In this document: piece after piece, positions 1-64,000 of the stretch | How positions within the stretch are numbered: the first letter of the stretch is position 1 | Layout of the letters: every line of letters begins with the position of its first letter | Virus record (IMG/VR): IMGVR_UViG_3300009431_000003 | Reading direction: 5' to 3' (one strand) | Length of the DNA stretch: 64,000 nt | Source: a virus | Position numbers and translations under genes: made by a program | Notes under the pieces: model-generated | The model's input: the letters and a program-made list of their open reading frames with translations, nothing else | What the model was told of the DNA's origin: nothing | Databases searched by the model: none

Positions 1-138
1 CAGACCCCGCCGGCCTTTTGGTCACTTCAATATCTTCAGGAATATATTAACTCAATCGGGCTGCCGCCAAATTACTTAGAAATGGAAGACGAAAAATGGG
101 AACTTCTTGAAACTTTTGCCTACTAAAAGGAGCGTATT

Positions 139-954
139 ATGGGAACAGGATGGCATGCGTGTTGTAACCCCCGAATGAGGAAAGATGAAATACTCAACGG
201 ATTAACAGAAATAGAAAAGAGTAGAGTAGTTGGACATAATCAGGTCCGGTATAAGCTTATCGGCGGTCCTACGATACTTCGATATACCCACACAGACATA
301 GTAATCTTTGACGAAAAAACAGGTATCGCAACTTTGGATCACGGCGGCTGGATGACAAAAGCCACGAGAGGACGTATAAATGCAGAACTACAATATCATG
401 GTCTATGCTCCAGCAATTGGGGTCCAGTTATTAACCTAGATCAAGGCAGAGGCTGGGCTGTTGAGGCTAAAATAAATATCAAACAAGACCAACTAAAAGA
501 GAAGATATTCTTCTTCAACGGCATCCAGGTAAAAGCCACAGATCCTGTATCCAGCGCCTTGACTGTTGTAGACCCAAAACCCGGAATAATCGCTGAAAAA
601 TTGCACAAAAAATATAACAAAATGATCAAGGCCTATATCAAAAAGATGAAGAAAATGCTCGCAGAGGATGGACCAATAATGCCTGAAGAAGGAGATTGTT
701 GGTTATGTTGCATGGTCTCCAGCAAAACAAAGAAACCTTGGGGAGATGAAGATATTGATCACTTTGTTACTCACTTGGAGGAACAATACGTTCATGGTTC
801 CTTGATACTCAACGCCCATCGATGGGCTAATAAAGAAAATCTTCTTGGGTTTGCCTATACCACAGGCGAAGGCAAGCTACATAAATATGAAATAGATAAC
901 ATCGCTAAAACAGTACAAAGATACTTAAAAGCGAAAGTCGGCCTCAATTATTAA
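139..954 (+). CDS. Hypothetical phage protein
   Basis: 271-aa ORF with AAGGAG RBS; HGGWxTKxTRxRIN and GDCWLC motifs; no function recognised. Confidence 0.75.
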   Translation: MGTGWHACCNPRMRKDEILNGLTEIEKSRVVGHNQVRYKLIGGPTILRYTHTDIVIFDEKTGIATLDHGGWMTKATRGRINAELQYHGLCSSNWGPVINLDQGRGWAVEAKINIKQDQLKEKIFFFNGIQVKATDPVSSALTVVDPKPGIIAEKLHKKYNKMIKAYIKKMKKMLAEDGPIMPEEGDCWLCCMVSSKTKKPWGDEDIDHFVTHLEEQYVHGSLILNAHRWANKENLLGFAYTTGEGKLHKYEIDNIAKTVQRYLKAKVGLNY

Positions 955-963
955 GGAGAAAAT

Positions 964-1206
964 ATGACGACAACAGTACACGATAATAAAACAGACCGGG
1001 AGTATGTCTATAGTCTGTCTCCAAAGCATGCTCTTGTATGTGCTTATTATCAGTATGCTCTGAACAACTGGCGTACTTATGAATATGACTACACCAAATG
1101 GGACTTTGAAACAGAAGGAACACAGCTCTTTTTTAAGCCACCAGGACAAACCCACAGAAAAAGATTCTCTGTACCAATAACTAAAACAAAGAAGACAACC
1201 TCGTAA
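964..1206 (+). CDS. Hypothetical protein
   Basis: 80-aa ORF, AAGGAG RBS, tiles with neighbours. Confidence 0.7.
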   Translation: MTTTVHDNKTDREYVYSLSPKHALVCAYYQYALNNWRTYEYDYTKWDFETEGTQLFFKPPGQTHRKRFSVPITKTKKTTS

Positions 1207-1211
1207 TCACC

Positions 1212-1221
1212 CATAAGAGTA
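1212..1221 (+). promoter_or_regulatory. CATAAGAGTA motif (putative phage promoter)
   Basis: Intergenic copy of a motif recurring 8 times on + strand ahead of genes. Confidence 0.5.
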
Positions 1222-1236
1222 GTGAAAGGAGGCTAT

Positions 1237-1953
1237 ATGGATATACATCTTGAAATTACTCGCAGATGCAATCTACGCTGCGATCATTGCCTCCGAGGTG
1301 GAGCACAACGGGTAGATGTATCCGACAGGGTTCTATACAAAGTATTTCAGCAATGGCCTACTGAGTACATAGGCTCTGTTACTTTTACGGGCGGTGAGCC
1401 CTCACTCGTACCTGACCGAATAGAGAAATTTAGGCACGAACTCCAATATCGCGGAAGCATACTGGGTTTTTGGGAACTTACAACAAATGCTCATTATATT
1501 ACGGAACCTTTTCTTACTGCTCTTGAAAAGCTGTCCTGGCATGTCGATGAGAAAGATATGTGCTCGATAAGGATTTCGAGGGACCACTTTCACCGAGCAC
1601 TCTCGCAGCAACGCAGCAGGTGGAAATTACAAGAATGGGGAGAACTAACCGGAATTCATATCTACGAAGACAAAGCCCTCGATACTTTTACGGAGAAAAT
1701 TAAAGGTCAGGGCAGAGCAAAAAGATATCAGTTAGGTTACGATATCTCAGACAAACACACCCCAGAGTGGGAATACTCTCTTGATGATGATGGCGAAATA
1801 TCTCACACAGCAGGCAGTGTATATGTCAATGCTTATGGGGATATAATCGATGGCTGCAATTGGTCATGGATTGAACAGAAACAGCACATCCTTGGAAATG
1901 TAAAACACCATAAGATTGCATCACTTTTAATAAAATACGGAAAGGCGGTATAA
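1237..1953 (+). CDS. Radical SAM protein
   Basis: CNLRCDHC (CxxxCxxC), FTGGEP and LTTNA motifs; start set at ATG after AAAGGAGG RBS. Confidence 0.85.
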   Translation: MDIHLEITRRCNLRCDHCLRGGAQRVDVSDRVLYKVFQQWPTEYIGSVTFTGGEPSLVPDRIEKFRHELQYRGSILGFWELTTNAHYITEPFLTALEKLSWHVDEKDMCSIRISRDHFHRALSQQRSRWKLQEWGELTGIHIYEDKALDTFTEKIKGQGRAKRYQLGYDISDKHTPEWEYSLDDDGEISHTAGSVYVNAYGDIIDGCNWSWIEQKQHILGNVKHHKIASLLIKYGKAV

Positions 1954-2405
1954 TGAAATTATTTATAGGTGACAGATTCCGTGTGGAACCTACCCCCATA
2001 GGCATCAAAATTATACAAGGAAATTACATAGTCGAGCACATTTTTAAGGCTGATTACGTGCCCGACCCTAAACTAATTAAAAAGTATACAGGAGATAACT
2101 CTTTTCTCGCTGCTACATACAAAGCAACAAGAAAAGAAAGATATGGATGTCGTAGCCTTGAAGGAGAAGGTTACTCTATCTTTTCAGAAAACTATCCGGC
2201 AGCACAAATCACCATATTAAGATATTCCCCAAGGAGTTGGTTAGTTACCTGGGAAATAGATATAGAAGCGTCCTCTCCCCGCAGAGCAGCAGAAAAAGCT
2301 CTCGAAATTCAACGAGACCCGAAAAGTACGGCAACAGTATTCAAATTATTTGACAGTAAGGGAAACGATATAAAAATAGACTTGGAAACAGAGGAGGATG
2401 AATGA
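1953..2405 (+). CDS. Hypothetical protein
   Basis: 150-aa ORF translationally coupled to upstream stop. Confidence 0.65.
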   Translation: MKLFIGDRFRVEPTPIGIKIIQGNYIVEHIFKADYVPDPKLIKKYTGDNSFLAATYKATRKERYGCRSLEGEGYSIFSENYPAAQITILRYSPRSWLVTWEIDIEASSPRRAAEKALEIQRDPKSTATVFKLFDSKGNDIKIDLETEEDE

Positions 2406-2587
2406 CAACCAAAAGCCACAGAAGATGGTACATCAAGTTTCCACAGGATGTTTATGCTATGGGTCCTGTAGATTTTGAAAAGCCTGTTGAAGAAAAAGCA
2501 GTACGTAAATACGCAAGAGGGTGGGAAGGAGTATCCCGTCTTCCAAATGGTTTCAAATGCTGGCCGGCGCCAGAGAAAGAAGAATAA
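2402..2587 (+). CDS. Hypothetical protein
   Basis: 61-aa ORF, GAGGAG RBS, ATGA overlap. Confidence 0.65.
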   Translation: MTTKSHRRWYIKFPQDVYAMGPVDFEKPVEEKAVRKYARGWEGVSRLPNGFKCWPAPEKEE

Positions 2588-2588
2588 T

Positions 2589-2987
2589 ATGAAATTAACT
2601 AAAGCACAGGAAAAGATGCACCCCAAAAAGTTTGAGAGTATGTCTCCAAAAATGGCGGCATATCTTTCTTTCCTTTTAGGGATAAATAGCCTACAAATCG
2701 CTTCTCCTCAAATAATCTCACTCGGATTAACGTCTGATGGCTTCATAAATACCCATACCAATGCTGGTGGGGATTTTATTGAGAGCTACGAAGACTTAAA
2801 GGGAAACTTTGACGAGGCCGTAATAGAAGCGTGCAACACCTCAGAAGGAATGACTCCTACAGAAATTGCGGAGATATACCAGCTTTTTTACAAACACATA
2901 GACCATCGTTATTGGTTCATGGGCGGCGCTGGAAGGGAAGCCCAGGCTAAAAAGGAACAAACGACTAAGTACTGGGAGGCAGAGTAA
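2589..2987 (+). CDS. Hypothetical protein
   Basis: Start moved to MKLTKAQ, immediately after upstream stop. Confidence 0.65.
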   Translation: MKLTKAQEKMHPKKFESMSPKMAAYLSFLLGINSLQIASPQIISLGLTSDGFINTHTNAGGDFIESYEDLKGNFDEAVIEACNTSEGMTPTEIAEIYQLFYKHIDHRYWFMGGAGREAQAKKEQTTKYWEAE

Positions 2988-3397
2988 TGGAAATCCAAGA
3001 ACATTGGCATGAACCTATTCGAGTAGTGTCAATGTATAACCATAAATTGTATATGTGGCAAGCTGGATGGACGAGAGATAAGCGACACTTTCAAAAAGTA
3101 AGGGTAGCTTACAGACTTTATTCTCCGGAAGGAATCATTATCTTCGAGGGCAATGATTATGGCGTATCCCCAATGATGGCGCCGGACTCGGATGAAAGTA
3201 TAAGAACTCTAATGGGCTTCCTTACAATGCGGCCTGGAGATACAGACGACGAGTATTTCAAAGACTACACACCAAAGCAACTTACGTGGGCAGAAAAGAA
3301 CGCGGATGACTTTTATCAGTTTACTGATGGCGAAGATATTTCTGAAGACACAGAACCCTTCATAAACCACCCGCTTGAAAACCCGCCGGAGGAGTAA
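2987..3397 (+). CDS. Hypothetical protein
   Basis: 136-aa ORF, TAATG coupling. Confidence 0.7.
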   Translation: MEIQEHWHEPIRVVSMYNHKLYMWQAGWTRDKRHFQKVRVAYRLYSPEGIIIFEGNDYGVSPMMAPDSDESIRTLMGFLTMRPGDTDDEYFKDYTPKQLTWAEKNADDFYQFTDGEDISEDTEPFINHPLENPPEE

Positions 3398-3774
3398 TGA
3401 ATGTATATATTTATCAAGCCGATGTCTGGTGCGCTGTATGTGCCAAAAAGATTATACAAGAACTAATAGAAGTAGAAAACATTCCCGAAAATGTTCATAA
3501 TGAAGCTACTTATGACTCCGATAATTTCCCTAAAGGGCCTTATCCTGAAGGTGGAGGCGAAGCTGATACGCCGCAGCATTGTGCTGGTTGTAAGGCTTTT
3601 CTCAAAAACCCCTTAACATCTGAGGGGGAGAAATACGTCTTGGACTTATTAGGCGAAGAGGATGATCCAGTGGTTCGACTACCTCCTAAAGGTTGGCAAT
3701 ACGATACTCCAAAACATTCCAAACGATTCGTTGAATGGATTGATCGTTATTCTTATTTGTGGAAAGAGGTCTAA
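3397..3774 (+). CDS. Hypothetical protein with CxxC pairs
   Basis: 125-aa ORF, TAATG coupling; CAVC and CAGC. Confidence 0.7.
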   Translation: MNVYIYQADVWCAVCAKKIIQELIEVENIPENVHNEATYDSDNFPKGPYPEGGGEADTPQHCAGCKAFLKNPLTSEGEKYVLDLLGEEDDPVVRLPPKGWQYDTPKHSKRFVEWIDRYSYLWKEV

Positions 3775-4140
3775 ATGAAAACTTTTCGATATACAGTACA
3801 AATAGATATAAAAGCAGAAAAACGTACAGAAGCAGACCGAAAACTACAACAAAGAGTTGCCTGTACTTTCTCTCCGAAAGTAGATTGTTTTGAACTTCCT
3901 CCTTTAACTGGAAAACCTTTTCAAGACAGGGCCTGGAAATGCCCTCACTGCGGCGTTGTCATGCAGCACGAGATCTCTGACGGCGCCGGGAAGCGCACCC
4001 TGGGGAATTATGCTGCCTTTAGTCTCCAGGCTGATGAGAACGAAACAGCTACTCAGGAGTACCACTGCAGGGTCTGCGACAAATGGTTCAAGGATACTTA
4101 CCGGCTGGTCAAGATCGAGAAGATCAAAAAGGAGGACTGA
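3775..4140 (+). CDS. Zn-ribbon hypothetical protein
   Basis: CPHC...CRVC; abuts upstream stop. Confidence 0.7.
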   Translation: MKTFRYTVQIDIKAEKRTEADRKLQQRVACTFSPKVDCFELPPLTGKPFQDRAWKCPHCGVVMQHEISDGAGKRTLGNYAAFSLQADENETATQEYHCRVCDKWFKDTYRLVKIEKIKKED

Positions 4141-4349
4141 TGTATGAGAAGATGGTCTATTCCCTGCCCGGCATAGAGAGTCATCCTGTCTGTAAGCACT
4201 GCCACGCTCTGGATGTTGACGTGAAGGAGTTGTTTGGTATAAAGCTCTCTGAGGCCTTCTGTAAGAACTGCGGTGCCAAGGAGACAGGTAGGACAACCGT
4301 AATTGCCTTTAAGAAGCTCACAGCGCCCTACCCCAAAAATCCTACCTAA
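4140..4349 (+). CDS. Small Zn-ribbon protein
   Basis: GGAGG RBS, TGATG coupling; CKHC...CKNC. Confidence 0.65.
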   Translation: MYEKMVYSLPGIESHPVCKHCHALDVDVKELFGIKLSEAFCKNCGAKETGRTTVIAFKKLTAPYPKNPT

Positions 4350-4623
4350 AAATTATACTTGTTTCAGGCCGAAGACAGGCTGCCAATCTTTGGTCCTTCT
4401 CATATTCACCTTCCACTCTGCGATAGGCTTCCTGAGTGCTCTGGCTCTCGACAGTATCTGGTAGGTGGGCAGACTATCTGGACTGAATTCCTGTAGCTGC
4501 TTGCCTGCTTCAATAACTTTGTCGTTTGCTTTGCCAGTTCTCATTGCTTTGGCAAGACTTTGGGCGGTACGAATAGCTAACAAGCGCAATAGAGCATTAA
4601 GAAATAACAAAAAGGAGTAAGCA

Positions 4624-4908
4624 ATGGCTGAACACACAAAATTCACAAGAATTGATTTGGGGTTCAACGATATCGGACAAGCTGAAGGTGCCATAGAGCT
4701 ACACATGGAAATTGATGGAGAGCCTTGTGGAATTACTCTTTCTTATGAAGCCAGGAAACAGGACCTTTATCAATCTCTACAAGTAGCTGTGCCTACGCCG
4801 AAAAGAGAACCTAAAATAGCTGGCCCTACTTTAGCTGTCAGGTATATATGCTTTACACCTACACAACGAGAAAAGGCAGAAGCTATAGGATATAAAGGAG
4901 AAGAATAA
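4624..4908 (+). CDS. Hypothetical protein, paralog of 8270..8557
   Basis: AAGGAG RBS; aligns by eye with 8270..8557 (MAEHTK..I.LGFN.IG.AEG..EL..EIDGEPC...SYEARKQ.LYQ). Confidence 0.8.
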   Translation: MAEHTKFTRIDLGFNDIGQAEGAIELHMEIDGEPCGITLSYEARKQDLYQSLQVAVPTPKREPKIAGPTLAVRYICFTPTQREKAEAIGYKGEE

Positions 4909-5312
4909 TGGAAGCGGAAGCTAAATGGTTACTAGGTATCATAGGACAGTGGGATACTATCGCACAGTCTCTTGAGCGATGGCCGGAGATAAAGAAAGCC
5001 GCAATGAACGACGCTGTACCCATGGATGACGACGAGCCTATGGGCGATGTCGCGGTAAATATCCAACCACCTTCTTTACAATACCTAATTGCTATCGCCG
5101 TATCTCTGGACCGAGATGGGCTGCTGAGTAATGCAACTCTCCAAGCGACTACCAAAAATGACCTGGGTAGGTCCCTAGTAGAACTCTGCAATCGACGAAG
5201 AAACCCAATAAGCGCGGAACTGACTTCAAACTCTGCCGATGGACAACTTATTTCGGCAGCGGTGAGGGCAGAGGAGATTTTGACTAAAGCCCTTAAAAGA
5301 AGGAAAAGATAA
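4908..5312 (+). CDS. Hypothetical protein
   Basis: 134-aa ORF, coupled start. Confidence 0.65.
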   Translation: MEAEAKWLLGIIGQWDTIAQSLERWPEIKKAAMNDAVPMDDDEPMGDVAVNIQPPSLQYLIAIAVSLDRDGLLSNATLQATTKNDLGRSLVELCNRRRNPISAELTSNSADGQLISAAVRAEEILTKALKRRKR

Positions 5313-5516
5313 ATGAGAAGAAAAAACCCGGAAAGCATCGAACCCTCGGAAGATTGGGTGCTTTACCAAGACGGCATGGAGATAAAACGCGGAACAAACT
5401 TTGAACTTTTCAAATGGATGCTGAATCATCACCCTCAATCCGTATATTACCAACTCAAGTATGAGGGTAAAGCTTTGTATTCCCCAAGCGGGAAAAGGAG
5501 TTGTTATGGGAAATGA
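5313..5516 (+). CDS. Hypothetical protein
   Basis: 67-aa ORF tiling between neighbours. Confidence 0.6.
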   Translation: MRRKNPESIEPSEDWVLYQDGMEIKRGTNFELFKWMLNHHPQSVYYQLKYEGKALYSPSGKRSCYGK

Positions 5517-6363
5517 TAAGAAAAGTCAGTTAATAATGAGCTTCGAAAAATGGCTTGACTGGCGCATACAATTAGCCGAAGACGCTTTTAAATACCAGAA
5601 ACCTGGAAGCCACACATATATTCGAATTGAAGCTCGATTAGACTCCTTCCGCGAGGTGAAGAAGAAATTGGATCTGGAGCGGCTTGCTTCTACAGAAAAG
5701 CCCAACAAAGGCCCTAACTTATTGTCTACCCTAAAAAATTGGGCCTTTGCGCCTGTTCCTGTGCAAATATTTGCATGTAACTGTGGCGGGGAAGGTAGAG
5801 AGTATAGGGATAAAAAGACAAAAGAAGTGCGTTTCTATTGCTCCTACTGTGAAAGGGGTACAGCCTATTTTCCGCCAGACGGGATTAAAGAGGCCAAAGA
5901 AGCTTGGAGCGAGATAATAAAGCAGTCTGTACCTCCTGGAAAAGGCTTTATGTTCAAAGCCGGTCTTTTTGAGGGAGAAGGTTGCTACCCAAACAAAGAA
6001 GATCATAAAGAAAGGTTATTTGGTTCTCCTCCAGATATTGAACCTAAACCTATGAAACTACCAAAGCTAAAAGTCTTGGAGAAGAATAGAAACGCTAAAA
6101 GATGTACAGTAATAGGAATTGTCAGGGATAGAAAGTCTTCAGGTACTCGTGTATTTAATCTTTCTTGCGGCTACCAACTAAAACTTGGGCCGTCTGTCGC
6201 TATAGGCGACCTTGTCGTATGCCCTTATTGTAGTGGTTTCGCTAAAGGCACTAAAACAGAAAGGCTCGACTCAAGTAAGCCCAACCCTGTACAACCTCCT
6301 CGCACACTTCCAGTAAAAGAATATGACAAGATAATAATTGAAGCTGTGGAGAAAGATAAATGA
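5506..6363 (+). CDS. Multi-domain Zn-finger hypothetical protein
   Basis: Start at MGNDKK after AAGGAG; CNCG..CSYC (Lar-like ribbon) and LSC..CPYC modules. Confidence 0.7.
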   Translation: MGNDKKSQLIMSFEKWLDWRIQLAEDAFKYQKPGSHTYIRIEARLDSFREVKKKLDLERLASTEKPNKGPNLLSTLKNWAFAPVPVQIFACNCGGEGREYRDKKTKEVRFYCSYCERGTAYFPPDGIKEAKEAWSEIIKQSVPPGKGFMFKAGLFEGEGCYPNKEDHKERLFGSPPDIEPKPMKLPKLKVLEKNRNAKRCTVIGIVRDRKSSGTRVFNLSCGYQLKLGPSVAIGDLVVCPYCSGFAKGTKTERLDSSKPNPVQPPRTLPVKEYDKIIIEAVEKDK

Positions 6364-6813
6364 AATGTATTCGTTGCGGAGCTTGTTGTCAAATTTTCGA
6401 TGGGATTGCCTTAATTACTAAAGACCTACAGCATCATACTTTATCTTTTTACAAAGCTGAAGCTGTATATGGAAGGTTACAAATAAGAATAGAGGGCATG
6501 AAAAAAATGCCCTTTCCTTCGAGGGCGTAAAGTAAAGAGTTGCTCCATCTATAAGAATAGGCCAGAAGCCTGTAAACTATTTAAGTCCACAAAAGAGAAC
6601 TGTGCCTGGGCACGAGCAGCTATCCAAGCCAGGAAAGAGGGTATTGCTCCGGGCAGTAAAGACTGGCCCAACCCTCCATTAGTTAAAGTGACAAAGAAAG
6701 AGGCTAAAAGGCGGGCGAAGAACATTAATGCCTCAGTTAGCCATAAACGTGAAATATTTCCAAATGTAAGAATAGAGAACCGATCATTACCTGAAATAAA
6801 GGAGCCGGCATGA
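6360..6813 (+). pseudogene. YkgJ-like CxxCxxCC cysteine-cluster protein, frameshifted
   Basis: MKCIRCGACC in one frame; CPFL..CSIYKNRPEAC in another; removing one A from A7 at 6501-6507 joins them. Confidence 0.75.
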
Positions 6814-7976
6814 ACAAGGAAAAGGGAACAGATATATGTCCTGGATGTGGCGGGAAAGGCCGTGTAATGGTCCATGACCCAGACATTTGCGACAAGGCGG
6901 AAGAGCGGGTATGCTCTATCTGTGACGGCAAACGCACAGTCATTTGGCCCATCGAGCCGCCCAATATCTATGCGCGGGTAAGTAAGCGGGCCGGGGATGT
7001 CGTCGAAATTAACCTACCTATCCTCAAAAAGCCCGTATGGACATACTATGACGAAAATGGTGATTTATCCATTCGAGTCTGGCCAACTGAAGGAGATGCA
7101 TACATGGCTTGGGAGAAACAAGTACATCCCGACCGGAAATATGTAGATAGGTCAATGGTCCATATCACTGAGCGATTTTCTAGCAGCGTAGTAAGTATTG
7201 GTCTTATAGACGGTAAACACATCGGCTGGTCCTTCCTGGACGAAACCAAGAATTTTCCAATCCCGGCATTTGCTACAAATAAACTACATTATTGGGAGAC
7301 AGAAGCAGAGGCGTGGGTAGAAGCTAACAAATACGCCAATATCACGAATTATGGCGATCCCCGAGATTGCTGTCCAGATGGGCACCCACATCAAGGCTGT
7401 CAAGTAGAAGACTGCCTAAACGATAATATACACTATTTCTGTCCCGAGTCGGAAAAGAAGATCAGCCCGGTTCTTCCAGACAACCACCCCGCCAAAGCAT
7501 ATGATCCAGAGAGATGTATTACTGCTGCTGAACTTAGAAAAATGGGCATGGAGTTATCCCCTAATATTCCAGACATAGCCTGGGTCCCCAGATACGCAAT
7601 ACAAATCACTTCTTGGAACCCTCGCGGAACGGAAAACATCTTCCAGATAGCGATTACATCCCCTTTTCGGTGGGTACAAGCCGACATCATCGTCACCGCT
7701 GTACCGACGATTCGAAAAGGCTTAAACTGGCGTTGCGGGACTTGCGGGGCATGGCACAAGGAAATGCCTACCACAGAATATAACAGACTGATTGCCGTGA
7801 CAGTTCCAGACACCACGGAAGAAGGGTATTGTAACGAGCAGTGCCCTTTCCATTGTCGTGAATCCTCCAAGGATTACTTTTGTATCATCGGACTGCATCA
7901 GAAACCAAAAGCAGTTATGGACGAAGGATGGTGCAGGCCGGGGCCAGAGTGTCCTGCTTATGAAAAAGGAGACTGA
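6810..7976 (+). CDS. Mosaic Cys-rich hypothetical protein
   Basis: 388 aa; CPGCGGKG...CSICDGK DnaJ-like Zn repeat and other Cys clusters. Confidence 0.7.
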   Translation: MNKEKGTDICPGCGGKGRVMVHDPDICDKAEERVCSICDGKRTVIWPIEPPNIYARVSKRAGDVVEINLPILKKPVWTYYDENGDLSIRVWPTEGDAYMAWEKQVHPDRKYVDRSMVHITERFSSSVVSIGLIDGKHIGWSFLDETKNFPIPAFATNKLHYWETEAEAWVEANKYANITNYGDPRDCCPDGHPHQGCQVEDCLNDNIHYFCPESEKKISPVLPDNHPAKAYDPERCITAAELRKMGMELSPNIPDIAWVPRYAIQITSWNPRGTENIFQIAITSPFRWVQADIIVTAVPTIRKGLNWRCGTCGAWHKEMPTTEYNRLIAVTVPDTTEEGYCNEQCPFHCRESSKDYFCIIGLHQKPKAVMDEGWCRPGPECPAYEKGD

Positions 7977-8027
7977 TAATGAGAAACCAAGTAAGCTATC
8001 GGAGTCCAACGTGGAAAGGAGTCCCTG

Positions 8028-8267
8028 ATGAATGAGGAGTATCCACATAGAGTAAATGACAAAGTATATGCCGCCAAGGTCACCGGGACGGGCACTATCA
8101 TCGGTCTACCTGTAGTTTGGCTGGACCGTTCCATAGGTTTTGACGCTATCCAAATTGCGACATTCTTGGGCGAGAACCCTAAAGTCAACGAGGAAGTTAT
8201 TGTCGCTGAGTATAGAGACGCGCCAGAAGCCCGATCCCTCCGTGCTTGGCGAAAAGGAAGGAGGTAA
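8028..8267 (+). CDS. Hypothetical protein
   Basis: 79-aa ORF, AAGGAG RBS. Confidence 0.6.
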   Translation: MNEEYPHRVNDKVYAAKVTGTGTIIGLPVVWLDRSIGFDAIQIATFLGENPKVNEEVIVAEYRDAPEARSLRAWRKGRR

Positions 8268-8269
8268 TT

Positions 8270-8557
8270 ATGGCCGAACATACGAAACACACGGTAATCA
8301 ATCTGGGCTTCAACGAAATTGGGCATGCCGAAGGTTGTGTAGAACTACAAGCAGAAATTGACGGAGAGCCTTGCAGCGTCATTATTTCATACGAAGCGCG
8401 AAAGCAAGAGCTTTATCAGACCTTTCGAGTAAATGTCCCTGAGCCGGATAGGGTCGCGAGAATAGAGGGAAACACCACCCGTTTTGATTATAATCGGTTC
8501 ACACACTCTCAGCATATATACAGGCAAGCTGTGGAAAGTACAGGGGAGGGGAAATGA
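8270..8557 (+). CDS. Hypothetical protein, paralog of 4624..4908
   Basis: AGGAGG RBS; see paralog. Confidence 0.8.
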   Translation: MAEHTKHTVINLGFNEIGHAEGCVELQAEIDGEPCSVIISYEARKQELYQTFRVNVPEPDRVARIEGNTTRFDYNRFTHSQHIYRQAVESTGEGK

Positions 8558-9030
8558 TGCAGACAGAGAGGATCACGATAGAGAGCATAAATAACCTACA
8601 TCCTTGTGGGTGGGACAGAGAAGATAACGGAAAGAATTATACACCTAGACGAGTACGGGAACTATACGAAGGCACAGATAAGGCCGGGGTCACGCCGTTG
8701 GGCTTTATAGAAAGAGCAACCAAACTCAAGGTACCTCCTGAAGATATTTTGTGGGTACTTTTACGGCCGCAGTTCCTTCCGGAACGAGACTTAGAGGAAT
8801 TGAGTTGCTTGTTCGCTTTATGGTCTCTACATTTCTTTGAGGAGGCTTACCCAAATGACGACAGGCCAAGAAAAGCTATAGAGACGAAGCAGAGACGGCT
8901 CCATGGTAAAATTTCCGACAAAGAACTGAAAGCAGCAAGGGCAGCGGCAGCAGAGGCAGCAGAGGCAGCATGGGCAGCCTTGCTCGATATATTAGTGGAT
9001 TACTTGAAAGGAGTGAATAATGAAAGATAA
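8554..9030 (+). CDS. Imm5-like domain protein
   Basis: FEEAYPNDDRPRKAIE followed by AARAAAAEAAEAAWAA Ala-rich helix, typical of the phage Imm5-like family. Confidence 0.6.
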   Translation: MMQTERITIESINNLHPCGWDREDNGKNYTPRRVRELYEGTDKAGVTPLGFIERATKLKVPPEDILWVLLRPQFLPERDLEELSCLFALWSLHFFEEAYPNDDRPRKAIETKQRRLHGKISDKELKAARAAAAEAAEAAWAALLDILVDYLKGVNNER

Positions 9031-9232
9031 AGCCGCCAGTGACAGAGGAACTGTACAGCTAGCAAATGTTGATGAATCGTTTAATGTAATCAAAGTCAAC
9101 CTAAAAACAGACATCAATACCTTCCTGTGGTCACGTCTTCCGGGCAGCACGACAATTTCGCGGGCAGACGAAATAGCTTGCACGATATACAATGTGATTA
9201 TAGCAGAATTGGAGAGTAAAAATGAAGTTTAG
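9020..9232 (+). CDS. Hypothetical protein
   Basis: 70-aa ORF, AAGGAG RBS. Confidence 0.65.
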   Translation: MKDKAASDRGTVQLANVDESFNVIKVNLKTDINTFLWSRLPGSTTISRADEIACTIYNVIIAELESKNEV

Positions 9233-10370
9233 AGAGAAACCTATAGAGGTAGAGGCGGTACAGTGGGACGGGAGCGGGGAGACGTTCGACATACTTAAGA
9301 AGATAGCCGGTCCTCGTGTTTTACAGTGGGATTACAACGGAAATTATCTCTTGATTAAGACTCTGGAGGGAAAGATGCGTGGAAATCTGGGGGACTGGAT
9401 TATCCAAGGAGTTAAAGGAGAAGCGTATCCTTGTAAGCCTGACATCTTCGAAGCGACCTACGAAGCAGTAAATGAGGAAGCTGATGAGGAAAAAGTAAGA
9501 AACCATCCCAACAAAGCACACGTATCTCCTGAAGAATTATTAAAATCGCACCAACAAATTATGAAACAACGAGATAAAGAATTGGAAGATGCCAGCAAAA
9601 AAGAAAAAGAATATCGGCGAAAGGTGGCCTTTCTAGTGTTTATATGGAACAAGGGTATCGCGCCTCCAAAAGATGACGATCCGTGGGACTTTACTGTCAA
9701 GAATACATTAGACGGAAATTGGATAGCTCACTTGTCTTTCTATAATCCAAAATATCAGAATGCTCATACATGGAGAAGTTATACAATAACTAATGGTGGT
9801 CCGTATTACGGCTTTACGTTTACCCCTGCAGATAAACACACAGAGGATGAGGATTTGAAACAACTCAATGATTTTACTGAAATGCCTGCTGGGGATATTA
9901 GTTCCGCTAACCAAAAAATGCGTGCAGAAAAGAAGACTCGTATTCAATACCAGAATATTGTGTACAAAGCCATGAACTTACTTGACCGAGCTCAAGGAAA
10001 AGAGCCCGGTAATGGAACCATTAAAGATACTTTCTTAGAAGATCTTGGTATATTTTTGGGAGTAAAAGTCTCGGAACATACCAGAGGTATTCCTTTTCTT
10101 CCTGACGTTACAGCAAAGTATCTCAATAAGATTGAGGATGAACAAACTGAGGCTGCTAAAGAAGTAGCCTTAGCAATACAATCAAAACCTCATCAAGTAC
10201 CAAAGCCTGCTGGCGTCTCCTGGGTAACAGAGGTTTTAGAGTACGAAACAGGATCAGATCGCCGCTACTATAAACTATCTTGTGACCATAAAATACTTCT
10301 CAACCCTAGCCTGAGTATTGGTAAGGAAGTAAATTGCCCCATTTGTACCAAACTAAATAAAGACGCTTAA
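9222..10370 (+). CDS. Mosaic protein with N-terminal common phage domain
   Basis: N-terminus KPIEVEAVQW...IKTLEG...GDWIIQGVKGEAYPCKPDIFEATYE is a widespread phage module; C-terminal LSC..CPIC module. Confidence 0.75.
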   Translation: MKFREKPIEVEAVQWDGSGETFDILKKIAGPRVLQWDYNGNYLLIKTLEGKMRGNLGDWIIQGVKGEAYPCKPDIFEATYEAVNEEADEEKVRNHPNKAHVSPEELLKSHQQIMKQRDKELEDASKKEKEYRRKVAFLVFIWNKGIAPPKDDDPWDFTVKNTLDGNWIAHLSFYNPKYQNAHTWRSYTITNGGPYYGFTFTPADKHTEDEDLKQLNDFTEMPAGDISSANQKMRAEKKTRIQYQNIVYKAMNLLDRAQGKEPGNGTIKDTFLEDLGIFLGVKVSEHTRGIPFLPDVTAKYLNKIEDEQTEAAKEVALAIQSKPHQVPKPAGVSWVTEVLEYETGSDRRYYKLSCDHKILLNPSLSIGKEVNCPICTKLNKDA

Positions 10371-10375
10371 GGTAA

Positions 10376-10855
10376 TCAGCTTCTCCACTTTCCGCTTGAA
10401 GGCTTAGGAACTTCTACAATCCCATTAATTTCTTTATAATTACCCAAAAACTCATCACCTTTAGTAATGGGCTGTCTAGCCTTTAAAGACATACCCGAAC
10501 GCGTTTTATATGCTGATACGTTAGGGTGCTTAGCATGGTTAAGGTATCTACCGAGAATTGTCTTTTTAAAGTCCTTATCTACTGAGATGGGGCGCGTCAA
10601 TCGTTGCATTACTCGTCCAATATGCTCGCCTTTTGAATACTCTCTTGTGGCAAAAACACCTTTACCATGAACAATAGAAGGTTTTACGGCAATAGCCAGC
10701 TTACACATCTCAAGAGCAAAGGAAGTCATAGAAGCTGTCTTCTTGCGTTCTTTTTTCTTGTGCTGCTTATAGGCAATTCCCCAAGCCATGGATTCCGGCA
10801 TTTCGGGATTCTTAGCCTTTAAACGCTCAACTCTATCATGCACCCATTTAGGCAT
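10376..10855 (-). CDS. SET-domain protein (putative lysine methyltransferase)
   Basis: SIVHGKGVFATREYSKGE, RYLNHAKHPN and ARQPITKGDEFLGNY match SET motifs; N-terminal KTAS and FALEMCKLA motifs. Confidence 0.8.
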   Translation of the reverse strand: MPKWVHDRVERLKAKNPEMPESMAWGIAYKQHKKKERKKTASMTSFALEMCKLAIAVKPSIVHGKGVFATREYSKGEHIGRVMQRLTRPISVDKDFKKTILGRYLNHAKHPNVSAYKTRSGMSLKARQPITKGDEFLGNYKEINGIVEVPKPSSGKWRS

Positions 10856-10863
10856 GGACTATC

Positions 10864-11103
10864 TCATTTATTTGAAATTAATTCAGGAGTGACTGCCCCA
10901 CCTACTGCCCAGGGCAGAGCTTCCAGCCCAGCCGAGCCTAAACGAGCGTGTAAAGCTTTGTTTAGCGCACGAGACCTAACCAGAGCAGGAAGCATAGCCG
11001 CCCCGCCAAGAAGGCTACCTGTAACAAACCTGGCCGGCCAGCGGCTTTTTTTCTTCTCTTGTGCTATCTTTATAATTTCTAAGGCAAAAGAATTATTCAA
11101 CAT
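10864..11103 (-). CDS. Small motif-bearing hydrophobic protein
   Basis: SFALEIIKIAQ N-terminus; two Gly/Ala hydrophobic segments; co-oriented with the SET gene. Confidence 0.65.
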   Translation of the reverse strand: MLNNSFALEIIKIAQEKKKSRWPARFVTGSLLGGAAMLPALVRSRALNKALHARLGSAGLEALPWAVGGAVTPELISNK

Positions 11104-11139
11104 AATAAGTAAGTATATAATCAGAAAGGTGAAAGATCA

Positions 11140-11520
11140 ATGAAAAATGCAGCATTCCTTACTTTGAAACTTGCTCTAAAAGGAACAGTCAACAATACAG
11201 ATAATCTCATGGAGTTTGACTCTATAGATAATACCTCTTCTATATACTTCCCAATTGTTAAAGCTGAAAAAGATGATACAGGGTGGATTTTTTGGGGAGG
11301 AACAGAAAAAGGGCTATACTTAGTTGAGGCGGAAAGGGAAGATAACGACGTTATTTGCTGGGTGATTATATCCGATATAGTATTATATTTCATGTCTGAG
11401 TTTTTATTTGGGCAGTTTAGAATGGACGAAGACGGCAACATGAAAACCCGCAACCAATGCCGCGCTGAAGCAACAAAACAACTTCAAGAGCTTGGGTACA
11501 AATTACAAGAGAAAGAATAA
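11140..11520 (+). CDS. Hypothetical protein
   Basis: 126-aa ORF with RBS. Confidence 0.65.
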   Translation: MKNAAFLTLKLALKGTVNNTDNLMEFDSIDNTSSIYFPIVKAEKDDTGWIFWGGTEKGLYLVEAEREDNDVICWVIISDIVLYFMSEFLFGQFRMDEDGNMKTRNQCRAEATKQLQELGYKLQEKE

Positions 11521-11569
11521 TGAAGCATCTGTATTTACTTGCTCTCAATAATCATGTTAGGAGAAAAAT

Positions 11570-12304
11570 ATGTCTAAAAATTTTAGAAAAGTTGCTGTGG
11601 CCTCAGCAGTAATAGATCACTTAAGAAATTCCGGATTTGCCGAGGCTAGTGACTTACCGTGGCAAATCCGGAAAAAGATAACTACAATAATAAAAGACCA
11701 AGTAACTAAAGGGAAACTATTAGTCTACGACGACAAACATGGAAAAGATCCTACTTGGGGAGATATTAAAGTATCCTGCATGATTCCTTTGTCTGATGAT
11801 AAAGAGTTGTTCGCTATCCTTCGACCAACAAGATACCCTGCCGAGCATAACCAAGCGGCCTGGATCATTGTTACTGTTATTTCCTGGGAAGAAGCTGAAG
11901 CATATAATCCCACGGAATACGCAGACATTATTCAGGATGTTTATTCTCCAAAGAGTGCGTGGACATATAACTTTAAAGAAGTATTCGGAAATTTATCCCC
12001 GGAAGACTACAAAGAGGCAACGGGAGAAGCCACAACAAACCAAGAACTAAAACCTCCGGAAATTCCTATTACTACTATTTGGAAAGCAAGAGAATTGCTT
12101 CAAAGCAGTAAGATCGGAGATATTTCTCTCGATACTAAAGGTAAAAAGCTCTCTGGAGAGTTAACTGTTAACAGCGTCGTAGTTGATTTATCTGCCGACA
12201 CAGACGAAGAATTTCTACAAAAAATCAGGACAGCCCTCGATAACATATCGGCGCCCATTGAAGAAGCCAGAAGGCTTATCACAGAAGGAGAAGGAAATGA
12301 CTAA
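11570..12304 (+). CDS. Hypothetical protein
   Basis: 244-aa ORF, AGGAG RBS. Confidence 0.7.
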   Translation: MSKNFRKVAVASAVIDHLRNSGFAEASDLPWQIRKKITTIIKDQVTKGKLLVYDDKHGKDPTWGDIKVSCMIPLSDDKELFAILRPTRYPAEHNQAAWIIVTVISWEEAEAYNPTEYADIIQDVYSPKSAWTYNFKEVFGNLSPEDYKEATGEATTNQELKPPEIPITTIWKARELLQSSKIGDISLDTKGKKLSGELTVNSVVVDLSADTDEEFLQKIRTALDNISAPIEEARRLITEGEGND

Positions 12305-12668
12305 TTATCTAAATCATGTATTTGTTGTTATGCGGTCAGGAGAAGCTCAAGCGGCAACTGTTGAAGCTGTAACTATGCCTGGAATATCTCGAATAAAAGA
12401 CGTAAAAAATAAAATAATGCAGGCAGTAACTGCTTGGGTAAAGAACTATAACTCAGGACAAAAAGCTTGGGAGGGCTCCTCTGAGGATTACAATATCGGA
12501 GACCTATCAAACGATCTGAGTAACAAGTATCTGGAAACGGAATTGGAAGATCAAGGGATCATCGACTTATCTATAAGCTTAGATAGACTAGGGCAACGTG
12601 ATTGGGAATATGACGACATTCTTGTAATAAAAGATAGATTATATAACGTAGAGGATACAAACGTATGA
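12297..12668 (+). CDS. Hypothetical protein
   Basis: Start at MTNYLN after GGAGAAGGA. Confidence 0.65.
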   Translation: MTNYLNHVFVVMRSGEAQAATVEAVTMPGISRIKDVKNKIMQAVTAWVKNYNSGQKAWEGSSEDYNIGDLSNDLSNKYLETELEDQGIIDLSISLDRLGQRDWEYDDILVIKDRLYNVEDTNV

Positions 12669-13156
12669 AAACAATGCATGGGGTTGTGACTTTAGTCTTT
12701 AATATGGACCAGATCACTAAAGGCGAGAGCCGAGACCAATTCAACGAAGCAATTCACCAAATAAATGTAGATCTACAGCGCCAGCCTTACGGCCTGGGCG
12801 CGCAACTCTACGTAGCCGAGGATCAAAAAGAAATGGGCTTCCTTATCGAGAATAATACTGTTACTTGTGACGAATGCGGTGCTGAGACCCAAATTGATGG
12901 AGAGTATGTAGGCGCTTACTTTGACGTATGGGACGAGAAAGAACCAACATATCATTATGAGTGCTGTTCAAAGAAGTGCGAAAACAAGCTACTGGAAAAC
13001 ACCGAATACTGTCCTATCTGTAAAAGAGAGTTACATGAATTACAAGAACATCCAAAGCACCCGCCTCGTGGACTTTCAATGGTACAGGTGGAGGGGCATG
13101 AAAGCTTAATCTGCCGGCGTTGCGCTGAGAAAGAAGGGTGGAAGTATGTGCCATGA
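12665..13156 (+). CDS. Cys-rich hypothetical protein
   Basis: CDEC, CCSKKC, CPIC, CRRC. Confidence 0.65.
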   Translation: MKTMHGVVTLVFNMDQITKGESRDQFNEAIHQINVDLQRQPYGLGAQLYVAEDQKEMGFLIENNTVTCDECGAETQIDGEYVGAYFDVWDEKEPTYHYECCSKKCENKLLENTEYCPICKRELHELQEHPKHPPRGLSMVQVEGHESLICRRCAEKEGWKYVP

Positions 13157-13195
13157 TAAGTCTGCATCGTGTCTACCTTATGAGGGTCCGCCTAA

Positions 13196-13513
13196 GTGGT
13201 ACCAGCGATGATAACAAGGACAAAAACCCCTCCGGAGATTCAGGCAATGATTAATAAAGTTGACGCTAACATCCGTAAGGCAACCAAAAAATATGTTGGC
13301 AAACCTTCTTGGAGAGCATCACTCCGATACCGAATTATCGTATGGTGCCGAGCAATTCAACAATGGTGGTTTCTACGCCAACAAAAGACAGTGCTAAATT
13401 GTCCTTTTCCAAGACTACGATGGAACAGTGTCAGCCAATTCTTTACTCTCCTGCACCCAATTACTTACAATAAGATCGAGCTAACAGTAAGCAGTAAAGA
13501 AAAGGAAAATTAA
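13196..13513 (+). CDS. Hypothetical protein
   Basis: 105-aa ORF; start uncertain. Confidence 0.45.
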   Translation: MVPAMITRTKTPPEIQAMINKVDANIRKATKKYVGKPSWRASLRYRIIVWCRAIQQWWFLRQQKTVLNCPFPRLRWNSVSQFFTLLHPITYNKIELTVSSKEKEN

Positions 13514-13609
13514 ATGAAACTACATGTAACCGCCGGGGTGCCCTTCCCACCAGACGCCGTAACACAGACCTTTGGGTTTAATCGAGGAGCTACACAAAGA
13601 ATTATTTGA
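13514..13609 (+). pseudogene. Possible truncated remnant of a HerA/DUF87-like ATPase
   Basis: Reads MKLHVTAGVPFPPDAVTQTFG then diverges and stops; resembles the pre-Walker-A N-terminus of phage HerA-like ATPases (from memory). Confidence 0.35.
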
Positions 13610-13624
13610 TTAAAGGAGAAATAA

Positions 13625-13873
13625 ATGAACTACAATTTAATGAGAGAACATATAGGACATAAGATAGTTTGTGTCTGTTATGGAAAAACTGGAGAAGACC
13701 CAGACAATATAGCAATCGAATGCGAAACTTGCGGGGAAGTACTAATTGACGCTTGTGCTGGAGATTACTGGGCAAAATACCTTGCTGAAGAACAAACGAT
13801 AACTAATGGAGCTTTACCTTTACCGCAGTGGGAGCACTACGCACCCTTTCAACAGAACAAATACAAAAACTGA
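13625..13873 (+). CDS. Hypothetical protein
   Basis: AAGGAG RBS; HIGHKIVCVCYG...IECETC. Confidence 0.7.
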   Translation: MNYNLMREHIGHKIVCVCYGKTGEDPDNIAIECETCGEVLIDACAGDYWAKYLAEEQTITNGALPLPQWEHYAPFQQNKYKN

Positions 13874-14083
13874 AAGACGCCCCATGCTATACCCTTCAAG
13901 ACAAGCCTCGAAAGTTCTCTGCCGGAAAAATAACTAGTCTTAGCCAACCTATGGTTATACTTAAAACTGAAAAAGAAAAAATTGCTCAGCACTTGCAGCT
14001 AATTTTGTCTGCCGCCAATAACCTTAAAACAGAGGGAGAACATCGAGGGCGGTATTGATGCAATAACTGAAATAATAGAAAAA

Positions 14084-14347
14084 ATGACGGCTAATTATCA
14101 GCTTGAGAAGTACCAGCTTACCAAAAAGGCGGAGACTTACCAAGCTGATTGGGCGGCTGAGAAACATAAATTTGGCACTATTTTAGCGGGCCTAAAAGAG
14201 AAAAACAAACAACTGGAGAGTCACTTCAAAAATATACAGAAAACAGCGCAAGACGGATATAAAGACGATGCACTTTCTTACGTTGATGATATCTGCACAC
14301 TTATAGATATGTCAGACAAAAAGAACCCAATAAAGGAAAGCGAATGA
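14084..14347 (+). CDS. Hypothetical protein
   Basis: 87-aa coiled-coil-like ORF. Confidence 0.55.
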   Translation: MTANYQLEKYQLTKKAETYQADWAAEKHKFGTILAGLKEKNKQLESHFKNIQKTAQDGYKDDALSYVDDICTLIDMSDKKNPIKESE

Positions 14348-14595
14348 AGTATATTAAGACTACTTGGGACGATAGAAAAGCAGCAGAAAAACGCGAGCAT
14401 AAGAGTACTTGCCGCAATTCAAAACAAGCCGGGAAAAGCTCATACTGGATCACATGCCCGTTTTGTGACAAAGAGGTCATTGCTTATGTATGGTCAATAG
14501 CTGGTGGAGGAAAGCGGTGTCCCAACTGCGGAGCCATGCACTCGTACTATGGAACATCACATAGGAAGAAGAATCCTAGGAAGGAGGGGCAATGA
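14344..14595 (+). CDS. Zn-ribbon hypothetical protein
   Basis: CPFC...CPNC; ATGA overlap. Confidence 0.7.
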   Translation: MKYIKTTWDDRKAAEKREHKSTCRNSKQAGKSSYWITCPFCDKEVIAYVWSIAGGGKRCPNCGAMHSYYGTSHRKKNPRKEGQ

Positions 14596-14894
14596 AGGCA
14601 GTAAGATCAGTGTCACTAACTAGAAAGAACGACCCGTCAGAAAAAGAGACTCAACTTATGCTCTATTTATCAGAAGAGGACGCAAATGCTCTATACGAAC
14701 TCGGTACAGAAGCTATAGCTAAAGGCTGCGGACTCTCTTTTGATATTTACAACAATGACATTCTCCTGTGTAAATACTCTTACGCTCCGGGAGATATTGG
14801 TGAGGTCATTTTGGGAATGCAACAAGAAAAATTTGCTGGCAGGCAACATAGTCTTGGGTCTCATGGCCTTCTTAAAGGAAATGAAGGTGATTAG
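14592..14894 (+). CDS. Hypothetical protein
   Basis: AGGAGG RBS, ATGA overlap. Confidence 0.65.
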   Translation: MKAVRSVSLTRKNDPSEKETQLMLYLSEEDANALYELGTEAIAKGCGLSFDIYNNDILLCKYSYAPGDIGEVILGMQQEKFAGRQHSLGSHGLLKGNEGD

Positions 14895-15063
14895 TATAAT
14901 GGAAAATCAAGGAATGAGCCCCAAAGAAATGATTGGACGTAAAGTTCGAGACAAAAAAAAACAGCAAGTTAGGGCGGCTATCCCCATAAATTATCTATAT
15001 TTTTGGGGCTTCTTGTTGGTGCCGTGGATACTGTAAATGGAATAATAAAATAAGGGAGACAAT

Positions 15064-15264
15064 ATGTGCCGGAATTGTAATTGGGAAGAATACTTGGATA
15101 AAATTGAGCTTTTACTGGACGACGAGGAATATGAGTTTGCTTCAAACACTCTCCAAGGAATCAAAGATTGGATAACTGGAGAAGGCGCCAGAGAGCCTAG
15201 AAACCATATCACGCCTAAACAGCAGCAAGCCATAGAAAATATAGAAAACAGCACCAATTATTAA
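15064..15264 (+). CDS. Hypothetical protein
   Basis: 66-aa ORF, GGGAG RBS. Confidence 0.65.
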   Translation: MCRNCNWEEYLDKIELLLDDEEYEFASNTLQGIKDWITGEGAREPRNHITPKQQQAIENIENSTNY

Positions 15265-15278
15265 ATCGGTATTTCCCA

Positions 15279-15288
15279 CATAAGAACA
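15279..15288 (+). promoter_or_regulatory. CATAAGAACA motif (putative phage promoter)
   Basis: ATTTCCCACATAAGAACAAT, intergenic. Confidence 0.5.
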
Positions 15289-15325
15289 ATAACAAAAGCA
15301 ATATTTTTAACAAAAAGGGGGAGTT

Positions 15326-15475
15326 ATGGAAAAATGGCCACTTATTTTAATCGGCGCGGTTGCTATTATCGCTGCTTGTCGGCAAGCACATAAACACAAC
15401 ACTATCAGAAAATTTAATGAACATCCGGAAATGTATCTCCTCAAGGCTCTGTTGGAGGACTCCAAATGTCAGTAA
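15326..15475 (+). CDS. Small membrane/lipoprotein-like peptide (49 aa)
   Basis: MEKWPLILIGAVAIIAAC...; GGGGAG RBS; below the ORF-track cutoff. Confidence 0.5.
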   Translation: MEKWPLILIGAVAIIAACRQAHKHNTIRKFNEHPEMYLLKALLEDSKCQ

Positions 15476-15936
15476 TTTATTTGTCCTTGGATACTCCAAT
15501 CAATACCTTAAGAAAATATGGCTTTTCTTATCTTACTGGAGAAGCCTGCGGCGTTGCGCATCGAGGTTTATTCGATTTGGATGAAAAAGCAAAAAAAGTA
15601 TGGGAAACAATGACCAGAACTTCTTTAACAAGTAAGTGCTGGAATACAGGAGTTGGTTCTATAATTATTCCTAATGCCTGGGTCAAAGATATCGCTGTCT
15701 GGTGTCTTCTTGTTACTGACAAGTGTCATGTTGTAGCAGAAATGGTAGACAAGCGAGGGCCTTTGAGCCTAATAGGATTAAATAAGGACACCTCAAATAT
15801 TGAAAAAGTAATCCAAGAAACTTATTCTTCAGCACTAAAAAGAGGAGCAGTAAGCATATCTCGGTACTACAAAATTTCTTCTAATCCTGGTACAGGATTA
15901 GATAATACCCACCAAATGACTCAACGAACAAATTAG
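15466..15936 (+). CDS. Hypothetical protein
   Basis: 156-aa ORF, GGAGG RBS. Confidence 0.7.
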   Translation: MSVIYLSLDTPINTLRKYGFSYLTGEACGVAHRGLFDLDEKAKKVWETMTRTSLTSKCWNTGVGSIIIPNAWVKDIAVWCLLVTDKCHVVAEMVDKRGPLSLIGLNKDTSNIEKVIQETYSSALKRGAVSISRYYKISSNPGTGLDNTHQMTQRTN

Positions 15937-15951
15937 GTAAGGAGTAAGAAA

Positions 15952-16206
15952 ATGACGAGAAGAGAAGGACGGATTCACGCTTTATGTGTCGAGTTTGGTA
16001 GACCAGACCTCTGGCAAATACTCAAAAAAAAAATAGACGGGGACAGATTAGTTGCCGGCTATACCACAGCTACAGGAAGGGACATCGCAGAGGCTATTGT
16101 TAAAAAAGTAGAAATATCCAATAAGCTGAAAATGAAAAACTTGGATGATGCTCTTTATTTAGCCACCAACGCCAAAAAGTTTGTGAAAATCACAACTGCA
16201 CAATAA
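15952..16206 (+). CDS. Hypothetical protein
   Basis: AAGGAG RBS. Confidence 0.65.
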   Translation: MTRREGRIHALCVEFGRPDLWQILKKKIDGDRLVAGYTTATGRDIAEAIVKKVEISNKLKMKNLDDALYLATNAKKFVKITTAQ

Positions 16207-16218
16207 ACCGATCACATA

Positions 16219-16246
16219 AAAGAAGAGGGCCTTCCCTCTTCTTTTC
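16219..16246 (+). terminator. Intrinsic terminator
   Basis: AAAGAAGAGGG-CCTT-CCCTCTTCTTT hairpin with T tail. Confidence 0.7.
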
Positions 16247-16261
16247 TATAAGGACAGATAA

Positions 16262-16920
16262 ATGCAGAAAGCATATTTAAGTATCGACCTTGACTTTTGG
16301 TTTATGCAAGACGCCCAATAAAAAGAGTAAAACAATTGACTAGTCTTCTTGGTAAGCTCAAGCAAGCACAAATTCCTACAACTATAACCATGAATCATAA
16401 GCACCTTACTAAAGAAATTAATCAACTCTCTGACGAAGTACGAACCCTTGTCAACATGGACTACCACTCCGACATTACAAACAAGAAAAACAATATTCCT
16501 TTTAATGAAGGTACCTGGGTTAATTTCATAAAATGGAAAGGAGAAGGGACATATATCTGGATTAGGCCCCTCGCTAAGCTAGCAAAGCCTCAAAGCAGCG
16601 GGAGAGTAGATAGAACTAATCTACGGTTTGGAAAAGCTTTAGCTAAAAAAGCAGGATGGAAATCCATTCGCTCCCGCCTGCTATATTTACCTAAAAATTT
16701 CACTTTTGTCGGCGCAGGTATTAGCATCAGTCCTCGTTGGGTTAATAAACCAATTCTTATTTATACTCTTCTTCAGTGTATTCTTGGGCATCCAATATCT
16801 CTTCGGGACATAGGAAAAGACAGCGAGCCAATTTCCTGTCTCGATGCTGTAGGTGGAGATATTACGCAACCATTAAACAGTACGCTAAAAGCTGAAGAGC
16901 TTGATGGCCTCCGCATTTAG
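16262..16920 (+). pseudogene. UPF0489-like (DLDFW...NxDxHSD) protein, frameshifted
   Basis: MQKAYLSIDLDFW starts at 16262 after RBS; continues only in the -1 frame (..NHKHL..VNMDYHSD..NEGTW) from ~16301. Confidence 0.55.
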
Positions 16921-16942
16921 AGTAATAACCTTTAATTTCTCC

Positions 16943-16952
16943 CATAAGAATA
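16943..16952 (+). promoter_or_regulatory. CATAAGAATA motif (putative phage promoter)
   Basis: ATTTCTCCCATAAGAATAAT, intergenic. Confidence 0.5.
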
Positions 16953-16983
16953 ATAGAGAAAACATTAACAAAGGAGAGAAATT

Positions 16984-17772
16984 ATGAGAAATCTATTTTT
17001 GCTATTTTGTTTATTGATTCTCTTCTGCACATGCGCAGGAGAAGAGAGTGACACAATTAATAAATATTACACAGCCGACGACGACTCCGCAGATGATGAC
17101 GATGATACTGTGGACGATGACGACTCCGCAGATGATGCGACACTCGTGAATTACGCTCTTGACTTCGACGGTATCGATGATTATGTGGTGGTTCCCGATG
17201 CTCTAAGTCTGGATGTGACAACAGCGATGACTATCGAAATGTGGATATATGTTCGATCAGTAATTCCGTCAGGCTGGAATAATATTATTGAACATTATCA
17301 AGGGACAAAAGAGGGGTCCTTTGGTTGGCGTCTACGAATCAATACTGGTGACTGCTTTAAGTTTGAGACCCACAACGAAGGTGAGAGTACCTTTGTTGTA
17401 GATATTAGGAAAGCGCCTATCAGGCAGTGGGTCCATGTTGCCTGCATCTTCGACAATGACGCCCTCTATCTTTATGTAGACGGCATTAAAGTCACTAAAA
17501 AAGAAAACGCCGAAATGGGGCAAGCAACAAGTAGCTTGCTTATAGGGATGAATCATACTAATGGGTCCTTTTTCGATGGCATGATAAGCGAGGTGCGTCT
17601 TTCCAGTGTCGCCCGATACGATGCTAATTTCACTCCGGCAGAGAAACTGGTTACTGACTCCCACACTATCGGACTTTGGCATTTCGATGAGGGCACTGGC
17701 ACCATCGCCTATGACAAAAGCGCCAACGGGAATCATGGCACTCTGCATGGACCAACCTGGGTCGAGCATTAA
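16984..17772 (+). CDS. LamG/concanavalin-A-like lectin-domain exported lipoprotein
   Basis: Hydrophobic signal with Cys, acidic DDDSADDDDD linker, ALDFDG.DDYV, WVHVACIFD...LYVDG, GLWHFDEGTG. Confidence 0.85.
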   Translation: MRNLFLLFCLLILFCTCAGEESDTINKYYTADDDSADDDDDTVDDDDSADDATLVNYALDFDGIDDYVVVPDALSLDVTTAMTIEMWIYVRSVIPSGWNNIIEHYQGTKEGSFGWRLRINTGDCFKFETHNEGESTFVVDIRKAPIRQWVHVACIFDNDALYLYVDGIKVTKKENAEMGQATSSLLIGMNHTNGSFFDGMISEVRLSSVARYDANFTPAEKLVTDSHTIGLWHFDEGTGTIAYDKSANGNHGTLHGPTWVEH

Positions 17773-17777
17773 CAAAT

Positions 17778-17803
17778 AAAGAAGAGCTTCCTGCTCTTCT
17801 TTT
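17778..17803 (+). terminator. Intrinsic terminator
   Basis: AAAGAAGAGC-TTCCT-GCTCTTCTTT hairpin. Confidence 0.65.
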
Positions 17804-17821
17804 ACTTAAGGAGAAAATCAC

Positions 17822-18235
17822 ATGTTTAAAAAACGAACAAATTGGACTAAAAAGCAACTGGAACTTTTATACTCAAAAACAGAAAAAGCCCAAAAGGATA
17901 GAAAGAACAAAAAGCTTCCTAGAGAGTATTGGTTTACTATTTCTGGCTTTTTATCTCAAAAAAGTTTGGGCGAACCCCGAACACCGGATGCGTGCCGAAT
18001 GATGTATAATCGGTTGGTAAAAGAAATAGAGAAAGCAAAAAATACAGAGGTAACAATAGAAAAGAAAGAGGATACTGACAAAATAAAGAATACCTCTGAT
18101 ACTCCAAACAATCCAGAGATGTTAACAGAGGTACTCAATAGAATAATTCTTCTCGAAAAAGCTATTACAAAAGTCGAAACATTAATCCTAAATTTGTACA
18201 AAGCATGGAACTTTGACCCGGAGGTAGAAGAATGA
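17822..18235 (+). CDS. Hypothetical protein (possible Myb-like N-terminus)
   Basis: WTKKQLELL...RTPDACRMMYNRL. Confidence 0.65.
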   Translation: MFKKRTNWTKKQLELLYSKTEKAQKDRKNKKLPREYWFTISGFLSQKSLGEPRTPDACRMMYNRLVKEIEKAKNTEVTIEKKEDTDKIKNTSDTPNNPEMLTEVLNRIILLEKAITKVETLILNLYKAWNFDPEVEE

Positions 18236-19725
18236 GTTATCAAACTGCCTTAGAAATAAAAGATCCCGAGATACTTGCAGAATTACTCAAACTACAAACC
18301 GGAGCCAAAAAGCTGGAGGAAGTTACTAAAGAAAGTATTGACGCTTATCTCCAGAAAATACTCAAGCTTGGTTGCATTACGCTAAAAGCGGCTTCCGGGC
18401 AAATAGACGCGGGGGCTGTTAAAGAGGCAGGCGCAGCTATTATTGGAGACCTTAAACAATTATTGCAGCAGTACAGTACCGATATGATTGTAGGTATCGG
18501 CTCCGCATTAAAGGAACACTTTGACCCGGATACCGGCCAATTTACTCAGCACGTCAGAAACCTTACTGTGAAAGGCGGATCTCTACATTCTCTACTACAC
18601 AACCTCCTAATCGCGGACAATAGCCCTCTGGCCGAAGCAATAGCGGAACATGTTGGGGATAATAGCCCGATTATGCAGATGCTGTCCCCAAATAATCGCC
18701 AAGGGTTAGTCTTCATGCTTCAAGAAAGTGTTTCTGATGTCCTCACCAAAAATAGGGAAAATATCCTTGCTGAGTTTTCTCTTGACAGATCAGACTCAGC
18801 ACTATCCCGACTCGTAAAAGAAGTCAGGGATTCAGGAAAGGAAGTTACTCAGGAATTCTCTCTGGATAGAGAAGACTCCGCTTTGTCCAAGCTTGTACAG
18901 CGCATAGAAAGGGTTTCCAAAGAAATAGCCGGCCAATTTTCCCTGGACAAGGAAGAGTCGGCAATCAACAAACTCCTGGAAGCAATCCAGGACCAGTCCA
19001 ATCAAAATGCTGACTTCTATCTGGAAGTCCGAGAAACCCTGGCAGAGCTAAAAGGAAAGAAAGCTTCTGCAGAGGCTTCTACACTTCATGGCTTTATCTT
19101 CGAAGAGGCATTAGGTAATCCTTTAAGAGAGATCGCATCAGGCCTGGGAGATATCCTGGAACATACTGGTAACACAACCGGTATTATCAAAAACAATAAG
19201 AAAGGCGACTTTGTAATTACTCTTAGTCCTGAAAGCCAAGCGCCTGGCGCCCGAATTGTTTGGGAGGCAAAGGAGTCTAAGAGTTACAATCTCAAAGCAG
19301 CTTTAGATGAGATTGAAGAAGCCCGCAAGAATCGAGAGGCACAGATTGGTATATTTGTATTCTCTTCTAAAACCGTGCCCGAAGGAATCCGGTCCTTGGA
19401 TCGCTTTGGTAACGATATTACCGTGGTCTGGAATGCTGTAAACAGTCCTGTTTCCGATATAATTCTTCGGGCTGCTTACAGCCTAGCCAGGGCTCTCTCC
19501 TTCCGTACAAAAGCCAGTAGTGAGGAGCACACGGCTATTGTCCAACAACTTGGTCCTATTATCCGGGATATTGAGAAACAAGTCGGCTACTTAGCTGACA
19601 TTATCAAATGGACAGACACTATTCGCAATAATAGCAACAAGCTATTTGATCGAGCATCTCGTATGTCTGAAACTCTTTTAAAGAATATCGAAAAATTGGA
19701 CCAGACAGTAGCCAAACTGCAATAA
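18232..19725 (+). CDS. Coiled-coil protein with C-terminal PD-(D/E)xK-like domain (RmuC/DUF2130-like)
   Basis: KGDFVI...IVWEAK motif; three FSLDxxxSAxxxL repeats. Confidence 0.55.
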   Translation: MSYQTALEIKDPEILAELLKLQTGAKKLEEVTKESIDAYLQKILKLGCITLKAASGQIDAGAVKEAGAAIIGDLKQLLQQYSTDMIVGIGSALKEHFDPDTGQFTQHVRNLTVKGGSLHSLLHNLLIADNSPLAEAIAEHVGDNSPIMQMLSPNNRQGLVFMLQESVSDVLTKNRENILAEFSLDRSDSALSRLVKEVRDSGKEVTQEFSLDREDSALSKLVQRIERVSKEIAGQFSLDKEESAINKLLEAIQDQSNQNADFYLEVRETLAELKGKKASAEASTLHGFIFEEALGNPLREIASGLGDILEHTGNTTGIIKNNKKGDFVITLSPESQAPGARIVWEAKESKSYNLKAALDEIEEARKNREAQIGIFVFSSKTVPEGIRSLDRFGNDITVVWNAVNSPVSDIILRAAYSLARALSFRTKASSEEHTAIVQQLGPIIRDIEKQVGYLADIIKWTDTIRNNSNKLFDRASRMSETLLKNIEKLDQTVAKLQ

Positions 19726-19904
19726 AAAAGCTACCATAGAAGAATAACGATTCTGGCGTGCGAAACCGTATTTCCTTACCGGATACAAAACACGGCAAGT
19801 AGCTTTGTCGGCGGTAACTCGGCATTACATTAATTAGATAGAATACGATAAATAATTTTCAAATTTAGCCGAGATTGCGCCGGAGCCAGGAAAAACTTAA
19901 TTAG

Positions 19905-20159
19905 ATGATAATATCACTTATAGAGACTGTCGGCGTGAAACCTCAAGATGTGAGGAATAAGACAATGATTTCAGTTAAGAAGGTTGGGGATAAGATTCAA
20001 GTAACTGATGGATTAGGCCCTAAAGACAAATGGGCTAATCACTACTTTTTGACCGAAGAACAGGTACAACAATGTCTCCGAGATTTCATAAAGTGTCATT
20101 GTGGTACATGTCTTTGTTGTTTGGTAGGCAAACTAATTGGAGATAAATCGGATGAGTAA
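19905..20159 (+). CDS. Hypothetical protein
   Basis: 84-aa ORF; start uncertain. Confidence 0.5.
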   Translation: MIISLIETVGVKPQDVRNKTMISVKKVGDKIQVTDGLGPKDKWANHYFLTEEQVQQCLRDFIKCHCGTCLCCLVGKLIGDKSDE

Positions 20160-20655
20160 AAAGAAAACAGTGTTTATGGGCACAACAAAAATAGAAGTTT
20201 CTAAAACTATTGGAGAGATACAAGCGTATTTGACTGATATCGGAGTTGCATCATTGCAAATAGAAAACGATCCAAAGACAAAGATCCCAAAAGCGTTGAG
20301 TTTTTCTATTGAAGTTCAAGATCAGCGATTATTCTTTCAGTTACCCGTAAGGATAGAGCCTGTTTATTGTTACTTCAACAGGAAGAGAGCCGAAAATAGG
20401 CAGTATTCATACAAAGAAGCTTGTGAAGTTCCTACAGACAAGCTTAATGACTTTTATCATGGTAGCGATCTTGCCCAGGCACGGAAAACGGCATGGAGGC
20501 AGATATTGCGTTGGGTAGAGGCACAGTTTGCGTTGATTGACACGGGCATGGTCAAGCCAGAAGAAATATTCTTACCATTTTTGGTCTCAGGGAATGGCGA
20601 AACATTATTCGAAGCCGTGGAAAGAACCAAGTTCAAGGGCCTTTTAACTGACTAG
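20152..20655 (+). CDS. Conserved-type phage hypothetical protein
   Basis: TKIEVSKTIGEIQ...QARKTAWRQILRWVEAQ...EIFLPF; GGAG RBS. Confidence 0.7.
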   Translation: MSKKKTVFMGTTKIEVSKTIGEIQAYLTDIGVASLQIENDPKTKIPKALSFSIEVQDQRLFFQLPVRIEPVYCYFNRKRAENRQYSYKEACEVPTDKLNDFYHGSDLAQARKTAWRQILRWVEAQFALIDTGMVKPEEIFLPFLVSGNGETLFEAVERTKFKGLLTD

Positions 20656-20672
20656 GAGAAAGGAGGAAAGCA

Positions 20673-20897
20673 GTGTACGATAGAGATTCAAAGGGAAGAG
20701 CGGACAAGGCGCAAGGGCAATTTCCTAAATCTGAAAAGAAAATTCGTTCTAAAGGAATTGATAAGGGACGCTATGAAGAAATAAGAAAGAAGTATTCAAA
20801 TATATTCTATCTTGATCCGGGGGACTATAATAAATATTACATGCCGAATAATACTATAACAGATACTTTCCTAGAAACAAAAGAAGAACAAAAATAA
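20673..20897 (+). CDS. Hypothetical protein
   Basis: GTG start after AGGAGG. Confidence 0.55.
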   Translation: MYDRDSKGRADKAQGQFPKSEKKIRSKGIDKGRYEEIRKKYSNIFYLDPGDYNKYYMPNNTITDTFLETKEEQK

Positions 20898-20949
20898 TTC
20901 AAATTGATCTTAGCTAGCTACGGAAATCGACTTTGTGGTATATTAAGTA

Positions 20950-21675
20950 TTAAACTTTAAGTTTCTTCTTTCTTATATAATCTACGAGCCTAAATATTGC
21001 ATCCTCTTTTATTGTTGGTTTTGCAAAACGTAAACCAGCAACGCCAGCACTAATAGCGTTTGGAAGCACAGGCTCTATCAGCCTCAAAGAAGAGGGTAAG
21101 CCTGCCGCTCTAAGTGTTCGATATCCTTTTATCGAAGCTACTGCTTCTTCCGGTACCTGTAATAAGTTACCAAGCCCTTTAACTGCTATTGTAGGTCTTT
21201 TTAATCTTTGCGCTACTTCTTTAGCGTCATTGGTTGTTGCTTTTATTCTTTGTTCTCGCAGGTGAGGAAATAATCGTTCTTTCCATGTAGGCTTTTTATA
21301 TCGTGCAATTCCTCCTCGAATCAAATAATTCAAGCTCCCTATAGCAGGTGGTATGCGTGATGCTGGAGCGTGGCCAATGTTCTGCAGTATATTTCCTGCT
21401 GTATAACTTCCTTTGGTAATTTTATTTATCAAAGACTTATTTTTCCAAGTATTTGCATGGCCTAGTTCATGAGCAATAACCATAGGATCATTTACAGCTT
21501 TACTCCCTAAAAATATTTTATTTTTAGAGGGTAAAAATGCCCCCCGGATACCAGGTATATCTTTTTTTATAAAAGAGATATCTTTCACTCCCGCTGTTTG
21601 GGTAAGTTTTTGCGTCAAAGGCGTATTTATTTCCTGGCCTAATTTAATCATTTCTTGGGAAAAAGCTATATTCAT
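20950..21675 (-). CDS. HExxH zinc-metallopeptidase-like protein with N-terminal motif
   Basis: VIAHELGHA plus downstream PEEAVAS; N-terminus AFSQEMIKLG; GGAGG RBS. Confidence 0.65.
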   Translation of the reverse strand: MNIAFSQEMIKLGQEINTPLTQKLTQTAGVKDISFIKKDIPGIRGAFLPSKNKIFLGSKAVNDPMVIAHELGHANTWKNKSLINKITKGSYTAGNILQNIGHAPASRIPPAIGSLNYLIRGGIARYKKPTWKERLFPHLREQRIKATTNDAKEVAQRLKRPTIAVKGLGNLLQVPEEAVASIKGYRTLRAAGLPSSLRLIEPVLPNAISAGVAGLRFAKPTIKEDAIFRLVDYIRKKKLKV

Positions 21676-21986
21676 TTAAGTATCCTCCAGGTATTTGGGA
21701 GTATTCTACAGCAAGTAAATACATATGTCTAAAATTAAGCTCATGCTGACAAAAAAAAAGAGACTTTTATGAAAAAGGGAAAACTTATGTAAAAACTGAT
21801 CTGTGGTATTAATTTGCCTCATCAAGTGGTTGCGGGGATGTATTCTTAAAAACCCTCGATGCTGCTCATGATAGGCAGCTTCTACAGATACCGGGCATCG
21901 GTCCTGTCTATTTGTCCAGGCCATACTAAGACCGCCAGAGCTAATCAATTCCAAGGAAAGCCATCCGAGATTCATAAGGAGGAAAT

Positions 21987-22481
21987 ATGAAAAACATTCC
22001 TGTGCGAAGTAAATATAAGAAACACGCAAAACGCCGGTCGAAGCAACGAGTCGATGTAAAAGGGTCTATAGCAAATGCTCTTGTAGACATTCTGGCTGAG
22101 AAGATCCAGAACTGCGAGCCTGATCTGGTCTTCCTCTATAAGAGGACAAGCTCCAGAAGCGTGTATCTGACAAAGTTGAAGGCAGAGCTTTACCGAGTCG
22201 TCTACAGCACTACTACAAAGACTGTGGTCACTCTCTATCCTATGGATACTCCTTTTAAGCAGAAAGAATCAAAGGAATACGTGAGGGCTGAGATTGAAAA
22301 CCTGTACGTTCAGCTCGAAAAACCGATAAATCCAAAATTCCCTGAAGGACATGAACGCACCAAAGAGAAGCTTGAAAACCTTCTCAGTAAGTACATTCTT
22401 TTCTTTGGGGAACCGTATAACGAGGAGAAAACACATGGCGGAAATGAAGAGAGAACAACTGTTGGCTCTGTCAAGGAGTGA
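21987..22481 (+). CDS. Hypothetical protein
   Basis: AAGGAGG RBS; HAKRRSKQR...VVYSTTTKTVVTL (RelE-like fold possible). Confidence 0.65.
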   Translation: MKNIPVRSKYKKHAKRRSKQRVDVKGSIANALVDILAEKIQNCEPDLVFLYKRTSSRSVYLTKLKAELYRVVYSTTTKTVVTLYPMDTPFKQKESKEYVRAEIENLYVQLEKPINPKFPEGHERTKEKLENLLSKYILFFGEPYNEEKTHGGNEERTTVGSVKE

Positions 22482-23055
22482 GTTCCCAAGTCCTGATGTC
22501 CATAGGAGTGTCATCGCTGCTACGGCTCTAATGGAGCTCCACGAAGTCGGGAAACTGCTCCACGTCCATCATCACGAAGAAGGCGATCTGTACGACCACA
22601 TGCAAGATGGTGTGGCGATCGCTATGGAAAAGGGCTCTGACGGAGAGAACACCTTCCATCTGCACCTCTCCGATAAAGGAGAGGGCACCATCAGCACCAA
22701 TCTCAATTTCGGCGGCATCAGTATAGGCGGCGGATCCCTGGCCATCTCCGGATTTATGTTGTGGACCAGGAAATACCCGGAAAGTGAAGAGGCGGTAAAA
22801 ATGATCAAGGAGGCTCTTGATGCGATCCCTCCTTATGAGATGCCTGTGATCGATAATGACCGGTTCAAGAGTGTCTGCAAAGCCGGCCGGGGCAGCGACA
22901 CCTGTATCTTCGCGGTGGTGGGTGCTGAGATCCAATGCGCTCGTAGGTCTAATCTGGACCGGCTTCTCAGACGGAAGGCTAAGGAGAATAAAAAAAAGGG
23001 GTCTGGTGCAGCGACAATGAATACTTGTACCTTTGATAACGGAGAATGGAAATGA
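22435..23055 (+). CDS. Hypothetical protein
   Basis: Start at MAEMKREQ after GAGGAG; C-terminal Cys cluster. Confidence 0.65.
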   Translation: MAEMKREQLLALSRSEFPSPDVHRSVIAATALMELHEVGKLLHVHHHEEGDLYDHMQDGVAIAMEKGSDGENTFHLHLSDKGEGTISTNLNFGGISIGGGSLAISGFMLWTRKYPESEEAVKMIKEALDAIPPYEMPVIDNDRFKSVCKAGRGSDTCIFAVVGAEIQCARRSNLDRLLRRKAKENKKKGSGAATMNTCTFDNGEWK

Positions 23056-23306
23056 ATGTATGGGAAATTGGCGCTGGGTGGTTACAAGGAACCCCCAGCA
23101 AGAAGCTCGTGGCCAAGGCTGCGACAGTAAAACACTTCCTATGGGCTCGGTACGATTGTAAGACCCGCATTTGGGAATATGTCCCTGAATTCTATTTGCC
23201 GGGGTTCCGAGCCCTCGGATACCACATTCGCGGAGTTAAGTTAAGAGCCAAAGGCTCACGACCTATTTTGCCCAACGGCCTATTTCCTGAAGAGGAACAA
23301 TGCTGA
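23046..23306 (+). CDS. Hypothetical protein
   Basis: 86-aa ORF overlapping upstream end. Confidence 0.6.
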   Translation: MEMNVWEIGAGWLQGTPSKKLVAKAATVKHFLWARYDCKTRIWEYVPEFYLPGFRALGYHIRGVKLRAKGSRPILPNGLFPEEEQC

Positions 23307-23426
23307 GGATCAACCAGAATATATGCCCCCCCCCCTGCCTGTTTTCAGGCAATCTGGCGGGACGGTCCTGCAACCATTACAGCCTGTACTACTGCAGGTT
23401 GAGAAGCCCAAGAGGAGGGATGTCAG

Positions 23427-23783
23427 ATGAAACTCGAAGATGTTAAGACAAAGAAGGATCTGAAGGCTTTCATTGAGTTCTGTAAAGAAAATTATGGAGG
23501 GTACTTAAAGGTGAGCCTGAGAGATGACGCCGGTACAGAAGGTGTGTGGGCTGTAGCTGCCTCGGCTGCTGACAGAGCGATCTATGAAAGCGACACTTCC
23601 AGAGGCGAGAAGTTTAAAGTCTTTCTATGTAACTATCCTTTAGGCGGGTGGTTCAAGCGGAAATGGGGATGCCCAGTAATCGCTGTGACTCATGGAGCAA
23701 ATAGACCTACTGCCGTAGAGAAAGATCAAGCAGATATTGATGAGGAAGTTCTCCAGGTAAACAATCTCTTCGAAGATCACTAA
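23427..23783 (+). CDS. Hypothetical protein
   Basis: GGAGGG RBS, 118 aa. Confidence 0.7.
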   Translation: MKLEDVKTKKDLKAFIEFCKENYGGYLKVSLRDDAGTEGVWAVAASAADRAIYESDTSRGEKFKVFLCNYPLGGWFKRKWGCPVIAVTHGANRPTAVEKDQADIDEEVLQVNNLFEDH

Positions 23784-24027
23784 GCAACAAAAGGAGATCG
23801 TATGTCAGATATAGCTGTAGAAGGCTTTAGTCATAGGAGGTATTTTATATCATCCAAAAAATAAGTTCCACAAAAATTTTTACCTAGATCCACACACGAC
23901 CCTGGGTACCCCTATTTTCAAAAAGGGTGGTTCGATCTTAGCGATCCTCATATACAATCAGTTTCTCCCGCCATGTACTCAAAAGTTGTTATTTCCCTGT
24001 AAAACGTGAAAAATACAAGGTTTTCCC

Positions 24028-24037
24028 CATAAGAGTA
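24028..24037 (+). promoter_or_regulatory. CATAAGAGTA motif (putative phage promoter)
   Basis: GTTTTCCCCATAAGAGTAAT in non-coding zone. Confidence 0.5.
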
Positions 24038-24321
24038 ATGACCGCGAATAAAGACTATCTCTCTCTCTCTCTCTTTGTCCGCGGCACAAACACAATCTTT
24101 TTGGAAGGGGATTGAAATGGCTGCATACGTAAGGTCGGACGGTAAGTTGTATTGGGTTGTCCGGGGCGTGGTCTATTGGTACCGCCATAGAGCACTAGAA
24201 GCCTATAGGGGCTTCCACGATTAGTTTGATCTCCCGGCGCCAAGTCGGGACAGACAATAGTTCCTGCAAAAGCAGGATAGAAATATGAATCCAAAACATG
24301 GATTTTAAAGGAGAAAGACAA

Positions 24322-24579
24322 ATGGCGAATGTAAAAGTTACGGCAGAAGCAGTCTACAGTCGGATGCAGAAGGCTGATCTTATTGAGTTCGGCACCAACT
24401 TAGGTGCAGGGCTTGCCGGCGCGGGGATCACAGCAGGGCTCGGTAAATCAATAAAAGATTCAGCAATGGTAGGCGGAGCGGCATTTGCTGGCTCCAGTCT
24501 CCTGACAAAATGTGGGAGACTCTTCTGGGGCAACAAAAAGATTCTCAACGTCCCGGGAACCACAATTAACGGTAAATAG
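24322..24579 (+). CDS. Small Gly-zipper membrane protein
   Basis: AAGGAG RBS; LGAGLAGAGITAG and VGGAAFAG hydrophobic segments. Confidence 0.65.
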   Translation: MANVKVTAEAVYSRMQKADLIEFGTNLGAGLAGAGITAGLGKSIKDSAMVGGAAFAGSSLLTKCGRLFWGNKKILNVPGTTINGK

Positions 24580-24596
24580 TCTCATAGCCGACCGTG

Positions 24597-24660
24597 AGAC
24601 GCTCTCAGGCGTAGCAGGAAATTGCAATGGCGTCTTGCACTGAGAGCGTCTCTTTTCTTC
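24597..24660 (+). terminator. Hairpin terminator
   Basis: GAGACGCTCTCAG ... CTGAGAGCGTCTC 13-bp stem followed by TTTT. Confidence 0.55.
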
Positions 24661-24698
24661 AAATTGTGTAAAACATGAATAAATAAGGAGAAATTAAA

Positions 24699-24902
24699 AT
24701 GAAATGGTTACAAACAAATCCTGAGCCTCAGGGATATAAGGATACTGCTCTCAATATTGCCAAAACCACAGGACGCGTAGGAATTGGCCTCAGCTTCTTG
24801 ACTGTGGGAATGTTCACCATAGCAGGACAGTTAGGACAAATGAATCAAGCTCTAGGAATGGTTCGCGGGAAAGATACAATTTCTTTCAAGAAAACAGGAT
24901 AA
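24699..24902 (+). CDS. Small membrane protein
   Basis: AAGGAG RBS; one hydrophobic segment. Confidence 0.65.
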   Translation: MKWLQTNPEPQGYKDTALNIAKTTGRVGIGLSFLTVGMFTIAGQLGQMNQALGMVRGKDTISFKKTG

Positions 24903-24909
24903 TTCTTTT

Positions 24910-24941
24910 GAGGGGGTTTGTTACACCCCCCTTCTTTTTTC
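24910..24941 (+). terminator. Intrinsic terminator
   Basis: GAGGGGG...CCCCCCTT followed by T run. Confidence 0.55.
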
Positions 24942-25053
24942 TTATCCAGTACATGGCCTCAGTTTCTCCCAGGAGCCATATGCTATTTTTTAGGTCCTTA
25001 GGTACTCTCTAAACAATACACATAAATACTGCACTAAAAACCATAAAATACAC

Positions 25054-25245
25054 ATAATTTGCAAATAAACGATTCTCATAACGCTCAGAATGTAAATCGC
25101 TGTATAATTTGCTCTCACGTCATTTCTACAACAATATGAGCATCTCCTGATAATACTGTACATTTCATTTTCAATTCTGAGCATTCTGAGAGTTTCCTGT
25201 AGAGTATTTACAAATAGAGCATTCTCAGATTGCTCAGAATTGAAA
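25054..25245. repeat. ATTCTGAG/CTCAGAAT repeat array 1
   Basis: 15-bp perfect inverted repeat TTTCAATTCTGAGCA (25169-25183)/TGCTCAGAATTGAAA (25231-25245); ATAATTTGCAAATA at 25054. Confidence 0.7.
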
Positions 25246-25362
25246 TAAGAGGATTACAGGGATACAATATACAGAGAGAGAGAGAGTATTGGTAAGAATA
25301 TTCTTTTATCCCGCGGCCCAAAGGGAAAGAATAGCTACTACAACTTAAAGAGGAGATATATA

Positions 25363-26307
25363 ATGGGACAAAGATATGAAAGTTTTGAGGAAGCACTGAG
25401 ACGGAACGAAAACCGTCTGTTTACAGTTCAAGATGCTAATATAGGAAAAGGAGAAACAAAAACCGGGAAAGAGCTACTGGTGGCTTTAGACGGAAATAGC
25501 ATTTTACAAAAAAAATGCTGGGGACCTTTCGGCATTGACCACGTCGAGACAGTTTCTTGGGTTGAAGAACAGCCAAGCCCTGTAGCGACTTGTTTAGCCT
25601 ACTACAAATGGGAGTTCCCAAGTTTAGAATCTGCGCTGACGTGTCAACTTGCTCTCTGTCAGGAGTATAAGACAGAGCAAGAAAGAGCAGAAAAGCTGAT
25701 AGAGGCCACGCCAGAGCTAACTGAGGACATGATCTATGTCCTTGGTGATTGCTATCAAGGAAAGTTGCTGGAGGAAAACTATCAGAGGTTTTCTAAAGAA
25801 ATAGGAGAAAAAGTCTCCCAGAAAACCCACGGTGGGTTTTCCTTTGTTCGACAATTTTCCGCATTTGAGGAAGGACTGGCAAATATATGCCTAATGTCCT
25901 TATCTGTAAGAATGTCGTTCCTGGGGCTAAAGCTTGATGATCCGCGGACACAAGAAGCGATAGCAGCTATACAAAGGACACCACAACAGGCCCTTGATGA
26001 TCTGCGGGAAAATGTGGAGTGGTTTGGTGAAACGGATCAATATCAAGGTGCTATGTTTCTCGGTAAGGCAACGCTGGAAAACGTAGTGTATCGAACCTCC
26101 GGCGGATTTATATATGGGTGGAGAAAGACTAAAAAAGGATGGGAATTCCTTTTGCGGCATATGCCGCGCAAGGGAACATTGATAACGCAGCTTAAGGATA
26201 ATAGAAAATGGGAGCTATCCCCGGCCCACTACTTCAGCTTTGGTAGCCTGTTCTTATGGGAAAGGAATGGGAGTTGTCAAGAAACTCCTCATGTACTTAA
26301 ATCGTGA
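25363..26307 (+). CDS. Hypothetical protein
   Basis: 314-aa ORF, GAGGAG RBS. Confidence 0.75.
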   Translation: MGQRYESFEEALRRNENRLFTVQDANIGKGETKTGKELLVALDGNSILQKKCWGPFGIDHVETVSWVEEQPSPVATCLAYYKWEFPSLESALTCQLALCQEYKTEQERAEKLIEATPELTEDMIYVLGDCYQGKLLEENYQRFSKEIGEKVSQKTHGGFSFVRQFSAFEEGLANICLMSLSVRMSFLGLKLDDPRTQEAIAAIQRTPQQALDDLRENVEWFGETDQYQGAMFLGKATLENVVYRTSGGFIYGWRKTKKGWEFLLRHMPRKGTLITQLKDNRKWELSPAHYFSFGSLFLWERNGSCQETPHVLKS

Positions 26308-26324
26308 AGGTTTGGTTATCACAA

Positions 26325-26378
26325 GGAATCATTTGACCAATTCATACTCCTCATGCTCGTAATTGGTCAAATGATTCC
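26325..26378. repeat. 18-bp perfect inverted repeat
   Basis: GGAATCATTTGACCAATT-18 nt-AATTGGTCAAATGATTCC. Confidence 0.85.
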
Positions 26379-26682
26379 AGTGGGCCACAGTCCAGAGGGT
26401 TGCAGGCTACGAACATAAGTTTGCTTGTACAATTAATAGGACAAGGAACGTGGAGGAAATGGCTGATCTTGGTAAGCTTTATCCCGGCGCCGAAGAATCC
26501 ATGATAGCAGAAGCCATGTCTAAAGAGTATAAGTCAAAGATTATTACTTCCAAATGGAAACTACCTCTGGGAGCATTTGGTGAAAATTGCGGCCCATCAT
26601 AAAGATGTGTATCAGGGTCACGCTTAAGCGGGACCCTGGCTGTTTTTCTGTCTCAAAAAAGCTGGACTTGACACAGATGGCG

Positions 26683-26840
26683 ATTCTGAGCATTCTGAGA
26701 GCCTCAACAACCGCTACCTTTGGCTCAGAATGCTCTGAGAGCAAGAAGTTTACAGATAGTTTACATTGGGGAACAGAAGTTGACACTCATAAATAGGCCT
26801 TTTTGGTATAATTTGCAAATAGACGCTCTGAGAGCGGTCA
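26683..26840. repeat. ATTCTGAG/CTCAGAAT repeat array 2
   Basis: ATTCTGAGCATTCTGAGAG (26683-26701) identical to 25174-25192; ATAATTTGCAAATA at 26808 identical to 25054. Confidence 0.7.
26804..26812 (+). promoter_or_regulatory. Extended -10 sigma70-type promoter element
   Basis: TG-G-TATAAT ~95 nt upstream of 26908. Confidence 0.45.
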
Positions 26841-26907
26841 TTTGTCTCATCGGCTATTTTTTACGATGGACAGGACTGGATAATCTGAATCTAAGTAAGG
26901 AGATACC

Positions 26908-27381
26908 ATGAAATTAAATACTGGACAACTCGATGCTTTAAGCCAGCTCATCGAGAAAATTGAGTCTCAACTTGATGAGATTGAGGATTTTGGAAGAGAT
27001 ATGTCTTTATTTTTTGAAACTGCTATGGACTGCCCTCTTTGCCGGCAAGCAGGAGTGGTTAATGACAGTGACGGCCTAAGAACCGTCCCATTATGTCACA
27101 ATTGCGTATTGAAGGTACTAGAGCCTGGTTTGGGGCCAAGCAGGACCCTCACCAAGCATAGGCAAGCTTGTTATTGTTTAGCCTACGCGCCGCCGGAAAT
27201 GCTCCATGAGTCCTTTGATAATATTATGGCAAAACATGAATTGTTGATTATAAATGGAGAGGATACTCAAGAAGAACAAAAGGCTCTTATTTGGTGGGAA
27301 AATAAGAATACGCTTATTGAGATAATTAAAGCATGGTTTGAATATACCTTAATTGCTGCTAAAGAATGGAGGAAACCATGA
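26908..27381 (+). CDS. Hypothetical protein
   Basis: AAGGAG RBS; CPLC...CHNC. Confidence 0.7.
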   Translation: MKLNTGQLDALSQLIEKIESQLDEIEDFGRDMSLFFETAMDCPLCRQAGVVNDSDGLRTVPLCHNCVLKVLEPGLGPSRTLTKHRQACYCLAYAPPEMLHESFDNIMAKHELLIINGEDTQEEQKALIWWENKNTLIEIIKAWFEYTLIAAKEWRKP

Positions 27382-27815
27382 AATACACAAGTACTGTTAC
27401 TGTATTCCTGAGACTGCCGGAGGTTGGTAGATATGCTATAGGTCAGATACTTGTACCTATGGGTTTTCAGGTAACAAAGAAAAGTATTGGCCCATATCAA
27501 CTGACTGTGAATCAAAACGGTCATAATTTCTCTGTCTACCTCAACAATTCCAGGTTTAAGTTAGTTAATGGTGAGTATACTGAAACTGTAACTATACATT
27601 TACACTCTCCACAATTTCAGCCAATTAATCTAGTAAAGCGTGACTCGTGCTTTTATGCTCTTCAGAACCTGGAAGAAAAATTAAGACGGATACTTAAAAC
27701 CGTGCCCAACTTCCGGATTACAATTTTTGATGACCAGGACCCTACAAAATTGGTATGTCTCTTGGACGAAGAGCTGCAAGTTACTTACCCTAAAGAGCGC
27801 TCGGAGGTTACATGA
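27378..27815 (+). CDS. Hypothetical protein
   Basis: Start at MKYTST after GGAGG. Confidence 0.65.
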   Translation: MKYTSTVTVFLRLPEVGRYAIGQILVPMGFQVTKKSIGPYQLTVNQNGHNFSVYLNNSRFKLVNGEYTETVTIHLHSPQFQPINLVKRDSCFYALQNLEEKLRRILKTVPNFRITIFDDQDPTKLVCLLDEELQVTYPKERSEVT

Positions 27816-28162
27816 AAAAGGAAACAGGCTGGGTGGCTATGAGAGCGGATGAACAACCTAGAAAAGTTGAAGGGTATATTGTTGATCACTTTATAATACA
27901 TAAAGGCCTGGGATCCTACGGTGATAGTGTAAATACTTGGGCTTTACACCATATCCCTACAGGAATGCGGGCATATGGAGGGCTTAAAACCAGAAAGCTG
28001 GCCGTTGAATTAGCTACTGCTTTTAATTCCGTCCCTGGAATCGAAAAAGGTAAGTGGGCAAAAGCGGAATATCTTACAGATAAGGTACTGGGACCGATGA
28101 GGGACATTTTAGAAAGCTTTAAGAAGAAGCATAAGCTGGAACGGTATCAATGGAGTAGTTGA
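27812..28162 (+). CDS. Hypothetical protein, tandem paralog 1
   Basis: Aligns with next ORF (W..H.PTG...GLK..A.ELA..SVPG.EKGKW). Confidence 0.75.
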   Translation: MKKETGWVAMRADEQPRKVEGYIVDHFIIHKGLGSYGDSVNTWALHHIPTGMRAYGGLKTRKLAVELATAFNSVPGIEKGKWAKAEYLTDKVLGPMRDILESFKKKHKLERYQWSS

Positions 28163-28486
28163 ATGAAGAAACTCTGGATATACATAGAGGAAAAGGAAGT
28201 AGAAGTGAAGGGATACTCTTTTGGTTCATTCTTTGTTCATAGAGGCCAAGGGACAGAGATAAATTGTTCCGTAGATACTTGGGTAGTTACTCATATACCA
28301 ACAGGGCTCAGCGTCTACCAGGGTCTTAAATCGAAGGAAACAGCCGAAGAGTTAGCTATAGCCCTCGATTCCGTTCCCGGCACTGAAAAAGGCAAATGGG
28401 GCAACCAAGACTGTATTGGAGAGAGGCCTATCGAATTGATGAGGGCTTGTTTGCATAAATTTAAAAGGAAGCACAAACTTCAGTAG
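28163..28486 (+). CDS. Hypothetical protein, tandem paralog 2
   Basis: See previous feature. Confidence 0.75.
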   Translation: MKKLWIYIEEKEVEVKGYSFGSFFVHRGQGTEINCSVDTWVVTHIPTGLSVYQGLKSKETAEELAIALDSVPGTEKGKWGNQDCIGERPIELMRACLHKFKRKHKLQ

Positions 28487-28494
28487 GAGAGATA

Positions 28495-28920
28495 ATGGGG
28501 GAATATTATACCGTACAGGGACGCATCAAAGTAAAAGAGAGGACACCAGAGGTAGACGCTCTGCTCGACTTCTGTGTTGCTTATGTAGAAAGCTCTACAG
28601 GAGAAGATTTTAACTATTTTGACGAAGAAGGGAACCTAATAATAGATACAGGAGGCTATACTACTATCCATTTCCGTACCAATTTACAAGATAGGCTGGA
28701 TATTGCATCTCCTTTTCTGGAACCAGGAACGCTAAGATATAACGATGGACAAAGTATGGGAATTATAGCTGTAGGAGACACAAAAACCAAGAAGAAATTA
28801 GCCGTATCTAATTATTATACAAACGAGCTCATAAGCATGATCAAAGCTATTAAGGTAAAAGATCTTCAGCGAATAGCTGGGATAATAGAAAAAGAAATAA
28901 AAGATAGAAATTTATCATAA
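28495..28920 (+). CDS. Hypothetical protein
   Basis: AGGAG RBS. Confidence 0.7.
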   Translation: MGEYYTVQGRIKVKERTPEVDALLDFCVAYVESSTGEDFNYFDEEGNLIIDTGGYTTIHFRTNLQDRLDIASPFLEPGTLRYNDGQSMGIIAVGDTKTKKKLAVSNYYTNELISMIKAIKVKDLQRIAGIIEKEIKDRNLS

Positions 28921-28925
28921 GAGTA
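28916..28925 (+). promoter_or_regulatory. CATAAGAGTA motif (putative phage promoter)
   Basis: AATTTATCATAAGAGTACTG, overlapping upstream stop codon. Confidence 0.45.
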
Positions 28926-28958
28926 CTGAAGAAAACATTTTAATTAATTAAAGGAGAG

Positions 28959-29453
28959 ATGATGGTTCTATTTCTATCTTTTACAGGTATGGTGCAGGCT
29001 GTAGCAGAGGGAACGGTCTCGATTACAGAATTGGAGACATCTCTTTTATTAACAAATTGCCACAAAGAAGTAGTTATGAACCCTTTTAAGTACTTCTCTG
29101 AAGAGTCTTGGCGCCGTACTCATAAAAAAGACACAATATCCAAATACTCGGCCTGGAAATTACTTCTTGGATGGCTCGACCAAGCTGTTCGAGAAGATAG
29201 AGCAATTTACGGAAAGGGAGCCTCTCACGGTAAATTTGTACTACATCCTCACTCTGTAGATATGTTGAACACTCTTCTTACATTAAATGGGTTGAATGCC
29301 ATAGCATCCCCTCCTGGCGAAGATCAAGAAGCTTGGGAGCAGCGGGTGCTGCTTTCAGATATCTATCCGGATATTCTAAAAGCCAATCCATCTCTTGTCC
29401 TCATTTCCGGGGACGGGCAACCAATTCGATCAGAAATGGCAAAAGTCGAATAA
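28959..29453 (+). CDS. Hypothetical protein
   Basis: AAGGAG RBS; alternative start at 29076. Confidence 0.6.
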   Translation: MMVLFLSFTGMVQAVAEGTVSITELETSLLLTNCHKEVVMNPFKYFSEESWRRTHKKDTISKYSAWKLLLGWLDQAVREDRAIYGKGASHGKFVLHPHSVDMLNTLLTLNGLNAIASPPGEDQEAWEQRVLLSDIYPDILKANPSLVLISGDGQPIRSEMAKVE

Positions 29454-29626
29454 CAAGGGCAGAAACAGTGGTATACACTGTACCGATTGTAAGCGCAGGA
29501 AGAAAACGCAATAAACTCCGCTTTATACAATATGGTGTCTGTCGCTTGTAATTGCCCTTGTGGGCGACAACACCGACTGGGACCCTTCGGGGTTCCAGTC
29601 ACTTCTTACCTAATAAAGGAGTATAG

Positions 29627-30253
29627 ATGAATCCCGAACAAGCTTGGAATGCTCTACAGCAAATTATTGGCCCATTTAAAGATTGGAAAGGTAATTGTTT
29701 TGCTGTGGCAACCGCTATGGCAAAGTTACTAGGCTCTAATGCTCATGCAGTATATGGGCATTATCTTGGGGTAATCTCTTCACAATCAATATTTGCCGAG
29801 AAGATACCCGCGGGCTTCTGTCCCCACGGATGGGTTCAGATTTACTTAGACGATCAAATTACTATAGTTGATCCTACGAGGTGGGTACTTTTAGATGTAG
29901 AGCCTTATCTTTTTGTACAAGACTTTCCTTGTGATGATTATGACGAAGGAGGGCAGCAATTTAGAAGTATTCTTCAGCCTGCAGAACCACCAGAGCCAAA
30001 TATTGGAGAGAAGTCTTGGACATTATGTACATTAAGTGATGATCTTTCTCAAATTGTCTTACAATATCTTGGGGATACTTACCAGGGTACCCAAATATAC
30101 ATGATGCAGTGGCATTGGTTGGTCCACTTACCTTATGAATATTTCTCGCCTCATGTACGCGAACTCTATGAAGCTATGGAAAGCTTTGGACTTAAAGCCC
30201 TCATTCCTATCGATAATTGGAGAAGAATGGAAAGAGAGTATCCAAAAGAGTAA
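29627..30253 (+). CDS. Hypothetical protein, possible Cys-His-Asp (transglutaminase-like) fold
   Basis: GNCF...HGWV...IVDPT spacing; AAGGAG RBS. Confidence 0.6.
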   Translation: MNPEQAWNALQQIIGPFKDWKGNCFAVATAMAKLLGSNAHAVYGHYLGVISSQSIFAEKIPAGFCPHGWVQIYLDDQITIVDPTRWVLLDVEPYLFVQDFPCDDYDEGGQQFRSILQPAEPPEPNIGEKSWTLCTLSDDLSQIVLQYLGDTYQGTQIYMMQWHWLVHLPYEYFSPHVRELYEAMESFGLKALIPIDNWRRMEREYPKE

Positions 30254-30364
30254 CTTGATGACTGCTTTTTCAATCGTAAAGAGGCTTGTGTCGGTCTGGG
30301 AAATAGAACCTCAGACACTTGTTATTTTTTTTTTGCGTCAACTATTTCAAAGGAGAAGATAATA

Positions 30365-31276
30365 ATGCATAATAAAGAAAAACCAAAATACGGTCAGTTA
30401 GTCATAGAAGGGTCGAGATATTTACATAAAGTATCTAACAGCCTAGTGCGTGTGGATTATTTCTTTGAAAAACAGAACATCCCCTATGTAAAGTACACTT
30501 ATGTAAACTCCAGGCATCAAGGTGCCCGACCAGTGCAATCCTTTAAGGACACTTTTAGGCCTGAACATAGTAGTCGTTTTGATCAAAACGACTATATGTT
30601 TCCTATTATACCTGGTGGCAGATACGTAGAAGAAACCACTAGAGAGATGGTTACTGTTCTCCATCTTATCAATGCGGGAGATATGGTAAAATATGAGTAT
30701 ATTCGGGCAGGAGGCAAGCACATTAAAGTTTTTAGGCTTTTTCAAGAACAGTTCCGCCCCTGGAGCGGTTTTACGCTAACCAAAGCAATGGTGGAATCAG
30801 GAAAGTGGCAAATACCGCAGAAGGAGCTTGAGCAGGATAGTGTTATGGAGGCTTATGTGGCTGTGTTTCTGGAAGGTGGTGCGGTTACGGATATCAGGTA
30901 TGATTTCGATTACGAAACTTTGGTAGAGAAAGTTCTACTTGTTGTACCTGATAACTCAGATAATTTAACTATTCCAATATTCTTTGTTCCTCCTAGTGGC
31001 GAAGATCGTCTTGTGGAAATTACTGAGGATATTATTACTTTTTCAGACATTAAAAAAGAGGAACCAATTTCCTTAGAGGAACGTATGGAATTTGTTCATA
31101 ATAATGCAAGCCTCGGCGTAGATAACAGATACATCTCTCGATGTCTTATAGCAATATCTGCAGGAGACGCAAAATACAAACCGCCCCACGGTAAGTCTAA
31201 AGAAGTAATAAATGCCAACAACTGGCTTAATGACTATAGCCAGAATCATTGGCTCTGGCAATTTGTGGAGAAATAG
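30365..31276 (+). CDS. Hypothetical protein
   Basis: 303-aa ORF, AAGGAG RBS. Confidence 0.7.
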   Translation: MHNKEKPKYGQLVIEGSRYLHKVSNSLVRVDYFFEKQNIPYVKYTYVNSRHQGARPVQSFKDTFRPEHSSRFDQNDYMFPIIPGGRYVEETTREMVTVLHLINAGDMVKYEYIRAGGKHIKVFRLFQEQFRPWSGFTLTKAMVESGKWQIPQKELEQDSVMEAYVAVFLEGGAVTDIRYDFDYETLVEKVLLVVPDNSDNLTIPIFFVPPSGEDRLVEITEDIITFSDIKKEEPISLEERMEFVHNNASLGVDNRYISRCLIAISAGDAKYKPPHGKSKEVINANNWLNDYSQNHWLWQFVEK

Positions 31277-31285
31277 GAGATTCTA

Positions 31286-31864
31286 ATGAAATATTATATA
31301 GTACAAGCAGATAGATCATCCCAACCAGGGAGAGACAGTACCTTGGTTGAGGAGGTTCGGGCAGTTAGCCCGGAAAGGGCTGCAGAAAGTGTATTCAAGA
31401 GACTCAGGGACCCTAACCTCGTAGACAAGATATGGTCTCCCTATGATACCCTAATTCGTGTAATCCCTTCGGATGCTGTATTTCTTGGAGACAAGCACCT
31501 GATTTCCGAGTTTGATGAGAAATGGTGCTTGGAGATTATCGAGGAAATTGCTCAAGAATATCCTGAGGAATCAAAGATACCGGATATTGAGTGCGTTGGA
31601 AAGGTCCAATATACTCACGAATATACTCACCTAGAAAAGTTTACGCTTAATTGTAAGAGCGGTATTCTATTTATTGGGTCCAATATAAAAAGGGGTCAGG
31701 TGGCCATCCGTTTTATTATGGACAATAAACCGGATGTATTTTTTGGTATTTCTACAGCAGATGGGCTTGAGCAGTTTCAGCAATTTGTTGAGGGTTTATA
31801 TCACAGGTTGTTGCCACTTCTTCCGATACACAAAGAGGGTCCTATTGATGAAAATATCGACTGA
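31286..31864 (+). CDS. Hypothetical protein
   Basis: AGGAG RBS. Confidence 0.7.
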   Translation: MKYYIVQADRSSQPGRDSTLVEEVRAVSPERAAESVFKRLRDPNLVDKIWSPYDTLIRVIPSDAVFLGDKHLISEFDEKWCLEIIEEIAQEYPEESKIPDIECVGKVQYTHEYTHLEKFTLNCKSGILFIGSNIKRGQVAIRFIMDNKPDVFFGISTADGLEQFQQFVEGLYHRLLPLLPIHKEGPIDENID

Positions 31865-32183
31865 GGAGCAAGCTACTGGGTGTTTTGGAGCCGATGGGTA
31901 TCGAGAATACGCTAAAAAGAAGGGGTATAAATATATTGACGTATGGAACTGGTCTAGCAGCATTAGAAGGAGCATTATAATGCCAAAAATAAAGTTTTAT
32001 AAAGAACCTACAGGTGATTATTGCTGCGTTTTCTGGCCAAAGATAGCAGGGTTTCCGTATTTTGAGGGCAGAGCTGTTGTAATTACTAATCTGCCTACTT
32101 CTGTAGCTACTACAGGAATCAGTCAAATCTTTTTGCGTAAATGCAAAAAGTACCAAGAGAAAATGTACCAAAAGAGTGGCTAG
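31848..32183 (+). CDS. Probable in-frame fusion of a gene remnant and a gene starting at 31980
   Basis: Internal AGAAGGAG RBS plus ATG at 31980 (MPKIKF) in frame with MKISTEE...WNWSSS. Confidence 0.5.
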   Translation: MKISTEEQATGCFGADGYREYAKKKGYKYIDVWNWSSSIRRSIIMPKIKFYKEPTGDYCCVFWPKIAGFPYFEGRAVVITNLPTSVATTGISQIFLRKCKKYQEKMYQKSG

Positions 32184-32207
32184 AAGAATTGGAATAAGGA
32201 GGACATT

Positions 32208-32414
32208 ATGGGAAAGCTTTTATTGTGGGCATGGGGAGCATATGCCTTGATTTGGGTTGCAGTATTTTTGAGCGCTTATTTTGATTTCTTCTCATTTATG
32301 GATGATTGGAGAGGAAGACGAGTAGCTCATCATTTGCCGCCATATTTCTCATGGAAGTATCTTATCTGGTCCGCTCCTGTCCTTTTAGCCGGCCTTGCAA
32401 GTATATCTTCTTAA
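32208..32414 (+). CDS. Small two-TM membrane protein
   Basis: AGGAGG RBS; two hydrophobic segments. Confidence 0.7.
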   Translation: MGKLLLWAWGAYALIWVAVFLSAYFDFFSFMDDWRGRRVAHHLPPYFSWKYLIWSAPVLLAGLASISS

Positions 32415-32496
32415 TCGTCTGTCTCAAAAATTTGCAAAGTGAGATAGCTTATGATACCTTTAAAAACAAGTTATGTGAAAATAATGAGTATTTTCA

Positions 32497-32506
32497 CATA
32501 AGAGGA
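32497..32506 (+). promoter_or_regulatory. CATAAGAGGA motif (putative phage promoter)
   Basis: ATTTTCACATAAGAGGAGTG just upstream of the RNA cluster. Confidence 0.45.
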
Positions 32507-32565
32507 GTGATCAAGAACTTTCCTTTTAGGAGGAAAGGCATGACCTTCTTGATCTACTTGTCACA

Positions 32566-32743
32566 AGTTTAAGTTGGAAAGTTGGCTTAGAGGCAGCCAT
32601 CTTTTAAAGAGTGAATCGCCTCGATCTCAATCATCGTGACCGATGGATACTTTCTGTAATGTGTCAGGTCCTTGACTTAGGAAAGTATCGGGATCGCCAA
32701 GGACAGGTGGATTCTTTGGCGTAGTAGCACACCAACTTAAACT
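32566..32743 (+). ncRNA. Putative structured ncRNA (178 nt)
   Basis: 12-bp terminal stem AGTTTAAGTTGG/CCAACTTAAACT enclosing five helices and a possible pseudoknot. Confidence 0.55.
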
Positions 32744-32884
32744 ATTTTAAGAGGAGAAACTTATGTGTTTTAAAATGGATCAGTGCAGAAGAGAAATGGA
32801 GGAATCTCTCGCACTACACGACCATGATGATTGGATTCGTTATGGAAAGTTATCTCCTCAGCAGAAACATGCAAAGACAGTTTT

Positions 32885-33221
32885 GGGCATGGTTTTGGAT
32901 TCGACAGAGGAGCTTGAGAGCGACTCCAGCAAGCCAGGGAGCATCCGGCCCTGTAAAAAGATGCACATTTTTAATTGCCGAACCGCAATTAGCTAACGCT
33001 GCGTAGAGCAGCGCGTTGTACCGGCTGACTCCGATACGTCGGCTACAGCGTTACATATCGGATAGTCTTGATGGCTGATCGTATCAAGGGAATTCCAGAT
33101 CACCAACTCTCTGAGTATCCTGTCCATGGGAGACAATGAAGAGTATAAAACATGGACTAAGCTTGTAGACGGACCGTAAACACTTTTCTGGACTGGGGTT
33201 CGACTCCCCACATGTCCACCA
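32885..33221 (+). ncRNA. ssrA: tmRNA
   Basis: 5' GGGCATG..GGATTCGAC; 3' GGGGTTCGACTCCCC-ACATGTCC-ACCA; G3-U70 pair; tag AEPQLANAA* at 32977-33006. Confidence 0.92.
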
Positions 33222-33226
33222 ATTAT

Positions 33227-33394
33227 GGCGAGGTAGTTCAAGTAGGAACGTCTAATGTATAGAAGAACCTGGAATATTTTATACATTGTCCTCCTCAAGA
33301 ATTAGGAGAGATCTTCTGCAGAGAGAACTCGATAATAAAAACAGAATACTGGGCTTGCTGCTCAGAGATGCTGGTTCAAATCCGGTCCTCGCTG
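33227..33394 (+). ncRNA. tRNA-like RNA with ~110-nt insertion in place of the anticodon arm
   Basis: Acceptor GGCGAGG/CCTCGCT, D-arm GTTC..GAAC, T-arm GCTGG-TTCAAAT-CCGGT; no CCA. Confidence 0.6.
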
Positions 33395-33542
33395 TATTAT
33401 TTTGAAAACAGTATGCAACTGCCCGGAATAGGTAGTTGTCGTTGGCAGCCGGCCCGAGGGGGGCCTTCCAAGATACTTAGTCCCACAACCCCTCTCGGGC
33501 CGCGTTTAATTTTGTTGTTATATTTTTTATTAAGGAGAAGCT

Positions 33543-34316
33543 ATGAAAGAGAATCAGTTACATGTCCTCCTTGCTGTTGAAGGAGACTTGCAGGGACAAG
33601 CAAAAAGAGTAATAAAGGAAGCGTATGATACCTTTAAGTCCAAGCTGCATCTGTTCGATGGGCTGGATAAGGTTCTTCATATGTTTGATGAAAAGCGGCA
33701 ACAAGAAGAATCTGCCGGCAGGCAACACAGTGACGTTGCCACAACAGTCGAGGATAAGTTAAGATATATCAAAGGAGCAGTCGGCAACTATTGGGACGCT
33801 GTCCTCCAAAAGGAAAACGCAAATCAGGATGCCCAGGCTGATTTGGTAATCGACGGAAAGACGATCGCCCCTGGGTTACCCGCCACATTCCTTCTTGGAA
33901 TGGAAAGCAAGGTAAAAGCCTTGAGAGAAGTTTTCGAGGCTATTCCGACCAGGGATCCGAATATCTCTTGGATCGCCGCAGACGACATCGGTCCTGGTGT
34001 GTTCAAGTCTGTCGTGCCGATTGATAGAACCAAGACTGAGACTATCGTTGAGCCGGTTGTGTTGTATCACGCAACCAAGGACCACCCCGCACAGGTCAAA
34101 GAGGGATCAAAGGTAGTAACCATCGGCAAAACTTCCGAAACAAAGTATACCTCTCGCTGGACTCCTCTTCAGAAGAGCAATGCTTTGGCTCGGGTAGATA
34201 AATTAATCCGTTCTTTGAAGAAGGCGCGGCAAAAAGCCAACCAAACAGAGATTAAAGATGCTCATATAGCCAATGACATCTTTAAATACCTTCTGGAAGG
34301 CAAATTGCCGGGATAA
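33543..34316 (+). CDS. Unknown-function helical protein between two tRNA mimics
   Basis: 257 aa, AAGGAG RBS; N-terminal QLHVLLAVE resembles a widespread phage family of unknown function. Confidence 0.8.
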   Translation: MKENQLHVLLAVEGDLQGQAKRVIKEAYDTFKSKLHLFDGLDKVLHMFDEKRQQEESAGRQHSDVATTVEDKLRYIKGAVGNYWDAVLQKENANQDAQADLVIDGKTIAPGLPATFLLGMESKVKALREVFEAIPTRDPNISWIAADDIGPGVFKSVVPIDRTKTETIVEPVVLYHATKDHPAQVKEGSKVVTIGKTSETKYTSRWTPLQKSNALARVDKLIRSLKKARQKANQTEIKDAHIANDIFKYLLEGKLPG

Positions 34317-34491
34317 GAATACAAGGTAGGTGTAACCTTGTTGTTGGTGTCATAGAATACTGGGTACAGTCCGAGGCGGGAGCCCATGAAAGACGATGCC
34401 CTATATTCGGAATTGATGTCTGCTGTTAAAGTTTTGCACCTACAGCTTCATCGCAACTCAATGTCAAGCGATGCACAATGCTCAAAATTAC

Positions 34492-34562
34492 ATCCTGGTC
34501 GGAGGTTCAAATCCTCCCTCGTTCTCCATTATGAACGAGTAGCTCAGCGGTAGAGCAAGGGT
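34492..34562 (+). ncRNA. Circularly permuted tRNA-like module (3' half precedes 5' half)
   Basis: ATCCT-GGTC-GGAGG TTCAAAT CCTCC-CTCGTTC-T-CCA, TTAT spacer, then GAACGAG-TA-GCTC AGCGGTA GAGC-A-AGGGT; acceptor and anticodon stems pair across the halves. Confidence 0.75.
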
Positions 34563-34611
34563 TTTCAAACTGAAGCAATGTGGTTTATGCAGAGACAGAA
34601 GAGGCAACCCC

Positions 34612-34689
34612 GATTTTATGGCTCAATTGGATAGAGCTGCGGACTATAAAATCCGTGAGTTACGGGTTCAACTCCCGTTAAGATCACCA
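34612..34689 (+). tRNA. tRNA with 8-nt anticodon loop (CTATAAAA); identity uncertain
   Basis: Acceptor GATTTTA/TAAGATC, D-arm GCTC..GAGC, anticodon stem GCGGA/TCCGT, T-arm ACGGG-TTCAACT-CCCGT, encoded CCA. Confidence 0.75.
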
Positions 34690-34726
34690 GGGGGCCAGGT
34701 GAGGATACATCCTGGCCCCCACTTTT
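34690..34726 (+). terminator. Intrinsic terminator
   Basis: GGGGGCCAGG...CCTGGCCCCC followed by ACTTTT. Confidence 0.65.
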
Positions 34727-34745
34727 AGGCTTACAAGGAGTACTT

Positions 34746-35003
34746 TTGAATAAACCAGTATTGAAGATGCTGGCATTGATTGTTATGCTTGATACGTACG
34801 AGTTAATATACGATCACTTGCCGGAAAATAAACGAAACCTAACGACAGAAGAAGGAATGCAGATCGACAAAGAAAGTATGCCTTCAGTTAATTATCTACG
34901 AGATAAAGGGCTTATCAAAACTAAACACATTAAAAATAATAACTATATCTGTACAATAACCCCTAAAGGCTGGAAAGCCTTTGGGAGGGAAATGGCAAAA
35001 TGA
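34746..35003 (+). CDS. Small winged-helix-like hypothetical protein
   Basis: TTG start after AAGGAG; LRDKGLI...ITPKG pattern. Confidence 0.5.
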   Translation: MNKPVLKMLALIVMLDTYELIYDHLPENKRNLTTEEGMQIDKESMPSVNYLRDKGLIKTKHIKNNNYICTITPKGWKAFGREMAK

Positions 35004-35110
35004 AAATTTTACGGCAGCTTTTAAAAGTCCTTTGCCAGGGAAGGTCATTGGGTCCATGCTGAGAAGCGGCGCATAACAGAGTAGGTTTTCCAATGAATTT
35101 TTAAAGATAA

Positions 35111-35272
35111 GAAGGGAGGGGATGGAGGTCCAGGCGCCCTAGAAAAATCCTTCCGTAAACCTACGGTCCTATGGTGGAAATGGAGCTATACCCATAGGAA
35201 GCGTAAAAGGGAGTGACGACTCTCCGATATTTTTAAGTTAGGCGACGCAGGTAGCCTTGGCTCCAGACCTGC
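35111..35272 (+). ncRNA. Putative structured ncRNA with kissing loops
   Basis: Four or five hairpins; loop TGGAGCTA (35181-35188) complementary to loop TGGCTCCA (35258-35265). Confidence 0.5.
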
Positions 35273-35276
35273 TTAT

Positions 35277-35352
35277 GGGGGATTAGCTCAGTTGGAAGAG
35301 CGTGGCGCTTGCATCGCCGAGGTCATCGGTTCGATCCCGATATCTTCCACCA
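35277..35352 (+). tRNA. tRNA-Ala (TGC)
   Basis: Canonical 76-nt cloverleaf, loop CT-TGC-AT, G3-U70, encoded CCA. Confidence 0.93.
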
Positions 35353-35374
35353 ACAAAGAAGAGACGGAATGTTA

Positions 35375-35384
35375 CATAAGAGTA
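35375..35384 (+). promoter_or_regulatory. CATAAGAGTA motif (putative phage promoter)
   Basis: ATGTTACATAAGAGTACTGG, intergenic. Confidence 0.5.
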
Positions 35385-35442
35385 CTGGTAGGCAATTTAT
35401 TTTATAAGTTGTCTTTTTTTTTATTACACAACGGAGGATGAT

Positions 35443-35628
35443 ATGGACAAAGAAAAAATGAGGGACATTGTGTACATGACTACGCTAGTAACTGGTGTAG
35501 TCACTATAATTGGAGGACTGGCACTGAAAGCTTTGGAAGGAGATAATGAAAAAATCATTAAATCGGCAATGGATACCGTTCTTAATCTCGGAAAGGAGAT
35601 TATCACTCAAGACGATACTCTTGATTAG
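35443..35628 (+). CDS. Small membrane protein
   Basis: GGAGG RBS; one TM segment. Confidence 0.65.
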   Translation: MDKEKMRDIVYMTTLVTGVVTIIGGLALKALEGDNEKIIKSAMDTVLNLGKEIITQDDTLD

Positions 35629-35647
35629 AAACTAAAAGGGGGCGATT

Positions 35648-36199
35648 GTGGTTACTATCAAAGTTTATTCTGGAAGAAATTTCAGAATCATTGCACTGCT
35701 GCTCGACATAGCAACAGACGAGGAGTACCCACACATACTTCCAAAATTAGGCGAGCGCCTTAAAAAAGATATAGGAAAAAGGGGATTTATTCTTAGCCCT
35801 GAAGATATTGTCTTCGCTGTACATAACACAGGACAAAGGCAACTCAGTGATGGGCGAGTGTACCAAATCCGGTATCTTTGGGTTGCCCGGGAAGGTTCTT
35901 TAACAGCAACTGATTGGGATGAGTTGGTATATGATCAGTTTATTGTAAAAAATACTACCATCTCTCCTTTTGCCAAGCTAGAGATGGCCAGAGAACTTCC
36001 TACATTACAAAGAACAAGAGAGGACCTATTAACTCTTGTGGTTAAACGCCAGGAACATTTATGGTATTTAGTAGGAAAGAAGGGCTGGAGGATCGAACGA
36101 TTAAATCAGGTATCCAGTATACGTTTACGGGTGGATATGTTACAGCCTCCAGCTGTTAAAGTTCGTAGAGGCCCGCCTAAAATGGCTGAGGACAAGTGA
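35648..36199 (+). CDS. Hypothetical protein
   Basis: 183-aa ORF, GTG start with purine-rich RBS. Confidence 0.65.
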   Translation: MVTIKVYSGRNFRIIALLLDIATDEEYPHILPKLGERLKKDIGKRGFILSPEDIVFAVHNTGQRQLSDGRVYQIRYLWVAREGSLTATDWDELVYDQFIVKNTTISPFAKLEMARELPTLQRTREDLLTLVVKRQEHLWYLVGKKGWRIERLNQVSSIRLRVDMLQPPAVKVRRGPPKMAEDK

Positions 36200-36206
36200 A
36201 ACTAGG

Positions 36207-36236
36207 AGAGAGGGGATAAAACCCCTCTCTTTTTTA
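36207..36236. terminator. Terminator between convergent genes
   Basis: AGAGAGGGG-ATAAAA-CCCCTCTCT with T run. Confidence 0.7.
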
Positions 36237-36237
36237 T

Positions 36238-37125
36238 CTAATAATCAAAGTAGTCCACAATATATCGGCCACCGTTCCATTGAGAAGGTAAAGGGTTACC
36301 GGTGCCCCATGTTTGTGTTCCTTTTTCTCCGTCACGCAAACCAAGATGTTTTACAGCCCAAAGGCCCACATCCTGCCATAATCGAGAACCGGGATCAGCA
36401 ACTCTATTTTTGCTGCTCTGTCTATGAGCAAAAATAGAGTGAACGGGAGCTTTTTGTGTTTCTTTGATTTTGTCACAAGCCCATGGAAGAAATTGTCTCA
36501 GGGCCTTAATTTGAGCAGATGAAGCTACATGAGGGCCTCCCCCAGATGACCAATGAGTTCTAAGGTCGCCCTCAATCCCGCACATATTTCCGGAAACCTC
36601 GATTCCTACAGTGTGGTGTGATAATCCCTGGGCATGCCAAATAAAATCGAAGAAATCATTCAAGAGATATATCTCACCTTCGCGAGTAACGCCAACATGG
36701 GCGTTTACCGTCCTCCAGCGACGGTAACCACTTTTAATTAAGCAACCGGTTTGGTGGAGAGTAAATCCATCAATACTCATCGGAGACCTGCCCGGACGGT
36801 AATTCTTTGGATGGTCAAGCCCTCGAAAATCATGAATCACAAACTTTTCCGCACTGAGAGGTTCGACTATTTCGGTTTTGACATTGCCAGAGTACTCCAG
36901 GCCCTCAATGGCGCCTTCAATAGTTTGTAGAGTAATGTCTCCCACAACACCATCATCCTGGAGTCCGTGATCCCTCTGAAACGCTCTGACAGCCTCAAAG
37001 GTATCATTTCCGTACCAGCCATCCGCCTCAAACCCTCCGAGAGAGTACCCAAGAACCAGAAGCCATTCCTGTATCCTTTTTACCGCAGGGCCGTGCATTA
37101 TAGGTGAGACTAATTTTAGTAACAT
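36238..37125 (-). CDS. Endolysin: peptidoglycan-binding domain plus N-acetylmuramoyl-L-alanine amidase
   Basis: DGWYGNDT..AVRAFQRDHGLQDDGVVGDIT (PG_binding_1); LHQT, AHVG, WHAQ, GIEVSG, AHRQ...DPG (Amidase_2-like). Confidence 0.88.
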   Translation of the reverse strand: MLLKLVSPIMHGPAVKRIQEWLLVLGYSLGGFEADGWYGNDTFEAVRAFQRDHGLQDDGVVGDITLQTIEGAIEGLEYSGNVKTEIVEPLSAEKFVIHDFRGLDHPKNYRPGRSPMSIDGFTLHQTGCLIKSGYRRWRTVNAHVGVTREGEIYLLNDFFDFIWHAQGLSHHTVGIEVSGNMCGIEGDLRTHWSSGGGPHVASSAQIKALRQFLPWACDKIKETQKAPVHSIFAHRQSSKNRVADPGSRLWQDVGLWAVKHLGLRDGEKGTQTWGTGNPLPSQWNGGRYIVDYFDY

Positions 37126-37135
37126 AGTGCTCTCC

Positions 37136-37351
37136 TTATATATTTGTATTTTTACGTTGTTGTTTGTTTCTATTAAGTGTGGCGGGAGTCGGAATTTTTA
37201 CCTTGGGGAGCCCGGCAAATCTCTTGCCTGTAGAAAAGGCCAGAGAGACTTGGGGCATTCCAGGAGTAGGTACTTGCGGCGCCATAGGCCCGGAAGTAGC
37301 TGCCATCTTTCTTAGTTCATCAGCGAAAGCTATAAGCTCAAGACTTTTCAT
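37136..37351 (-). CDS. Small motif-bearing protein
   Basis: N-terminus IAFADELRKMAA. Confidence 0.6.
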   Translation of the reverse strand: MKSLELIAFADELRKMAATSGPMAPQVPTPGMPQVSLAFSTGKRFAGLPKVKIPTPATLNRNKQQRKNTNI

Positions 37352-37360
37352 GAAACAGCC

Positions 37361-37882
37361 CTATAGAGCAAAATTAGACAAACGACGCCTCTGATTTATG
37401 TCTTCGATCTTTTTTGAAAATTTAATGAGTCCTATTACTTTATGAGTTACCACATCAAAGAGGGGAAGAGCGGTTATAGCCCTTGGTCCGGCCAGGTGAG
37501 GGTATGTTCCAAAGAAAACACTGTTGCCTGCCTCCAAAGCTTTTACGACCGGGCATCCTTCACAAGGACTTGTTCTTCCATATACCTTATAACATTTAGT
37601 ACCTACAAAGGTTTTGTAGGTAATTTTTTCGGGATCTATTCCTTGAATTTTGGCGACGATATCTCGGTCCCAATTAATTACCGCCTTATTGATATACACA
37701 ATTCGCATGTTGACATCGAGAATGATAGCTCCTGTGCCATCATTTATCAATCCCGCATTAAGGAGAATTTGTCCATCCTCAAGCCTAATTTCAGGAAGCT
37801 CAAGACTCTCCGCTTTTTTTACGCAACGAGATATCCCCTCACTATTCTCCCGAAATCGTTGGTCGAGATCTGTGTCCTGCAT
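37361..37882 (-). CDS. Stand-alone PAS-domain protein
   Basis: IILDVNMRIVYINKA...VGTKCYKVYGRTSPCEGCPVVKAL...ITALPL...VIGLI matches a PAS fold with C-x(n)-CxxCP. Confidence 0.75.
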   Translation of the reverse strand: MQDTDLDQRFRENSEGISRCVKKAESLELPEIRLEDGQILLNAGLINDGTGAIILDVNMRIVYINKAVINWDRDIVAKIQGIDPEKITYKTFVGTKCYKVYGRTSPCEGCPVVKALEAGNSVFFGTYPHLAGPRAITALPLFDVVTHKVIGLIKFSKKIEDINQRRRLSNFAL

Positions 37883-37893
37883 CTTGTTATCTC

Positions 37894-38118
37894 CTACGGA
37901 AAAAGTAACTTAAGAGCCACAGCCGTTACTGTTGCAGTAACTATTCCTACGCCGGCAGCAACACCATATATTTTAATCTTCATATTTATAATTTCTGAAT
38001 GCAGCATACTATATTTTGTAAAGAGAATCTTATTATTCTCGTCCAGACGACTTACAGCTTCTTCTATGCATCCCTTAAACTCTCTAAACTCTCCATATTG
38101 TTCGATTCTATCGGGCAC
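37894..38118 (-). CDS. Holin-like small protein with C-terminal TM helix
   Basis: 74 aa; IYGVAAGVGIVTATVTAVALKLL; upstream of endolysin. Confidence 0.5.
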   Translation of the reverse strand: MPDRIEQYGEFREFKGCIEEAVSRLDENNKILFTKYSMLHSEIINMKIKIYGVAAGVGIVTATVTAVALKLLFP

Positions 38119-38465
38119 GTCAATTCCCCCAGTCGTAGTTTCCGCTTCCGCATTGACTCTAGGATGTGTTCATCACCCAAACCCGATAAACGGAACATTC
38201 GAATGGCTTCTTTGTCCGTCATCTGGTTAGTTATTTCTTCTGAAAGAGTAAATTGATCAGGAGGAACAACAAAAAGCTCTCCATTAACAATAGAGATACA
38301 CACGTTTCCGTCCTGAGCTAATCGATACAGAGCAAAGGTTGGGATAGCTATCAATGCATCAGGGTCCGCGGATTGAAGCATCTTCTCTGTGATAATTACC
38401 TCGGCTGTCTTACCGTCCTTGCGTATAATATTATGCTTGCGACCATACCCTGGAGGCCTATTCAT
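38064..38465 (-). CDS. Hypothetical protein
   Basis: 133 aa, AAAGGG RBS, first gene of the minus-strand island. Confidence 0.65.
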   Translation of the reverse strand: MNRPPGYGRKHNIIRKDGKTAEVIITEKMLQSADPDALIAIPTFALYRLAQDGNVCISIVNGELFVVPPDQFTLSEEITNQMTDKEAIRMFRLSGLGDEHILESMRKRKLRLGELTCPIESNNMESLESLRDA

Positions 38466-38529
38466 TGTACTTCCCTTTCTCTGTTATCAAAAGCTTACCA
38501 AAGTAATTAACTAGATTCAATCATTTTTC

Positions 38530-38539
38530 CATAAGGAAC
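38530..38539 (+). promoter_or_regulatory. CATAAGG variant motif
   Basis: ATTTTTCCATAAGGAAC; overlaps the RBS of 38545, so partly explained by it. Confidence 0.3.
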
Positions 38540-38544
38540 CTAGA

Positions 38545-39285
38545 ATGTTCAATATACCTGGATTTGAGTTTAAATGTGGGCCTGATATAATTTATATCTA
38601 CGGCCCGCCAAGTACAGGAAAAACAGCTTTGTGTTCTCATATTGTAGGGCCGAATATTGCTGTTTACAATCCGGACAGCACTTTAATTGAAAGGCTAAAT
38701 GGTGCAGAAATATCCTTTGATGTCCTGCAGGCTGAGAGTGCTCATTACTTGTTTGAAAGTTTATATGAGCTTTGTGAGGAGTATGATGACATTGTTATCG
38801 ACAGCCTATTAGGAATCAGAACAAGAAGCGGCTTTGGCGATCGGACTGAAATCTATCACATTCTACACAGTAGAATTGGTATGCTGAGAAGTGCATTAAT
38901 GGAGCGGGGAAAGTCTCGACTGTTTATAATCGATGGAACCAATCAGAAAAAGACTATAAAAGAAATGAACTCTCCGTTCTATCGAATAGGCTACACAAAG
39001 AGTGATTTTATGATAACAACTAAAAGGAGGGACCACTTAGGAAAAGTATACTCGACAATAAAATTTGAAAGGAGTAGATTATTCCCCCCAGGCGGAGGAA
39101 TTGAGTTGCTCCTTGGGCCGGATGGCAGAATAGACACTGCCCATGCCTTGTTGAAACAATTAATACACCATAACCAGATACAGGTCCACGGCACCTGGTA
39201 CCATCTCCCTGACGGAGTAACAGTTCAAGGGGTGGATGAAGCACTGGCCGCGGTTAGAAAAAAGGAGCACGAATGGAAGATATAA
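38545..39285 (+). CDS. RecA/UvsX-like ATPase (divergent)
   Basis: Walker A GPPSTGKT, Walker B IVIDS, RecA-like C-terminal IQVHGTWY...QG. Confidence 0.7.
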   Translation: MFNIPGFEFKCGPDIIYIYGPPSTGKTALCSHIVGPNIAVYNPDSTLIERLNGAEISFDVLQAESAHYLFESLYELCEEYDDIVIDSLLGIRTRSGFGDRTEIYHILHSRIGMLRSALMERGKSRLFIIDGTNQKKTIKEMNSPFYRIGYTKSDFMITTKRRDHLGKVYSTIKFERSRLFPPGGGIELLLGPDGRIDTAHALLKQLIHHNQIQVHGTWYHLPDGVTVQGVDEALAAVRKKEHEWKI

Positions 39286-41258
39286 AAAGGTTCTTTGCGG
39301 ACGGGGGATATTTAAGTGAGGTAATTGATAATTACCAGATGCGTCCGGGACAGGTTAAATTGGCCGAATGGATCGACCAGGCTATCCGGGATAAACAGCA
39401 TTTTTTAGGAGAAGGGCCTTGCGGTGTGGGTAAAAGTATGGCTTATCTGGTGCCTGCGGTCTTTGCAGCAAAACGCGACAAGGCACGCACCGCCATAGCT
39501 ACAGCCAATATCGGCTTACAGCATCAAATAATGGAAAAGGACTTGCCTATGTTGCAAGAAGCCATTCCTTTTGACTTCTCCTTTACCCTTTTGAAGGGGC
39601 GTGCAAATTATTTCTGTCTGCGATTAGCGGCAAGGAATAAAAAGAAGGGCCTTTCTGCCAATGTTTCCCAAGACCAACAAATCCAAGCAAGAGAGTTAGC
39701 TAAATGGGGAACAGATGAAACAACCACCGGAGATAAGGAAAAAGTACCTTTCCAGGTAGATTCTTTTATTTGGAGCCTCTTTTCATCTTCTGCGGAAGAG
39801 TGTGACGGGACCTCCTGTGATTACCGTCATGATTGTTTTTGTCAGCAGGCAATTGACCGCGCTCAGACCAGTGATATTATTATATTGAATTATCATCTCT
39901 TATTTGCCGACCTTAGTCTTCGCCTGCTTGGTATCGAGGATCCCATTATTCCTCACTGTGATATCATTATTGGAGATGAGGCACATAAATCTCCGGAAAT
40001 TGCCAGGAACTTTTTTGGTTTTGACCTGACTCGCCGAACATTTGCCATAGTTGCAGGATACATAAGAGATTACGGGAACAAAAGCGCGAAATCAGAGCGG
40101 CTCTTTAAGGAAACAAATACCCTTTCCTCCCGATACTTCGCACTGCTACGAAGCTTTTATAAGTCTTCAGACTACAAAATAAAACTTCGGGAGCCTTTAG
40201 GAAATACTTCTTTAGGGCAGCCAACCAAAGACCTCTGGAAACACCTCGATTCCGTTTGTCAGTTTATTAAGGAAGTTGATGTATCTGTATTTTCCGACGA
40301 AAAGGAAGAGGGCAAAGCAAAGAAAAAGCGAAGAAGGCGCCTTCTTCATGTAAGTAATTTAATGAATCGACTGGCGCATTTCTACTCTCCTGATGACGAA
40401 AACATGATTAATTGGATTGAGCTCTATGGTAAATCCTGGGTAAAATTGGTTGCCCGACCCTTTGATATTAGGAAATATATAAAAGGACCTCTATTTGCCG
40501 ACCATAAAAGCGTGATTTTTGTCTCTGCAACTTTAACGAGTCAAGGAAATTTTGACTTTATTACTGATGCTCTTGGGATCGCGGAGGACACAAGACTTGG
40601 TGTAGGAATAATTGATAGTCCTTTCAATCATGAGAGGCAGGCAATTCTGGTAATTCCTCAAGAGGCCATGGATCCCAGAAAAGTCGGCTTCCCGGCCTTC
40701 TCGAAATACGTTACTAATCAGGTGGATTATTTAGCTAAATTATTCTCTGGAAATATCCTGTGCCTGTTTACTTCTTATCGCATGATAAATGCCGTGCATA
40801 AAGCATTGCAGGATACTTTACCAGAAGACATTACATTATTGCGTCAAGGGGATGCTCCTCGACACAAACTTATTGAACAATTTAAGGAGGGAAATACGGT
40901 TCTTATTGGTACAGAATCCTTTTGGCAAGGTGTAGATGTTCCAGGCAAAGCTTTATCCTGCGTAGTAATTGATAAAATGCCTTTCGAAACTCCGGATGAT
41001 CCCATCCAAGCAACGGGACAGGAAAAATATCGGGACTGGTTTATGCGCAGCATGGTGCCAAAAGCAACAATTTTGTTACGACAAGGTACAGGGCGATTAA
41101 TTCGTACTGTAAAAGATCGAGGGGCCATTGTAATATTCGACAACAGAATACTTACAAAAAACTGGGGAGTTAAATTGCTGACCAGCTTAGAAAAGATGAC
41201 AACTTCGTCAAAAATAGAAGACACAATTACATTTACCGAAGGAGGCACAGATGTCTGA
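39273..41258 (+). CDS. dinG: DinG/YoaA-family SF2 Fe-S helicase
   Basis: RPGQ Q-motif, EGPCGVGKS, LKGRANYFC, Cys cluster, DEAH, SATL, FWQGVD, QGTGRLIR. Confidence 0.9.
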   Translation: MEDIKRFFADGGYLSEVIDNYQMRPGQVKLAEWIDQAIRDKQHFLGEGPCGVGKSMAYLVPAVFAAKRDKARTAIATANIGLQHQIMEKDLPMLQEAIPFDFSFTLLKGRANYFCLRLAARNKKKGLSANVSQDQQIQARELAKWGTDETTTGDKEKVPFQVDSFIWSLFSSSAEECDGTSCDYRHDCFCQQAIDRAQTSDIIILNYHLLFADLSLRLLGIEDPIIPHCDIIIGDEAHKSPEIARNFFGFDLTRRTFAIVAGYIRDYGNKSAKSERLFKETNTLSSRYFALLRSFYKSSDYKIKLREPLGNTSLGQPTKDLWKHLDSVCQFIKEVDVSVFSDEKEEGKAKKKRRRRLLHVSNLMNRLAHFYSPDDENMINWIELYGKSWVKLVARPFDIRKYIKGPLFADHKSVIFVSATLTSQGNFDFITDALGIAEDTRLGVGIIDSPFNHERQAILVIPQEAMDPRKVGFPAFSKYVTNQVDYLAKLFSGNILCLFTSYRMINAVHKALQDTLPEDITLLRQGDAPRHKLIEQFKEGNTVLIGTESFWQGVDVPGKALSCVVIDKMPFETPDDPIQATGQEKYRDWFMRSMVPKATILLRQGTGRLIRTVKDRGAIVIFDNRILTKNWGVKLLTSLEKMTTSSKIEDTITFTEGGTDV

Positions 41259-41829
41259 TCCTAATGTTATACTCCAAGATAATTCCACGCCTTGGAGCAA
41301 AAGTCTGGAGAGTTCGCATAATGAACTCTCTAAAGCAATTATCCGCACCATGCAGGACCTTAAGAAATACGACGAAGGGACTGCAAGTGAGTACAAGGAT
41401 GCTATTGTAGGTATTGTGACTGCAGCCTCAAATGAGATTGTTGCTTTATGCAGTGCCGTTTCCAAAGGAGAAACGACCAATTCCGGCATAAAAGTCAGGA
41501 CTAATGCCTCTCAGTTATTTTTGGCCTTTGGCCTACTTGCTTCTTATCTGGAAAAGCACAATACAGAAATATTCCAGGAAGTACAGAAAGAGGTAACAGG
41601 AATTGTTGATAGGACAGTTTCCGAATTTGTTGATCTACTTGTAGGGGCAGACGAGCAAGCCAAGCCCAGCATGGATGGTGGTCTGCTTCTAGGTCTCATC
41701 AAGTTTGTAAGGAAAACTAAAACCGGTCAGTTTGCTCAGTTTAGGAAGGCATCTGGAATCCTTGGAAAAAGCCAGGGGGAACTTAGAAAGAAAACTATAG
41801 AACTGGAGAAAGCGCTCAAGGAGAGCTAA
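41251..41829 (+). CDS. Hypothetical protein
   Basis: AAGGAGG RBS. Confidence 0.7.
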   Translation: MSDPNVILQDNSTPWSKSLESSHNELSKAIIRTMQDLKKYDEGTASEYKDAIVGIVTAASNEIVALCSAVSKGETTNSGIKVRTNASQLFLAFGLLASYLEKHNTEIFQEVQKEVTGIVDRTVSEFVDLLVGADEQAKPSMDGGLLLGLIKFVRKTKTGQFAQFRKASGILGKSQGELRKKTIELEKALKES

Positions 41830-41870
41830 AAATAGGAGGGGGTTTTTTATCCCCCCTCCTATTTTTTTTT
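41829..41870. terminator. Bidirectional terminator
   Basis: AATAGGAGGGGG...CCCCCCTCCTATT with A and T flanks between convergent genes. Confidence 0.8.
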
Positions 41871-41880
41871 ACTTTGTATT

Positions 41881-42594
41881 TTAGGAAGCAATTACGCTTG
41901 GCACATCAGTATAAATCAGAGCAAGCTGATTGACTGCAACGGGTCGAATTCTTTCAGGCTGGAATGATCCATCCTCATTAAGAATAACTCCATTTGCGTC
42001 TGTAGCCAGGCCATGATTTACACAATAGGTATCTTCCAGATAGAAAGAGCCTACAGTGTCTTCATTTGAGTCCTTAAAGTAAAATAAGAACCCAATGGGC
42101 TGTTTAAATAGATCAGACGCCAGATTCAAGAATAAATTTTCATATCCTGCCGGTACCTTCACGTTGTGAGGGTTGGGCATGGAATAAGCGCCGATATTCT
42201 CGAACAATGGATCTACGACAGTTGGGGATGAGTAGTCAGTGTAATAAGCATATGCCATACGAAGTAATGATGGGCCATGATACATGATCCGACCAATCTG
42301 CAACTGCTGTAAAACACGCCCACCGATTTGGTAAGCACGCTCTGATCCCACTTCGAATATTTTAGCGACATTGTGGCTCTGCTGGAGAGCCATGTTTTGA
42401 ATTAATCCCACAGGTAGAGCAATCTCAGCTCCTCCGGCAGACATTAGAGCACCTACACCACCCGACCCACCTATTGCAGCTAGTCTTGGAGGCCCTGCGG
42501 CTACCATAGTGTAAGCACCACTTAAGAACTGCCCGCCAACCAAATTGGCCTGTACATAATTTTGGTACGGGCTCCAAGTGGCAAGTGTTGACAT
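41881..42594 (-). CDS. Putative tail tube protein
   Basis: Downstream of sheath; GLIQN..QQS..KIFEVGS..Y pattern typical of tube proteins. Confidence 0.6.
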   Translation of the reverse strand: MSTLATWSPYQNYVQANLVGGQFLSGAYTMVAAGPPRLAAIGGSGGVGALMSAGGAEIALPVGLIQNMALQQSHNVAKIFEVGSERAYQIGGRVLQQLQIGRIMYHGPSLLRMAYAYYTDYSSPTVVDPLFENIGAYSMPNPHNVKVPAGYENLFLNLASDLFKQPIGFLFYFKDSNEDTVGSFYLEDTYCVNHGLATDANGVILNEDGSFQPERIRPVAVNQLALIYTDVPSVIAS

Positions 42595-42628
42595 ATTGTT
42601 CTCCTTTACCCTGTGACGGGCACTTGGT

Positions 42629-43432
42629 TTAGTAAGTGTGCTTTACTGGGTTATCAGCAGAAGGAATCTTGTCCTCTACTACTCCATAGGCGGAAATCAT
42701 TAAAAGATCGTCTTCTACCAACTTCTCTGCGCCTCCCTCTTCAATCAGTATCACAGGAGAAACATCGCTACTCTCAACTGGATTGTCAAATGCTTTCAGG
42801 ACGTACGCTGTCCCGCCCCCAGGCACAAAGCCTTGAATAGTAATAAATCCTGCAATGAAAGGAAGCACAATCTCAAAATCTCCTGCAGCTTCCATATCTG
42901 CGGAAATTACAACAGAAATTATAGAGTGAGCAATGCTTTGATTGCTCTCCAAAGAATTGGCTACGTCCTCACTCCCGGGCAGTGAATATGCCCAATCGCC
43001 AACTAACGACCAGACCACGACGCCGGCTGAAGGGCTAGTACCGTCTGCGCTGTAATACACCAGTAAATTATCCGTATCGGCTGCGGCAAAATATGGGTAG
43101 CTTGCAGCGTCGTAAAGAGCATTAATGGCCTCTTCAAGGACAATGAGGCTTGCTTCCAAGTCTGCCCCTATAATAACCGGAATATTCCCGGCGCCCGCGG
43201 CGCCGTACTCGACAAACTCAAAAGTGGTTCCTTGCAAACCAACCTCGTCGCCAGCAACATAATTGCCTACTTTTATCAGCTTTGCGGAAGGCGCATAGCC
43301 TCCACCTGCTCCAAAGTTGACAAGGCCCTCAACACTACCAAGTTGGGATACCTGCTTAGCGTGCTTAAGGGCTGTTTTTGGAGTGGTGGCATGGTGAGTA
43401 TTCTGCGACCCTCCTTGTGTTCCTTTTGCCAT
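42629..43432 (-). CDS. Putative virion structural protein
   Basis: Acidic beta-rich 267-aa protein in the late operon. Confidence 0.55.
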   Translation of the reverse strand: MAKGTQGGSQNTHHATTPKTALKHAKQVSQLGSVEGLVNFGAGGGYAPSAKLIKVGNYVAGDEVGLQGTTFEFVEYGAAGAGNIPVIIGADLEASLIVLEEAINALYDAASYPYFAAADTDNLLVYYSADGTSPSAGVVVWSLVGDWAYSLPGSEDVANSLESNQSIAHSIISVVISADMEAAGDFEIVLPFIAGFITIQGFVPGGGTAYVLKAFDNPVESSDVSPVILIEEGGAEKLVEDDLLMISAYGVVEDKIPSADNPVKHTY

Positions 43433-43451
43433 GATTCATTCTCCTCTTTAG

Positions 43452-44639
43452 TTAAAGTGTTTTTCTTGTAGCCTTCCCAAACAGTTTGGTCAAAGCTACA
43501 AGGTCTTCAGTAGACCGATCAGCGGCCTTGTATCTCGAAGGTAGCACGTTTTTGGCTCTAGTGTATAGAGCTTTGGACGTATCTGCCACCCGTTTTCCTT
43601 CTCCTGCTAAATAGTCAGCGGGATGAGCAAGGGCTTGCTGTGCTCCGGTAAGCTGGCCTTTTAGGTGATCAACTTCACTCTGTATAATTTTTTTAGCTGC
43701 AGGTTTGCCTTGCCCTTTTACGATAGCTCTTCCTGCTCTAGCTGCGGTATTCGCAACATTAGTACCGAACAATACTTCAGTCATTCCTGGAACAGGAAGT
43801 ATGATTGCCTTTTCCGGTATCCTAAGCTTTTTTCCTGCAAGGCCTGTAATCCCACCAACCGCCGCAGAGCCCCCAGTAAACATAGCAACGTGCTTTAAGT
43901 AGGACCTTACTTTGTCTCCTGTATCAGATCCGGTTTTTGGATTTTCAAAGAAGTCTGGTTCTTGTCTGGGTCTACGGGCCGCAACGGATAGCGCTGTCCC
44001 ACCACCTCCGGCAATGAGAGGGATTTTATATTTATCAGCGAATCTCATTCCCCGCATAGTCGCTGGGGCTTTATCAGCCGTAGCAGCAAACCCTTTATTC
44101 ATTCCTTTAGAAAAAGACTTACCGGATGCCCCAGGAAAAAGAGCAGAAGTTGTTTCCGGTTTTAAGGCCCTGCCTCCTAGACTTCTGCCTTTTAAATATC
44201 CGGCTGTTGCTCCGATACCTTTGTGGGTTGCTTTACTTCCCGTAACAATTAACTTAGCCAATTTCTTTGCAATAAGCTGTGTTCCTTCTCCAATTCCTTT
44301 TCCCAGTCGTAAAGTATTTTCTACTCCCAAAGTACCCAGGGTTATAGGAACCGCGAGTTGTGCTTGTTTCAGCAAATATTCTTCCGGATAATTCCAAACA
44401 CTATCCACCGAAGCAAGTTTCCCCATTGTTGTTGAAGCTTTAGGGGCTTTAATTACTTTTGGGGACTTTGGTATCCTTGCCGTGCTACCGGAATTTATTC
44501 TGGGTCCGGAAATTCCTGTATTTGGGGCTCCAGGTAATAATGGGACATGCCGAAGAGAGGGATTCAACGATGCAGCTCCACCAGCCATAGCTGCTGTTTG
44601 TACCATTTGCGCGCCGGGCATAAAAGATGAAGAACCCAT
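43452..44639 (-). CDS. Gly/Ala/Lys-rich K-x-A motif protein (putative internal/ejection protein)
   Basis: GKLAS, LKQAQ; hydrophobic Gly-rich helices. Confidence 0.6.
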   Translation of the reverse strand: MGSSSFMPGAQMVQTAAMAGGAASLNPSLRHVPLLPGAPNTGISGPRINSGSTARIPKSPKVIKAPKASTTMGKLASVDSVWNYPEEYLLKQAQLAVPITLGTLGVENTLRLGKGIGEGTQLIAKKLAKLIVTGSKATHKGIGATAGYLKGRSLGGRALKPETTSALFPGASGKSFSKGMNKGFAATADKAPATMRGMRFADKYKIPLIAGGGGTALSVAARRPRQEPDFFENPKTGSDTGDKVRSYLKHVAMFTGGSAAVGGITGLAGKKLRIPEKAIILPVPGMTEVLFGTNVANTAARAGRAIVKGQGKPAAKKIIQSEVDHLKGQLTGAQQALAHPADYLAGEGKRVADTSKALYTRAKNVLPSRYKAADRSTEDLVALTKLFGKATRKTL

Positions 44640-44641
44640 TA

Positions 44642-45097
44642 TTACCTTCCCACAGCTCTATTACCAAGACCAAAAGAAGCCCCAGCCCCGCTGGCGCCCA
44701 TGATGCCTTTAATTCCTAAAGGTTGTTTTTTCCACCATTGTCCAAAAGCTCCTTTACCAAACATACCGCCTACTCCTTTTTGGGCTCCACGCATAGCTGC
44801 ACGACGCACTAAGGCTTTGCCTCCCATATACAAAAGCGGAGAAGCAGCCGCAGCAATTGCTCCAGCGGCCATATATGGGTGTTGTTTTGCTCCATAAGCA
44901 CCAAGCTGGCCCCAATTTTTCAGCATTTGAGGTGTACCTCTACTAGCGCCGTACCTCCCGAGTTGAACAATATTTTTTATTGCCTGCCCAAAAGCAGCCA
45001 CCTTTTCCATATCAGCAACTTGCGATTGACGACATAGATGAGAAACTGCCAAAGCTTGCCCGAGCTTATTCATAATACTGCTGTTCCTTTCTTGCAC
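44642..45097 (-). CDS. Gly/Ala-rich K-x-A motif protein
   Basis: MEKVAAFG; hydrophobic MAAGAIAAAASPLLY. Confidence 0.6.
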   Translation of the reverse strand: MQERNSSIMNKLGQALAVSHLCRQSQVADMEKVAAFGQAIKNIVQLGRYGASRGTPQMLKNWGQLGAYGAKQHPYMAAGAIAAAASPLLYMGGKALVRRAAMRGAQKGVGGMFGKGAFGQWWKKQPLGIKGIMGASGAGASFGLGNRAVGR

Positions 45098-45575
45098 TAT
45101 TGCGCCCTCTAAGAAACATTCCCGCAGCTCCCGCAGCCCCGCCGGCTAAAGCCAACCCTTTGTGCCTTGAAAGTAATCGCAACAATCCTGAGCTTGCGGG
45201 AGGTGGGGCTGTTGGTCTCCGGGTGGCTATACCAGCCAAAGTACCCATAATAGGCAGAGAGGCTGCCATATAGGGTAATCCACGCATAAGTCCTCCTTGA
45301 GCCCTCGTCCCGTACCAACTAGCTTTTTGAGCTAGTTGGGATCTACCTGCATTCTGTATAAGCGAGCCTATTCTCCCTGGAGGTTTGGGAGTAGGTGCAG
45401 GTTTGCCGCTAAACCTATCAACTATATAAGGGTTTCCTCTTACATCTAAAATAGGAGATTGAATAAACCTCCCTCCCGCATTACCTGCTGGAGAACCAGA
45501 GATAGCCACCTTTATCAAATACGGAAAGGGATTATTACTTATCTCCCAAAGAGCTTGTTGAGCTGTTTTCTTCAT
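45066..45575 (-). CDS. Gly/Ala-rich K-x-A motif protein
   Basis: MKKTAQ, LIKVAI; two hydrophobic helices. Confidence 0.6.
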   Translation of the reverse strand: MKKTAQQALWEISNNPFPYLIKVAISGSPAGNAGGRFIQSPILDVRGNPYIVDRFSGKPAPTPKPPGRIGSLIQNAGRSQLAQKASWYGTRAQGGLMRGLPYMAASLPIMGTLAGIATRRPTAPPPASSGLLRLLSRHKGLALAGGAAGAAGMFLRGRNSARKEQQYYE

Positions 45576-45641
45576 TTCAGTCCTTCTCAGCCGTCATTAG
45601 TAGCTTGCTCAAAACTACCAATAACGGCTTTGTAGCTCCCT

Positions 45642-48600
45642 TTATACAATAAGGGAAATGCGGATGTAATTACAAGGATATGGAACATCAAGCTCCACGT
45701 CAATTAATATCCTGTCTCGCTGAGTAGCATCTTGAACGATGTTCTTGATGGCTGCAGCGTTTAGGTTCCCTGATTCAATAATAAAGCCTATGGAACCTTG
45801 CAAGATAGTCCCCAAGGTGTCCAATAAGCTCTGAGTGATGTTATACCGCCCGATGTAGGGCCTTACTGCCGTACGCAGTACCTTGGCAGTATAATCTATA
45901 GTTTTGGTGATTGAGAGTTCTCTTTTCTCAATTGAAGTCAGGTCTGTGGAGGTCTGATGGCGACAAACTAAAGGAGCTCCTTCTGATTCCTGAATCAGGA
46001 GATAAGCTCCACCGCCAGCCATTTGGTCGAGTTGTGATTGGGTAAACTGGTCATTAGATCCCTTGACCCCGGTAAATCCAACTATCGGAAATTGAGTAAA
46101 GGGCTGAGCGGGAGCTTGCTGCCCAACCATGCCAGCCATGGCACAGGCACCATAATATCCTTCAATTACCTGATCCGGCCCGCCTAAATTGGCAACAAGT
46201 TGGTCAGGGAAAATGAAGTACATTCTCCTGTCCTGGTAACTGTTATACATCTGAGCCACAGTCTCTGCTGTTTTCTGCAGATCCCTCGCACCAGAAGCCA
46301 GTACCAAGGAGCTGCCACGAATCTTAAGTGACCAGTCCGCATTGATAATTTCTTCAGTAAGAGGTGTCAGTGTATAAAACCCATCTTCGTTCTCGTCCTC
46401 AGAAAAAGTGGTACGGAATATAGCTATCACACCATTGACAGCAGAAATACTATAGTGCCTCAATTCAGAACCGGCTGGCGTAGACACTGCTATCTCCAGG
46501 AAAACTTCCTGTGCACAAGTAATATTACCAATATCCTCAATACCCGCGGCTTGAAGAGCTGCGCTAGGATTGGCATCCAGAGTAATAGAATTCTCCACAT
46601 CTCCTGCCGCTCTATTAGCGGAGAGACCTGAATGAATTACTTCTGAAGTTTCTCTGGTAGGCATTTCAGCGGAGAAAGCTCCTATCCTCTCGCCCATTTG
46701 CTCCGGCTCGCTCATATAGTTAATGTGAGCTTTCAGCATTTGATGGACTGTAGCGTCATAAGTAAGAGGCGCCAGGGTATAGACATCCTCGGACTGAAGG
46801 AACTCAAACGCCGCCATGTATCCTAGAGGCGTTCCCATCTCATTCGCAGAACTAATATCATGGATACCAATTCCGGTAACTGAGATACCTGGAGCATTTA
46901 ACTTGGCAAAGTACATACCCAATGCTAATGGGTTATCGGTAGTGACCGGGTCCATTTCAGTCATTAGTGTCGTAGCTTGCTCAAAGACCTGAAGTGCGGG
47001 ATTCTCCGCCATTGCGGTAATATCAAGACGGAGAGCTTTGTATTGCATATATGCCTGTGCGGAAGCACTTGCGGTAGGTTGGCCCATTAATGCATCCCGT
47101 AACCACTCAGCGCCCAGAACAACATTCCCAAAGGATAGATAGAAATCAGGATCCGGTCTTCCCATCCCGTAGGCTATTCCTTCTGTAAGTTCATTATCCC
47201 AACTCATAGCCTCTGCAGCGGTACCTGTTTCCCAATCGACAATCGAGATAAAGGAACCGTACCCCTCCAAGGGACTGGTAAGGCGCAACTTTTTAGCAGT
47301 ACCTGAGTCAATAACTTCAGCTATAGGTGTCGCTGTAGAGTCAAGTTCAAACAGACCATTAATGTCTTCTACAATCGTGTAGATTGAGTTTCCTGTAATT
47401 TTTGTATTGTACAGGTCAGCGCGAAGATCCAAATAGAAGGAGAAGTCCAGTCCATTGGTTCCGTTAATGGTATAAGCGGCACTGGTAACAAAAACAGTGG
47501 GCAAGGTAGGCCCTGTTTGCGCAACACCAAAAAGATCGTTGCCATCATCAAAGTTGTGAATGTCAAGCTGGCCATTGGAGTTGAATCGCATTAGGATTGC
47601 GTCATTTTCCTCTTCAAAAATAATAAGAGGATCGCTTCCATCAGTACCTCCCCAAGGAGCGCTGATAAAATCAACACCAAGAGCATCAAATCCAAGAGAA
47701 ATTGTGTTGTTAAGATAATCCACAATATCACCAACACTGCCCCAAGGAGCAGGACCGGAAGGATCTAATTGAGGAACCACTCCAAAGAAATCATGGATTC
47801 CTGTATTATCTGTAAGAGTTATCCAGAACAGTTTGTCGGAAAGAAGATCAATGTTTGCTGCGGGAGGCCCTGCTCCAGCATACATACTCTCAATTACTGC
47901 TGTCTCGACTTCTGTTCCATTATACTCAGGATCTCTTCCACGGCCTTCAAGGAAAGGCACAGTATCAAGGTCAAATCCTAGAATCGGGTAAGCCGGTTTG
48001 TCTACTGGAGGCTGAATACGGAAAGCGGTCTTTGCGCCTTCATATCCATCTCCCATAATAGCCGGGTCGTTTACAATCGGCATTTCAGCAACTAATACTG
48101 TAGAACCGGAACCAGCACCAAAACCAATACCCCCATCAATGTTATCGGCGTAAAGAGCATAACCAGCCTGTAAATTATTAGCCCAGATATGTACCTGGTC
48201 ATCCACATCCACCCAAACATCAACAAAAGCGTCAATGCCCAGATCCTCAAATTGTCCCTGGAAGAAAACTACGAGCTGATCGGCAGTGTAGGTTCCTTCG
48301 TCACCCGCCTGAATAGTATATTCCCAAATAATATCATTGAGAGTAATGCTAAAGGATTGGCCCGCGGTAAAAGTAACCGGAGAGGCAATTGCAGGAGTCA
48401 CGAACTCAACGCCCCTGACAACTGTAGAGAATTCAATACCCTCTCCACTAAAAAGAGTATTGAGGCCGGTTACAAGGTCAATATGAGTGGCATACGGTCC
48501 ATCTGTAACTGTTTTGGTAAAAGAATCAAGCCACTCTTCAGTCTCGAAATCTTGCAGGGAAATAGTCAACTTCAGCCCTTGCAGATTAATTGGAGCTGCG

Positions 48601-50039
48601 GGAAGAGGATGATCTGCCAATATTCTAGCTGGCTGGTGCTCTACATCAGTAGGATCAGGCGAATCAATGACAGCAGGCTCGTTAATAGAGTAAGTACTGG
48701 CATATTCCAATCCTTGCGCTCGAACGTAGAAATATTTCGGGGCAAAAGGCAGATCATTGAGCGGAGTACCTACTTCAATAGGATCATATACCTTGGTAAG
48801 AGCATTTCCGTCATCATCAAATGTGGATGCCAAAAGGTTAATCTTTCCAAGCTTAATCCGTTCCTTTTCTACTTTCCATACTTCGGTGCCAGCTCCCCCG
48901 GGGACGCTTCCATCCGTATAAAGGATATCACCGGATTTAGTCATCCACTCCGGGCCTGGGTCGTTGATATACCCAGTGAAGTCCATGGCAAGAGGTAAGC
49001 TTTTAGGTAGAGAAGATACCCAATTCCATCTGCTCATCTCGTCTGTGTCATCAGTATCAGGCGCCTCGAAGAGCTGCGTATAAAAAGTTGGCGTATCAAA
49101 TAACAAAAGCATCCATGCGGGTGTAGGAGTCATTAGTGTAGGATTGGCGACATCATTCATTCCAGGATATTCACCAACAGTAAAGGTAGTGTCCTCGATA
49201 TAATTGCCTGTACGATTATCTCCGTAGGAGCCATAAAAAAGCTCGATCCACGGAGTAGTCGTGTCGCCATCAAAATCATCCGCGCCTCTTAGCCCTGCGC
49301 CTTCGACTCTTTGCTCTATCGCAACTGCTCCATCAGTATCCCATCCAAGACCAATAATACCATTGGCTGTTCCACTATCGCGGACAGTAACAGATCCTGT
49401 CGCACCAAATTTACTGGACATCAATAGAATATGTTGTGCAGAGTTTTCTGGATTAATCCACAGCTTGGCTGCGGTTTTGCCTGCTGCTGTATTAATTTGC
49501 TCAACCGCATCCTCCGGGAGAATATCTCCCTCTGAGAAATTAACAATAACATCAGCAGACTCGTCAATTCTGACTGTGTTATCAAGCTGGAACTTGAAGG
49601 TTGTACCTCCTAAGCCTGCAATGGGTTGAGGGTCTCCGTAAACATCAATAGGGTGGCCCATAGATATAAGGCCGGCCTTGGCGGTCAGCCACATCCACAT
49701 CGGCCCCATAACACTATCACCTGGATCCCTCTCATGCTCAACAAGCACAGAGCCATCCAAATAGAATAAGCGAATGGTTTCTTCCAGATAGTCCAACTCG
49801 TCACCATTTCCTCTCGGTGCAGGAAATGAAGACTGGTTTAAGACCAGAGGCATCTGGGAATAGGTCAATGCCAATGCGTCAGTGTTAATCGAACTGTCTG
49901 AAAGCAATGCTTCAAGGACTTCGTATCCCGGCCCAATAATACAAGGGCGCAGAGTTGCGGCTGCAATCTGCGGAGATACCGATTCGAAGACTTGTAATAC
50001 TTCGACTTTCGGTTTGGGTAAAGGTGCTGGTAGAGTCAT
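45642..50039 (-). CDS. Tail sheath protein with large insertions
   Basis: N-terminal AATLRPCIIGP; C-terminal sheath-like RHQTSTD..RELSITKTIDY..YIGRYNIT..VPYPCNYIRISLIV. Confidence 0.75.
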   Translation of the reverse strand: MTLPAPLPKPKVEVLQVFESVSPQIAAATLRPCIIGPGYEVLEALLSDSSINTDALALTYSQMPLVLNQSSFPAPRGNGDELDYLEETIRLFYLDGSVLVEHERDPGDSVMGPMWMWLTAKAGLISMGHPIDVYGDPQPIAGLGGTTFKFQLDNTVRIDESADVIVNFSEGDILPEDAVEQINTAAGKTAAKLWINPENSAQHILLMSSKFGATGSVTVRDSGTANGIIGLGWDTDGAVAIEQRVEGAGLRGADDFDGDTTTPWIELFYGSYGDNRTGNYIEDTTFTVGEYPGMNDVANPTLMTPTPAWMLLLFDTPTFYTQLFEAPDTDDTDEMSRWNWVSSLPKSLPLAMDFTGYINDPGPEWMTKSGDILYTDGSVPGGAGTEVWKVEKERIKLGKINLLASTFDDDGNALTKVYDPIEVGTPLNDLPFAPKYFYVRAQGLEYASTYSINEPAVIDSPDPTDVEHQPARILADHPLPAAPINLQGLKLTISLQDFETEEWLDSFTKTVTDGPYATHIDLVTGLNTLFSGEGIEFSTVVRGVEFVTPAIASPVTFTAGQSFSITLNDIIWEYTIQAGDEGTYTADQLVVFFQGQFEDLGIDAFVDVWVDVDDQVHIWANNLQAGYALYADNIDGGIGFGAGSGSTVLVAEMPIVNDPAIMGDGYEGAKTAFRIQPPVDKPAYPILGFDLDTVPFLEGRGRDPEYNGTEVETAVIESMYAGAGPPAANIDLLSDKLFWITLTDNTGIHDFFGVVPQLDPSGPAPWGSVGDIVDYLNNTISLGFDALGVDFISAPWGGTDGSDPLIIFEEENDAILMRFNSNGQLDIHNFDDGNDLFGVAQTGPTLPTVFVTSAAYTINGTNGLDFSFYLDLRADLYNTKITGNSIYTIVEDINGLFELDSTATPIAEVIDSGTAKKLRLTSPLEGYGSFISIVDWETGTAAEAMSWDNELTEGIAYGMGRPDPDFYLSFGNVVLGAEWLRDALMGQPTASASAQAYMQYKALRLDITAMAENPALQVFEQATTLMTEMDPVTTDNPLALGMYFAKLNAPGISVTGIGIHDISSANEMGTPLGYMAAFEFLQSEDVYTLAPLTYDATVHQMLKAHINYMSEPEQMGERIGAFSAEMPTRETSEVIHSGLSANRAAGDVENSITLDANPSAALQAAGIEDIGNITCAQEVFLEIAVSTPAGSELRHYSISAVNGVIAIFRTTFSEDENEDGFYTLTPLTEEIINADWSLKIRGSSLVLASGARDLQKTAETVAQMYNSYQDRRMYFIFPDQLVANLGGPDQVIEGYYGACAMAGMVGQQAPAQPFTQFPIVGFTGVKGSNDQFTQSQLDQMAGGGAYLLIQESEGAPLVCRHQTSTDLTSIEKRELSITKTIDYTAKVLRTAVRPYIGRYNITQSLLDTLGTILQGSIGFIIESGNLNAAAIKNIVQDATQRDRILIDVELDVPYPCNYIRISLIV

Positions 50040-50043
50040 TTGG

Positions 50044-50793
50044 TTACTCCTCTTCTAGTTGCTGAGAGGCCGTGATTCGCACTGGCTTCCGGTGGTCGCC
50101 ATCTTCGACCCGGCGAGGCTTGCTCGACTGACCATCCCAAATGTGTGTAATGCGGCTACTTCTCGTTTGCCGCAGCCCCAGCTCTATTTGATAGAGAGGG
50201 ACAGTATTTAAAAACTGTACCGTCCAATTATCAGGGAAATGGAATGGTACAACTACCTTGGCGGAAAAGAAGTCAGCCTTTCCGCCATTATAAACTATGC
50301 CATTTTCTACGGGTGCAATAGGCTCTATTGCAACTCTATCACCTATGTTATGCAGTCCCACCCTTCGGTTAAGGACTGTTCGGAGACCTCGTACCGCAGA
50401 TCTTGCAATCCAAGCTAATCTCCTGGCTTCCAGAGGCTCTTCAGAAATACAGTGAAAAATCATATTTGATAATTCCAGATCAACTTTGGCCTGATCTCCT
50501 GTATGTATATACTGTGTAAGTTGTTGTCCAAGGGCAAGGTTCGCACTTGATGTACCTCCCATTTTCACAACTATCGAAGGCAGTTTCTGCATTTTGTCAA
50601 AATCTATTCTTTCTGATACAACCCACATTTCCGTTTGAGCTTTATCTTTCGTATATTTTAAGTCCCCTACCTTTTGGCCCTCAAAAACAACCCGCAGCAA
50701 CCATACAACATTTAGCTGTATAAAAGTAAGAGGGTCCAGGCCAATACTAGAAAGTCCCCTTGTTGCTTCTGGTATTGTAGTTGCTTCTGTCAT
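50044..50793 (-). CDS. Putative tail terminator/completion protein
   Basis: Upstream of sheath; LPSIVVKMG pattern. Confidence 0.45.
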   Translation of the reverse strand: MTEATTIPEATRGLSSIGLDPLTFIQLNVVWLLRVVFEGQKVGDLKYTKDKAQTEMWVVSERIDFDKMQKLPSIVVKMGGTSSANLALGQQLTQYIHTGDQAKVDLELSNMIFHCISEEPLEARRLAWIARSAVRGLRTVLNRRVGLHNIGDRVAIEPIAPVENGIVYNGGKADFFSAKVVVPFHFPDNWTVQFLNTVPLYQIELGLRQTRSSRITHIWDGQSSKPRRVEDGDHRKPVRITASQQLEEE

Positions 50794-51134
50794 TCTCTTA
50801 TATGGTCCTTTATGGTAGCTTCCTCTTCCGCCCTTCTCTTAGCCTCGCCCCAAATCATAGCCGTTGCAAGACCCATTGCTCCGGTTCCTAAACCTACGTA
50901 AGGGGCCAGTTTTCTGGCCCGTTCAGAAATAGGCATTCCCATTATCTTTTTGCCGTAATTTGTACTAGCAGCAAAACGCGCTGCAAGATGAGAAGCCCCA
51001 GTACCCGCACCGTAACCTGCTGCCCCGGCAAGACTATAAAGCAGCATACGTTTATATCGAGCTTGTCTTTGTTTTTTTAATTGCTCTTCTGTTATTTGAG
51101 CAATTTTTGCTCTTAGCCTTATATCATCAAGCAT
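50790..51134 (-). CDS. Small Gly/Ala hydrophobic motif protein
   Basis: RAKIAQ; two hydrophobic Gly-rich segments. Confidence 0.55.
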   Translation of the reverse strand: MLDDIRLRAKIAQITEEQLKKQRQARYKRMLLYSLAGAAGYGAGTGASHLAARFAASTNYGKKIMGMPISERARKLAPYVGLGTGAMGLATAMIWGEAKRRAEEEATIKDHIRE

Positions 51135-51972
51135 CAGGATGCATCTCCTCGTGACTCCTGCCCATGGTAAGTTCTCTTGCAGGACCGGCCTGTATTGGGT
51201 CCATCTCCCAGTCTACCGGAACCTTATAAGCCATGTCACCATAAATAACCTCGTTTAAACGAATCTCTTGCTTTACGGGATGACGAAGTATCTCTATAGT
51301 CTTATCAGGTACAACAGTCCATCTCCGGTTCTCCGCCTCTACTATCAGATCTCCTTCTTTTAATGTGGGATAGGGAATAGTCCAAGCGGTAGTTAAAGCT
51401 ATTTCTGTCTTACCGGAATCAGATACTTGAATAACTTTCCTTTCCGGATTTATCATCATCAGAGATTCAATTGGATGAAAAAAGCCACCAACCCAACCAG
51501 TACTAAAGCACGTAGGGCAATGAGATACTATTTTTACATCATCGATATCATCAAACCTACAATGAGGACAGCTCTGACCAAAAGTTCTTATAGGAAAAAT
51601 TAAAACCTTCCGCCCATTAAACTCTCTCAGCTTTATAAAATTTTGGCGAATTATTTCCAAGGCTCTTAATGAAGGAGGAGGAATTGCTTCTCTTGATTCA
51701 GATTCCTCTACTTCATTTGTACGTCTATCTGTAATACGAATTCTATAATAAATGTTACGGTTGAATATTGGACGAGGAATTGTCCCGTCCCGGAACATAT
51801 ATCTGTCCTGAAATTTCTCAGTAAGAACATCCCACGGACCTTCAGGAGATTCACTGCGAAGAATCTCAAAATCATAATTGAGAACGTCCTCGTTGACATC
51901 TTCGATCTCCCACCACACATCGAAGTGGTCGATATCAAATGATTGGACTCTGGCATTCACGATCTTCAGCAT
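51127..51972 (-). CDS. Putative head-closure/neck protein
   Basis: Start at MLKIVN (TAATG coupling); FN3-like N-terminus, CPHC..CPTC, LKEGDLIVEAENRRW. Confidence 0.5.
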   Translation of the reverse strand: MLKIVNARVQSFDIDHFDVWWEIEDVNEDVLNYDFEILRSESPEGPWDVLTEKFQDRYMFRDGTIPRPIFNRNIYYRIRITDRRTNEVEESESREAIPPPSLRALEIIRQNFIKLREFNGRKVLIFPIRTFGQSCPHCRFDDIDDVKIVSHCPTCFSTGWVGGFFHPIESLMMINPERKVIQVSDSGKTEIALTTAWTIPYPTLKEGDLIVEAENRRWTVVPDKTIEILRHPVKQEIRLNEVIYGDMAYKVPVDWEMDPIQAGPARELTMGRSHEEMHPDA

Positions 51973-52922
51973 TAGTACACGTATTTCTTCATTGCTTTGT
52001 TGGCGAGACCTCTGGCCTGGCTTGCACCAAAGCCTGATCTGGCAAGGTGCCATAATTGCGTGCCGGGAGCCATACCCTGCTGTCTCATGTAATTACGATA
52101 GGCTCCCTTACCAAAGGTGCCTCTCATTAAAGCATTCACGCTGCTAGAAAAGTTACCTGCTCCCTTAGCAGCCTGACCGAGATTTCCTGTAGCGATCTGT
52201 CTACCTGACGTACGAGCGTTCTGTAGAAATTTGCCGGCGCCTGCGCCGAGTGCAGCTCTACCTCTTGGATCTGCAAGGGCCTGCCCGAGTCCATGCATGA
52301 AACTCCCGCCGCCGGCATGTCGGATCATGCCCATTCCTTTAGCTCCGGCACGAATGTTGCCGAAGATCTGACTTGCTTGTCCAGCCTGTTGCATTGCGGC
52401 AGGAGTGGCCGCGCCCTGAACTCCAGTCAACCATTTTGTGTAGGTAGGTACGTGCTTTTGGGCTTTACCTAATACACTGCCTGCACCACGCAAAAGGGAT
52501 CCAGCAATCTGGGCCTCCTTTGTCGCTCCGGATTTGAGTATGGAGTCGCCAATGCCTGGATTGCCTGCTGTAGCTCTGGCCATTCCCCATACACTACCGA
52601 CAGCTCCACCACTGATGGCTCCTCGGATAATCTTCCCTCTGAGAGCGCGGAGCGCCTTGTTTCGTTTTACATCATAAAGATGTTCTGCTGCTCGTCCGGA
52701 CCCACCAGCTAAAGCACCAATTCCGGCACCAAGTAGGGTGTTGGCGAGGACTGGAGCTTCCTCGGCCGTTTTTATACCGAGGGCCTCCTTCTTCAGTTCA
52801 AGAGGCAGAGGTATATTATTGTCCTGAGCATACTTGATAAGCTGGAGGTTATTCATCCCTGCCAGCTTCTTACGGAGCATCCCATCTTGTCCAAGTTTCT
52901 CAAGGTATTCGGTCAGTTTCAT
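51972..52922 (-). CDS. Gly/Ala-rich K-x-A motif protein
   Basis: KKLAG, KKEAL, IKTAEE, TKEAQ; Gly-zipper helices. Confidence 0.6.
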   Translation of the reverse strand: MKLTEYLEKLGQDGMLRKKLAGMNNLQLIKYAQDNNIPLPLELKKEALGIKTAEEAPVLANTLLGAGIGALAGGSGRAAEHLYDVKRNKALRALRGKIIRGAISGGAVGSVWGMARATAGNPGIGDSILKSGATKEAQIAGSLLRGAGSVLGKAQKHVPTYTKWLTGVQGAATPAAMQQAGQASQIFGNIRAGAKGMGMIRHAGGGSFMHGLGQALADPRGRAALGAGAGKFLQNARTSGRQIATGNLGQAAKGAGNFSSSVNALMRGTFGKGAYRNYMRQQGMAPGTQLWHLARSGFGASQARGLANKAMKKYVY

Positions 52923-52932
52923 ATTGGGCTCC

Positions 52933-54177
52933 TTACCGAAGCTCTTTGTACGCTAAAGAATAAGCGTCTTTCACTTCTGCATCAGGACCAAAATGCTTTC
53001 TTGGTCCTGGCGAAGCATGTACCTGTTTCAATTTCTCCAGTACTGCGGCCCGCATCTTGCTTCTCCTGGCGTTCATCGGGCCAAGCTCCTCCGCAGCAAC
53101 AACCGCAGGCATTCCCCTACCGGAAACAGGTTTGGTTAAGTGAAGGATCTCCTTCATATACCTTGGAGCGGCGTTTTTGGTAGACCCAAACTGTTTCAAA
53201 TTGTCTAAAAACCCTGGCCGAACTGGGGCATCCTTAGTCAGCAACTTAGCAATCGGGGCGCCCAAGGCAGTTCCTGCCACTCCACCAATCAGACCGGACA
53301 CCACAGGCATCTCTTTCATCTTCTTGGAAATCGCCAGCCCACTGTCAGCGATCTGCTCGATCTTCTCGGACGGCTTACCCTTCTTCATGTCGGAAAACAT
53401 CTTCTCCATTTTGCTTTTAGCATCATTTGGGGCATAAGTTTGTCGAATTGCTGAAGCCGCTCCGGCCAGGCCAGTGGTAATCATAATCGGAACTTTAGTA
53501 GTTTTCGGTAAGACCCCGGCGGCAGTTTTCTTTAGTCCAAGTTTCTGTGCAATCTTGCTTCGAGATTTTATTGCCTGTTTATATTTAAGCTGACGGGCTT
53601 GTTTCTCAATAGTAGGATCATATTGTAGAGGTGTGACTTCTGTACCTGCTACCGCCTCCTGCACTTTTGCTTTAACAAGTTCGGCTTCCAATTTAAGCTT
53701 TTCCTGCTCAATTCGGTATTTTATCCTGTCCTCCTCGTGCCTAGAGACTTCCTCCTCTTGCCAACGAGCCTTCCTCTTTGCTTCTTCTTCTTCTCCTCGT
53801 TGTGCGTGGAATATTTGGCTTTCTTTCTCAATTAAATTAATTTGCAGCGCTTGATTATAGAAAGAAGTTCCTTTGAACTTATCTGCCCAAAGATCATGCG
53901 GCCCAACATCGGAAACGGGACTGGTTGAGACGATTTGGGCAGTCTTCTGCATAGAATTAATAGCTTTCGCACTTTGTAGTGCGTCCAATGCGCGAAAAGC
54001 TCCTTGTTTATTTGAGTCCTGAGCTGCTTCTGTAGCTGCTTTTTGCAACAGAGCCAATTCCCCTGCGGAGGAATTCAGACTTGCCCCTTTCAGACGCATG
54101 AAGAAGTCCAATTTATCATATTGCTCCTGAATTTTTGGAGAAATTGCATTGTTTTGGGGATATAGTCTGTCAGTCAT
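52933..54177 (-). CDS. Coiled-coil K-x-A motif protein
   Basis: QKTAQ, EKQAR, KKTAA; GAGGAG RBS. Confidence 0.65.
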   Translation of the reverse strand: MTDRLYPQNNAISPKIQEQYDKLDFFMRLKGASLNSSAGELALLQKAATEAAQDSNKQGAFRALDALQSAKAINSMQKTAQIVSTSPVSDVGPHDLWADKFKGTSFYNQALQINLIEKESQIFHAQRGEEEEAKRKARWQEEEVSRHEEDRIKYRIEQEKLKLEAELVKAKVQEAVAGTEVTPLQYDPTIEKQARQLKYKQAIKSRSKIAQKLGLKKTAAGVLPKTTKVPIMITTGLAGAASAIRQTYAPNDAKSKMEKMFSDMKKGKPSEKIEQIADSGLAISKKMKEMPVVSGLIGGVAGTALGAPIAKLLTKDAPVRPGFLDNLKQFGSTKNAAPRYMKEILHLTKPVSGRGMPAVVAAEELGPMNARRSKMRAAVLEKLKQVHASPGPRKHFGPDAEVKDAYSLAYKELR

Positions 54178-54324
54178 CTTTATTCTCCTCTTTTATCAAT
54201 TCGCTGATAGCTTTCTTTATGCAAGGTGTACAAAGAATATTACATCCTGTATATCTTTGTACTTGGCGCCAAAGAGAATGTTCTACAGGCTCTCTCCTTG
54301 CAGGTTTTTCACACTGCTCACATT

Positions 54325-54582
54325 TCATTTTGTTCCGTACTTCCAAGCAGCTAAATATGCGTCTGACCTAGCTCTTTGTATTTCTAGCGCAGTTTCACAA
54401 TCTTGTAATTGAGCCTCATATTGTTTTTCTATATCCTTTGAGTCAGATGTTGTAAGGATATCAAAACCAAAAATCGAAATATCCTTGCCGAGACATAATG
54501 AAACTAAAACAAGGCCAAAAAGTAGTATCAGAAGAAGCTTATTTGAAAGAACCTTCTCCATAATTTTTTCTTTGTAGTTCAT
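54325..54582 (-). CDS. Small membrane-anchored coiled-coil protein (spanin-like possible)
   Basis: N-terminal TM helix then coiled coil. Confidence 0.5.
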   Translation of the reverse strand: MNYKEKIMEKVLSNKLLLILLFGLVLVSLCLGKDISIFGFDILTTSDSKDIEKQYEAQLQDCETALEIQRARSDAYLAAWKYGTK

Positions 54583-54857
54583 TTCTTCTCAACAAGTTTG
54601 CCATCTTTAATTTCATATTGTTGTCCAGGAATTAATCCCTGGTCTAGCGTGACATCTATGACTTCGAACTTCATATCTTTCTCAATTACTGTGATAGGTT
54701 TCTGTGTCCCATCCTCTCTGTAGGAAATGATGGTTTTCGTGCCATCAGGCTCATCAACAATTTTTACTTCTGAGCAAATAGGTTCGGGATCCAACTTTAC
54801 CTTAGTAACACTCTTTGCTACTTCAATCACCACGCCATCTTGTACCAGTACTTTCAT
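54579..54857 (-). CDS. Small tail-fibre-associated protein
   Basis: Start at MKVLVQ after AAGGAG; follows the fibre-like gene. Confidence 0.5.
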   Translation of the reverse strand: MKVLVQDGVVIEVAKSVTKVKLDPEPICSEVKIVDEPDGTKTIISYREDGTQKPITVIEKDMKFEVIDVTLDQGLIPGQQYEIKDGKLVEKK

Positions 54858-54867
54858 GTTTTCTCCT

Positions 54868-56583
54868 TTACAATAACAAAGGACTAACAGGCTCAAAGAT
54901 TCTGAAATAACCATTATCTCCGCCTTCAACTTTGAAGGCAAAGAGAATTACTCCTGTTGTTGATACCGCTGCTGTGTTATAAAAACTATCATCTATCCCG
55001 GAGCCTGAGAAGAAAAACGCTTCTTGTTTTAGTGCCACACCTAATTGGGAGATGATATTATACATTCCTTGACGACCATTTATTCCAGCTCTATAAGTAT
55101 TTAAAACGTCACCATTTGGAAGGGGAACTACCCCTAATACAGTTGGGTCAGTATCGGTTAACACTGTATATGGAACCTCATTCTCGCCTTCCCCGTCAAA
55201 TGTACGATAGTAAAATTCCCCACTGCTCCAATTATAAGCAACCATCATGAAATGGCCGTTTTTTAACGGACATAATTTAGGATTTCTACTATAATTGTGT
55301 CCCAGACTCGTAAACCCCTTAACCTCATTCAAGTTCTGGTCAAATACTTTATAGTATGTATAACCATTATTATAGACCATCGCTGCTGCTACATTACCAT
55401 TCTGTAGTGTGCAACAAGAGGAGTCCCCTGCTAAACTCCCCAAATAGACCCATCCTCCAACAGTATTCCCAAATTCGTCGTATTTCTGGAGATACGCAGC
55501 ACCATTAGGTAAATACTCAAAAAGTAGGACAAACCCCCCATCATTCAAAGCTGTTACTGACAGGCTAGGCGTTCCAGAAGCAGAGTCAGTAATAAATGCT
55601 GTAACTGGGACTACATTATTACCATTTTGATCCCAAATTCCATAACAAGTGTCACCAAGAAATCCTGGGTCTTTCCATATAAGAACAAAATTGCCATTGT
55701 TTAGTACTGCACTGGCTATATATTCCGGTTTATTAGTATGAAATGTAGTTGGGCTGAGAACAATATTTTTACGAGGCCCAACAATTGTAAACATTCCGTC
55801 ATCACTATCGTCTTCTGCATAAGAAATAACAAAGTTACCATTATGTAATCCCGATGCTGCCATGTATTGAACTCTATTATTCTCAAATTGAGTAGAACCA
55901 GCTCCAACTTGAGCATAGTCTGGGTGTAAGGATACTGCTGCATCCGTAAATTTTTGTGGGGTTACATACCTGGCATCTGGTATCTTATACTCGTACCCAT
56001 CTCCCCCTTCTATAAGTTGTACTTTTGGTATTGTGGAACCAGCAACATGTTTACCAGCAATACCAAGACCTCTATAATTTCCACCATCTGATGTATTTAA
56101 GACAGAAGTGCCATTTCGTGTGTAATCTCCGCCATCTGCTTCACACCTATATAATGTTTCTGTCTCTACAACATAATATAGATCATCATCTGAGAACGAT
56201 TCCACTTCTGCTAAAGCAGCAGTTGTAAAAGTATCTAATCCACCGCCACCACCTGCGGCAATGGCATCGTCCACATATTTCTTAGTTGCAGCTTCTTGGT
56301 CAGATGTTGGGTCAAGGAGATTTACTATTTTTTGAGCATTAAGATTAATATCTCCATCAGGAATCACAAACTCATTTAACTTAATCGTCAAAGCTGCAAG
56401 AATTGCTGTTGCGTCTTCATATTTATCGTGATTTAAAGGGTTTGCGTCCCCTTTTATTCCCATTGCCGCAACAGCGTCTCCGTCGCCATAATGGTCCAGA
56501 TCAGTAATATCTGCTTCAACATGCGTATGTGGCCCCGGAACCCCACCGCCTGAGGGTCCTTGATATCCGCCTCCTGGTGCCAT
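54868..56583 (-). CDS. Putative tail fibre/receptor-binding protein
   Basis: NLLDPTSDQEAATKKYVD fibre motif; repeated xxLxNGNFV blades suggesting a beta-propeller. Confidence 0.65.
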   Translation of the reverse strand: MAPGGGYQGPSGGGVPGPHTHVEADITDLDHYGDGDAVAAMGIKGDANPLNHDKYEDATAILAALTIKLNEFVIPDGDINLNAQKIVNLLDPTSDQEAATKKYVDDAIAAGGGGGLDTFTTAALAEVESFSDDDLYYVVETETLYRCEADGGDYTRNGTSVLNTSDGGNYRGLGIAGKHVAGSTIPKVQLIEGGDGYEYKIPDARYVTPQKFTDAAVSLHPDYAQVGAGSTQFENNRVQYMAASGLHNGNFVISYAEDDSDDGMFTIVGPRKNIVLSPTTFHTNKPEYIASAVLNNGNFVLIWKDPGFLGDTCYGIWDQNGNNVVPVTAFITDSASGTPSLSVTALNDGGFVLLFEYLPNGAAYLQKYDEFGNTVGGWVYLGSLAGDSSCCTLQNGNVAAAMVYNNGYTYYKVFDQNLNEVKGFTSLGHNYSRNPKLCPLKNGHFMMVAYNWSSGEFYYRTFDGEGENEVPYTVLTDTDPTVLGVVPLPNGDVLNTYRAGINGRQGMYNIISQLGVALKQEAFFFSGSGIDDSFYNTAAVSTTGVILFAFKVEGGDNGYFRIFEPVSPLLL

Positions 56584-56586
56584 AAT

Positions 56587-57171
56587 TTAATCCTCCGAGT
56601 ACCAAAGAGTCATTGTATTACCCGCCGCGGCAGCGATTGCATAAACCTTATTGATGTCTGTAGTCTCTCCTTCTGCAATTGGCCAACTCAAAGAAGCTCC
56701 CGGCAGGAGACCTTCAGCCCCAATTGCAATAGTATCATCCCCAATAAATATTGGGTTTACGTTCCCAGTATGCGCCACAATAATTAAGGAGTTAACCACA
56801 AGAGAAGTACCCATTAAGGGCGCTGGAACTCCATTGCCTGCCTCTGCTTCTGCAAAGTCCAGATCACTTGGCATATCTACAAGCTCCCATCCAGCCGGCC
56901 AGTTGGCAGAAGGCACCTGAGTTACTGCATCAGCATCAACCAACATATAATCATCTCGATCAGGGTCCTCATCTTCAATATCCTTTACGGGATACTTGAA
57001 AACAACATACCCGGCGCCTTCATTAGAAAGCTCGATGCCGGCAATCCAATCCGCTTCGATCATATTTACATTGAGAAATGTATCTAAAAGCTCGGCCCTG
57101 GCTACTCTATAAGTAAACCAAAGGTATCCTTCTCGTTGAGCTTCAAGATACGGTGGACATGGAAGATACAT
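56587..57171 (-). CDS. Putative virion protein
   Basis: Acidic protein in the late operon. Confidence 0.55.
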   Translation of the reverse strand: MYLPCPPYLEAQREGYLWFTYRVARAELLDTFLNVNMIEADWIAGIELSNEGAGYVVFKYPVKDIEDEDPDRDDYMLVDADAVTQVPSANWPAGWELVDMPSDLDFAEAEAGNGVPAPLMGTSLVVNSLIIVAHTGNVNPIFIGDDTIAIGAEGLLPGASLSWPIAEGETTDINKVYAIAAAAGNTMTLWYSED

Positions 57172-57702
57172 TTATAATACTCCTTCAGCCGGGGTTGTAA
57201 GGTTTGCCATAATCCCCCCATTAATAATCCAATAAGGAGAATGAGTGCTGGCAACCCCTAACGCCCTCTCTATGTTGTGGGCGACTTTAAGCTTTTGCTT
57301 TTTATTCTCATACGCGTTACGGAGAAACTGCATCAAATTCATCATTTGAGGGATACCTTCTTCTGTAGATACAGTTACATTCCCATCTGCGTAGCTCATG
57401 TAGTTTCGCATCTTTAAATGAACAATAGACTCAAGAATAACCGCTGTAGCTCCCGTACGAATGATACTAAATCCTTGAGTGGCTGTCTCCGACAGGAAAT
57501 CAGAGAGATTGTATGTTCCTATAAGTGGGGGAGATATAGTAAAATCATCAAGGATATCAGCTATAGCCCAACCAATCATTCGATCATTGGTCTCTTCTCC
57601 GCTAATAAGCCTATTCAGCGCAGGATCATCTCTCAGACCCGCACGTACAAGGGTAACAGCCAATCTCCAGAGGGGATCACTTGTAATAGAGATAGGCTGC
57701 AT
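57172..57702 (-). CDS. Putative head-tail adaptor/neck protein
   Basis: Position after the capsid genes; helical, RNYMSYADGNV pattern. Confidence 0.45.
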   Translation of the reverse strand: MQPISITSDPLWRLAVTLVRAGLRDDPALNRLISGEETNDRMIGWAIADILDDFTISPPLIGTYNLSDFLSETATQGFSIIRTGATAVILESIVHLKMRNYMSYADGNVTVSTEEGIPQMMNLMQFLRNAYENKKQKLKVAHNIERALGVASTHSPYWIINGGIMANLTTPAEGVL

Positions 57703-57712
57703 TTACCCTCCT

Positions 57713-58243
57713 TCATTGTGGTAAATCTGCTCCGCTTTTTACCGCATCCGAAATAAGAGAAGAAATATTTGCTTTAGAAATGTTCCCTCTAAATTCAAGA
57801 CCCATTGCTGTGGCTTTCTCTTTCAGCTTCGCATAAGACATTTTTGACAGCTCTGGGTAGTTCTGCTTTGCGGGGGTGGGTAATGAAGTCTTTACTTTTG
57901 CCGACCTTGCCTTATGGCGCTTGATCTTGGTTACAACTACCTCATCCAGAAGTTTGGCGTGCGAGGTATTATGCTTCATCTTTATACCTTGATCTCTCGA
58001 AGCATTTGGATATCCTTCAGGAGGAGTTACTCCAATATGTATTAGGCCCGCTTCTTTCAGCTTAGCAATTTGAGGCTTAAGCCTGCCTTTCCCTTTAAGA
58101 GTATAAAGTACAGACTCCGCAAATGATGCAGTTTTGCCTGGAGCAATTTCCGTATTGAAAACTGTAACAGCCTTGGGCTGAGCAATGCTCTTATCCCTTA
58201 GCGGGGTTTTTACATCAGTTATATTCCAAACTTTAACAGACAT
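57713..58243 (-). CDS. Protein with C-terminal HeH/Rho-N-like domain
   Basis: LSKMSYAKLKEKATAMGL...SKANI. Confidence 0.6.
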   Translation of the reverse strand: MSVKVWNITDVKTPLRDKSIAQPKAVTVFNTEIAPGKTASFAESVLYTLKGKGRLKPQIAKLKEAGLIHIGVTPPEGYPNASRDQGIKMKHNTSHAKLLDEVVVTKIKRHKARSAKVKTSLPTPAKQNYPELSKMSYAKLKEKATAMGLEFRGNISKANISSLISDAVKSGADLPQ

Positions 58244-58259
58244 GCACGTTACCTACCTT

Positions 58260-58814
58260 TCATTCCTGACTGTAATTTAGCATACGCTCAATCAGGATTT
58301 TTTTGGAACCTCCACCGCTCAGGCCAAGCTCCTTTGCCTTTGCCCGCAAGTCATTGAACTTCCAGGTGAGAAGCTCAGTTTCAGACGGAATCATTGATTT
58401 CTCTTCCTCTGCAGGCGCTTTCGGTTCCTCCCCTACCTTATCAGGTGTAGGAGAAGTAACGGGCTCCACTTTGGGCTCGTCGGCTGGTTTTTCTGGCTCA
58501 GGTTCGGGCTGCTTGACTTCCTTGGGTTTCTTGTCCTTGGCGGGAGTATAAAATTCCACTAGATTAATTTCTTCGCCCGTTTCCAGATTGTGGACCGTAA
58601 GTGCGCCTGCTTTAAATACCGGAAGGAGCTTCGCCTCATGGTCGAGCAGGAACTGTAGGTCGCATTGTTCTTTTTTGTGAGGAAAGAAAATTTTATTTCC
58701 CACACGAAAAGTTTTTTGGGAAAGAGTGGGACTAAGTGCCATTCTCAAAGGCACACCAAATTTCCTCTCTCTTCGACCCCTATCATAAGTTAATGTAAAA
58801 AGTATTGTTTCCAT
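58260..58814 (-). CDS. Protein with C-terminal SAP/Rho-N-like domain
   Basis: WKFNDLRAKAKELGLSGGGSKKILIERM after a Pro/Glu linker. Confidence 0.6.
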   Translation of the reverse strand: METILFTLTYDRGRRERKFGVPLRMALSPTLSQKTFRVGNKIFFPHKKEQCDLQFLLDHEAKLLPVFKAGALTVHNLETGEEINLVEFYTPAKDKKPKEVKQPEPEPEKPADEPKVEPVTSPTPDKVGEEPKAPAEEEKSMIPSETELLTWKFNDLRAKAKELGLSGGGSKKILIERMLNYSQE

Positions 58815-58842
58815 ATATTTCCTACCTTTGCCGGATTAATAA

Positions 58843-58870
58843 TCTGGTGAGGGTCGAAACCCTCACCAGA
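58843..58870 (-). terminator. Stable hairpin after major capsid gene
   Basis: TCTGGTGAGGG/CCCTCACCAGA 11-bp stem; weak T tail on minus strand. Confidence 0.5.
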
Positions 58871-58892
58871 AAAATAATGCTTACAGCGTGGA

Positions 58893-60011
58893 CTAATACT
58901 GCCTGATATTCGGGAACATAAGTCCTTCGTCCAAGTAGTTATTCTCCACTTCAATATCTTCTTCAGCAACCGGAAGCCTATCAGCAAAACCGGCATCGGT
59001 GAAATCAGGAGTCACTGAACCCCGATAAAGCTCCAGCTTGCGTACAGCAGAAATGTTCGGGAAGCCCATACCAATGTCTTCCCATGCTTGCCACCAAATC
59101 AAATTGACTTCTTTGTCAATGTAGAATTTAGTGTTATTCAAGACATAGAACCGACCAAAGAAATCCGGGTCGGTAAATATGTAAACATTTCCTGTTCTAA
59201 GAATGTTAGTTTTGATGGTACGGATGACCTTCATACCCAACACTGTGTTTGCCTTGTAGCCTTCTTTTGTGGTTTCCCACTGACCAGGGTCACCCATTTC
59301 CTCAGCAGTCCACTGACCGATATCATCCCAATCCGGCTCGGTCATGAGAATGACTTTCGGAGCGAGGCGGTTACCGGAAAGAAGCTTCTTCAGCTCTACA
59401 AAGTCGGGGCGTTGAATCGGACGGACAGTAAAGTCATCCACACCACCAGCTTCCAGAGCCAGTCGGCCTTTAATGACAGAGAAAGAAGCTGCTGTACCAT
59501 TCAGTACATTGGTCCTGTTGAATGCAATACCACCAGTCTCTTCGAGCTGTACAGCCTGGATACATGCTTCGATATGCAGAGTAAATTCCCTGTCCTCTAT
59601 CTCTTCAATATCTTTGTCTGTATTGTCCTCAATGATTTTGGTAATCGGCATTGTGTATGCCAACAGTTCCTGCTCAGTCTTCTCAAACCGCTCTGAGGTG
59701 ATAGTAAAGAAGGATATTCCAACGCGAGGAGCAGAAATAATCCGCGCAGTAGGTTGTCCGCGGAAATCCACGGTCATTGCCTTGCTGTTTGGTTCAATTT
59801 CTACAACCTTCAAAATAGTATCATGTTCCAAGGAAACCTGGCACTCATCACGAGTGACCTGCTTCGGAACAATGATGCTTCTAACATACGCACTCTCCCG
59901 CAGATGGTCCCGGATATAATCTCCTGTTAACTGGGCAACTTTAGCCCGTTCCTCGGGATTATCCAGTTTCTGGGAGAGCATTTGATTGATGTAATGTGCG
60001 CTCGCACTCAT
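58893..60011 (-). CDS. Major capsid protein (HK97-type, putative)
   Basis: 372 aa; follows scaffold-like and decoration-like genes; sequence character of jumbo-phage capsids; downstream hairpin. Confidence 0.7.
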   Translation of the reverse strand: MSASAHYINQMLSQKLDNPEERAKVAQLTGDYIRDHLRESAYVRSIIVPKQVTRDECQVSLEHDTILKVVEIEPNSKAMTVDFRGQPTARIISAPRVGISFFTITSERFEKTEQELLAYTMPITKIIEDNTDKDIEEIEDREFTLHIEACIQAVQLEETGGIAFNRTNVLNGTAASFSVIKGRLALEAGGVDDFTVRPIQRPDFVELKKLLSGNRLAPKVILMTEPDWDDIGQWTAEEMGDPGQWETTKEGYKANTVLGMKVIRTIKTNILRTGNVYIFTDPDFFGRFYVLNNTKFYIDKEVNLIWWQAWEDIGMGFPNISAVRKLELYRGSVTPDFTDAGFADRLPVAEEDIEVENNYLDEGLMFPNIRQY

Positions 60012-60023
60012 GTCAACTCTCCT

Positions 60024-60560
60024 TTATGGACCCGCGGGGGTTTCCATATATTGGGGATGGAATTCAAAGCGGATTTTATCGGTGTAGACTTTCGTCACAC
60101 GTCCAATAACCCAGATACCAGTATCTCCGGTCCATTTGGCAAGACCTCTACGAGGCGTGGCGCCACTGTCCTCAATGTTCTGCACAGTAAGCAGATCATC
60201 TTCAGCCAGAGCATCCTCACCTTCGCCCATTTCAATGATATCTGTTTCAGCTTCGAATGCATTGAGCCACAAGAACGATGCCTTGGGCTCAGCCATTGCC
60301 TGAGACGCATAATAACCTTTTGGTACAAAAAGTGGATAGGGACGGTGTACTCCCTCACCTACTCCGACAACTCCCGGGTCGCCGTATAAGGCACTACGCT
60401 GCATTTTCCCGTCAATAAACTCACACCACTCTCCCATAATAAGAGCCTCATCGGCACCTCCGCTGGAATAAGGATCCAACAGTGCCTTTGGGTCTGTTTG
60501 GAGAGAACGTGTTTGTACTTTGCCAAACGGGGAAATGAGTTTGAAAAAATCAGTTGCCAT
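60024..60560 (-). CDS. Putative capsid decoration protein
   Basis: Immediately upstream of the capsid gene; beta-rich 178 aa. Confidence 0.5.
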   Translation of the reverse strand: MATDFFKLISPFGKVQTRSLQTDPKALLDPYSSGGADEALIMGEWCEFIDGKMQRSALYGDPGVVGVGEGVHRPYPLFVPKGYYASQAMAEPKASFLWLNAFEAETDIIEMGEGEDALAEDDLLTVQNIEDSGATPRRGLAKWTGDTGIWVIGRVTKVYTDKIRFEFHPQYMETPAGP

Positions 60561-60582
60561 TTGCTCATTCCTCCTGTCTTGC

Positions 60583-60960
60583 CTAACTGGCTAAATAGTC
60601 AAGCAGACGAGTTTTGGTGTTGATCGCTTCTGAAGGTTCCTCGCTAAGCAATGTTCCGACTTTACCACTGGATGCTCGCTTCTCATGGAAGTCCATGGCG
60701 GCTTCAAGAGTATCGATCTGTTGTGCTCTTTGAGCAACAAAATTGACTTTGTCTTCAAAAGACAAGTTCGAATCGATTCCTGCACCTTCCATCCGGCGGG
60801 CTAAGGACTGTGCCCTTTTTTCGAAATTGCTGTTATTCACGACACCTTGCAGTCGTACGTTTTCCTCACGCAAGTATTTGATTTCCGCACTGGCCTGTTT
60901 CAAAAGAACACTTGCCGCTGCTACCGCTTCTGCTACCTTTGTTGCACTAAGCTTTTGCAT
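60583..60960 (-). CDS. Scaffold-like coiled-coil protein
   Basis: TKVAE, LKQAS, EKRAQ, EKRAS. Confidence 0.55.
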   Translation of the reverse strand: MQKLSATKVAEAVAAASVLLKQASAEIKYLREENVRLQGVVNNSNFEKRAQSLARRMEGAGIDSNLSFEDKVNFVAQRAQQIDTLEAAMDFHEKRASSGKVGTLLSEEPSEAINTKTRLLDYLAS

Positions 60961-62141
60961 TACATGCCTCCTTCTGTTCCAGGTACAGGAGCAGGTCCAC
61001 CAGGAGCTGGCATACCACCCTGCATCAATGCTTCAATTTCCTCATCTGATACAACCCCTGCTTCAGGAGGCTGGCCAGTCTTCACAGCGGCGAGAGCAGC
61101 ACCAATAGTGGCAGACTCTGCATCCTTTTGCTTCTTGGCAGCGACCAATTTAGCTACGGCTACCGGGTCACCAGGAGTCTGCATCTCCGGAGGCATTCCA
61201 CCCTGTTCGGGGCTGCCCATCGGAGGTACTCCACCTGGAGGCATTCCACCCATAGGAGGTGCGGCTGCCGGAGGTACCGGAGGAGGTCCTGCAGGCGGTG
61301 CTCCACCTGGAGGGATTGCTTGCGCCAGCTTACGCTGGTAGATCTTATACGCCAGCTTTTCACGGTTAGAAAGTCCTTGACCAGTCATACGCTGTACGGC
61401 AGAAGCAATCTTGGAGACTTCATCTGCTTTTGACCACATTTTTCCAATAACTGGATCAGTCCTCTTACTGTGGGCCGGCTCGTTCAACACCTGAGCTAGC
61501 TGCTTCTTCACAGGAGAGTCAGCACTTTTCTTGGTATAATCAATCGCAGCCATATTAGACTGGATTAATTTCCGTGCTTCATTACCTCCCCCACTCGGCT
61601 TACTTGCAGAGTGCTGTCCTGTCGTAACGACATTAGGCTGTTTTCCTTCTCCGCCGTCACGTTCTGGTTGAGTTGATGTTAAATTGTCGATGAGACGTTT
61701 TTTCGTGCTACCGCTGCGATTAGCTTTAGCAACAGGATTAACTACCTCATCTGTTTTAATTGCATTCCCTTCCTGCATAGGAGTTGTCATTGGAGTACCG
61801 TGTTGAGTACTTCCTCCCATAGGGTTGGATGCCGATTGCCCGATGATCGGGGGTCCGCTCGGGGCAGCTGTAACTACTGGAGACTCCTGGCCCATTTTCA
61901 TGCGAAGAAGCTGGGCCAACTTCTCTCTATTGCCCCGATCTTCCTGGATACCTCCCAGGCGTGGAACAACGTAGTCGAGCTGCGCGGCGACCTTTTCCAG
62001 CTCACCGAGATTAACCGGGTTGAACGCTTGTTCCAATACCTGCTCGGCGGGCTGCTCCTGTGGTACAGCGGCTGTTTTTACAGTCTCTTCCCTTAGAGCA
62101 TCAATCCGACGAGCGAGCATGTCATGGATTGCGTCAGCCAT
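60960..62141 (-). CDS. Scaffold-like low-complexity K-x-A motif protein
   Basis: Start at MADAIH after AAGGAG; VKTAA, EKVAA, EKLAQ, SKIAS; Pro/Gly-rich tail. Confidence 0.65.
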   Translation of the reverse strand: MADAIHDMLARRIDALREETVKTAAVPQEQPAEQVLEQAFNPVNLGELEKVAAQLDYVVPRLGGIQEDRGNREKLAQLLRMKMGQESPVVTAAPSGPPIIGQSASNPMGGSTQHGTPMTTPMQEGNAIKTDEVVNPVAKANRSGSTKKRLIDNLTSTQPERDGGEGKQPNVVTTGQHSASKPSGGGNEARKLIQSNMAAIDYTKKSADSPVKKQLAQVLNEPAHSKRTDPVIGKMWSKADEVSKIASAVQRMTGQGLSNREKLAYKIYQRKLAQAIPPGGAPPAGPPPVPPAAAPPMGGMPPGGVPPMGSPEQGGMPPEMQTPGDPVAVAKLVAAKKQKDAESATIGAALAAVKTGQPPEAGVVSDEEIEALMQGGMPAPGGPAPVPGTEGGM

Positions 62142-62364
62142 GCCATCTCCTTTCATTTGTTTGACGAAGCGGCAGTGGCCTTTTTTCCTCAAAGGCCGCA
62201 ACCCTTTTAGATAGCGTTGTTTGTAACTTACTGCCTTTAGCTAACCTTATAGGGTCACCGGCCAATGATGGCGGAGTCCTCACACCAGCTTTTTTAGAGT
62301 TAGTGTCACTCCTCAGGCTTTGTCTTCCTAATGCTAGTTTTGTAAGCCACTGCAGTTCAATCAT
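62134..62364 (-). CDS. Small hypothetical protein
   Basis: 76 aa, LTKLAL near N-terminus; fills the gap. Confidence 0.35.
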   Translation of the reverse strand: MIELQWLTKLALGRQSLRSDTNSKKAGVRTPPSLAGDPIRLAKGSKLQTTLSKRVAAFEEKRPLPLRQTNERRWHG

Positions 62365-62409
62365 TTGCCGCTACGAGAGCGAGTTGCCCCGCTACCGCCT
62401 CGCTCTGAA

Positions 62410-63087
62410 TTAATAGATAAGACGCCTCACAGCATTTCTAAGCAGCTCAGTGCCGGGGTCGGCAGAAGCTTGCTTAGTCATGGGCGGATTGCCAGCTAAC
62501 TTCTGTGCAATCTTTTCTCGCAAAATGTCTGTCTTGGATACCTGCCCGCTTTGAAGGGCATACGCCAATTTTTCCCGAGCAGTCGGTTGAGTATTCATAG
62601 GGAACTGTACTTGCTGGCCTTGTGCCTGTGCCACAGCAATTTTATTCAGCTCATCTGTCATACTATGAGCCATGTGCCGACCAGTAAAGTCAGCTACCGC
62701 AATTTGTCGAGCAGCTTCTTTTACTTCTTCGTTCATTACGGCCTCTTCCGTTGCCGCAGGGGCGCCTTCTTCAGCCACAAGAGCCTGCTCAACTTCTGCA
62801 GCCAGTTCGGGGTCCGCTTCAAGGATTTCACCCAGAAGTTCCGGATCTTCCATAACCGCCGCAGCAATTTGTTCCTCTTCACCAGTTATTTCACCAGGCT
62901 CACCAGAGAGTTCAGACGCGACAGCTTCGAGTTCCTCTTCGGAGAGGTTCTCAATATCACCGCCACCCTCTTCAATCGCCTCAGCCGCAGCTTCTGCAGC
63001 CAACTTGGACAGCTCTTCCATATCAACAGCACCTTGCGGTTGTGTTGTCTGGTAGTGTTGCCCAAGTAAGTCATTAAATGTACTCAT
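62410..63087 (-). CDS. Acidic scaffold-like K-x-A motif protein
   Basis: SKLAA, MTDELNKIAVAQ, EKLAY, TKQAS; GAGGAG RBS. Confidence 0.65.
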   Translation of the reverse strand: MSTFNDLLGQHYQTTQPQGAVDMEELSKLAAEAAAEAIEEGGGDIENLSEEELEAVASELSGEPGEITGEEEQIAAAVMEDPELLGEILEADPELAAEVEQALVAEEGAPAATEEAVMNEEVKEAARQIAVADFTGRHMAHSMTDELNKIAVAQAQGQQVQFPMNTQPTAREKLAYALQSGQVSKTDILREKIAQKLAGNPPMTKQASADPGTELLRNAVRRLIY

Positions 63088-63099
63088 GTGTTACACTCC

Positions 63100-63999
63100 T
63101 CAAAAGGTTCTGGGTTGATTTACTGCAAGTTTGAGATCGTACAGCGCTTTCTTTACTGCAGGATTGCTCAATATTGACTGAGTCCTCTTTGCTCCATACA
63201 CCCCACCTACAGTGAGCGCCGCTGATGTAGAAAGAGGGTATTCAGCCACAAGCTTTCCAGGCCCGCTTAATGATTTACCTTCTTGCTGCTTCTTCCTTTG
63301 ATGTGCCGAAGCAAGATAGATAGCGGGTGCGATCCCAAATAATGCCAGACCTGTCAAGAGTTTAGGATCAACCCTTGCCAGCTTTACACCGCGGAAGAAT
63401 GCGTCATCGAGATCTTCCTTAACAATTACGTCATATATTTCAGGAATTGCCTCGATAATAGGCACGCACGACGCAGCTGTTTTGATAAGAGCATCTCGGT
63501 AGCCATTGTAGGCTGCAGATATCTTATCTAAAAGCGGCGTAGACGCCTCCTCTGCTGGAGGATTATTGTCCGTGTGCTGCGGCTTTACTACTATAATTTG
63601 TGCAACCCGTCTTTTTAGAACGGGTAAAAAAGCTGATCTATGTGGGATAAGCCCTGACATACTCATACCTAATTCAGGCATGAACATCTCAGGACCCATT
63701 CCGACTGGAAACATATCCTTACAAGGGGAGAATATCTGGTTTGCTTGAGACATATCCCATTCCCGTGCAGGCTTGCCCATTTTTATGACCACAATTTTCT
63801 GAAATTCTGACGGCTTTAGAGTCACACCTAACCCCGCAAGAGTACTAAGGATATTGCCAAGAGGCAACTCTGACAAAGACCCTAGCTTGGCATCCGGAAT
63901 GGCAGGCTCTTCGGCACCAAGAAATTGTATATTGTCTTCCGATAAATTAGATTTAATTTCCTTGTCTATATCGCTGGTTTTTATTTCTGCACTTTGTTT
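63100..63999 (-). CDS. 3' part of a large head-region gene running off the window (possibly the prohead protease)
   Basis: Frame stays open to the window edge (KQSAEIKTSDIDKEIK...); IKTAA; identity inferred from position only. Confidence 0.55.
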   Translation of the reverse strand, partial: KQSAEIKTSDIDKEIKSNLSEDNIQFLGAEEPAIPDAKLGSLSELPLGNILSTLAGLGVTLKPSEFQKIVVIKMGKPAREWDMSQANQIFSPCKDMFPVGMGPEMFMPELGMSMSGLIPHRSAFLPVLKRRVAQIIVVKPQHTDNNPPAEEASTPLLDKISAAYNGYRDALIKTAASCVPIIEAIPEIYDVIVKEDLDDAFFRGVKLARVDPKLLTGLALFGIAPAIYLASAHQRKKQQEGKSLSGPGKLVAEYPLSTSAALTVGGVYGAKRTQSILSNPAVKKALYDLKLAVNQPRTF

Positions 64000-64000
64000 C

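What the first reader, a model, noticed from the sequence alone, without database searches (positions are those of the whole stretch)
10376..37351. Orphan minus-strand genes share an N-terminal F-x-x-E-x-x-K-[ILM]-[AG] tag: possible virion cargo-loading system
Seen: four minus-strand genes outside the structural operon carry nearly the same motif: SFALEMCKLA (SET protein, 10376-10855), SFALEIIKIA (10864-11103), AFSQEMIKLG (HExxH protein, 20950-21675) and AFADELRKMA (37136-37351). A similar MTDELNKIA occurs in the scaffold-like gene 62410-63087. The downstream cargo differs completely in each. Known: T4 internal proteins use a short N-terminal capsid-targeting sequence removed by the prohead protease, and phiKZ-like phages process many head proteins at a short motif. 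Inference: a portable tag that recruits diverse enzymes into the head for injection. Their late-strand orientation inside early regions fits this.
Basis: partly seen in the sequence, partly recalled or inferred. Interest (0 to 1): 0.8.

Follow-up and report, generated by a model that had tools for sequence, protein, structure and literature searches.

The report
Portable head-loading tag on phage proteins
Four unrelated genes of this large uncultured phage start with the same short peptide; hundreds of unrelated proteins in related phages carry it too, and it most likely addresses them to the virus head, though no experiment has shown this.

Summary
F-x-x-E-x-x-K-[ILM]-[AG] occurs four times in the six-frame translation, only in the four named minus-strand ORFs (0.12-0.15 expected). 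A scoring matrix built only from related phages ranks these four sites and the scaffold copy as five of the six window hits above 8 bits.

All five large contigs tested encode this phage's capsid protein type. 207 tagged proteins fall into 163 unrelated clusters, including SNF2 helicase, NUDIX, GNAT, amidase and HExxH peptidase.

The head-loading reading is partly supported:
- scaffold-like proteins carry the motif internally;
- the tag ends in a hydrophobic-x-Lys-x-Ala motif, enriched in the window's structural proteins (17 against 5 expected) and flanking a protease-like head protein;
- tagged helicases are homologues of a helicase detected in Salmonella phage Arash virions.

Packaging, cleavage, injection and late timing are untested. 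One tag (SET protein) sits at residue 46, after a conserved leader. First readers of this scan noted the same ELEKIA tag on other DNA. I found no publication describing it.

The parts
10376..10855 (-). SET-domain protein, 159 aa. It has a conserved 31-aa N-terminal module (10763-10855), a basic linker, the tag FALEMCKLA (10694-10720), and then the SET domain straight after the tag.
   Evidence: PF00856, 33.9 bits against a 22.4 cut-off; PSSM 10.2 bits; the N-module recurs in 7 relatives' proteins; in four of the seven an ELEKIA-type or variant tag follows a basic linker.
10864..11103 (-). 79-aa Gly/Ala-rich small protein with the N-terminal tag FALEIIKIA (11062-11088). It lies 8 nt upstream of the SET gene, so the two tagged genes form a pair.
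   Evidence: 19.6 bits. It has the same build as small tagged proteins of relatives. No Shine-Dalgarno sequence was seen.
20950..21675 (-). 241-aa HExxH (HELGH) protein with the N-terminal tag FSQEMIKLG (21637-21663). It is a lone minus-strand gene with a good ribosome-binding site.
   Evidence: The ESM Atlas model resembles Zn_peptidase_2/M48 over residues 16-220, so the tag lies outside the fold. There are no sequence homologues.
37136..37351 (-). 71-aa Pro-rich basic protein with the N-terminal tag FADELRKMA (37301-37327), directly upstream of the endolysin.
   Evidence: 18.6 bits. It resembles in build, but not significantly in sequence, the small tagged protein that sits between scaffold and capsid genes in relatives.
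62410..63087 (-). Acidic scaffold-like protein, 225 aa, with an internal copy of the motif, MAHSMTDELNKIA (62635-62661).
   Evidence: 26.4 bits, the top hit in the window. The homologous internal motif aG+xMAHxYxDEhxKVA is conserved in scaffold-like proteins of relatives.
63100..64000 (-). C-terminal part of a conserved 520-560-aa head-module protein, cut by the window end. In relatives its N-terminal 44-270 domain is protease-like and is bracketed by invariant LEKIA and LMKVA.
   Evidence: invariant K41/A43, K268-V269-A270, K463/A465; homologue Arash gp222, a virion protein; phage G gp19; nearest named Atlas clusters are S77/S78/S80, a lead only.
58893..60011 (-). Major capsid protein. Its N-terminal leader ends in K24-V25-A26 (59934-59942), which is E-K-L-A in relatives.
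   Evidence: (phrog_2522).
36238..37125 (-). Endolysin (PG_binding_1 + Amidase_2). It is given as context for the 71-aa tagged gene and is the last gene of a minus-strand block running from 38465 to 36238.

Best explanation
The motif is this phage's version of a clade-wide address tag of about 12-15 residues (h-x-h-x-[A/S/G]-F-x-D-E-L-E-K-I-A). It probably forms a short amphipathic helix. It copies a motif that the phage's own scaffold-like proteins carry internally, so a tagged protein co-assembles with the scaffold inside the procapsid. The tag ends in hydrophobic-x-Lys-x-Ala, the motif that also ends the capsid protein's N-terminal leader and brackets the protease-like domain of the neighbouring head protein. 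The head maturation protease would therefore clip the tag after Ala and leave the cargo in the head, to enter the host with the DNA. In this window the cargo is a SET-type methyltransferase, a zinc metallopeptidase-like protein, a Gly/Ala-rich peptide and a Pro-rich basic peptide. What is shown: the tag exists, it is N-terminal, modular and specific to this phage clade, and it shares its core with head-assembly proteins. What is inferred: docking to the scaffold, cleavage after Ala, residence in the virion, injection, and late expression.
For: 1. Reality: 4 hits against 0.12-0.15 expected, and an independent PSSM recovers just these sites.
2. Clade-wide N-terminal tag: 34 of 34 hits in capsid-centred loci lie on the capsid strand, 4-14 aa after an ATG. 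In 596 Gb of cellular genomes only 11 of 58 copies are N-terminal (Fisher 1e-8). One checked example is PhoU, and one lies in a MAG that carries the clade's capsid gene.
3. Linkage to one capsid type: 5 of 5 large tag-bearing contigs encode a capsid protein 55-61% identical to the window's.
4. Modularity: 207 cargos fall into 163 clusters. Pfam domains (NUDIX, ResIII/SNF2, Zn_peptidase_2) begin about 20 residues in, straight after the tag.
5. Head link: the motif is conserved inside scaffold-like proteins. In the window's structural genes h-x-K-x-A occurs 17 times against 5.0 +/- 2.3 expected, while plus-strand genes have 5 against 5.9. Invariant K-[IV]-A motifs bracket a protease-like domain. 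The capsid protein's leader ends in K-[LVI]-A in all relatives.
6. Experimental anchor: tagged SNF2 helicases from four contigs are homologues (to E 1.75e-80) of Arash gp217, which was found in Arash virion preparations with 38 unique peptides and 1148 spectra (PMC10585845).
Against: No member of the tag-bearing clade is cultured, so no virion proteome or N-terminal mapping exists. The protease is not identified: Pfam S77 and S78 gave no hit in five related genomes, hhalign against T4 gp21 gave probability 0.3%, and the AF2 model was too poor for fold search. Only an ESM Atlas feature lead and a similar His-to-Ser spacing seen by eye point to a protease. Arash gp217 lacks this tag, and the Arash authors themselves allow carry-over of abundant enzymes. 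In complete relatives many tagged genes lie 30-100 kb from the capsid gene. No shared late promoter was found in the window. Two of the four window genes have weak or no ribosome-binding sites. The window's tags diverge from the consensus, lacking Asp at +2 and Glu at +5.
Confidence: 0.55

Rival explanations
1. The peptide is a docking tag, but for another phage-built assembly or compartment rather than the capsid interior. Candidates are the tail or baseplate lumen, or a replication or transcription compartment. The scaffold-like carriers would then be organisers of that structure.
For: In complete relatives tagged genes are scattered 3-100 kb from the capsid gene. Cargos include helicase, NUDIX and GNAT enzymes, which could act inside the infected cell. 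By an earlier unchecked note, the genome also encodes its own RNA polymerase subunits and a tubulin-like protein.
Against: The strongest copies sit in acidic scaffold-like genes next to the capsid gene. In capsid-centred loci tagged genes are dense, up to 7 in 21 kb. The tag's end matches the motif at the capsid protein's leader. The helicase homologue was detected in Arash virion preparations.
Confidence: 0.15
2. The peptide is mainly a protease-recognised propeptide or regulatory leader. It would keep enzymes inactive, or mark them for timed cleavage or degradation, and would have no role in sorting.
For: The tag ends in the K-x-A motif shared with putative processing sites. In one relative the HExxH motif begins 7 residues after the tag, so a leader could occlude the active site. 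In SET-module proteins the motif is internal, as expected of a cleavage site.
Against: Conservation extends about 8-10 residues upstream of K-x-A (the F-x-D-E-L part and hydrophobic positions at -3 and -5), more than a cut site needs. Variants keep F-x-D-E-L and K-x-A-G but move them two residues apart, which suggests two separate functions. Many cargos are tiny non-enzymatic peptides.
Confidence: 0.15
3. The resemblance is due to chance, or the four genes are diverged paralogues that keep only their N-termini.
For: The motif is short. Cellular genomes contain chance look-alikes such as PhoU.
Against: Expected count is 0.12-0.15 against 4 observed. An independent PSSM recovers the sites. Cargos have different folds, SET against zincin-like. 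The same tag sits on 163 unrelated clusters.
Confidence: 0.02

Closest known systems
Phage T4 capsid targeting sequence (CTS) of internal proteins IPI-III and Alt, removed by prohead protease gp21. This description is from established knowledge; reviews PMC9026906 and PMC9958956 were listed but not read.
   Same: A peptide of about 10 residues at the N-terminus of otherwise unrelated proteins, ending in the motif that also marks processing sites of capsid and scaffold proteins. The cargo is variable and includes host-modifying enzymes.
   Different: There is no sequence similarity (T4: MKTYQEFIAE). The putative cut is after Ala in h-x-K-x-A, not after Glu in L/I-x-E. No S77 protease was detectable. 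One copy here is internal, behind a conserved 31-aa module. Targeting and cleavage are proven in T4 and only inferred here.
phiKZ-like giant phages (SPN3US gp245, phiKZ gp175, family S80): many head and ejection proteins processed at a short motif (PMC5694885, PMC7411985, PMC10052503; listed, abstracts only)
   Same: Large phages that pack many proteins, including enzymes and RNA polymerase, and process them with a head protease at a simple consensus.
   Different: Those sites have Glu at P1, and the propeptides are long and dissimilar rather than one portable tag. This clade's capsid protein is not close to theirs; its best cultured match is Arash at 27% identity.
Herpesvirus assemblin (S21) maturation and release sites, (V/L/I)-x-Ala|Ser (from established knowledge)
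   Same: Ala at the putative P1 position. A protease domain bracketed by its own sites and fused to a scaffold-like C-terminal part, as in the 520-560-aa head protein.
   Different: No detectable sequence or fold match was obtained here. The residue after Ala is unconstrained, and Lys at P3 is the conserved feature.
Salmonella phage Arash, the only cultured distant relative found (OQ632216; PMC10585845)
   Same: The capsid protein (27% identity), the protease-like head protein (gp222, 36% identity) and the SNF2-like helicase (gp217, 38% identity) are shared. 116 proteins, including enzymes, were detected in its virion preparations.
   Different: It lacks the ELEKIA tag in its head region, and gp217 has no N-terminal extension. 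The held supplementary file 2, of which part 1 of 15 was read, is a gene-feature table with no peptide-level data.

Membership tests
T4-type capsid targeting sequence system | One short N-terminal peptide shared by otherwise unrelated proteins of one phage | tested here: met
   Three of the four window copies are within 10 residues of the start; the fourth is at residue 46.
T4-type capsid targeting sequence system | The tag ends in the head protease's cleavage motif, which also occurs at processing sites of capsid and scaffold proteins | tested here: inconclusive
   The tag ends in h-x-K-x-A. The motif is enriched in structural proteins (17 against 5.0), invariant at the capsid protein's leader and found around the protease-like domain. 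No cleavage has been measured.
T4-type capsid targeting sequence system | Sequence relationship to the T4 CTS and cleavage after Glu (L/I-x-E) | tested here: not met
   The consensus [ASG]-F-x-D-E-L-E-K-I-A ends in Ala and has no resemblance to the T4 CTS.
T4-type capsid targeting sequence system | Prohead protease of family S77 (gp21-like) | tested here: inconclusive
   PF03420 gave no hit in 5 related genomes, but the control genomes also gave none. hhalign of A1 against T4 gp21 gave probability 0.3%. The ESM Atlas's nearest named clusters are S77/S78/S80 at 0.90-0.91.
T4-type capsid targeting sequence system | The tag is sufficient to load a foreign protein into proheads, and the cargo is present in virions and injected | not testable with these tools
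   Indirect only: homologues of the tagged helicases are Arash gp217, detected in virion preparations.
phiKZ/SPN3US-type head protein processing (S80) | Cleavage motif with Glu at P1 (S/A/G-x-E) | tested here: not met
   The conserved end of the tag is K-[ILMV]-[AGS].
SET domain methyltransferase (PF00856), cargo of 10376-10855 | Pfam SET profile above its gathering score, with the NH..PN and G-x-E-h-x-x-x-Y motifs | tested here: met
   33.9 bits against a 22.4 cut-off (residues 90-141). RYLNHAKHPN and GDEFLGNY are seen in the sequence. Activity is untested.
Zn_peptidase_2 / M48-like zincin, cargo of 20950-21675 | HExxH motif plus the family profile or fold | tested here: inconclusive
   HELGH is present. 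There is no Pfam or PHROG hit. The Atlas model gives TM 0.62 to Zn_peptidase_2 clusters over residues 16-220. My own AF2 model failed, with pLDDT 34.

The most novel reading that the evidence does not exclude
The tag is a two-part address: an F-x-D-E-L docking element copied from the scaffold's own motif, plus an E-K-x-Ala cut site. Any gene that acquires about 12 codons is then packed into the head and delivered with the DNA. This uncultured clade of 130-200-kb phages would thus carry a fast-turning arsenal of injected host-modifying enzymes (SET methyltransferase, metallopeptidase, NUDIX, GNAT, SNF2 helicase), processed by a head protease that cuts after Ala rather than after Glu as in the T4 and phiKZ-type systems named above.
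Probability: 0.35. Interest if true: 0.8.

Novelty: new variant of a known kind. Interest (0 to 1): 0.6.

Why it matters
If the reading holds, a 9-residue pattern would let one list, from sequence alone, the proteins that a large and wholly uncultured phage clade carries into its hosts. In the loci fetched here that is already 163 cargo clusters, most of unknown function. It would add a second natural capsid-addressing system with a different sequence and a different putative protease specificity. That is useful for understanding early host takeover and as a tool for loading proteins into capsids. In this window it predicts that a SET-domain methyltransferase and a zinc peptidase-like protein are delivered at infection. 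That prediction is concrete and testable.

Tried and rejected
- Word-based homologue searches for the HExxH protein, the SET protein and the SET leader found only the query itself.
- The exhaustive HMMER search for the HExxH protein gave only a tandem-repeat artefact, P0005.
- The single-sequence AF2 model of the HExxH protein failed, with pLDDT 34.
- The AF2 model of the 561-aa head protein, made with 11 sequences, was poor (pLDDT 52.7). VIA gave no Z above 2.9. Foldseek against the viral library gave only a relative and phage G gp19.
- A PDB profile search and a Pfam scan of A1 were negative. Searches for S77 and S78 in five relatives were negative. hhalign against T4 gp21 was negative.
- Shared-promoter search: TANTTACTT lies upstream of three minus-strand units but occurs only 7 times against 3.5 expected; TAGAATAC occurs 4 times against 2.1. 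I rejected both as evidence.
- Arash has no ELEKIA tag in its head region. The part of its held supplementary file 2 that I read (part 1 of 15) is a gene-feature table with no peptide-level data.
- Full-text searches for the peptide strings and for related concepts found no description of this tag. This is a limited library, so absence is not proof.
- The Hyphomonas N-terminal look-alike is PhoU.
- The window's own contig was not found in viral contigs (exact pattern) or among the metagenome contigs matches to its capsid protein. The other roughly 118 kb of this genome could therefore not be scanned.


Full report
**1. The observation**

The strict pattern F-x-x-E-x-x-K-[ILM]-[AG] has exactly four hits in the six-frame translation of the 64-kb window, and all four lie in the named ORFs. 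I shuffled the residues within all 364 ORFs of 60 aa or more. This gave a mean of 0.12 hits and never more than 2 in 2000 trials. The analytic expectation is 0.15.

I then built a position-specific matrix from 32 motif copies found only in related phages, so it is independent of the window. Six sites in the six-frame window score 8 bits or more: the scaffold copy (26.4), the 79-aa ORF (19.6), the 71-aa ORF (18.6), the SET protein (10.2), and, tied at 8.4, the HExxH protein and one acidic scaffold stretch. No plus-strand ORF scores.

One correction is needed. In the SET protein the motif begins at residue 46, directly before the SET fold, and not at the N-terminus.

**2. The four genes**

- 10376-10855 is a SET-domain protein (PF00856, 33.9 bits).
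- 10864-11103, eight bases upstream of it, encodes a Gly/Ala-rich 79-aa protein.
- 20950-21675 encodes an HELGH protein with no sequence relative among 5.8 billion clustered or 1.84 billion representative proteins. The single extra hit is a tandem-repeat artefact. The ESM Atlas model of this protein resembles Zn_peptidase_2/M48 peptidases over residues 16-220, which leaves the tag outside the fold.
- 37136-37351 encodes a Pro-rich basic 71-aa protein directly upstream of an endolysin (PG_binding_1 + Amidase_2).

The last gene lies in a minus-strand block that runs from 38465 to 36238 and looks coding. The overlapping plus-strand ORFs look spurious. The four cargos share nothing once the tag is removed.

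**3. The tag across a phage clade**

Relatives were found through the major capsid protein (58893-60011, phrog_2522). They carry the motif repeatedly. In about 20-kb loci centred on the capsid gene there are 34 hits, all on the capsid strand and nearly all 4-14 residues after an ATG.

Among 101 distinct contexts:
- 66 have their first possible start within 20 residues upstream;
- position -1 is Ala, Ser or Gly in 91;
- positions -3 and -5 are hydrophobic;
- conservation stops abruptly after the final Ala;
- every synonymous codon is used.

The same pattern in 596 Gb of cellular genomes gave 58 distinct in-frame copies. Only 11 are N-terminal (Fisher 1e-8) and only 12 have a small residue at -1 (4e-19). 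One N-terminal example is PhoU, an unrelated look-alike. Another lies in a MAG that also carries the clade's capsid gene, so it is probably a binned phage.

I picked five tag-bearing contigs by size alone, and all five encode a capsid protein 55-61% identical to the window's. Three complete relatives (192, 202 and 185 kb) hold 7-8 matrix hits each, against 0-2 with a column-permuted matrix. Of these 22 hits, 21 are on the capsid strand.

**4. Modularity of the cargo**

Across the loci fetched, 207 distinct N-terminally tagged cargos of 60 aa or more fall into 163 BLASTP clusters. Those that Pfam recognises are:
- an SNF2/ResIII helicase;
- a GNAT plus glyoxalase fusion;
- a Zn_peptidase_2-like HExxH protein;
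- a C92/NlpC-P60 amidase;
- a NUDIX hydrolase.

For NUDIX, ResIII/SNF2 and Zn_peptidase_2 the recognised domain starts about 20 residues in, straight after the tag. Tagged genes often sit in tandem runs, as the 79-aa and SET genes do here.

**5. The link to the head**

- The best-scoring copy in the window is internal to the acidic scaffold-like protein. The same internal block, roughly aG+xMAHxYxDEhxKVA, is conserved in scaffold-like proteins of relatives.
- The tag ends in hydrophobic-x-Lys-x-Ala. In the window's structural genes this short motif occurs 17 times against 5.0 +/- 2.3 expected. In the plus-strand genes it occurs 5 times against 5.9.
- The capsid protein's N-terminal leader ends in K-[LVI]-A in the window and in every relative.
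- The gene cut by the window end (63100 to beyond 64000) is the C-terminal part of a conserved 520-560-aa head-module protein. In relatives this protein has three invariant K-[IV]-A motifs, and two of them bracket residues 44-270. That domain has homologues in Arash gp222 (a virion protein), phage G gp19 and cluster-C-like mycobacteriophages. The nearest named ESM Atlas clusters are prohead proteases S77, S78 and S80 at 0.90-0.91, which is a lead and no more. By eye, the invariant His143-Ser199 spacing (56 residues) matches T4 gp21 His85-Ser140. The profile tests were negative and the fold model was too poor to use.
- Tagged SNF2-like helicases from four contigs are clear homologues of Arash gp217 (27-38% identity, E down to 1.75e-80). 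In three of the four the alignment starts 6-8 residues after the tag; in the fourth it starts 250 residues in. Arash gp217 was detected in purified virions with 38 unique peptides and 1148 spectra. The authors allow that abundant enzymes may be carried over (PMC10585845).

**6. Extra anatomy**

The first 31 residues of the SET protein (MPKWVHDR...ESMAWGIAYKQ) form a conserved module that opens seven proteins in the relatives' loci. Four of these also have an ELEKIA-type or variant tag about 85-130 residues in, after a basic linker (L140, L151, L150, L141). The tag can therefore work from an internal position, as a docking-plus-cut element could.

Some copies keep F-x-D-E-L and K-x-A-G but place them two residues further apart, for example FFDELESIEKEAG and FVDELMKIKQAGE. 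This hints at two separable parts.

**7. The most likely mechanism and what is not shown**

The best-supported reading is a capsid-addressing tag that imitates the scaffold's own motif and ends in the maturation protease's site. It is functionally like the T4 capsid targeting sequence, but it differs in sequence and in the putative cut, which is after Ala.

Nothing here shows packaging, cleavage, injection or timing. I found no shared promoter. Two of the window genes have weak ribosome-binding sites. Outside this window the strand argument is weak, because about three quarters of the coding sequence in relative G001 lies on the capsid strand. In complete relatives many tagged genes lie 30-100 kb from the capsid gene.

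The rivals are a tag for another phage-built structure, and a pure propeptide or regulatory leader. Chance and paralogy are excluded.

**8. Novelty**

Full-text searches for the peptide strings and for capsid-targeting concepts found the T4, SPN3US and P1 literature but no description of this tag. Within this scan, first readers noted the same ELEKIA leader on other DNA, and follow-up agents proposed a Lys-x-Ala head-protease code in this genome and in related ones. I used those notes as leads and re-tested only the parts cited above. I classify the finding as a new variant of a known kind of system.

**9. Limits**

From the positions given, I infer that the window is the last 64 kb of a 182,587-bp contig. 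The remaining roughly 118 kb could not be scanned.

Noticed in passing
window 10763-10855 (-), residues 1-31 of the SET protein: A conserved N-terminal module (MPxWIHDRAxHIxAKNPxMxxSxAFAIATQQ) opens seven proteins in the relatives' loci. Four of them also carry an ELEKIA-type or variant tag after a basic linker. No Pfam family matches it and its function is unknown.
   Followed up: partly
window 32885-33221 (+), 34612-34689 (+), 35277-35352 (+): ARAGORN calls a tmRNA gene (tag peptide AEPQLANAA), an odd tRNA with a 4-base anticodon loop call, and a tRNA-Ala inside this phage region.
   Followed up: no
window 37894-37983 (-): A 29-codon ORF encodes a single hydrophobic helix (MKIKIYGVAAGVGIVTATVTAVALKLLFP). 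It lies just upstream of the 173-aa gene, in the minus-strand block that ends with the endolysin, and may be a holin-like or membrane peptide.
   Followed up: no
window 62202-62409: A 208-nt non-coding gap with a GC-rich hairpin lies where relatives have the small tagged Pro-rich gene between the scaffold and capsid genes. The window's 71-aa tagged gene beside the endolysin may be its displaced counterpart. This rests on similar build only; BLAST similarity is not significant.
   Followed up: partly
window 11107-11115, 21713-21721, 38501-38509 (-): TANTTACTT lies upstream of all three isolated minus-strand units, but occurs only 7 times in the window against 3.5 expected. It is not significant as a promoter signal.
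   Followed up: yes
L041:766-2928, and L042, L050, L105: A tagged SNF2-like helicase recurs on four contigs and is homologous to Arash gp217. In Arash this gene lies beside an RNA polymerase subunit gene, and both proteins were detected in virion preparations.
   Followed up: partly
G001 157364, G004 15188, G005 149822; L150, L141: A variant tag has two extra residues between the F-x-D-E-L part and the K-x-A-G part, for example FFDELESIEKEAG.
   Followed up: partly
L004:5918-7600 and alignment A1: The conserved head protein has a Cys-rich insert (CxxC...C, DVCTxCGxxSRxxxDYCxHL) inside its protease-like domain, possibly a zinc ribbon.
   Followed up: no
window 58815-58892 (-): A perfect GC-rich hairpin (GGTGAGGGTTTCGACCCTCACC) follows the capsid gene. 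It looks like a terminator or attenuator within the structural operon.
   Followed up: no

Follow-up and report, generated by a model that had tools for sequence, protein, structure and literature searches.

In the 64,000-nucleotide stretch of DNA analysed here (the window), which is part of a large uncultured phage, a complete tRNA body with its halves in swapped order was read from the sequence at 34492-34562 (+). Judged from the sequence, this element is a real RNA gene with the shape of a tRNA. It is a YrlA-like tRNA mimic of a subclass linked to the protein family DUF7873, and searches of Rfam and of the literature returned no family and no paper describing such a DUF7873-linked RNA. It is the DUF7873 gene, not Ro60, to which the family is linked in position and strand. 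The element appears to be only the head of a longer RNA, and the conserved link to the DUF7873 gene upstream is its main context.

The initial annotation of this region described a tRNA 3' half placed upstream of its own 5' half, and each of the parts it listed was located (Table 1). The 5' part of the element runs through the 3' strand of an anticodon-like stem, the variable region, the T arm, the acceptor 3' strand, U73 and CCA. After UUAU, the 3' part continues with the acceptor 5' strand, the D arm and the 5' strand of the anticodon-like stem. All 7/7 positions of the acceptor stem are Watson-Crick pairs, and ATCCT and AGGGT form five pairs, one of them G-U. The nucleotides of the tRNA elbow are all present (U8, A14, G15:C48, G18G19, U54U55C56 and A58), and the anticodon loop is absent. 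The outward stem that had been described as well, CACAATGCT at 34474-34482 with AGCAATGTG at 34574-34582, forms 8/9 pairs around a central A-A mismatch. Between this outer helix and the tRNA body lies an internal loop that is asymmetric, with 9 nt on one side and 11 nt on the other. On folding, the stem ran further than described, as an irregular basal rod under the tRNA body (34462-34484 with 34571-34597) whose outer limits are at about 34462 and 34597 (-39.8 kcal/mol, z -2.5). The minimum free energy (MFE) structure of the element was identical to the centroid structure. The window element has both a long basal rod and an internal loop with a YUGA-type motif, and its AAACTGA internal-loop motif is common to three relatives (L195, L193 and L131). 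The bulge of the rod is 5 nt in the window (34583-34587), as against a single nucleotide in about half of the family members.

Standard tRNA finders had been expected to miss the gene, and they did. ARAGORN and the Rfam tRNA model made no call on the element; their output was the tmRNA and two tRNAs. A 55-aa ORF runs across the RNA (34386-34553). It was called in one of the other assemblies of this sequence (L117, 10844-11011) and left uncalled in another (L118), and it is most likely spurious.

Table 1. Positions of the permuted element, its parts and the neighbouring genes in the window.
Feature	Position	Strand	Basis
tmRNA, one-piece	32885-33221		ARAGORN, Rfam
tRNA-like gene, its UUAU leader directly behind the CCA of the tmRNA	33227
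DUF7873 gene, 257 aa; conserved upstream neighbour, candidate protein partner	33543-34316	+	Pfam PF25283, E 8.6e-65
Upstream RNA domain: long hairpin, then ACAGCTTCA motif at 34442-34450	34325-34450	+	fold
Closing stem of upstream hairpin: GGTAGGTG with CACCTAC	34325-34332 with 34437-34443	+	fold
Rod 5' strand (TGTC, GCG, CACA, TGCTCA segments)	34462-34484	+	MFE and centroid fold
Internal loop 5' side, AAAATTAC region with YUAY-like TTAC	34485-34491	+	sequence; aligns to CUAc of Rfam YrlA consensus
Anticodon-stem-like 3' strand ATCCT	34492-34496	+	sequence
Variable region GGTC, 4 nt, C48 able to pair with G15	34497-34500	+	sequence
T arm GGAGG-TTCAAAT-CCTCC	34501-34517	+	sequence; pairs covary across DUF7873-linked members
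Acceptor 3' strand CTCGTTC	34518-34524	+	sequence
Discriminator U73 (T)	34525	+	sequence
Encoded CCA	34526-34528	+	sequence
Linker TTAT (UUAU), predicted RNase P leader	34529-34532	+	sequence; cleavage inferred
Acceptor 5' strand GAACGAG, followed by TA (U8 A9)	34533-34539	+	sequence
D arm GCTC-AGCGGTA-GAGC	34542-34556	+	sequence; pairs covary across DUF7873-linked members
A26	34557	+	sequence
Anticodon-stem-like 5' strand AGGGT	34558-34562	+	sequence
Internal loop 3' side TTTCAAACTGA and rod 3' strand (AGCA, TGTG, TGC, GACA)	34563-34597	+	fold
tRNA downstream of the element	34612-34689	+	ARAGORN, Rfam
GC-rich hairpin with U run, behind tRNA 34612-34689	~34691-34730	+
tRNA-Ala	35277-35352		ARAGORN, Rfam

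Homologues of DUF7873 numbered 637 in one search and 2,455 clusters at 50% identity in another. They are located on phage-like contigs, frequently within tRNA clusters. An exact-sequence scan of IMG/VR with the element and a single-protein scan with DUF7873 gave no match, and the relatives came from an alignment query. The first three DUF7873 relatives inspected had the permuted layout 3' of the gene, with compensatory changes in all helices. Occurrence was determined in a sample of 84 loci (80 from IMG/VR, three metagenome contigs and the window). With a strict pattern of a perfect 5-bp T stem and a 7-bp acceptor, the element was found in 70 of the 84 DUF7873 loci, as 61 distinct sequences. 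A covariance model, R1, made from 33 relatives with the window left out, found it in at least 79. The strict pattern was also matched in 11 of 13 MAG contigs, all 13 of them short and phage-like. Among 71 further IMG/VR loci collected with two distant DUF7873 queries, 61 carried the element by R1, many of them with two tandem heads. Overall, about 140 of 155 DUF7873 loci on phage contigs have the RNA downstream on the same strand.

Every element match was on the strand of the DUF7873 gene. Of 71 non-redundant DUF7873 loci, 55 had the layout at a distance of 80-700 nt behind the gene, compared to 0/71 on the opposite strand, 0/71 inside the gene and 1/71 upstream in the controls, so that the element is not a chance match. 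In the window, the T arm begins 184 nt after the DUF7873 stop at 34316, which is the family median, within the 120-260 nt downstream of DUF7873 on the same strand that characterises the family. All known family members are from uncultured phages, and among 401 sampled genomes of Actinomycetota the only one with a match was the centre genome itself. When cultured-phage records were searched with the window for near and distant DNA similarity, only the tRNA-Ala matched, and Pfam or PHROG matches are rare among the ORFs of the window (endolysin, helicase). The identity of the tRNA downstream differs among loci and therefore gives no clue.

A second permuted tRNA-like head is present right behind the first in many relatives, and the window has one head. 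Loci with two heads include L139 (3554-3645), L174 (3545-3636), L180 (3621-3723), L287, L239, L250, L243, L261 and others, and the second heads often carry a leucine-type D arm (TGGCGGAATTGGTAGACGC). In L120 (5101-5164) and L122 (5099-5162), a tRNA-like sequence that has GAU in its anticodon loop lies 3' of the permuted element. It was matched by the Rfam tRNA model at positions 5-66 only and left uncalled by ARAGORN; in L120 a tmRNA comes next.

Pairing was supported across the family. In an alignment of 44 members, selected for pairing of the T and acceptor stems with the D arm, the anticodon-like stem and the flanks unselected, 91.9% of the cells in the four core helices were paired. Compensatory changes on both sides were seen in 20 of the 21 core pairs. 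The covariation score was 0.827, against 0.215 after shuffling and at most 0.19 with the register slid. The D-arm pairs covaried and were 96.6% paired, and the anticodon-like stem was 68% paired in fixed register. Cognate flanks of the 61 members paired at -20.4 kcal/mol and non-cognate flanks at -11.6; for the flank duplex of the window the values were -19.3 kcal/mol and, with non-cognate partners, -11.5. R1 matched the window at 34492-34562 over model positions 1-79 of 79 (76.3 bits, E 4e-17). Held-out DUF7873-linked members scored 49-85 bits and Ro60-linked units 32-53 bits. Since R1 was built without the window and scores it at 76.3 bits, membership in the family is secure, and the window element almost certainly belongs to the DUF7873-linked phage RNAs.

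The same data bear on the readings that the initial annotation had named as fatal to its proposal, namely two unrelated degenerate tRNA fragments or an assembly artefact. Junctions of tandem tRNA genes do match the same models weakly, as at 33185-33255 (33.3 bits). However, the acceptor strands of the element are perfectly complementary and covary in more than 100 loci. Over the 384 nt around the element, two other JGI metagenome assemblies have the same sequence, except that one of them differs at two places in the neighbouring tRNA; because the element is the same in three assemblies, it is not an assembly artefact. Both readings are refuted, with a probability close to nil.

The initial annotation had also pointed to a likeness to the tRNA-like module of YrlA, and this kinship was borne out. 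At permissive thresholds, the Rfam YrlA model (RF02553) was the sole significant non-tRNA match, running end-to-end (36.5 bits, E 8.8e-6). It agrees with the description by Wang et al. (2018), according to which most YrlAs resemble circularly permuted tRNAs in which the acceptor loop is closed; the structure of the module was solved in that study (10.1101/312249). The score lies under the Rfam YrlA gathering cut-off of 69 bits, a cut-off which does not discriminate here because Ro60-linked phage YrlAs reach only 37-42 bits and none passes it. As the gathering threshold had failed as a positive control, bit scores were compared instead, and other DUF7873-linked RNAs scored 27-47 bits. Like YrlA, the element has a rod formed by its ends, on which T arm, acceptor-like stem and D arm follow one another in swapped order, with the tRNA tertiary nucleotides and no anticodon loop, and phage versions of YrlA are likewise placed in tRNA/tmRNA regions. 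The fold of the window element is very probably YrlA-like, and DUF7873-linked RNAs and classical YrlAs are evidently kin.

YrlA, a Ro60/Rsr-bound Y RNA of bacteria and mycobacteriophages, was defined by Chen et al. (2014) on three features (PMC4201824). These are a T/acceptor/D module resembling a tRNA, a GNCGAAN0-1G motif close to the 5' end, proposed as the Ro60 contact, and a location less than 4 kb from Ro60 on the same strand. The element differs from this definition in having DUF7873 as its neighbour, without a nearby Ro60 gene and without the motif. It further has a full 7-bp acceptor with N73-CCA and a U-ending leader where YrlA has a short closing loop, and a repeat-bearing domain upstream. 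GNCGAAN0-1G was absent at 34317-34490, the nearest sequence being AGCGATG at 34467-34473 with two mismatches, and the GNCGAA motif was not enriched in the DUF7873-linked family (2/61 versus 1.9 in shuffles). No TROVE/Ro60 gene was detected in the 64-kb window by Pfam on ORFs of at least 250 aa or by tblastn with nine phage Ro60s; about 118 kb of the genome lies outside the window.

An ordinary Ro60-bound YrlA, whose Ro60/Rsr would come from the host or from a gene beyond the window, with DUF7873 accessory or unrelated, is nevertheless an alternative to be weighed. The Rfam YrlA score of the element equals that of the Ro60-linked phage YrlAs. In L147 the gene order is Ro60, DUF7873, RNA, as a single operon in which Ro60 and DUF7873 overlap by 11 nt. 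G001, a 358-kb uncultured phage (locus L203, 2587-3183), has four tandem classical YrlA units behind Ro60 as well as a DUF7873 module. Each of the L203 units begins with GCAGCGUAG...UACUUCG; two have closed loops, and two carry a 7-bp acceptor with NCCA and a UAU leader like the window element, so that the CCA-bearing form is not exclusive to DUF7873. The flanks of the window element, however, are without the GCAGCGUAG...UACUUCG motifs of the Ro60-linked units in L203 and L098, and the DUF7873 module of G001 sits 200 kb from its Ro60/YrlA array. Ro60 was found in 2/10 phage records with the DUF7873 module and was missing from 8/10, and three of the four near-complete (>=90%) module-bearing records are without it. 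Together with the missing GNCGAAN0-1G and the window free of TROVE/Ro60, these points make a Ro60-bound YrlA unlikely.

The acceptor end was compared over the 61 distinct members. CCA directly follows the acceptor 3' strand and N73 in 49 of them, with about one expected by chance, and is missing in 12. N73 is U in 25, G in 18, A in 13 and C in 5. U occupies position -1, before the acceptor 5' strand, in 34/61, and the last three linker bases are UAU in 25/61. The window has the arrangement typical of the family, a 7-bp acceptor, N73-CCA and a linker ending in U (CTCGTTC-T-CCA-TTAT-GAACGAG). UUAU stands directly before three tRNA-type 5' ends in the window (33222-33227, 34529-34533 and 35273-35277). 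The leaders of the other RNAs in the island are UUUU for the tmRNA and CCCC for the tRNA at 34612. Because UUAU also precedes tRNA-Ala (35273-35276) and the gene at 33227, it looks like the ordinary RNase P leader of the phage. In some of the long-linker members the leader pairs with NCCA, and RNase P would therefore be hindered there.

The YrlA of M. smegmatis, the one YrlA with a 7-bp acceptor stem, is cut in vitro by RNase P at the tRNA 5' site, and in vivo it is found as two halves, of which the 5' half ends in CCA (PMC4201824). The processing proposed for the window element is of the same kind, an RNase P cut and a CCA-ended half. In M. smegmatis, in contrast, CA is added after cleavage, where the window element encodes its CCA, and Rsr binds the RNA, whose gene lies upstream of rsr. 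Opening of the element by RNase P is supported by the conservation of N73-CCA and U(-1), the recurrence of UUAU and the mycobacterial precedent, and we consider it somewhat favoured. From the sequence and this analogy, opening followed by trimming back to CCA would be the most likely fate of the RNA.

The product had been envisaged in the initial annotation as chargeable, which the family data do not support. N73 and the acceptor pairs vary freely, without a conserved identity set. G3:U70 is found in 1/61 members, and the window has A3-U70. Aminoacylation of the RNA is therefore unlikely.

Two-piece tmRNAs, which occur in alpha-proteobacteria, cyanobacteria and others, have a CCA-ended acceptor piece upstream of the 5' piece. 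The element shares this permuted gene order, of acceptor piece with CCA, linker and 5' piece, and a comparison with two-piece tmRNA had been suggested from the outset. It did not hold. No permuted-tmRNA model gave a match at E up to 10, and RF00023 matched a T-arm fragment only (10.1 bits). The element is without pseudoknots and without a tag frame, for which 34563-34611 leaves no room, its D arm is canonical, and it lacks the G3:U70 pair. The phage moreover already has a one-piece tmRNA. A two-piece tmRNA is thus extremely improbable and for practical purposes refuted.

The comparison with algal and archaeal permuted tRNA genes fared no better. As a true permuted tRNA gene, the RNA would be cut and ligated across the rod, and UUUCAAA after AGGGT would serve as an anticodon loop reading UGA. 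All tRNA features bar the loop are there, UUUCAAA has U33 and A37 in register, and the possibility has been raised for some YrlAs by Wang et al. (10.1101/312249). The family, however, has no conserved in-register 7-nt loop, its UYAG motif lies at varying offsets, and the anticodon-like stem is poorly conserved. The element is also without the bulge-helix-bulge that restores a 7-nt loop in Cyanidioschyzon-type and archaeal permuted tRNA genes; at the junction the asymmetric 9/11-nt internal loop is followed by a 9-bp helix. We know of no bacterial splicing endonuclease. Taken together, this makes a spliced tRNA very unlikely.

Neither a promoter-like nor a terminator-like site was found on the strand of the element between the DUF7873 stop and the RNA. 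DUF7873, the element RNA and the tRNA at 34612-34689 may thus form one transcription unit, which probably ends at the hairpin with the U run behind that tRNA. A sigma-70 promoter at a conserved TTGCCC-ACAGCTT motif was considered and rejected by eye, as the -10 boxes were inconsistent among loci. The upstream domain would belong to the same transcript as the element, and its closing stem and CAGYUUYAG motif are also present in relatives. In 50 related loci the spacer between the DUF7873 stop and the rod contains 4-7 tandem six-base units inside the closing hairpin, of the types GCTTCA, GTTGTT and ATCTTT. Lag-6 autocorrelation of the spacer in the DUF7873-linked family was 0.313 versus 0.266 (z 8.6), and six-base periodicity is weak in the window's own spacer at 34317-34450 (CCTTGT TGTTGG TGTCAT). 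From its sequence, such a spacer could offer a track to a protein binding at six-base intervals.

The element might instead be a cis-acting end or processing signal of the DUF7873 mRNA, at which RNase P frees the tRNA and leaves a tRNA-like 3' end, with no function in trans. The absence of promoter-like and terminator-like sites between gene and RNA is consistent with this, as is the constant distance to the stop codon (median 184 nt), and RNase P is known to form the tRNA-like 3' ends of mammalian lncRNAs (cited in 10.1101/312249). A simple signal, however, would have no need of a conserved 25-30 bp rod, nor of the conserved internal-loop motifs, the repeat track and the second head in tandem, and the ordinary tRNA already located downstream could serve the purpose. 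A purely cis-acting role is quite unlikely.

The explanation that we find best, and consider probable, is a non-coding RNA of about 270 nt which starts just behind the DUF7873 gene and has the element as its tRNA-shaped head. DUF7873, this RNA and the tRNA behind it would be transcribed together. RNase P of the host would cut between U34532 and G34533, and UUAU would be trimmed to the encoded CCA by 3' exonucleases. The product would be a tRNA look-alike in two pieces, nicked and with its CCA end free, which the acceptor stem, the anticodon-like stem and the rod would keep joined. DUF7873 would bind the rod or the upstream repeat track, and the particle would engage or divert those host proteins by which the elbow and the acceptor end of tRNAs are recognised, without taking part in decoding. 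The full form of this proposal, a Ro60-independent RNP of DUF7873 and RNA with a head opened by RNase P, through which the phage diverts or engages host tRNA-end enzymes, is rather doubtful.

The role of the tRNA-like module of bacterial Y RNAs has been a standing question since 2014. The present family, seen on about 140 contigs of phages and on 11 from MAGs, indicates that a Y-RNA-like design recurs in phages, where it goes with a single uncharacterised protein and in most cases without Ro60. These phage RNAs retain a full acceptor end with an encoded CCA. The linkage offers DUF7873 as a concrete candidate partner, along with a concrete prediction on processing. If the proposal is true, Y-RNA-like particles have a second class, independent of Ro60 and carried in phage tRNA islands, and DUF7873 would be the kind of factor that Wang et al. 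(2018) had in mind when they suggested the tRNA-like module as a docking site for an unknown factor (10.1101/312249), one that reads the module.

Binding of the element RNA by DUF7873 is proposed tentatively, from synteny. The literature search found no paper naming DUF7873. Its AF2 model (pLDDT 86.9) shows helices packed in a bundle, along with long beta hairpins. Searches of PHROG, PDB sequences, Foldseek-PDB and BFVD gave no match at E 0.001 or better, fold searches with the model returned no match to a known RNA-binding fold, and the best VIA-align hits (Z 8.4) were generic helical bundles. A Ro60-like ring was considered and is not what the AF2 model predicts. Several Cas7/RAMP proteins were among the top Foldseek rows, with a probability below 0.15 and a TM of about 0.1, values that amount to no evidence. 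Cas7/RAMP backbone proteins bind RNA every six bases, and these rows are noted solely in view of the six-base repeats next door. A Ro-independent tRNA-like RNA with SPFH/Band-7 proteins was reportedly proposed by Burroughs and Aravind in 2016. Their proposal likewise has a tRNA-like non-coding RNA as scaffold with a protein other than Ro60; DUF7873 differs in having no Band-7 match in Pfam or fold searches.

In the window and in L117, the anticodon loop of the tRNA behind the element (34612-34689) is 8 nt long (CTATAAAA). The counterpart of this tRNA in L118 (8358-8434) has a 7-nt loop, lacking one A, and in its anticodon stem an A replaces a G. As the loop is normal in L118, the third assembly, the odd 8-nt loop is a polymorphism or a homopolymer error.
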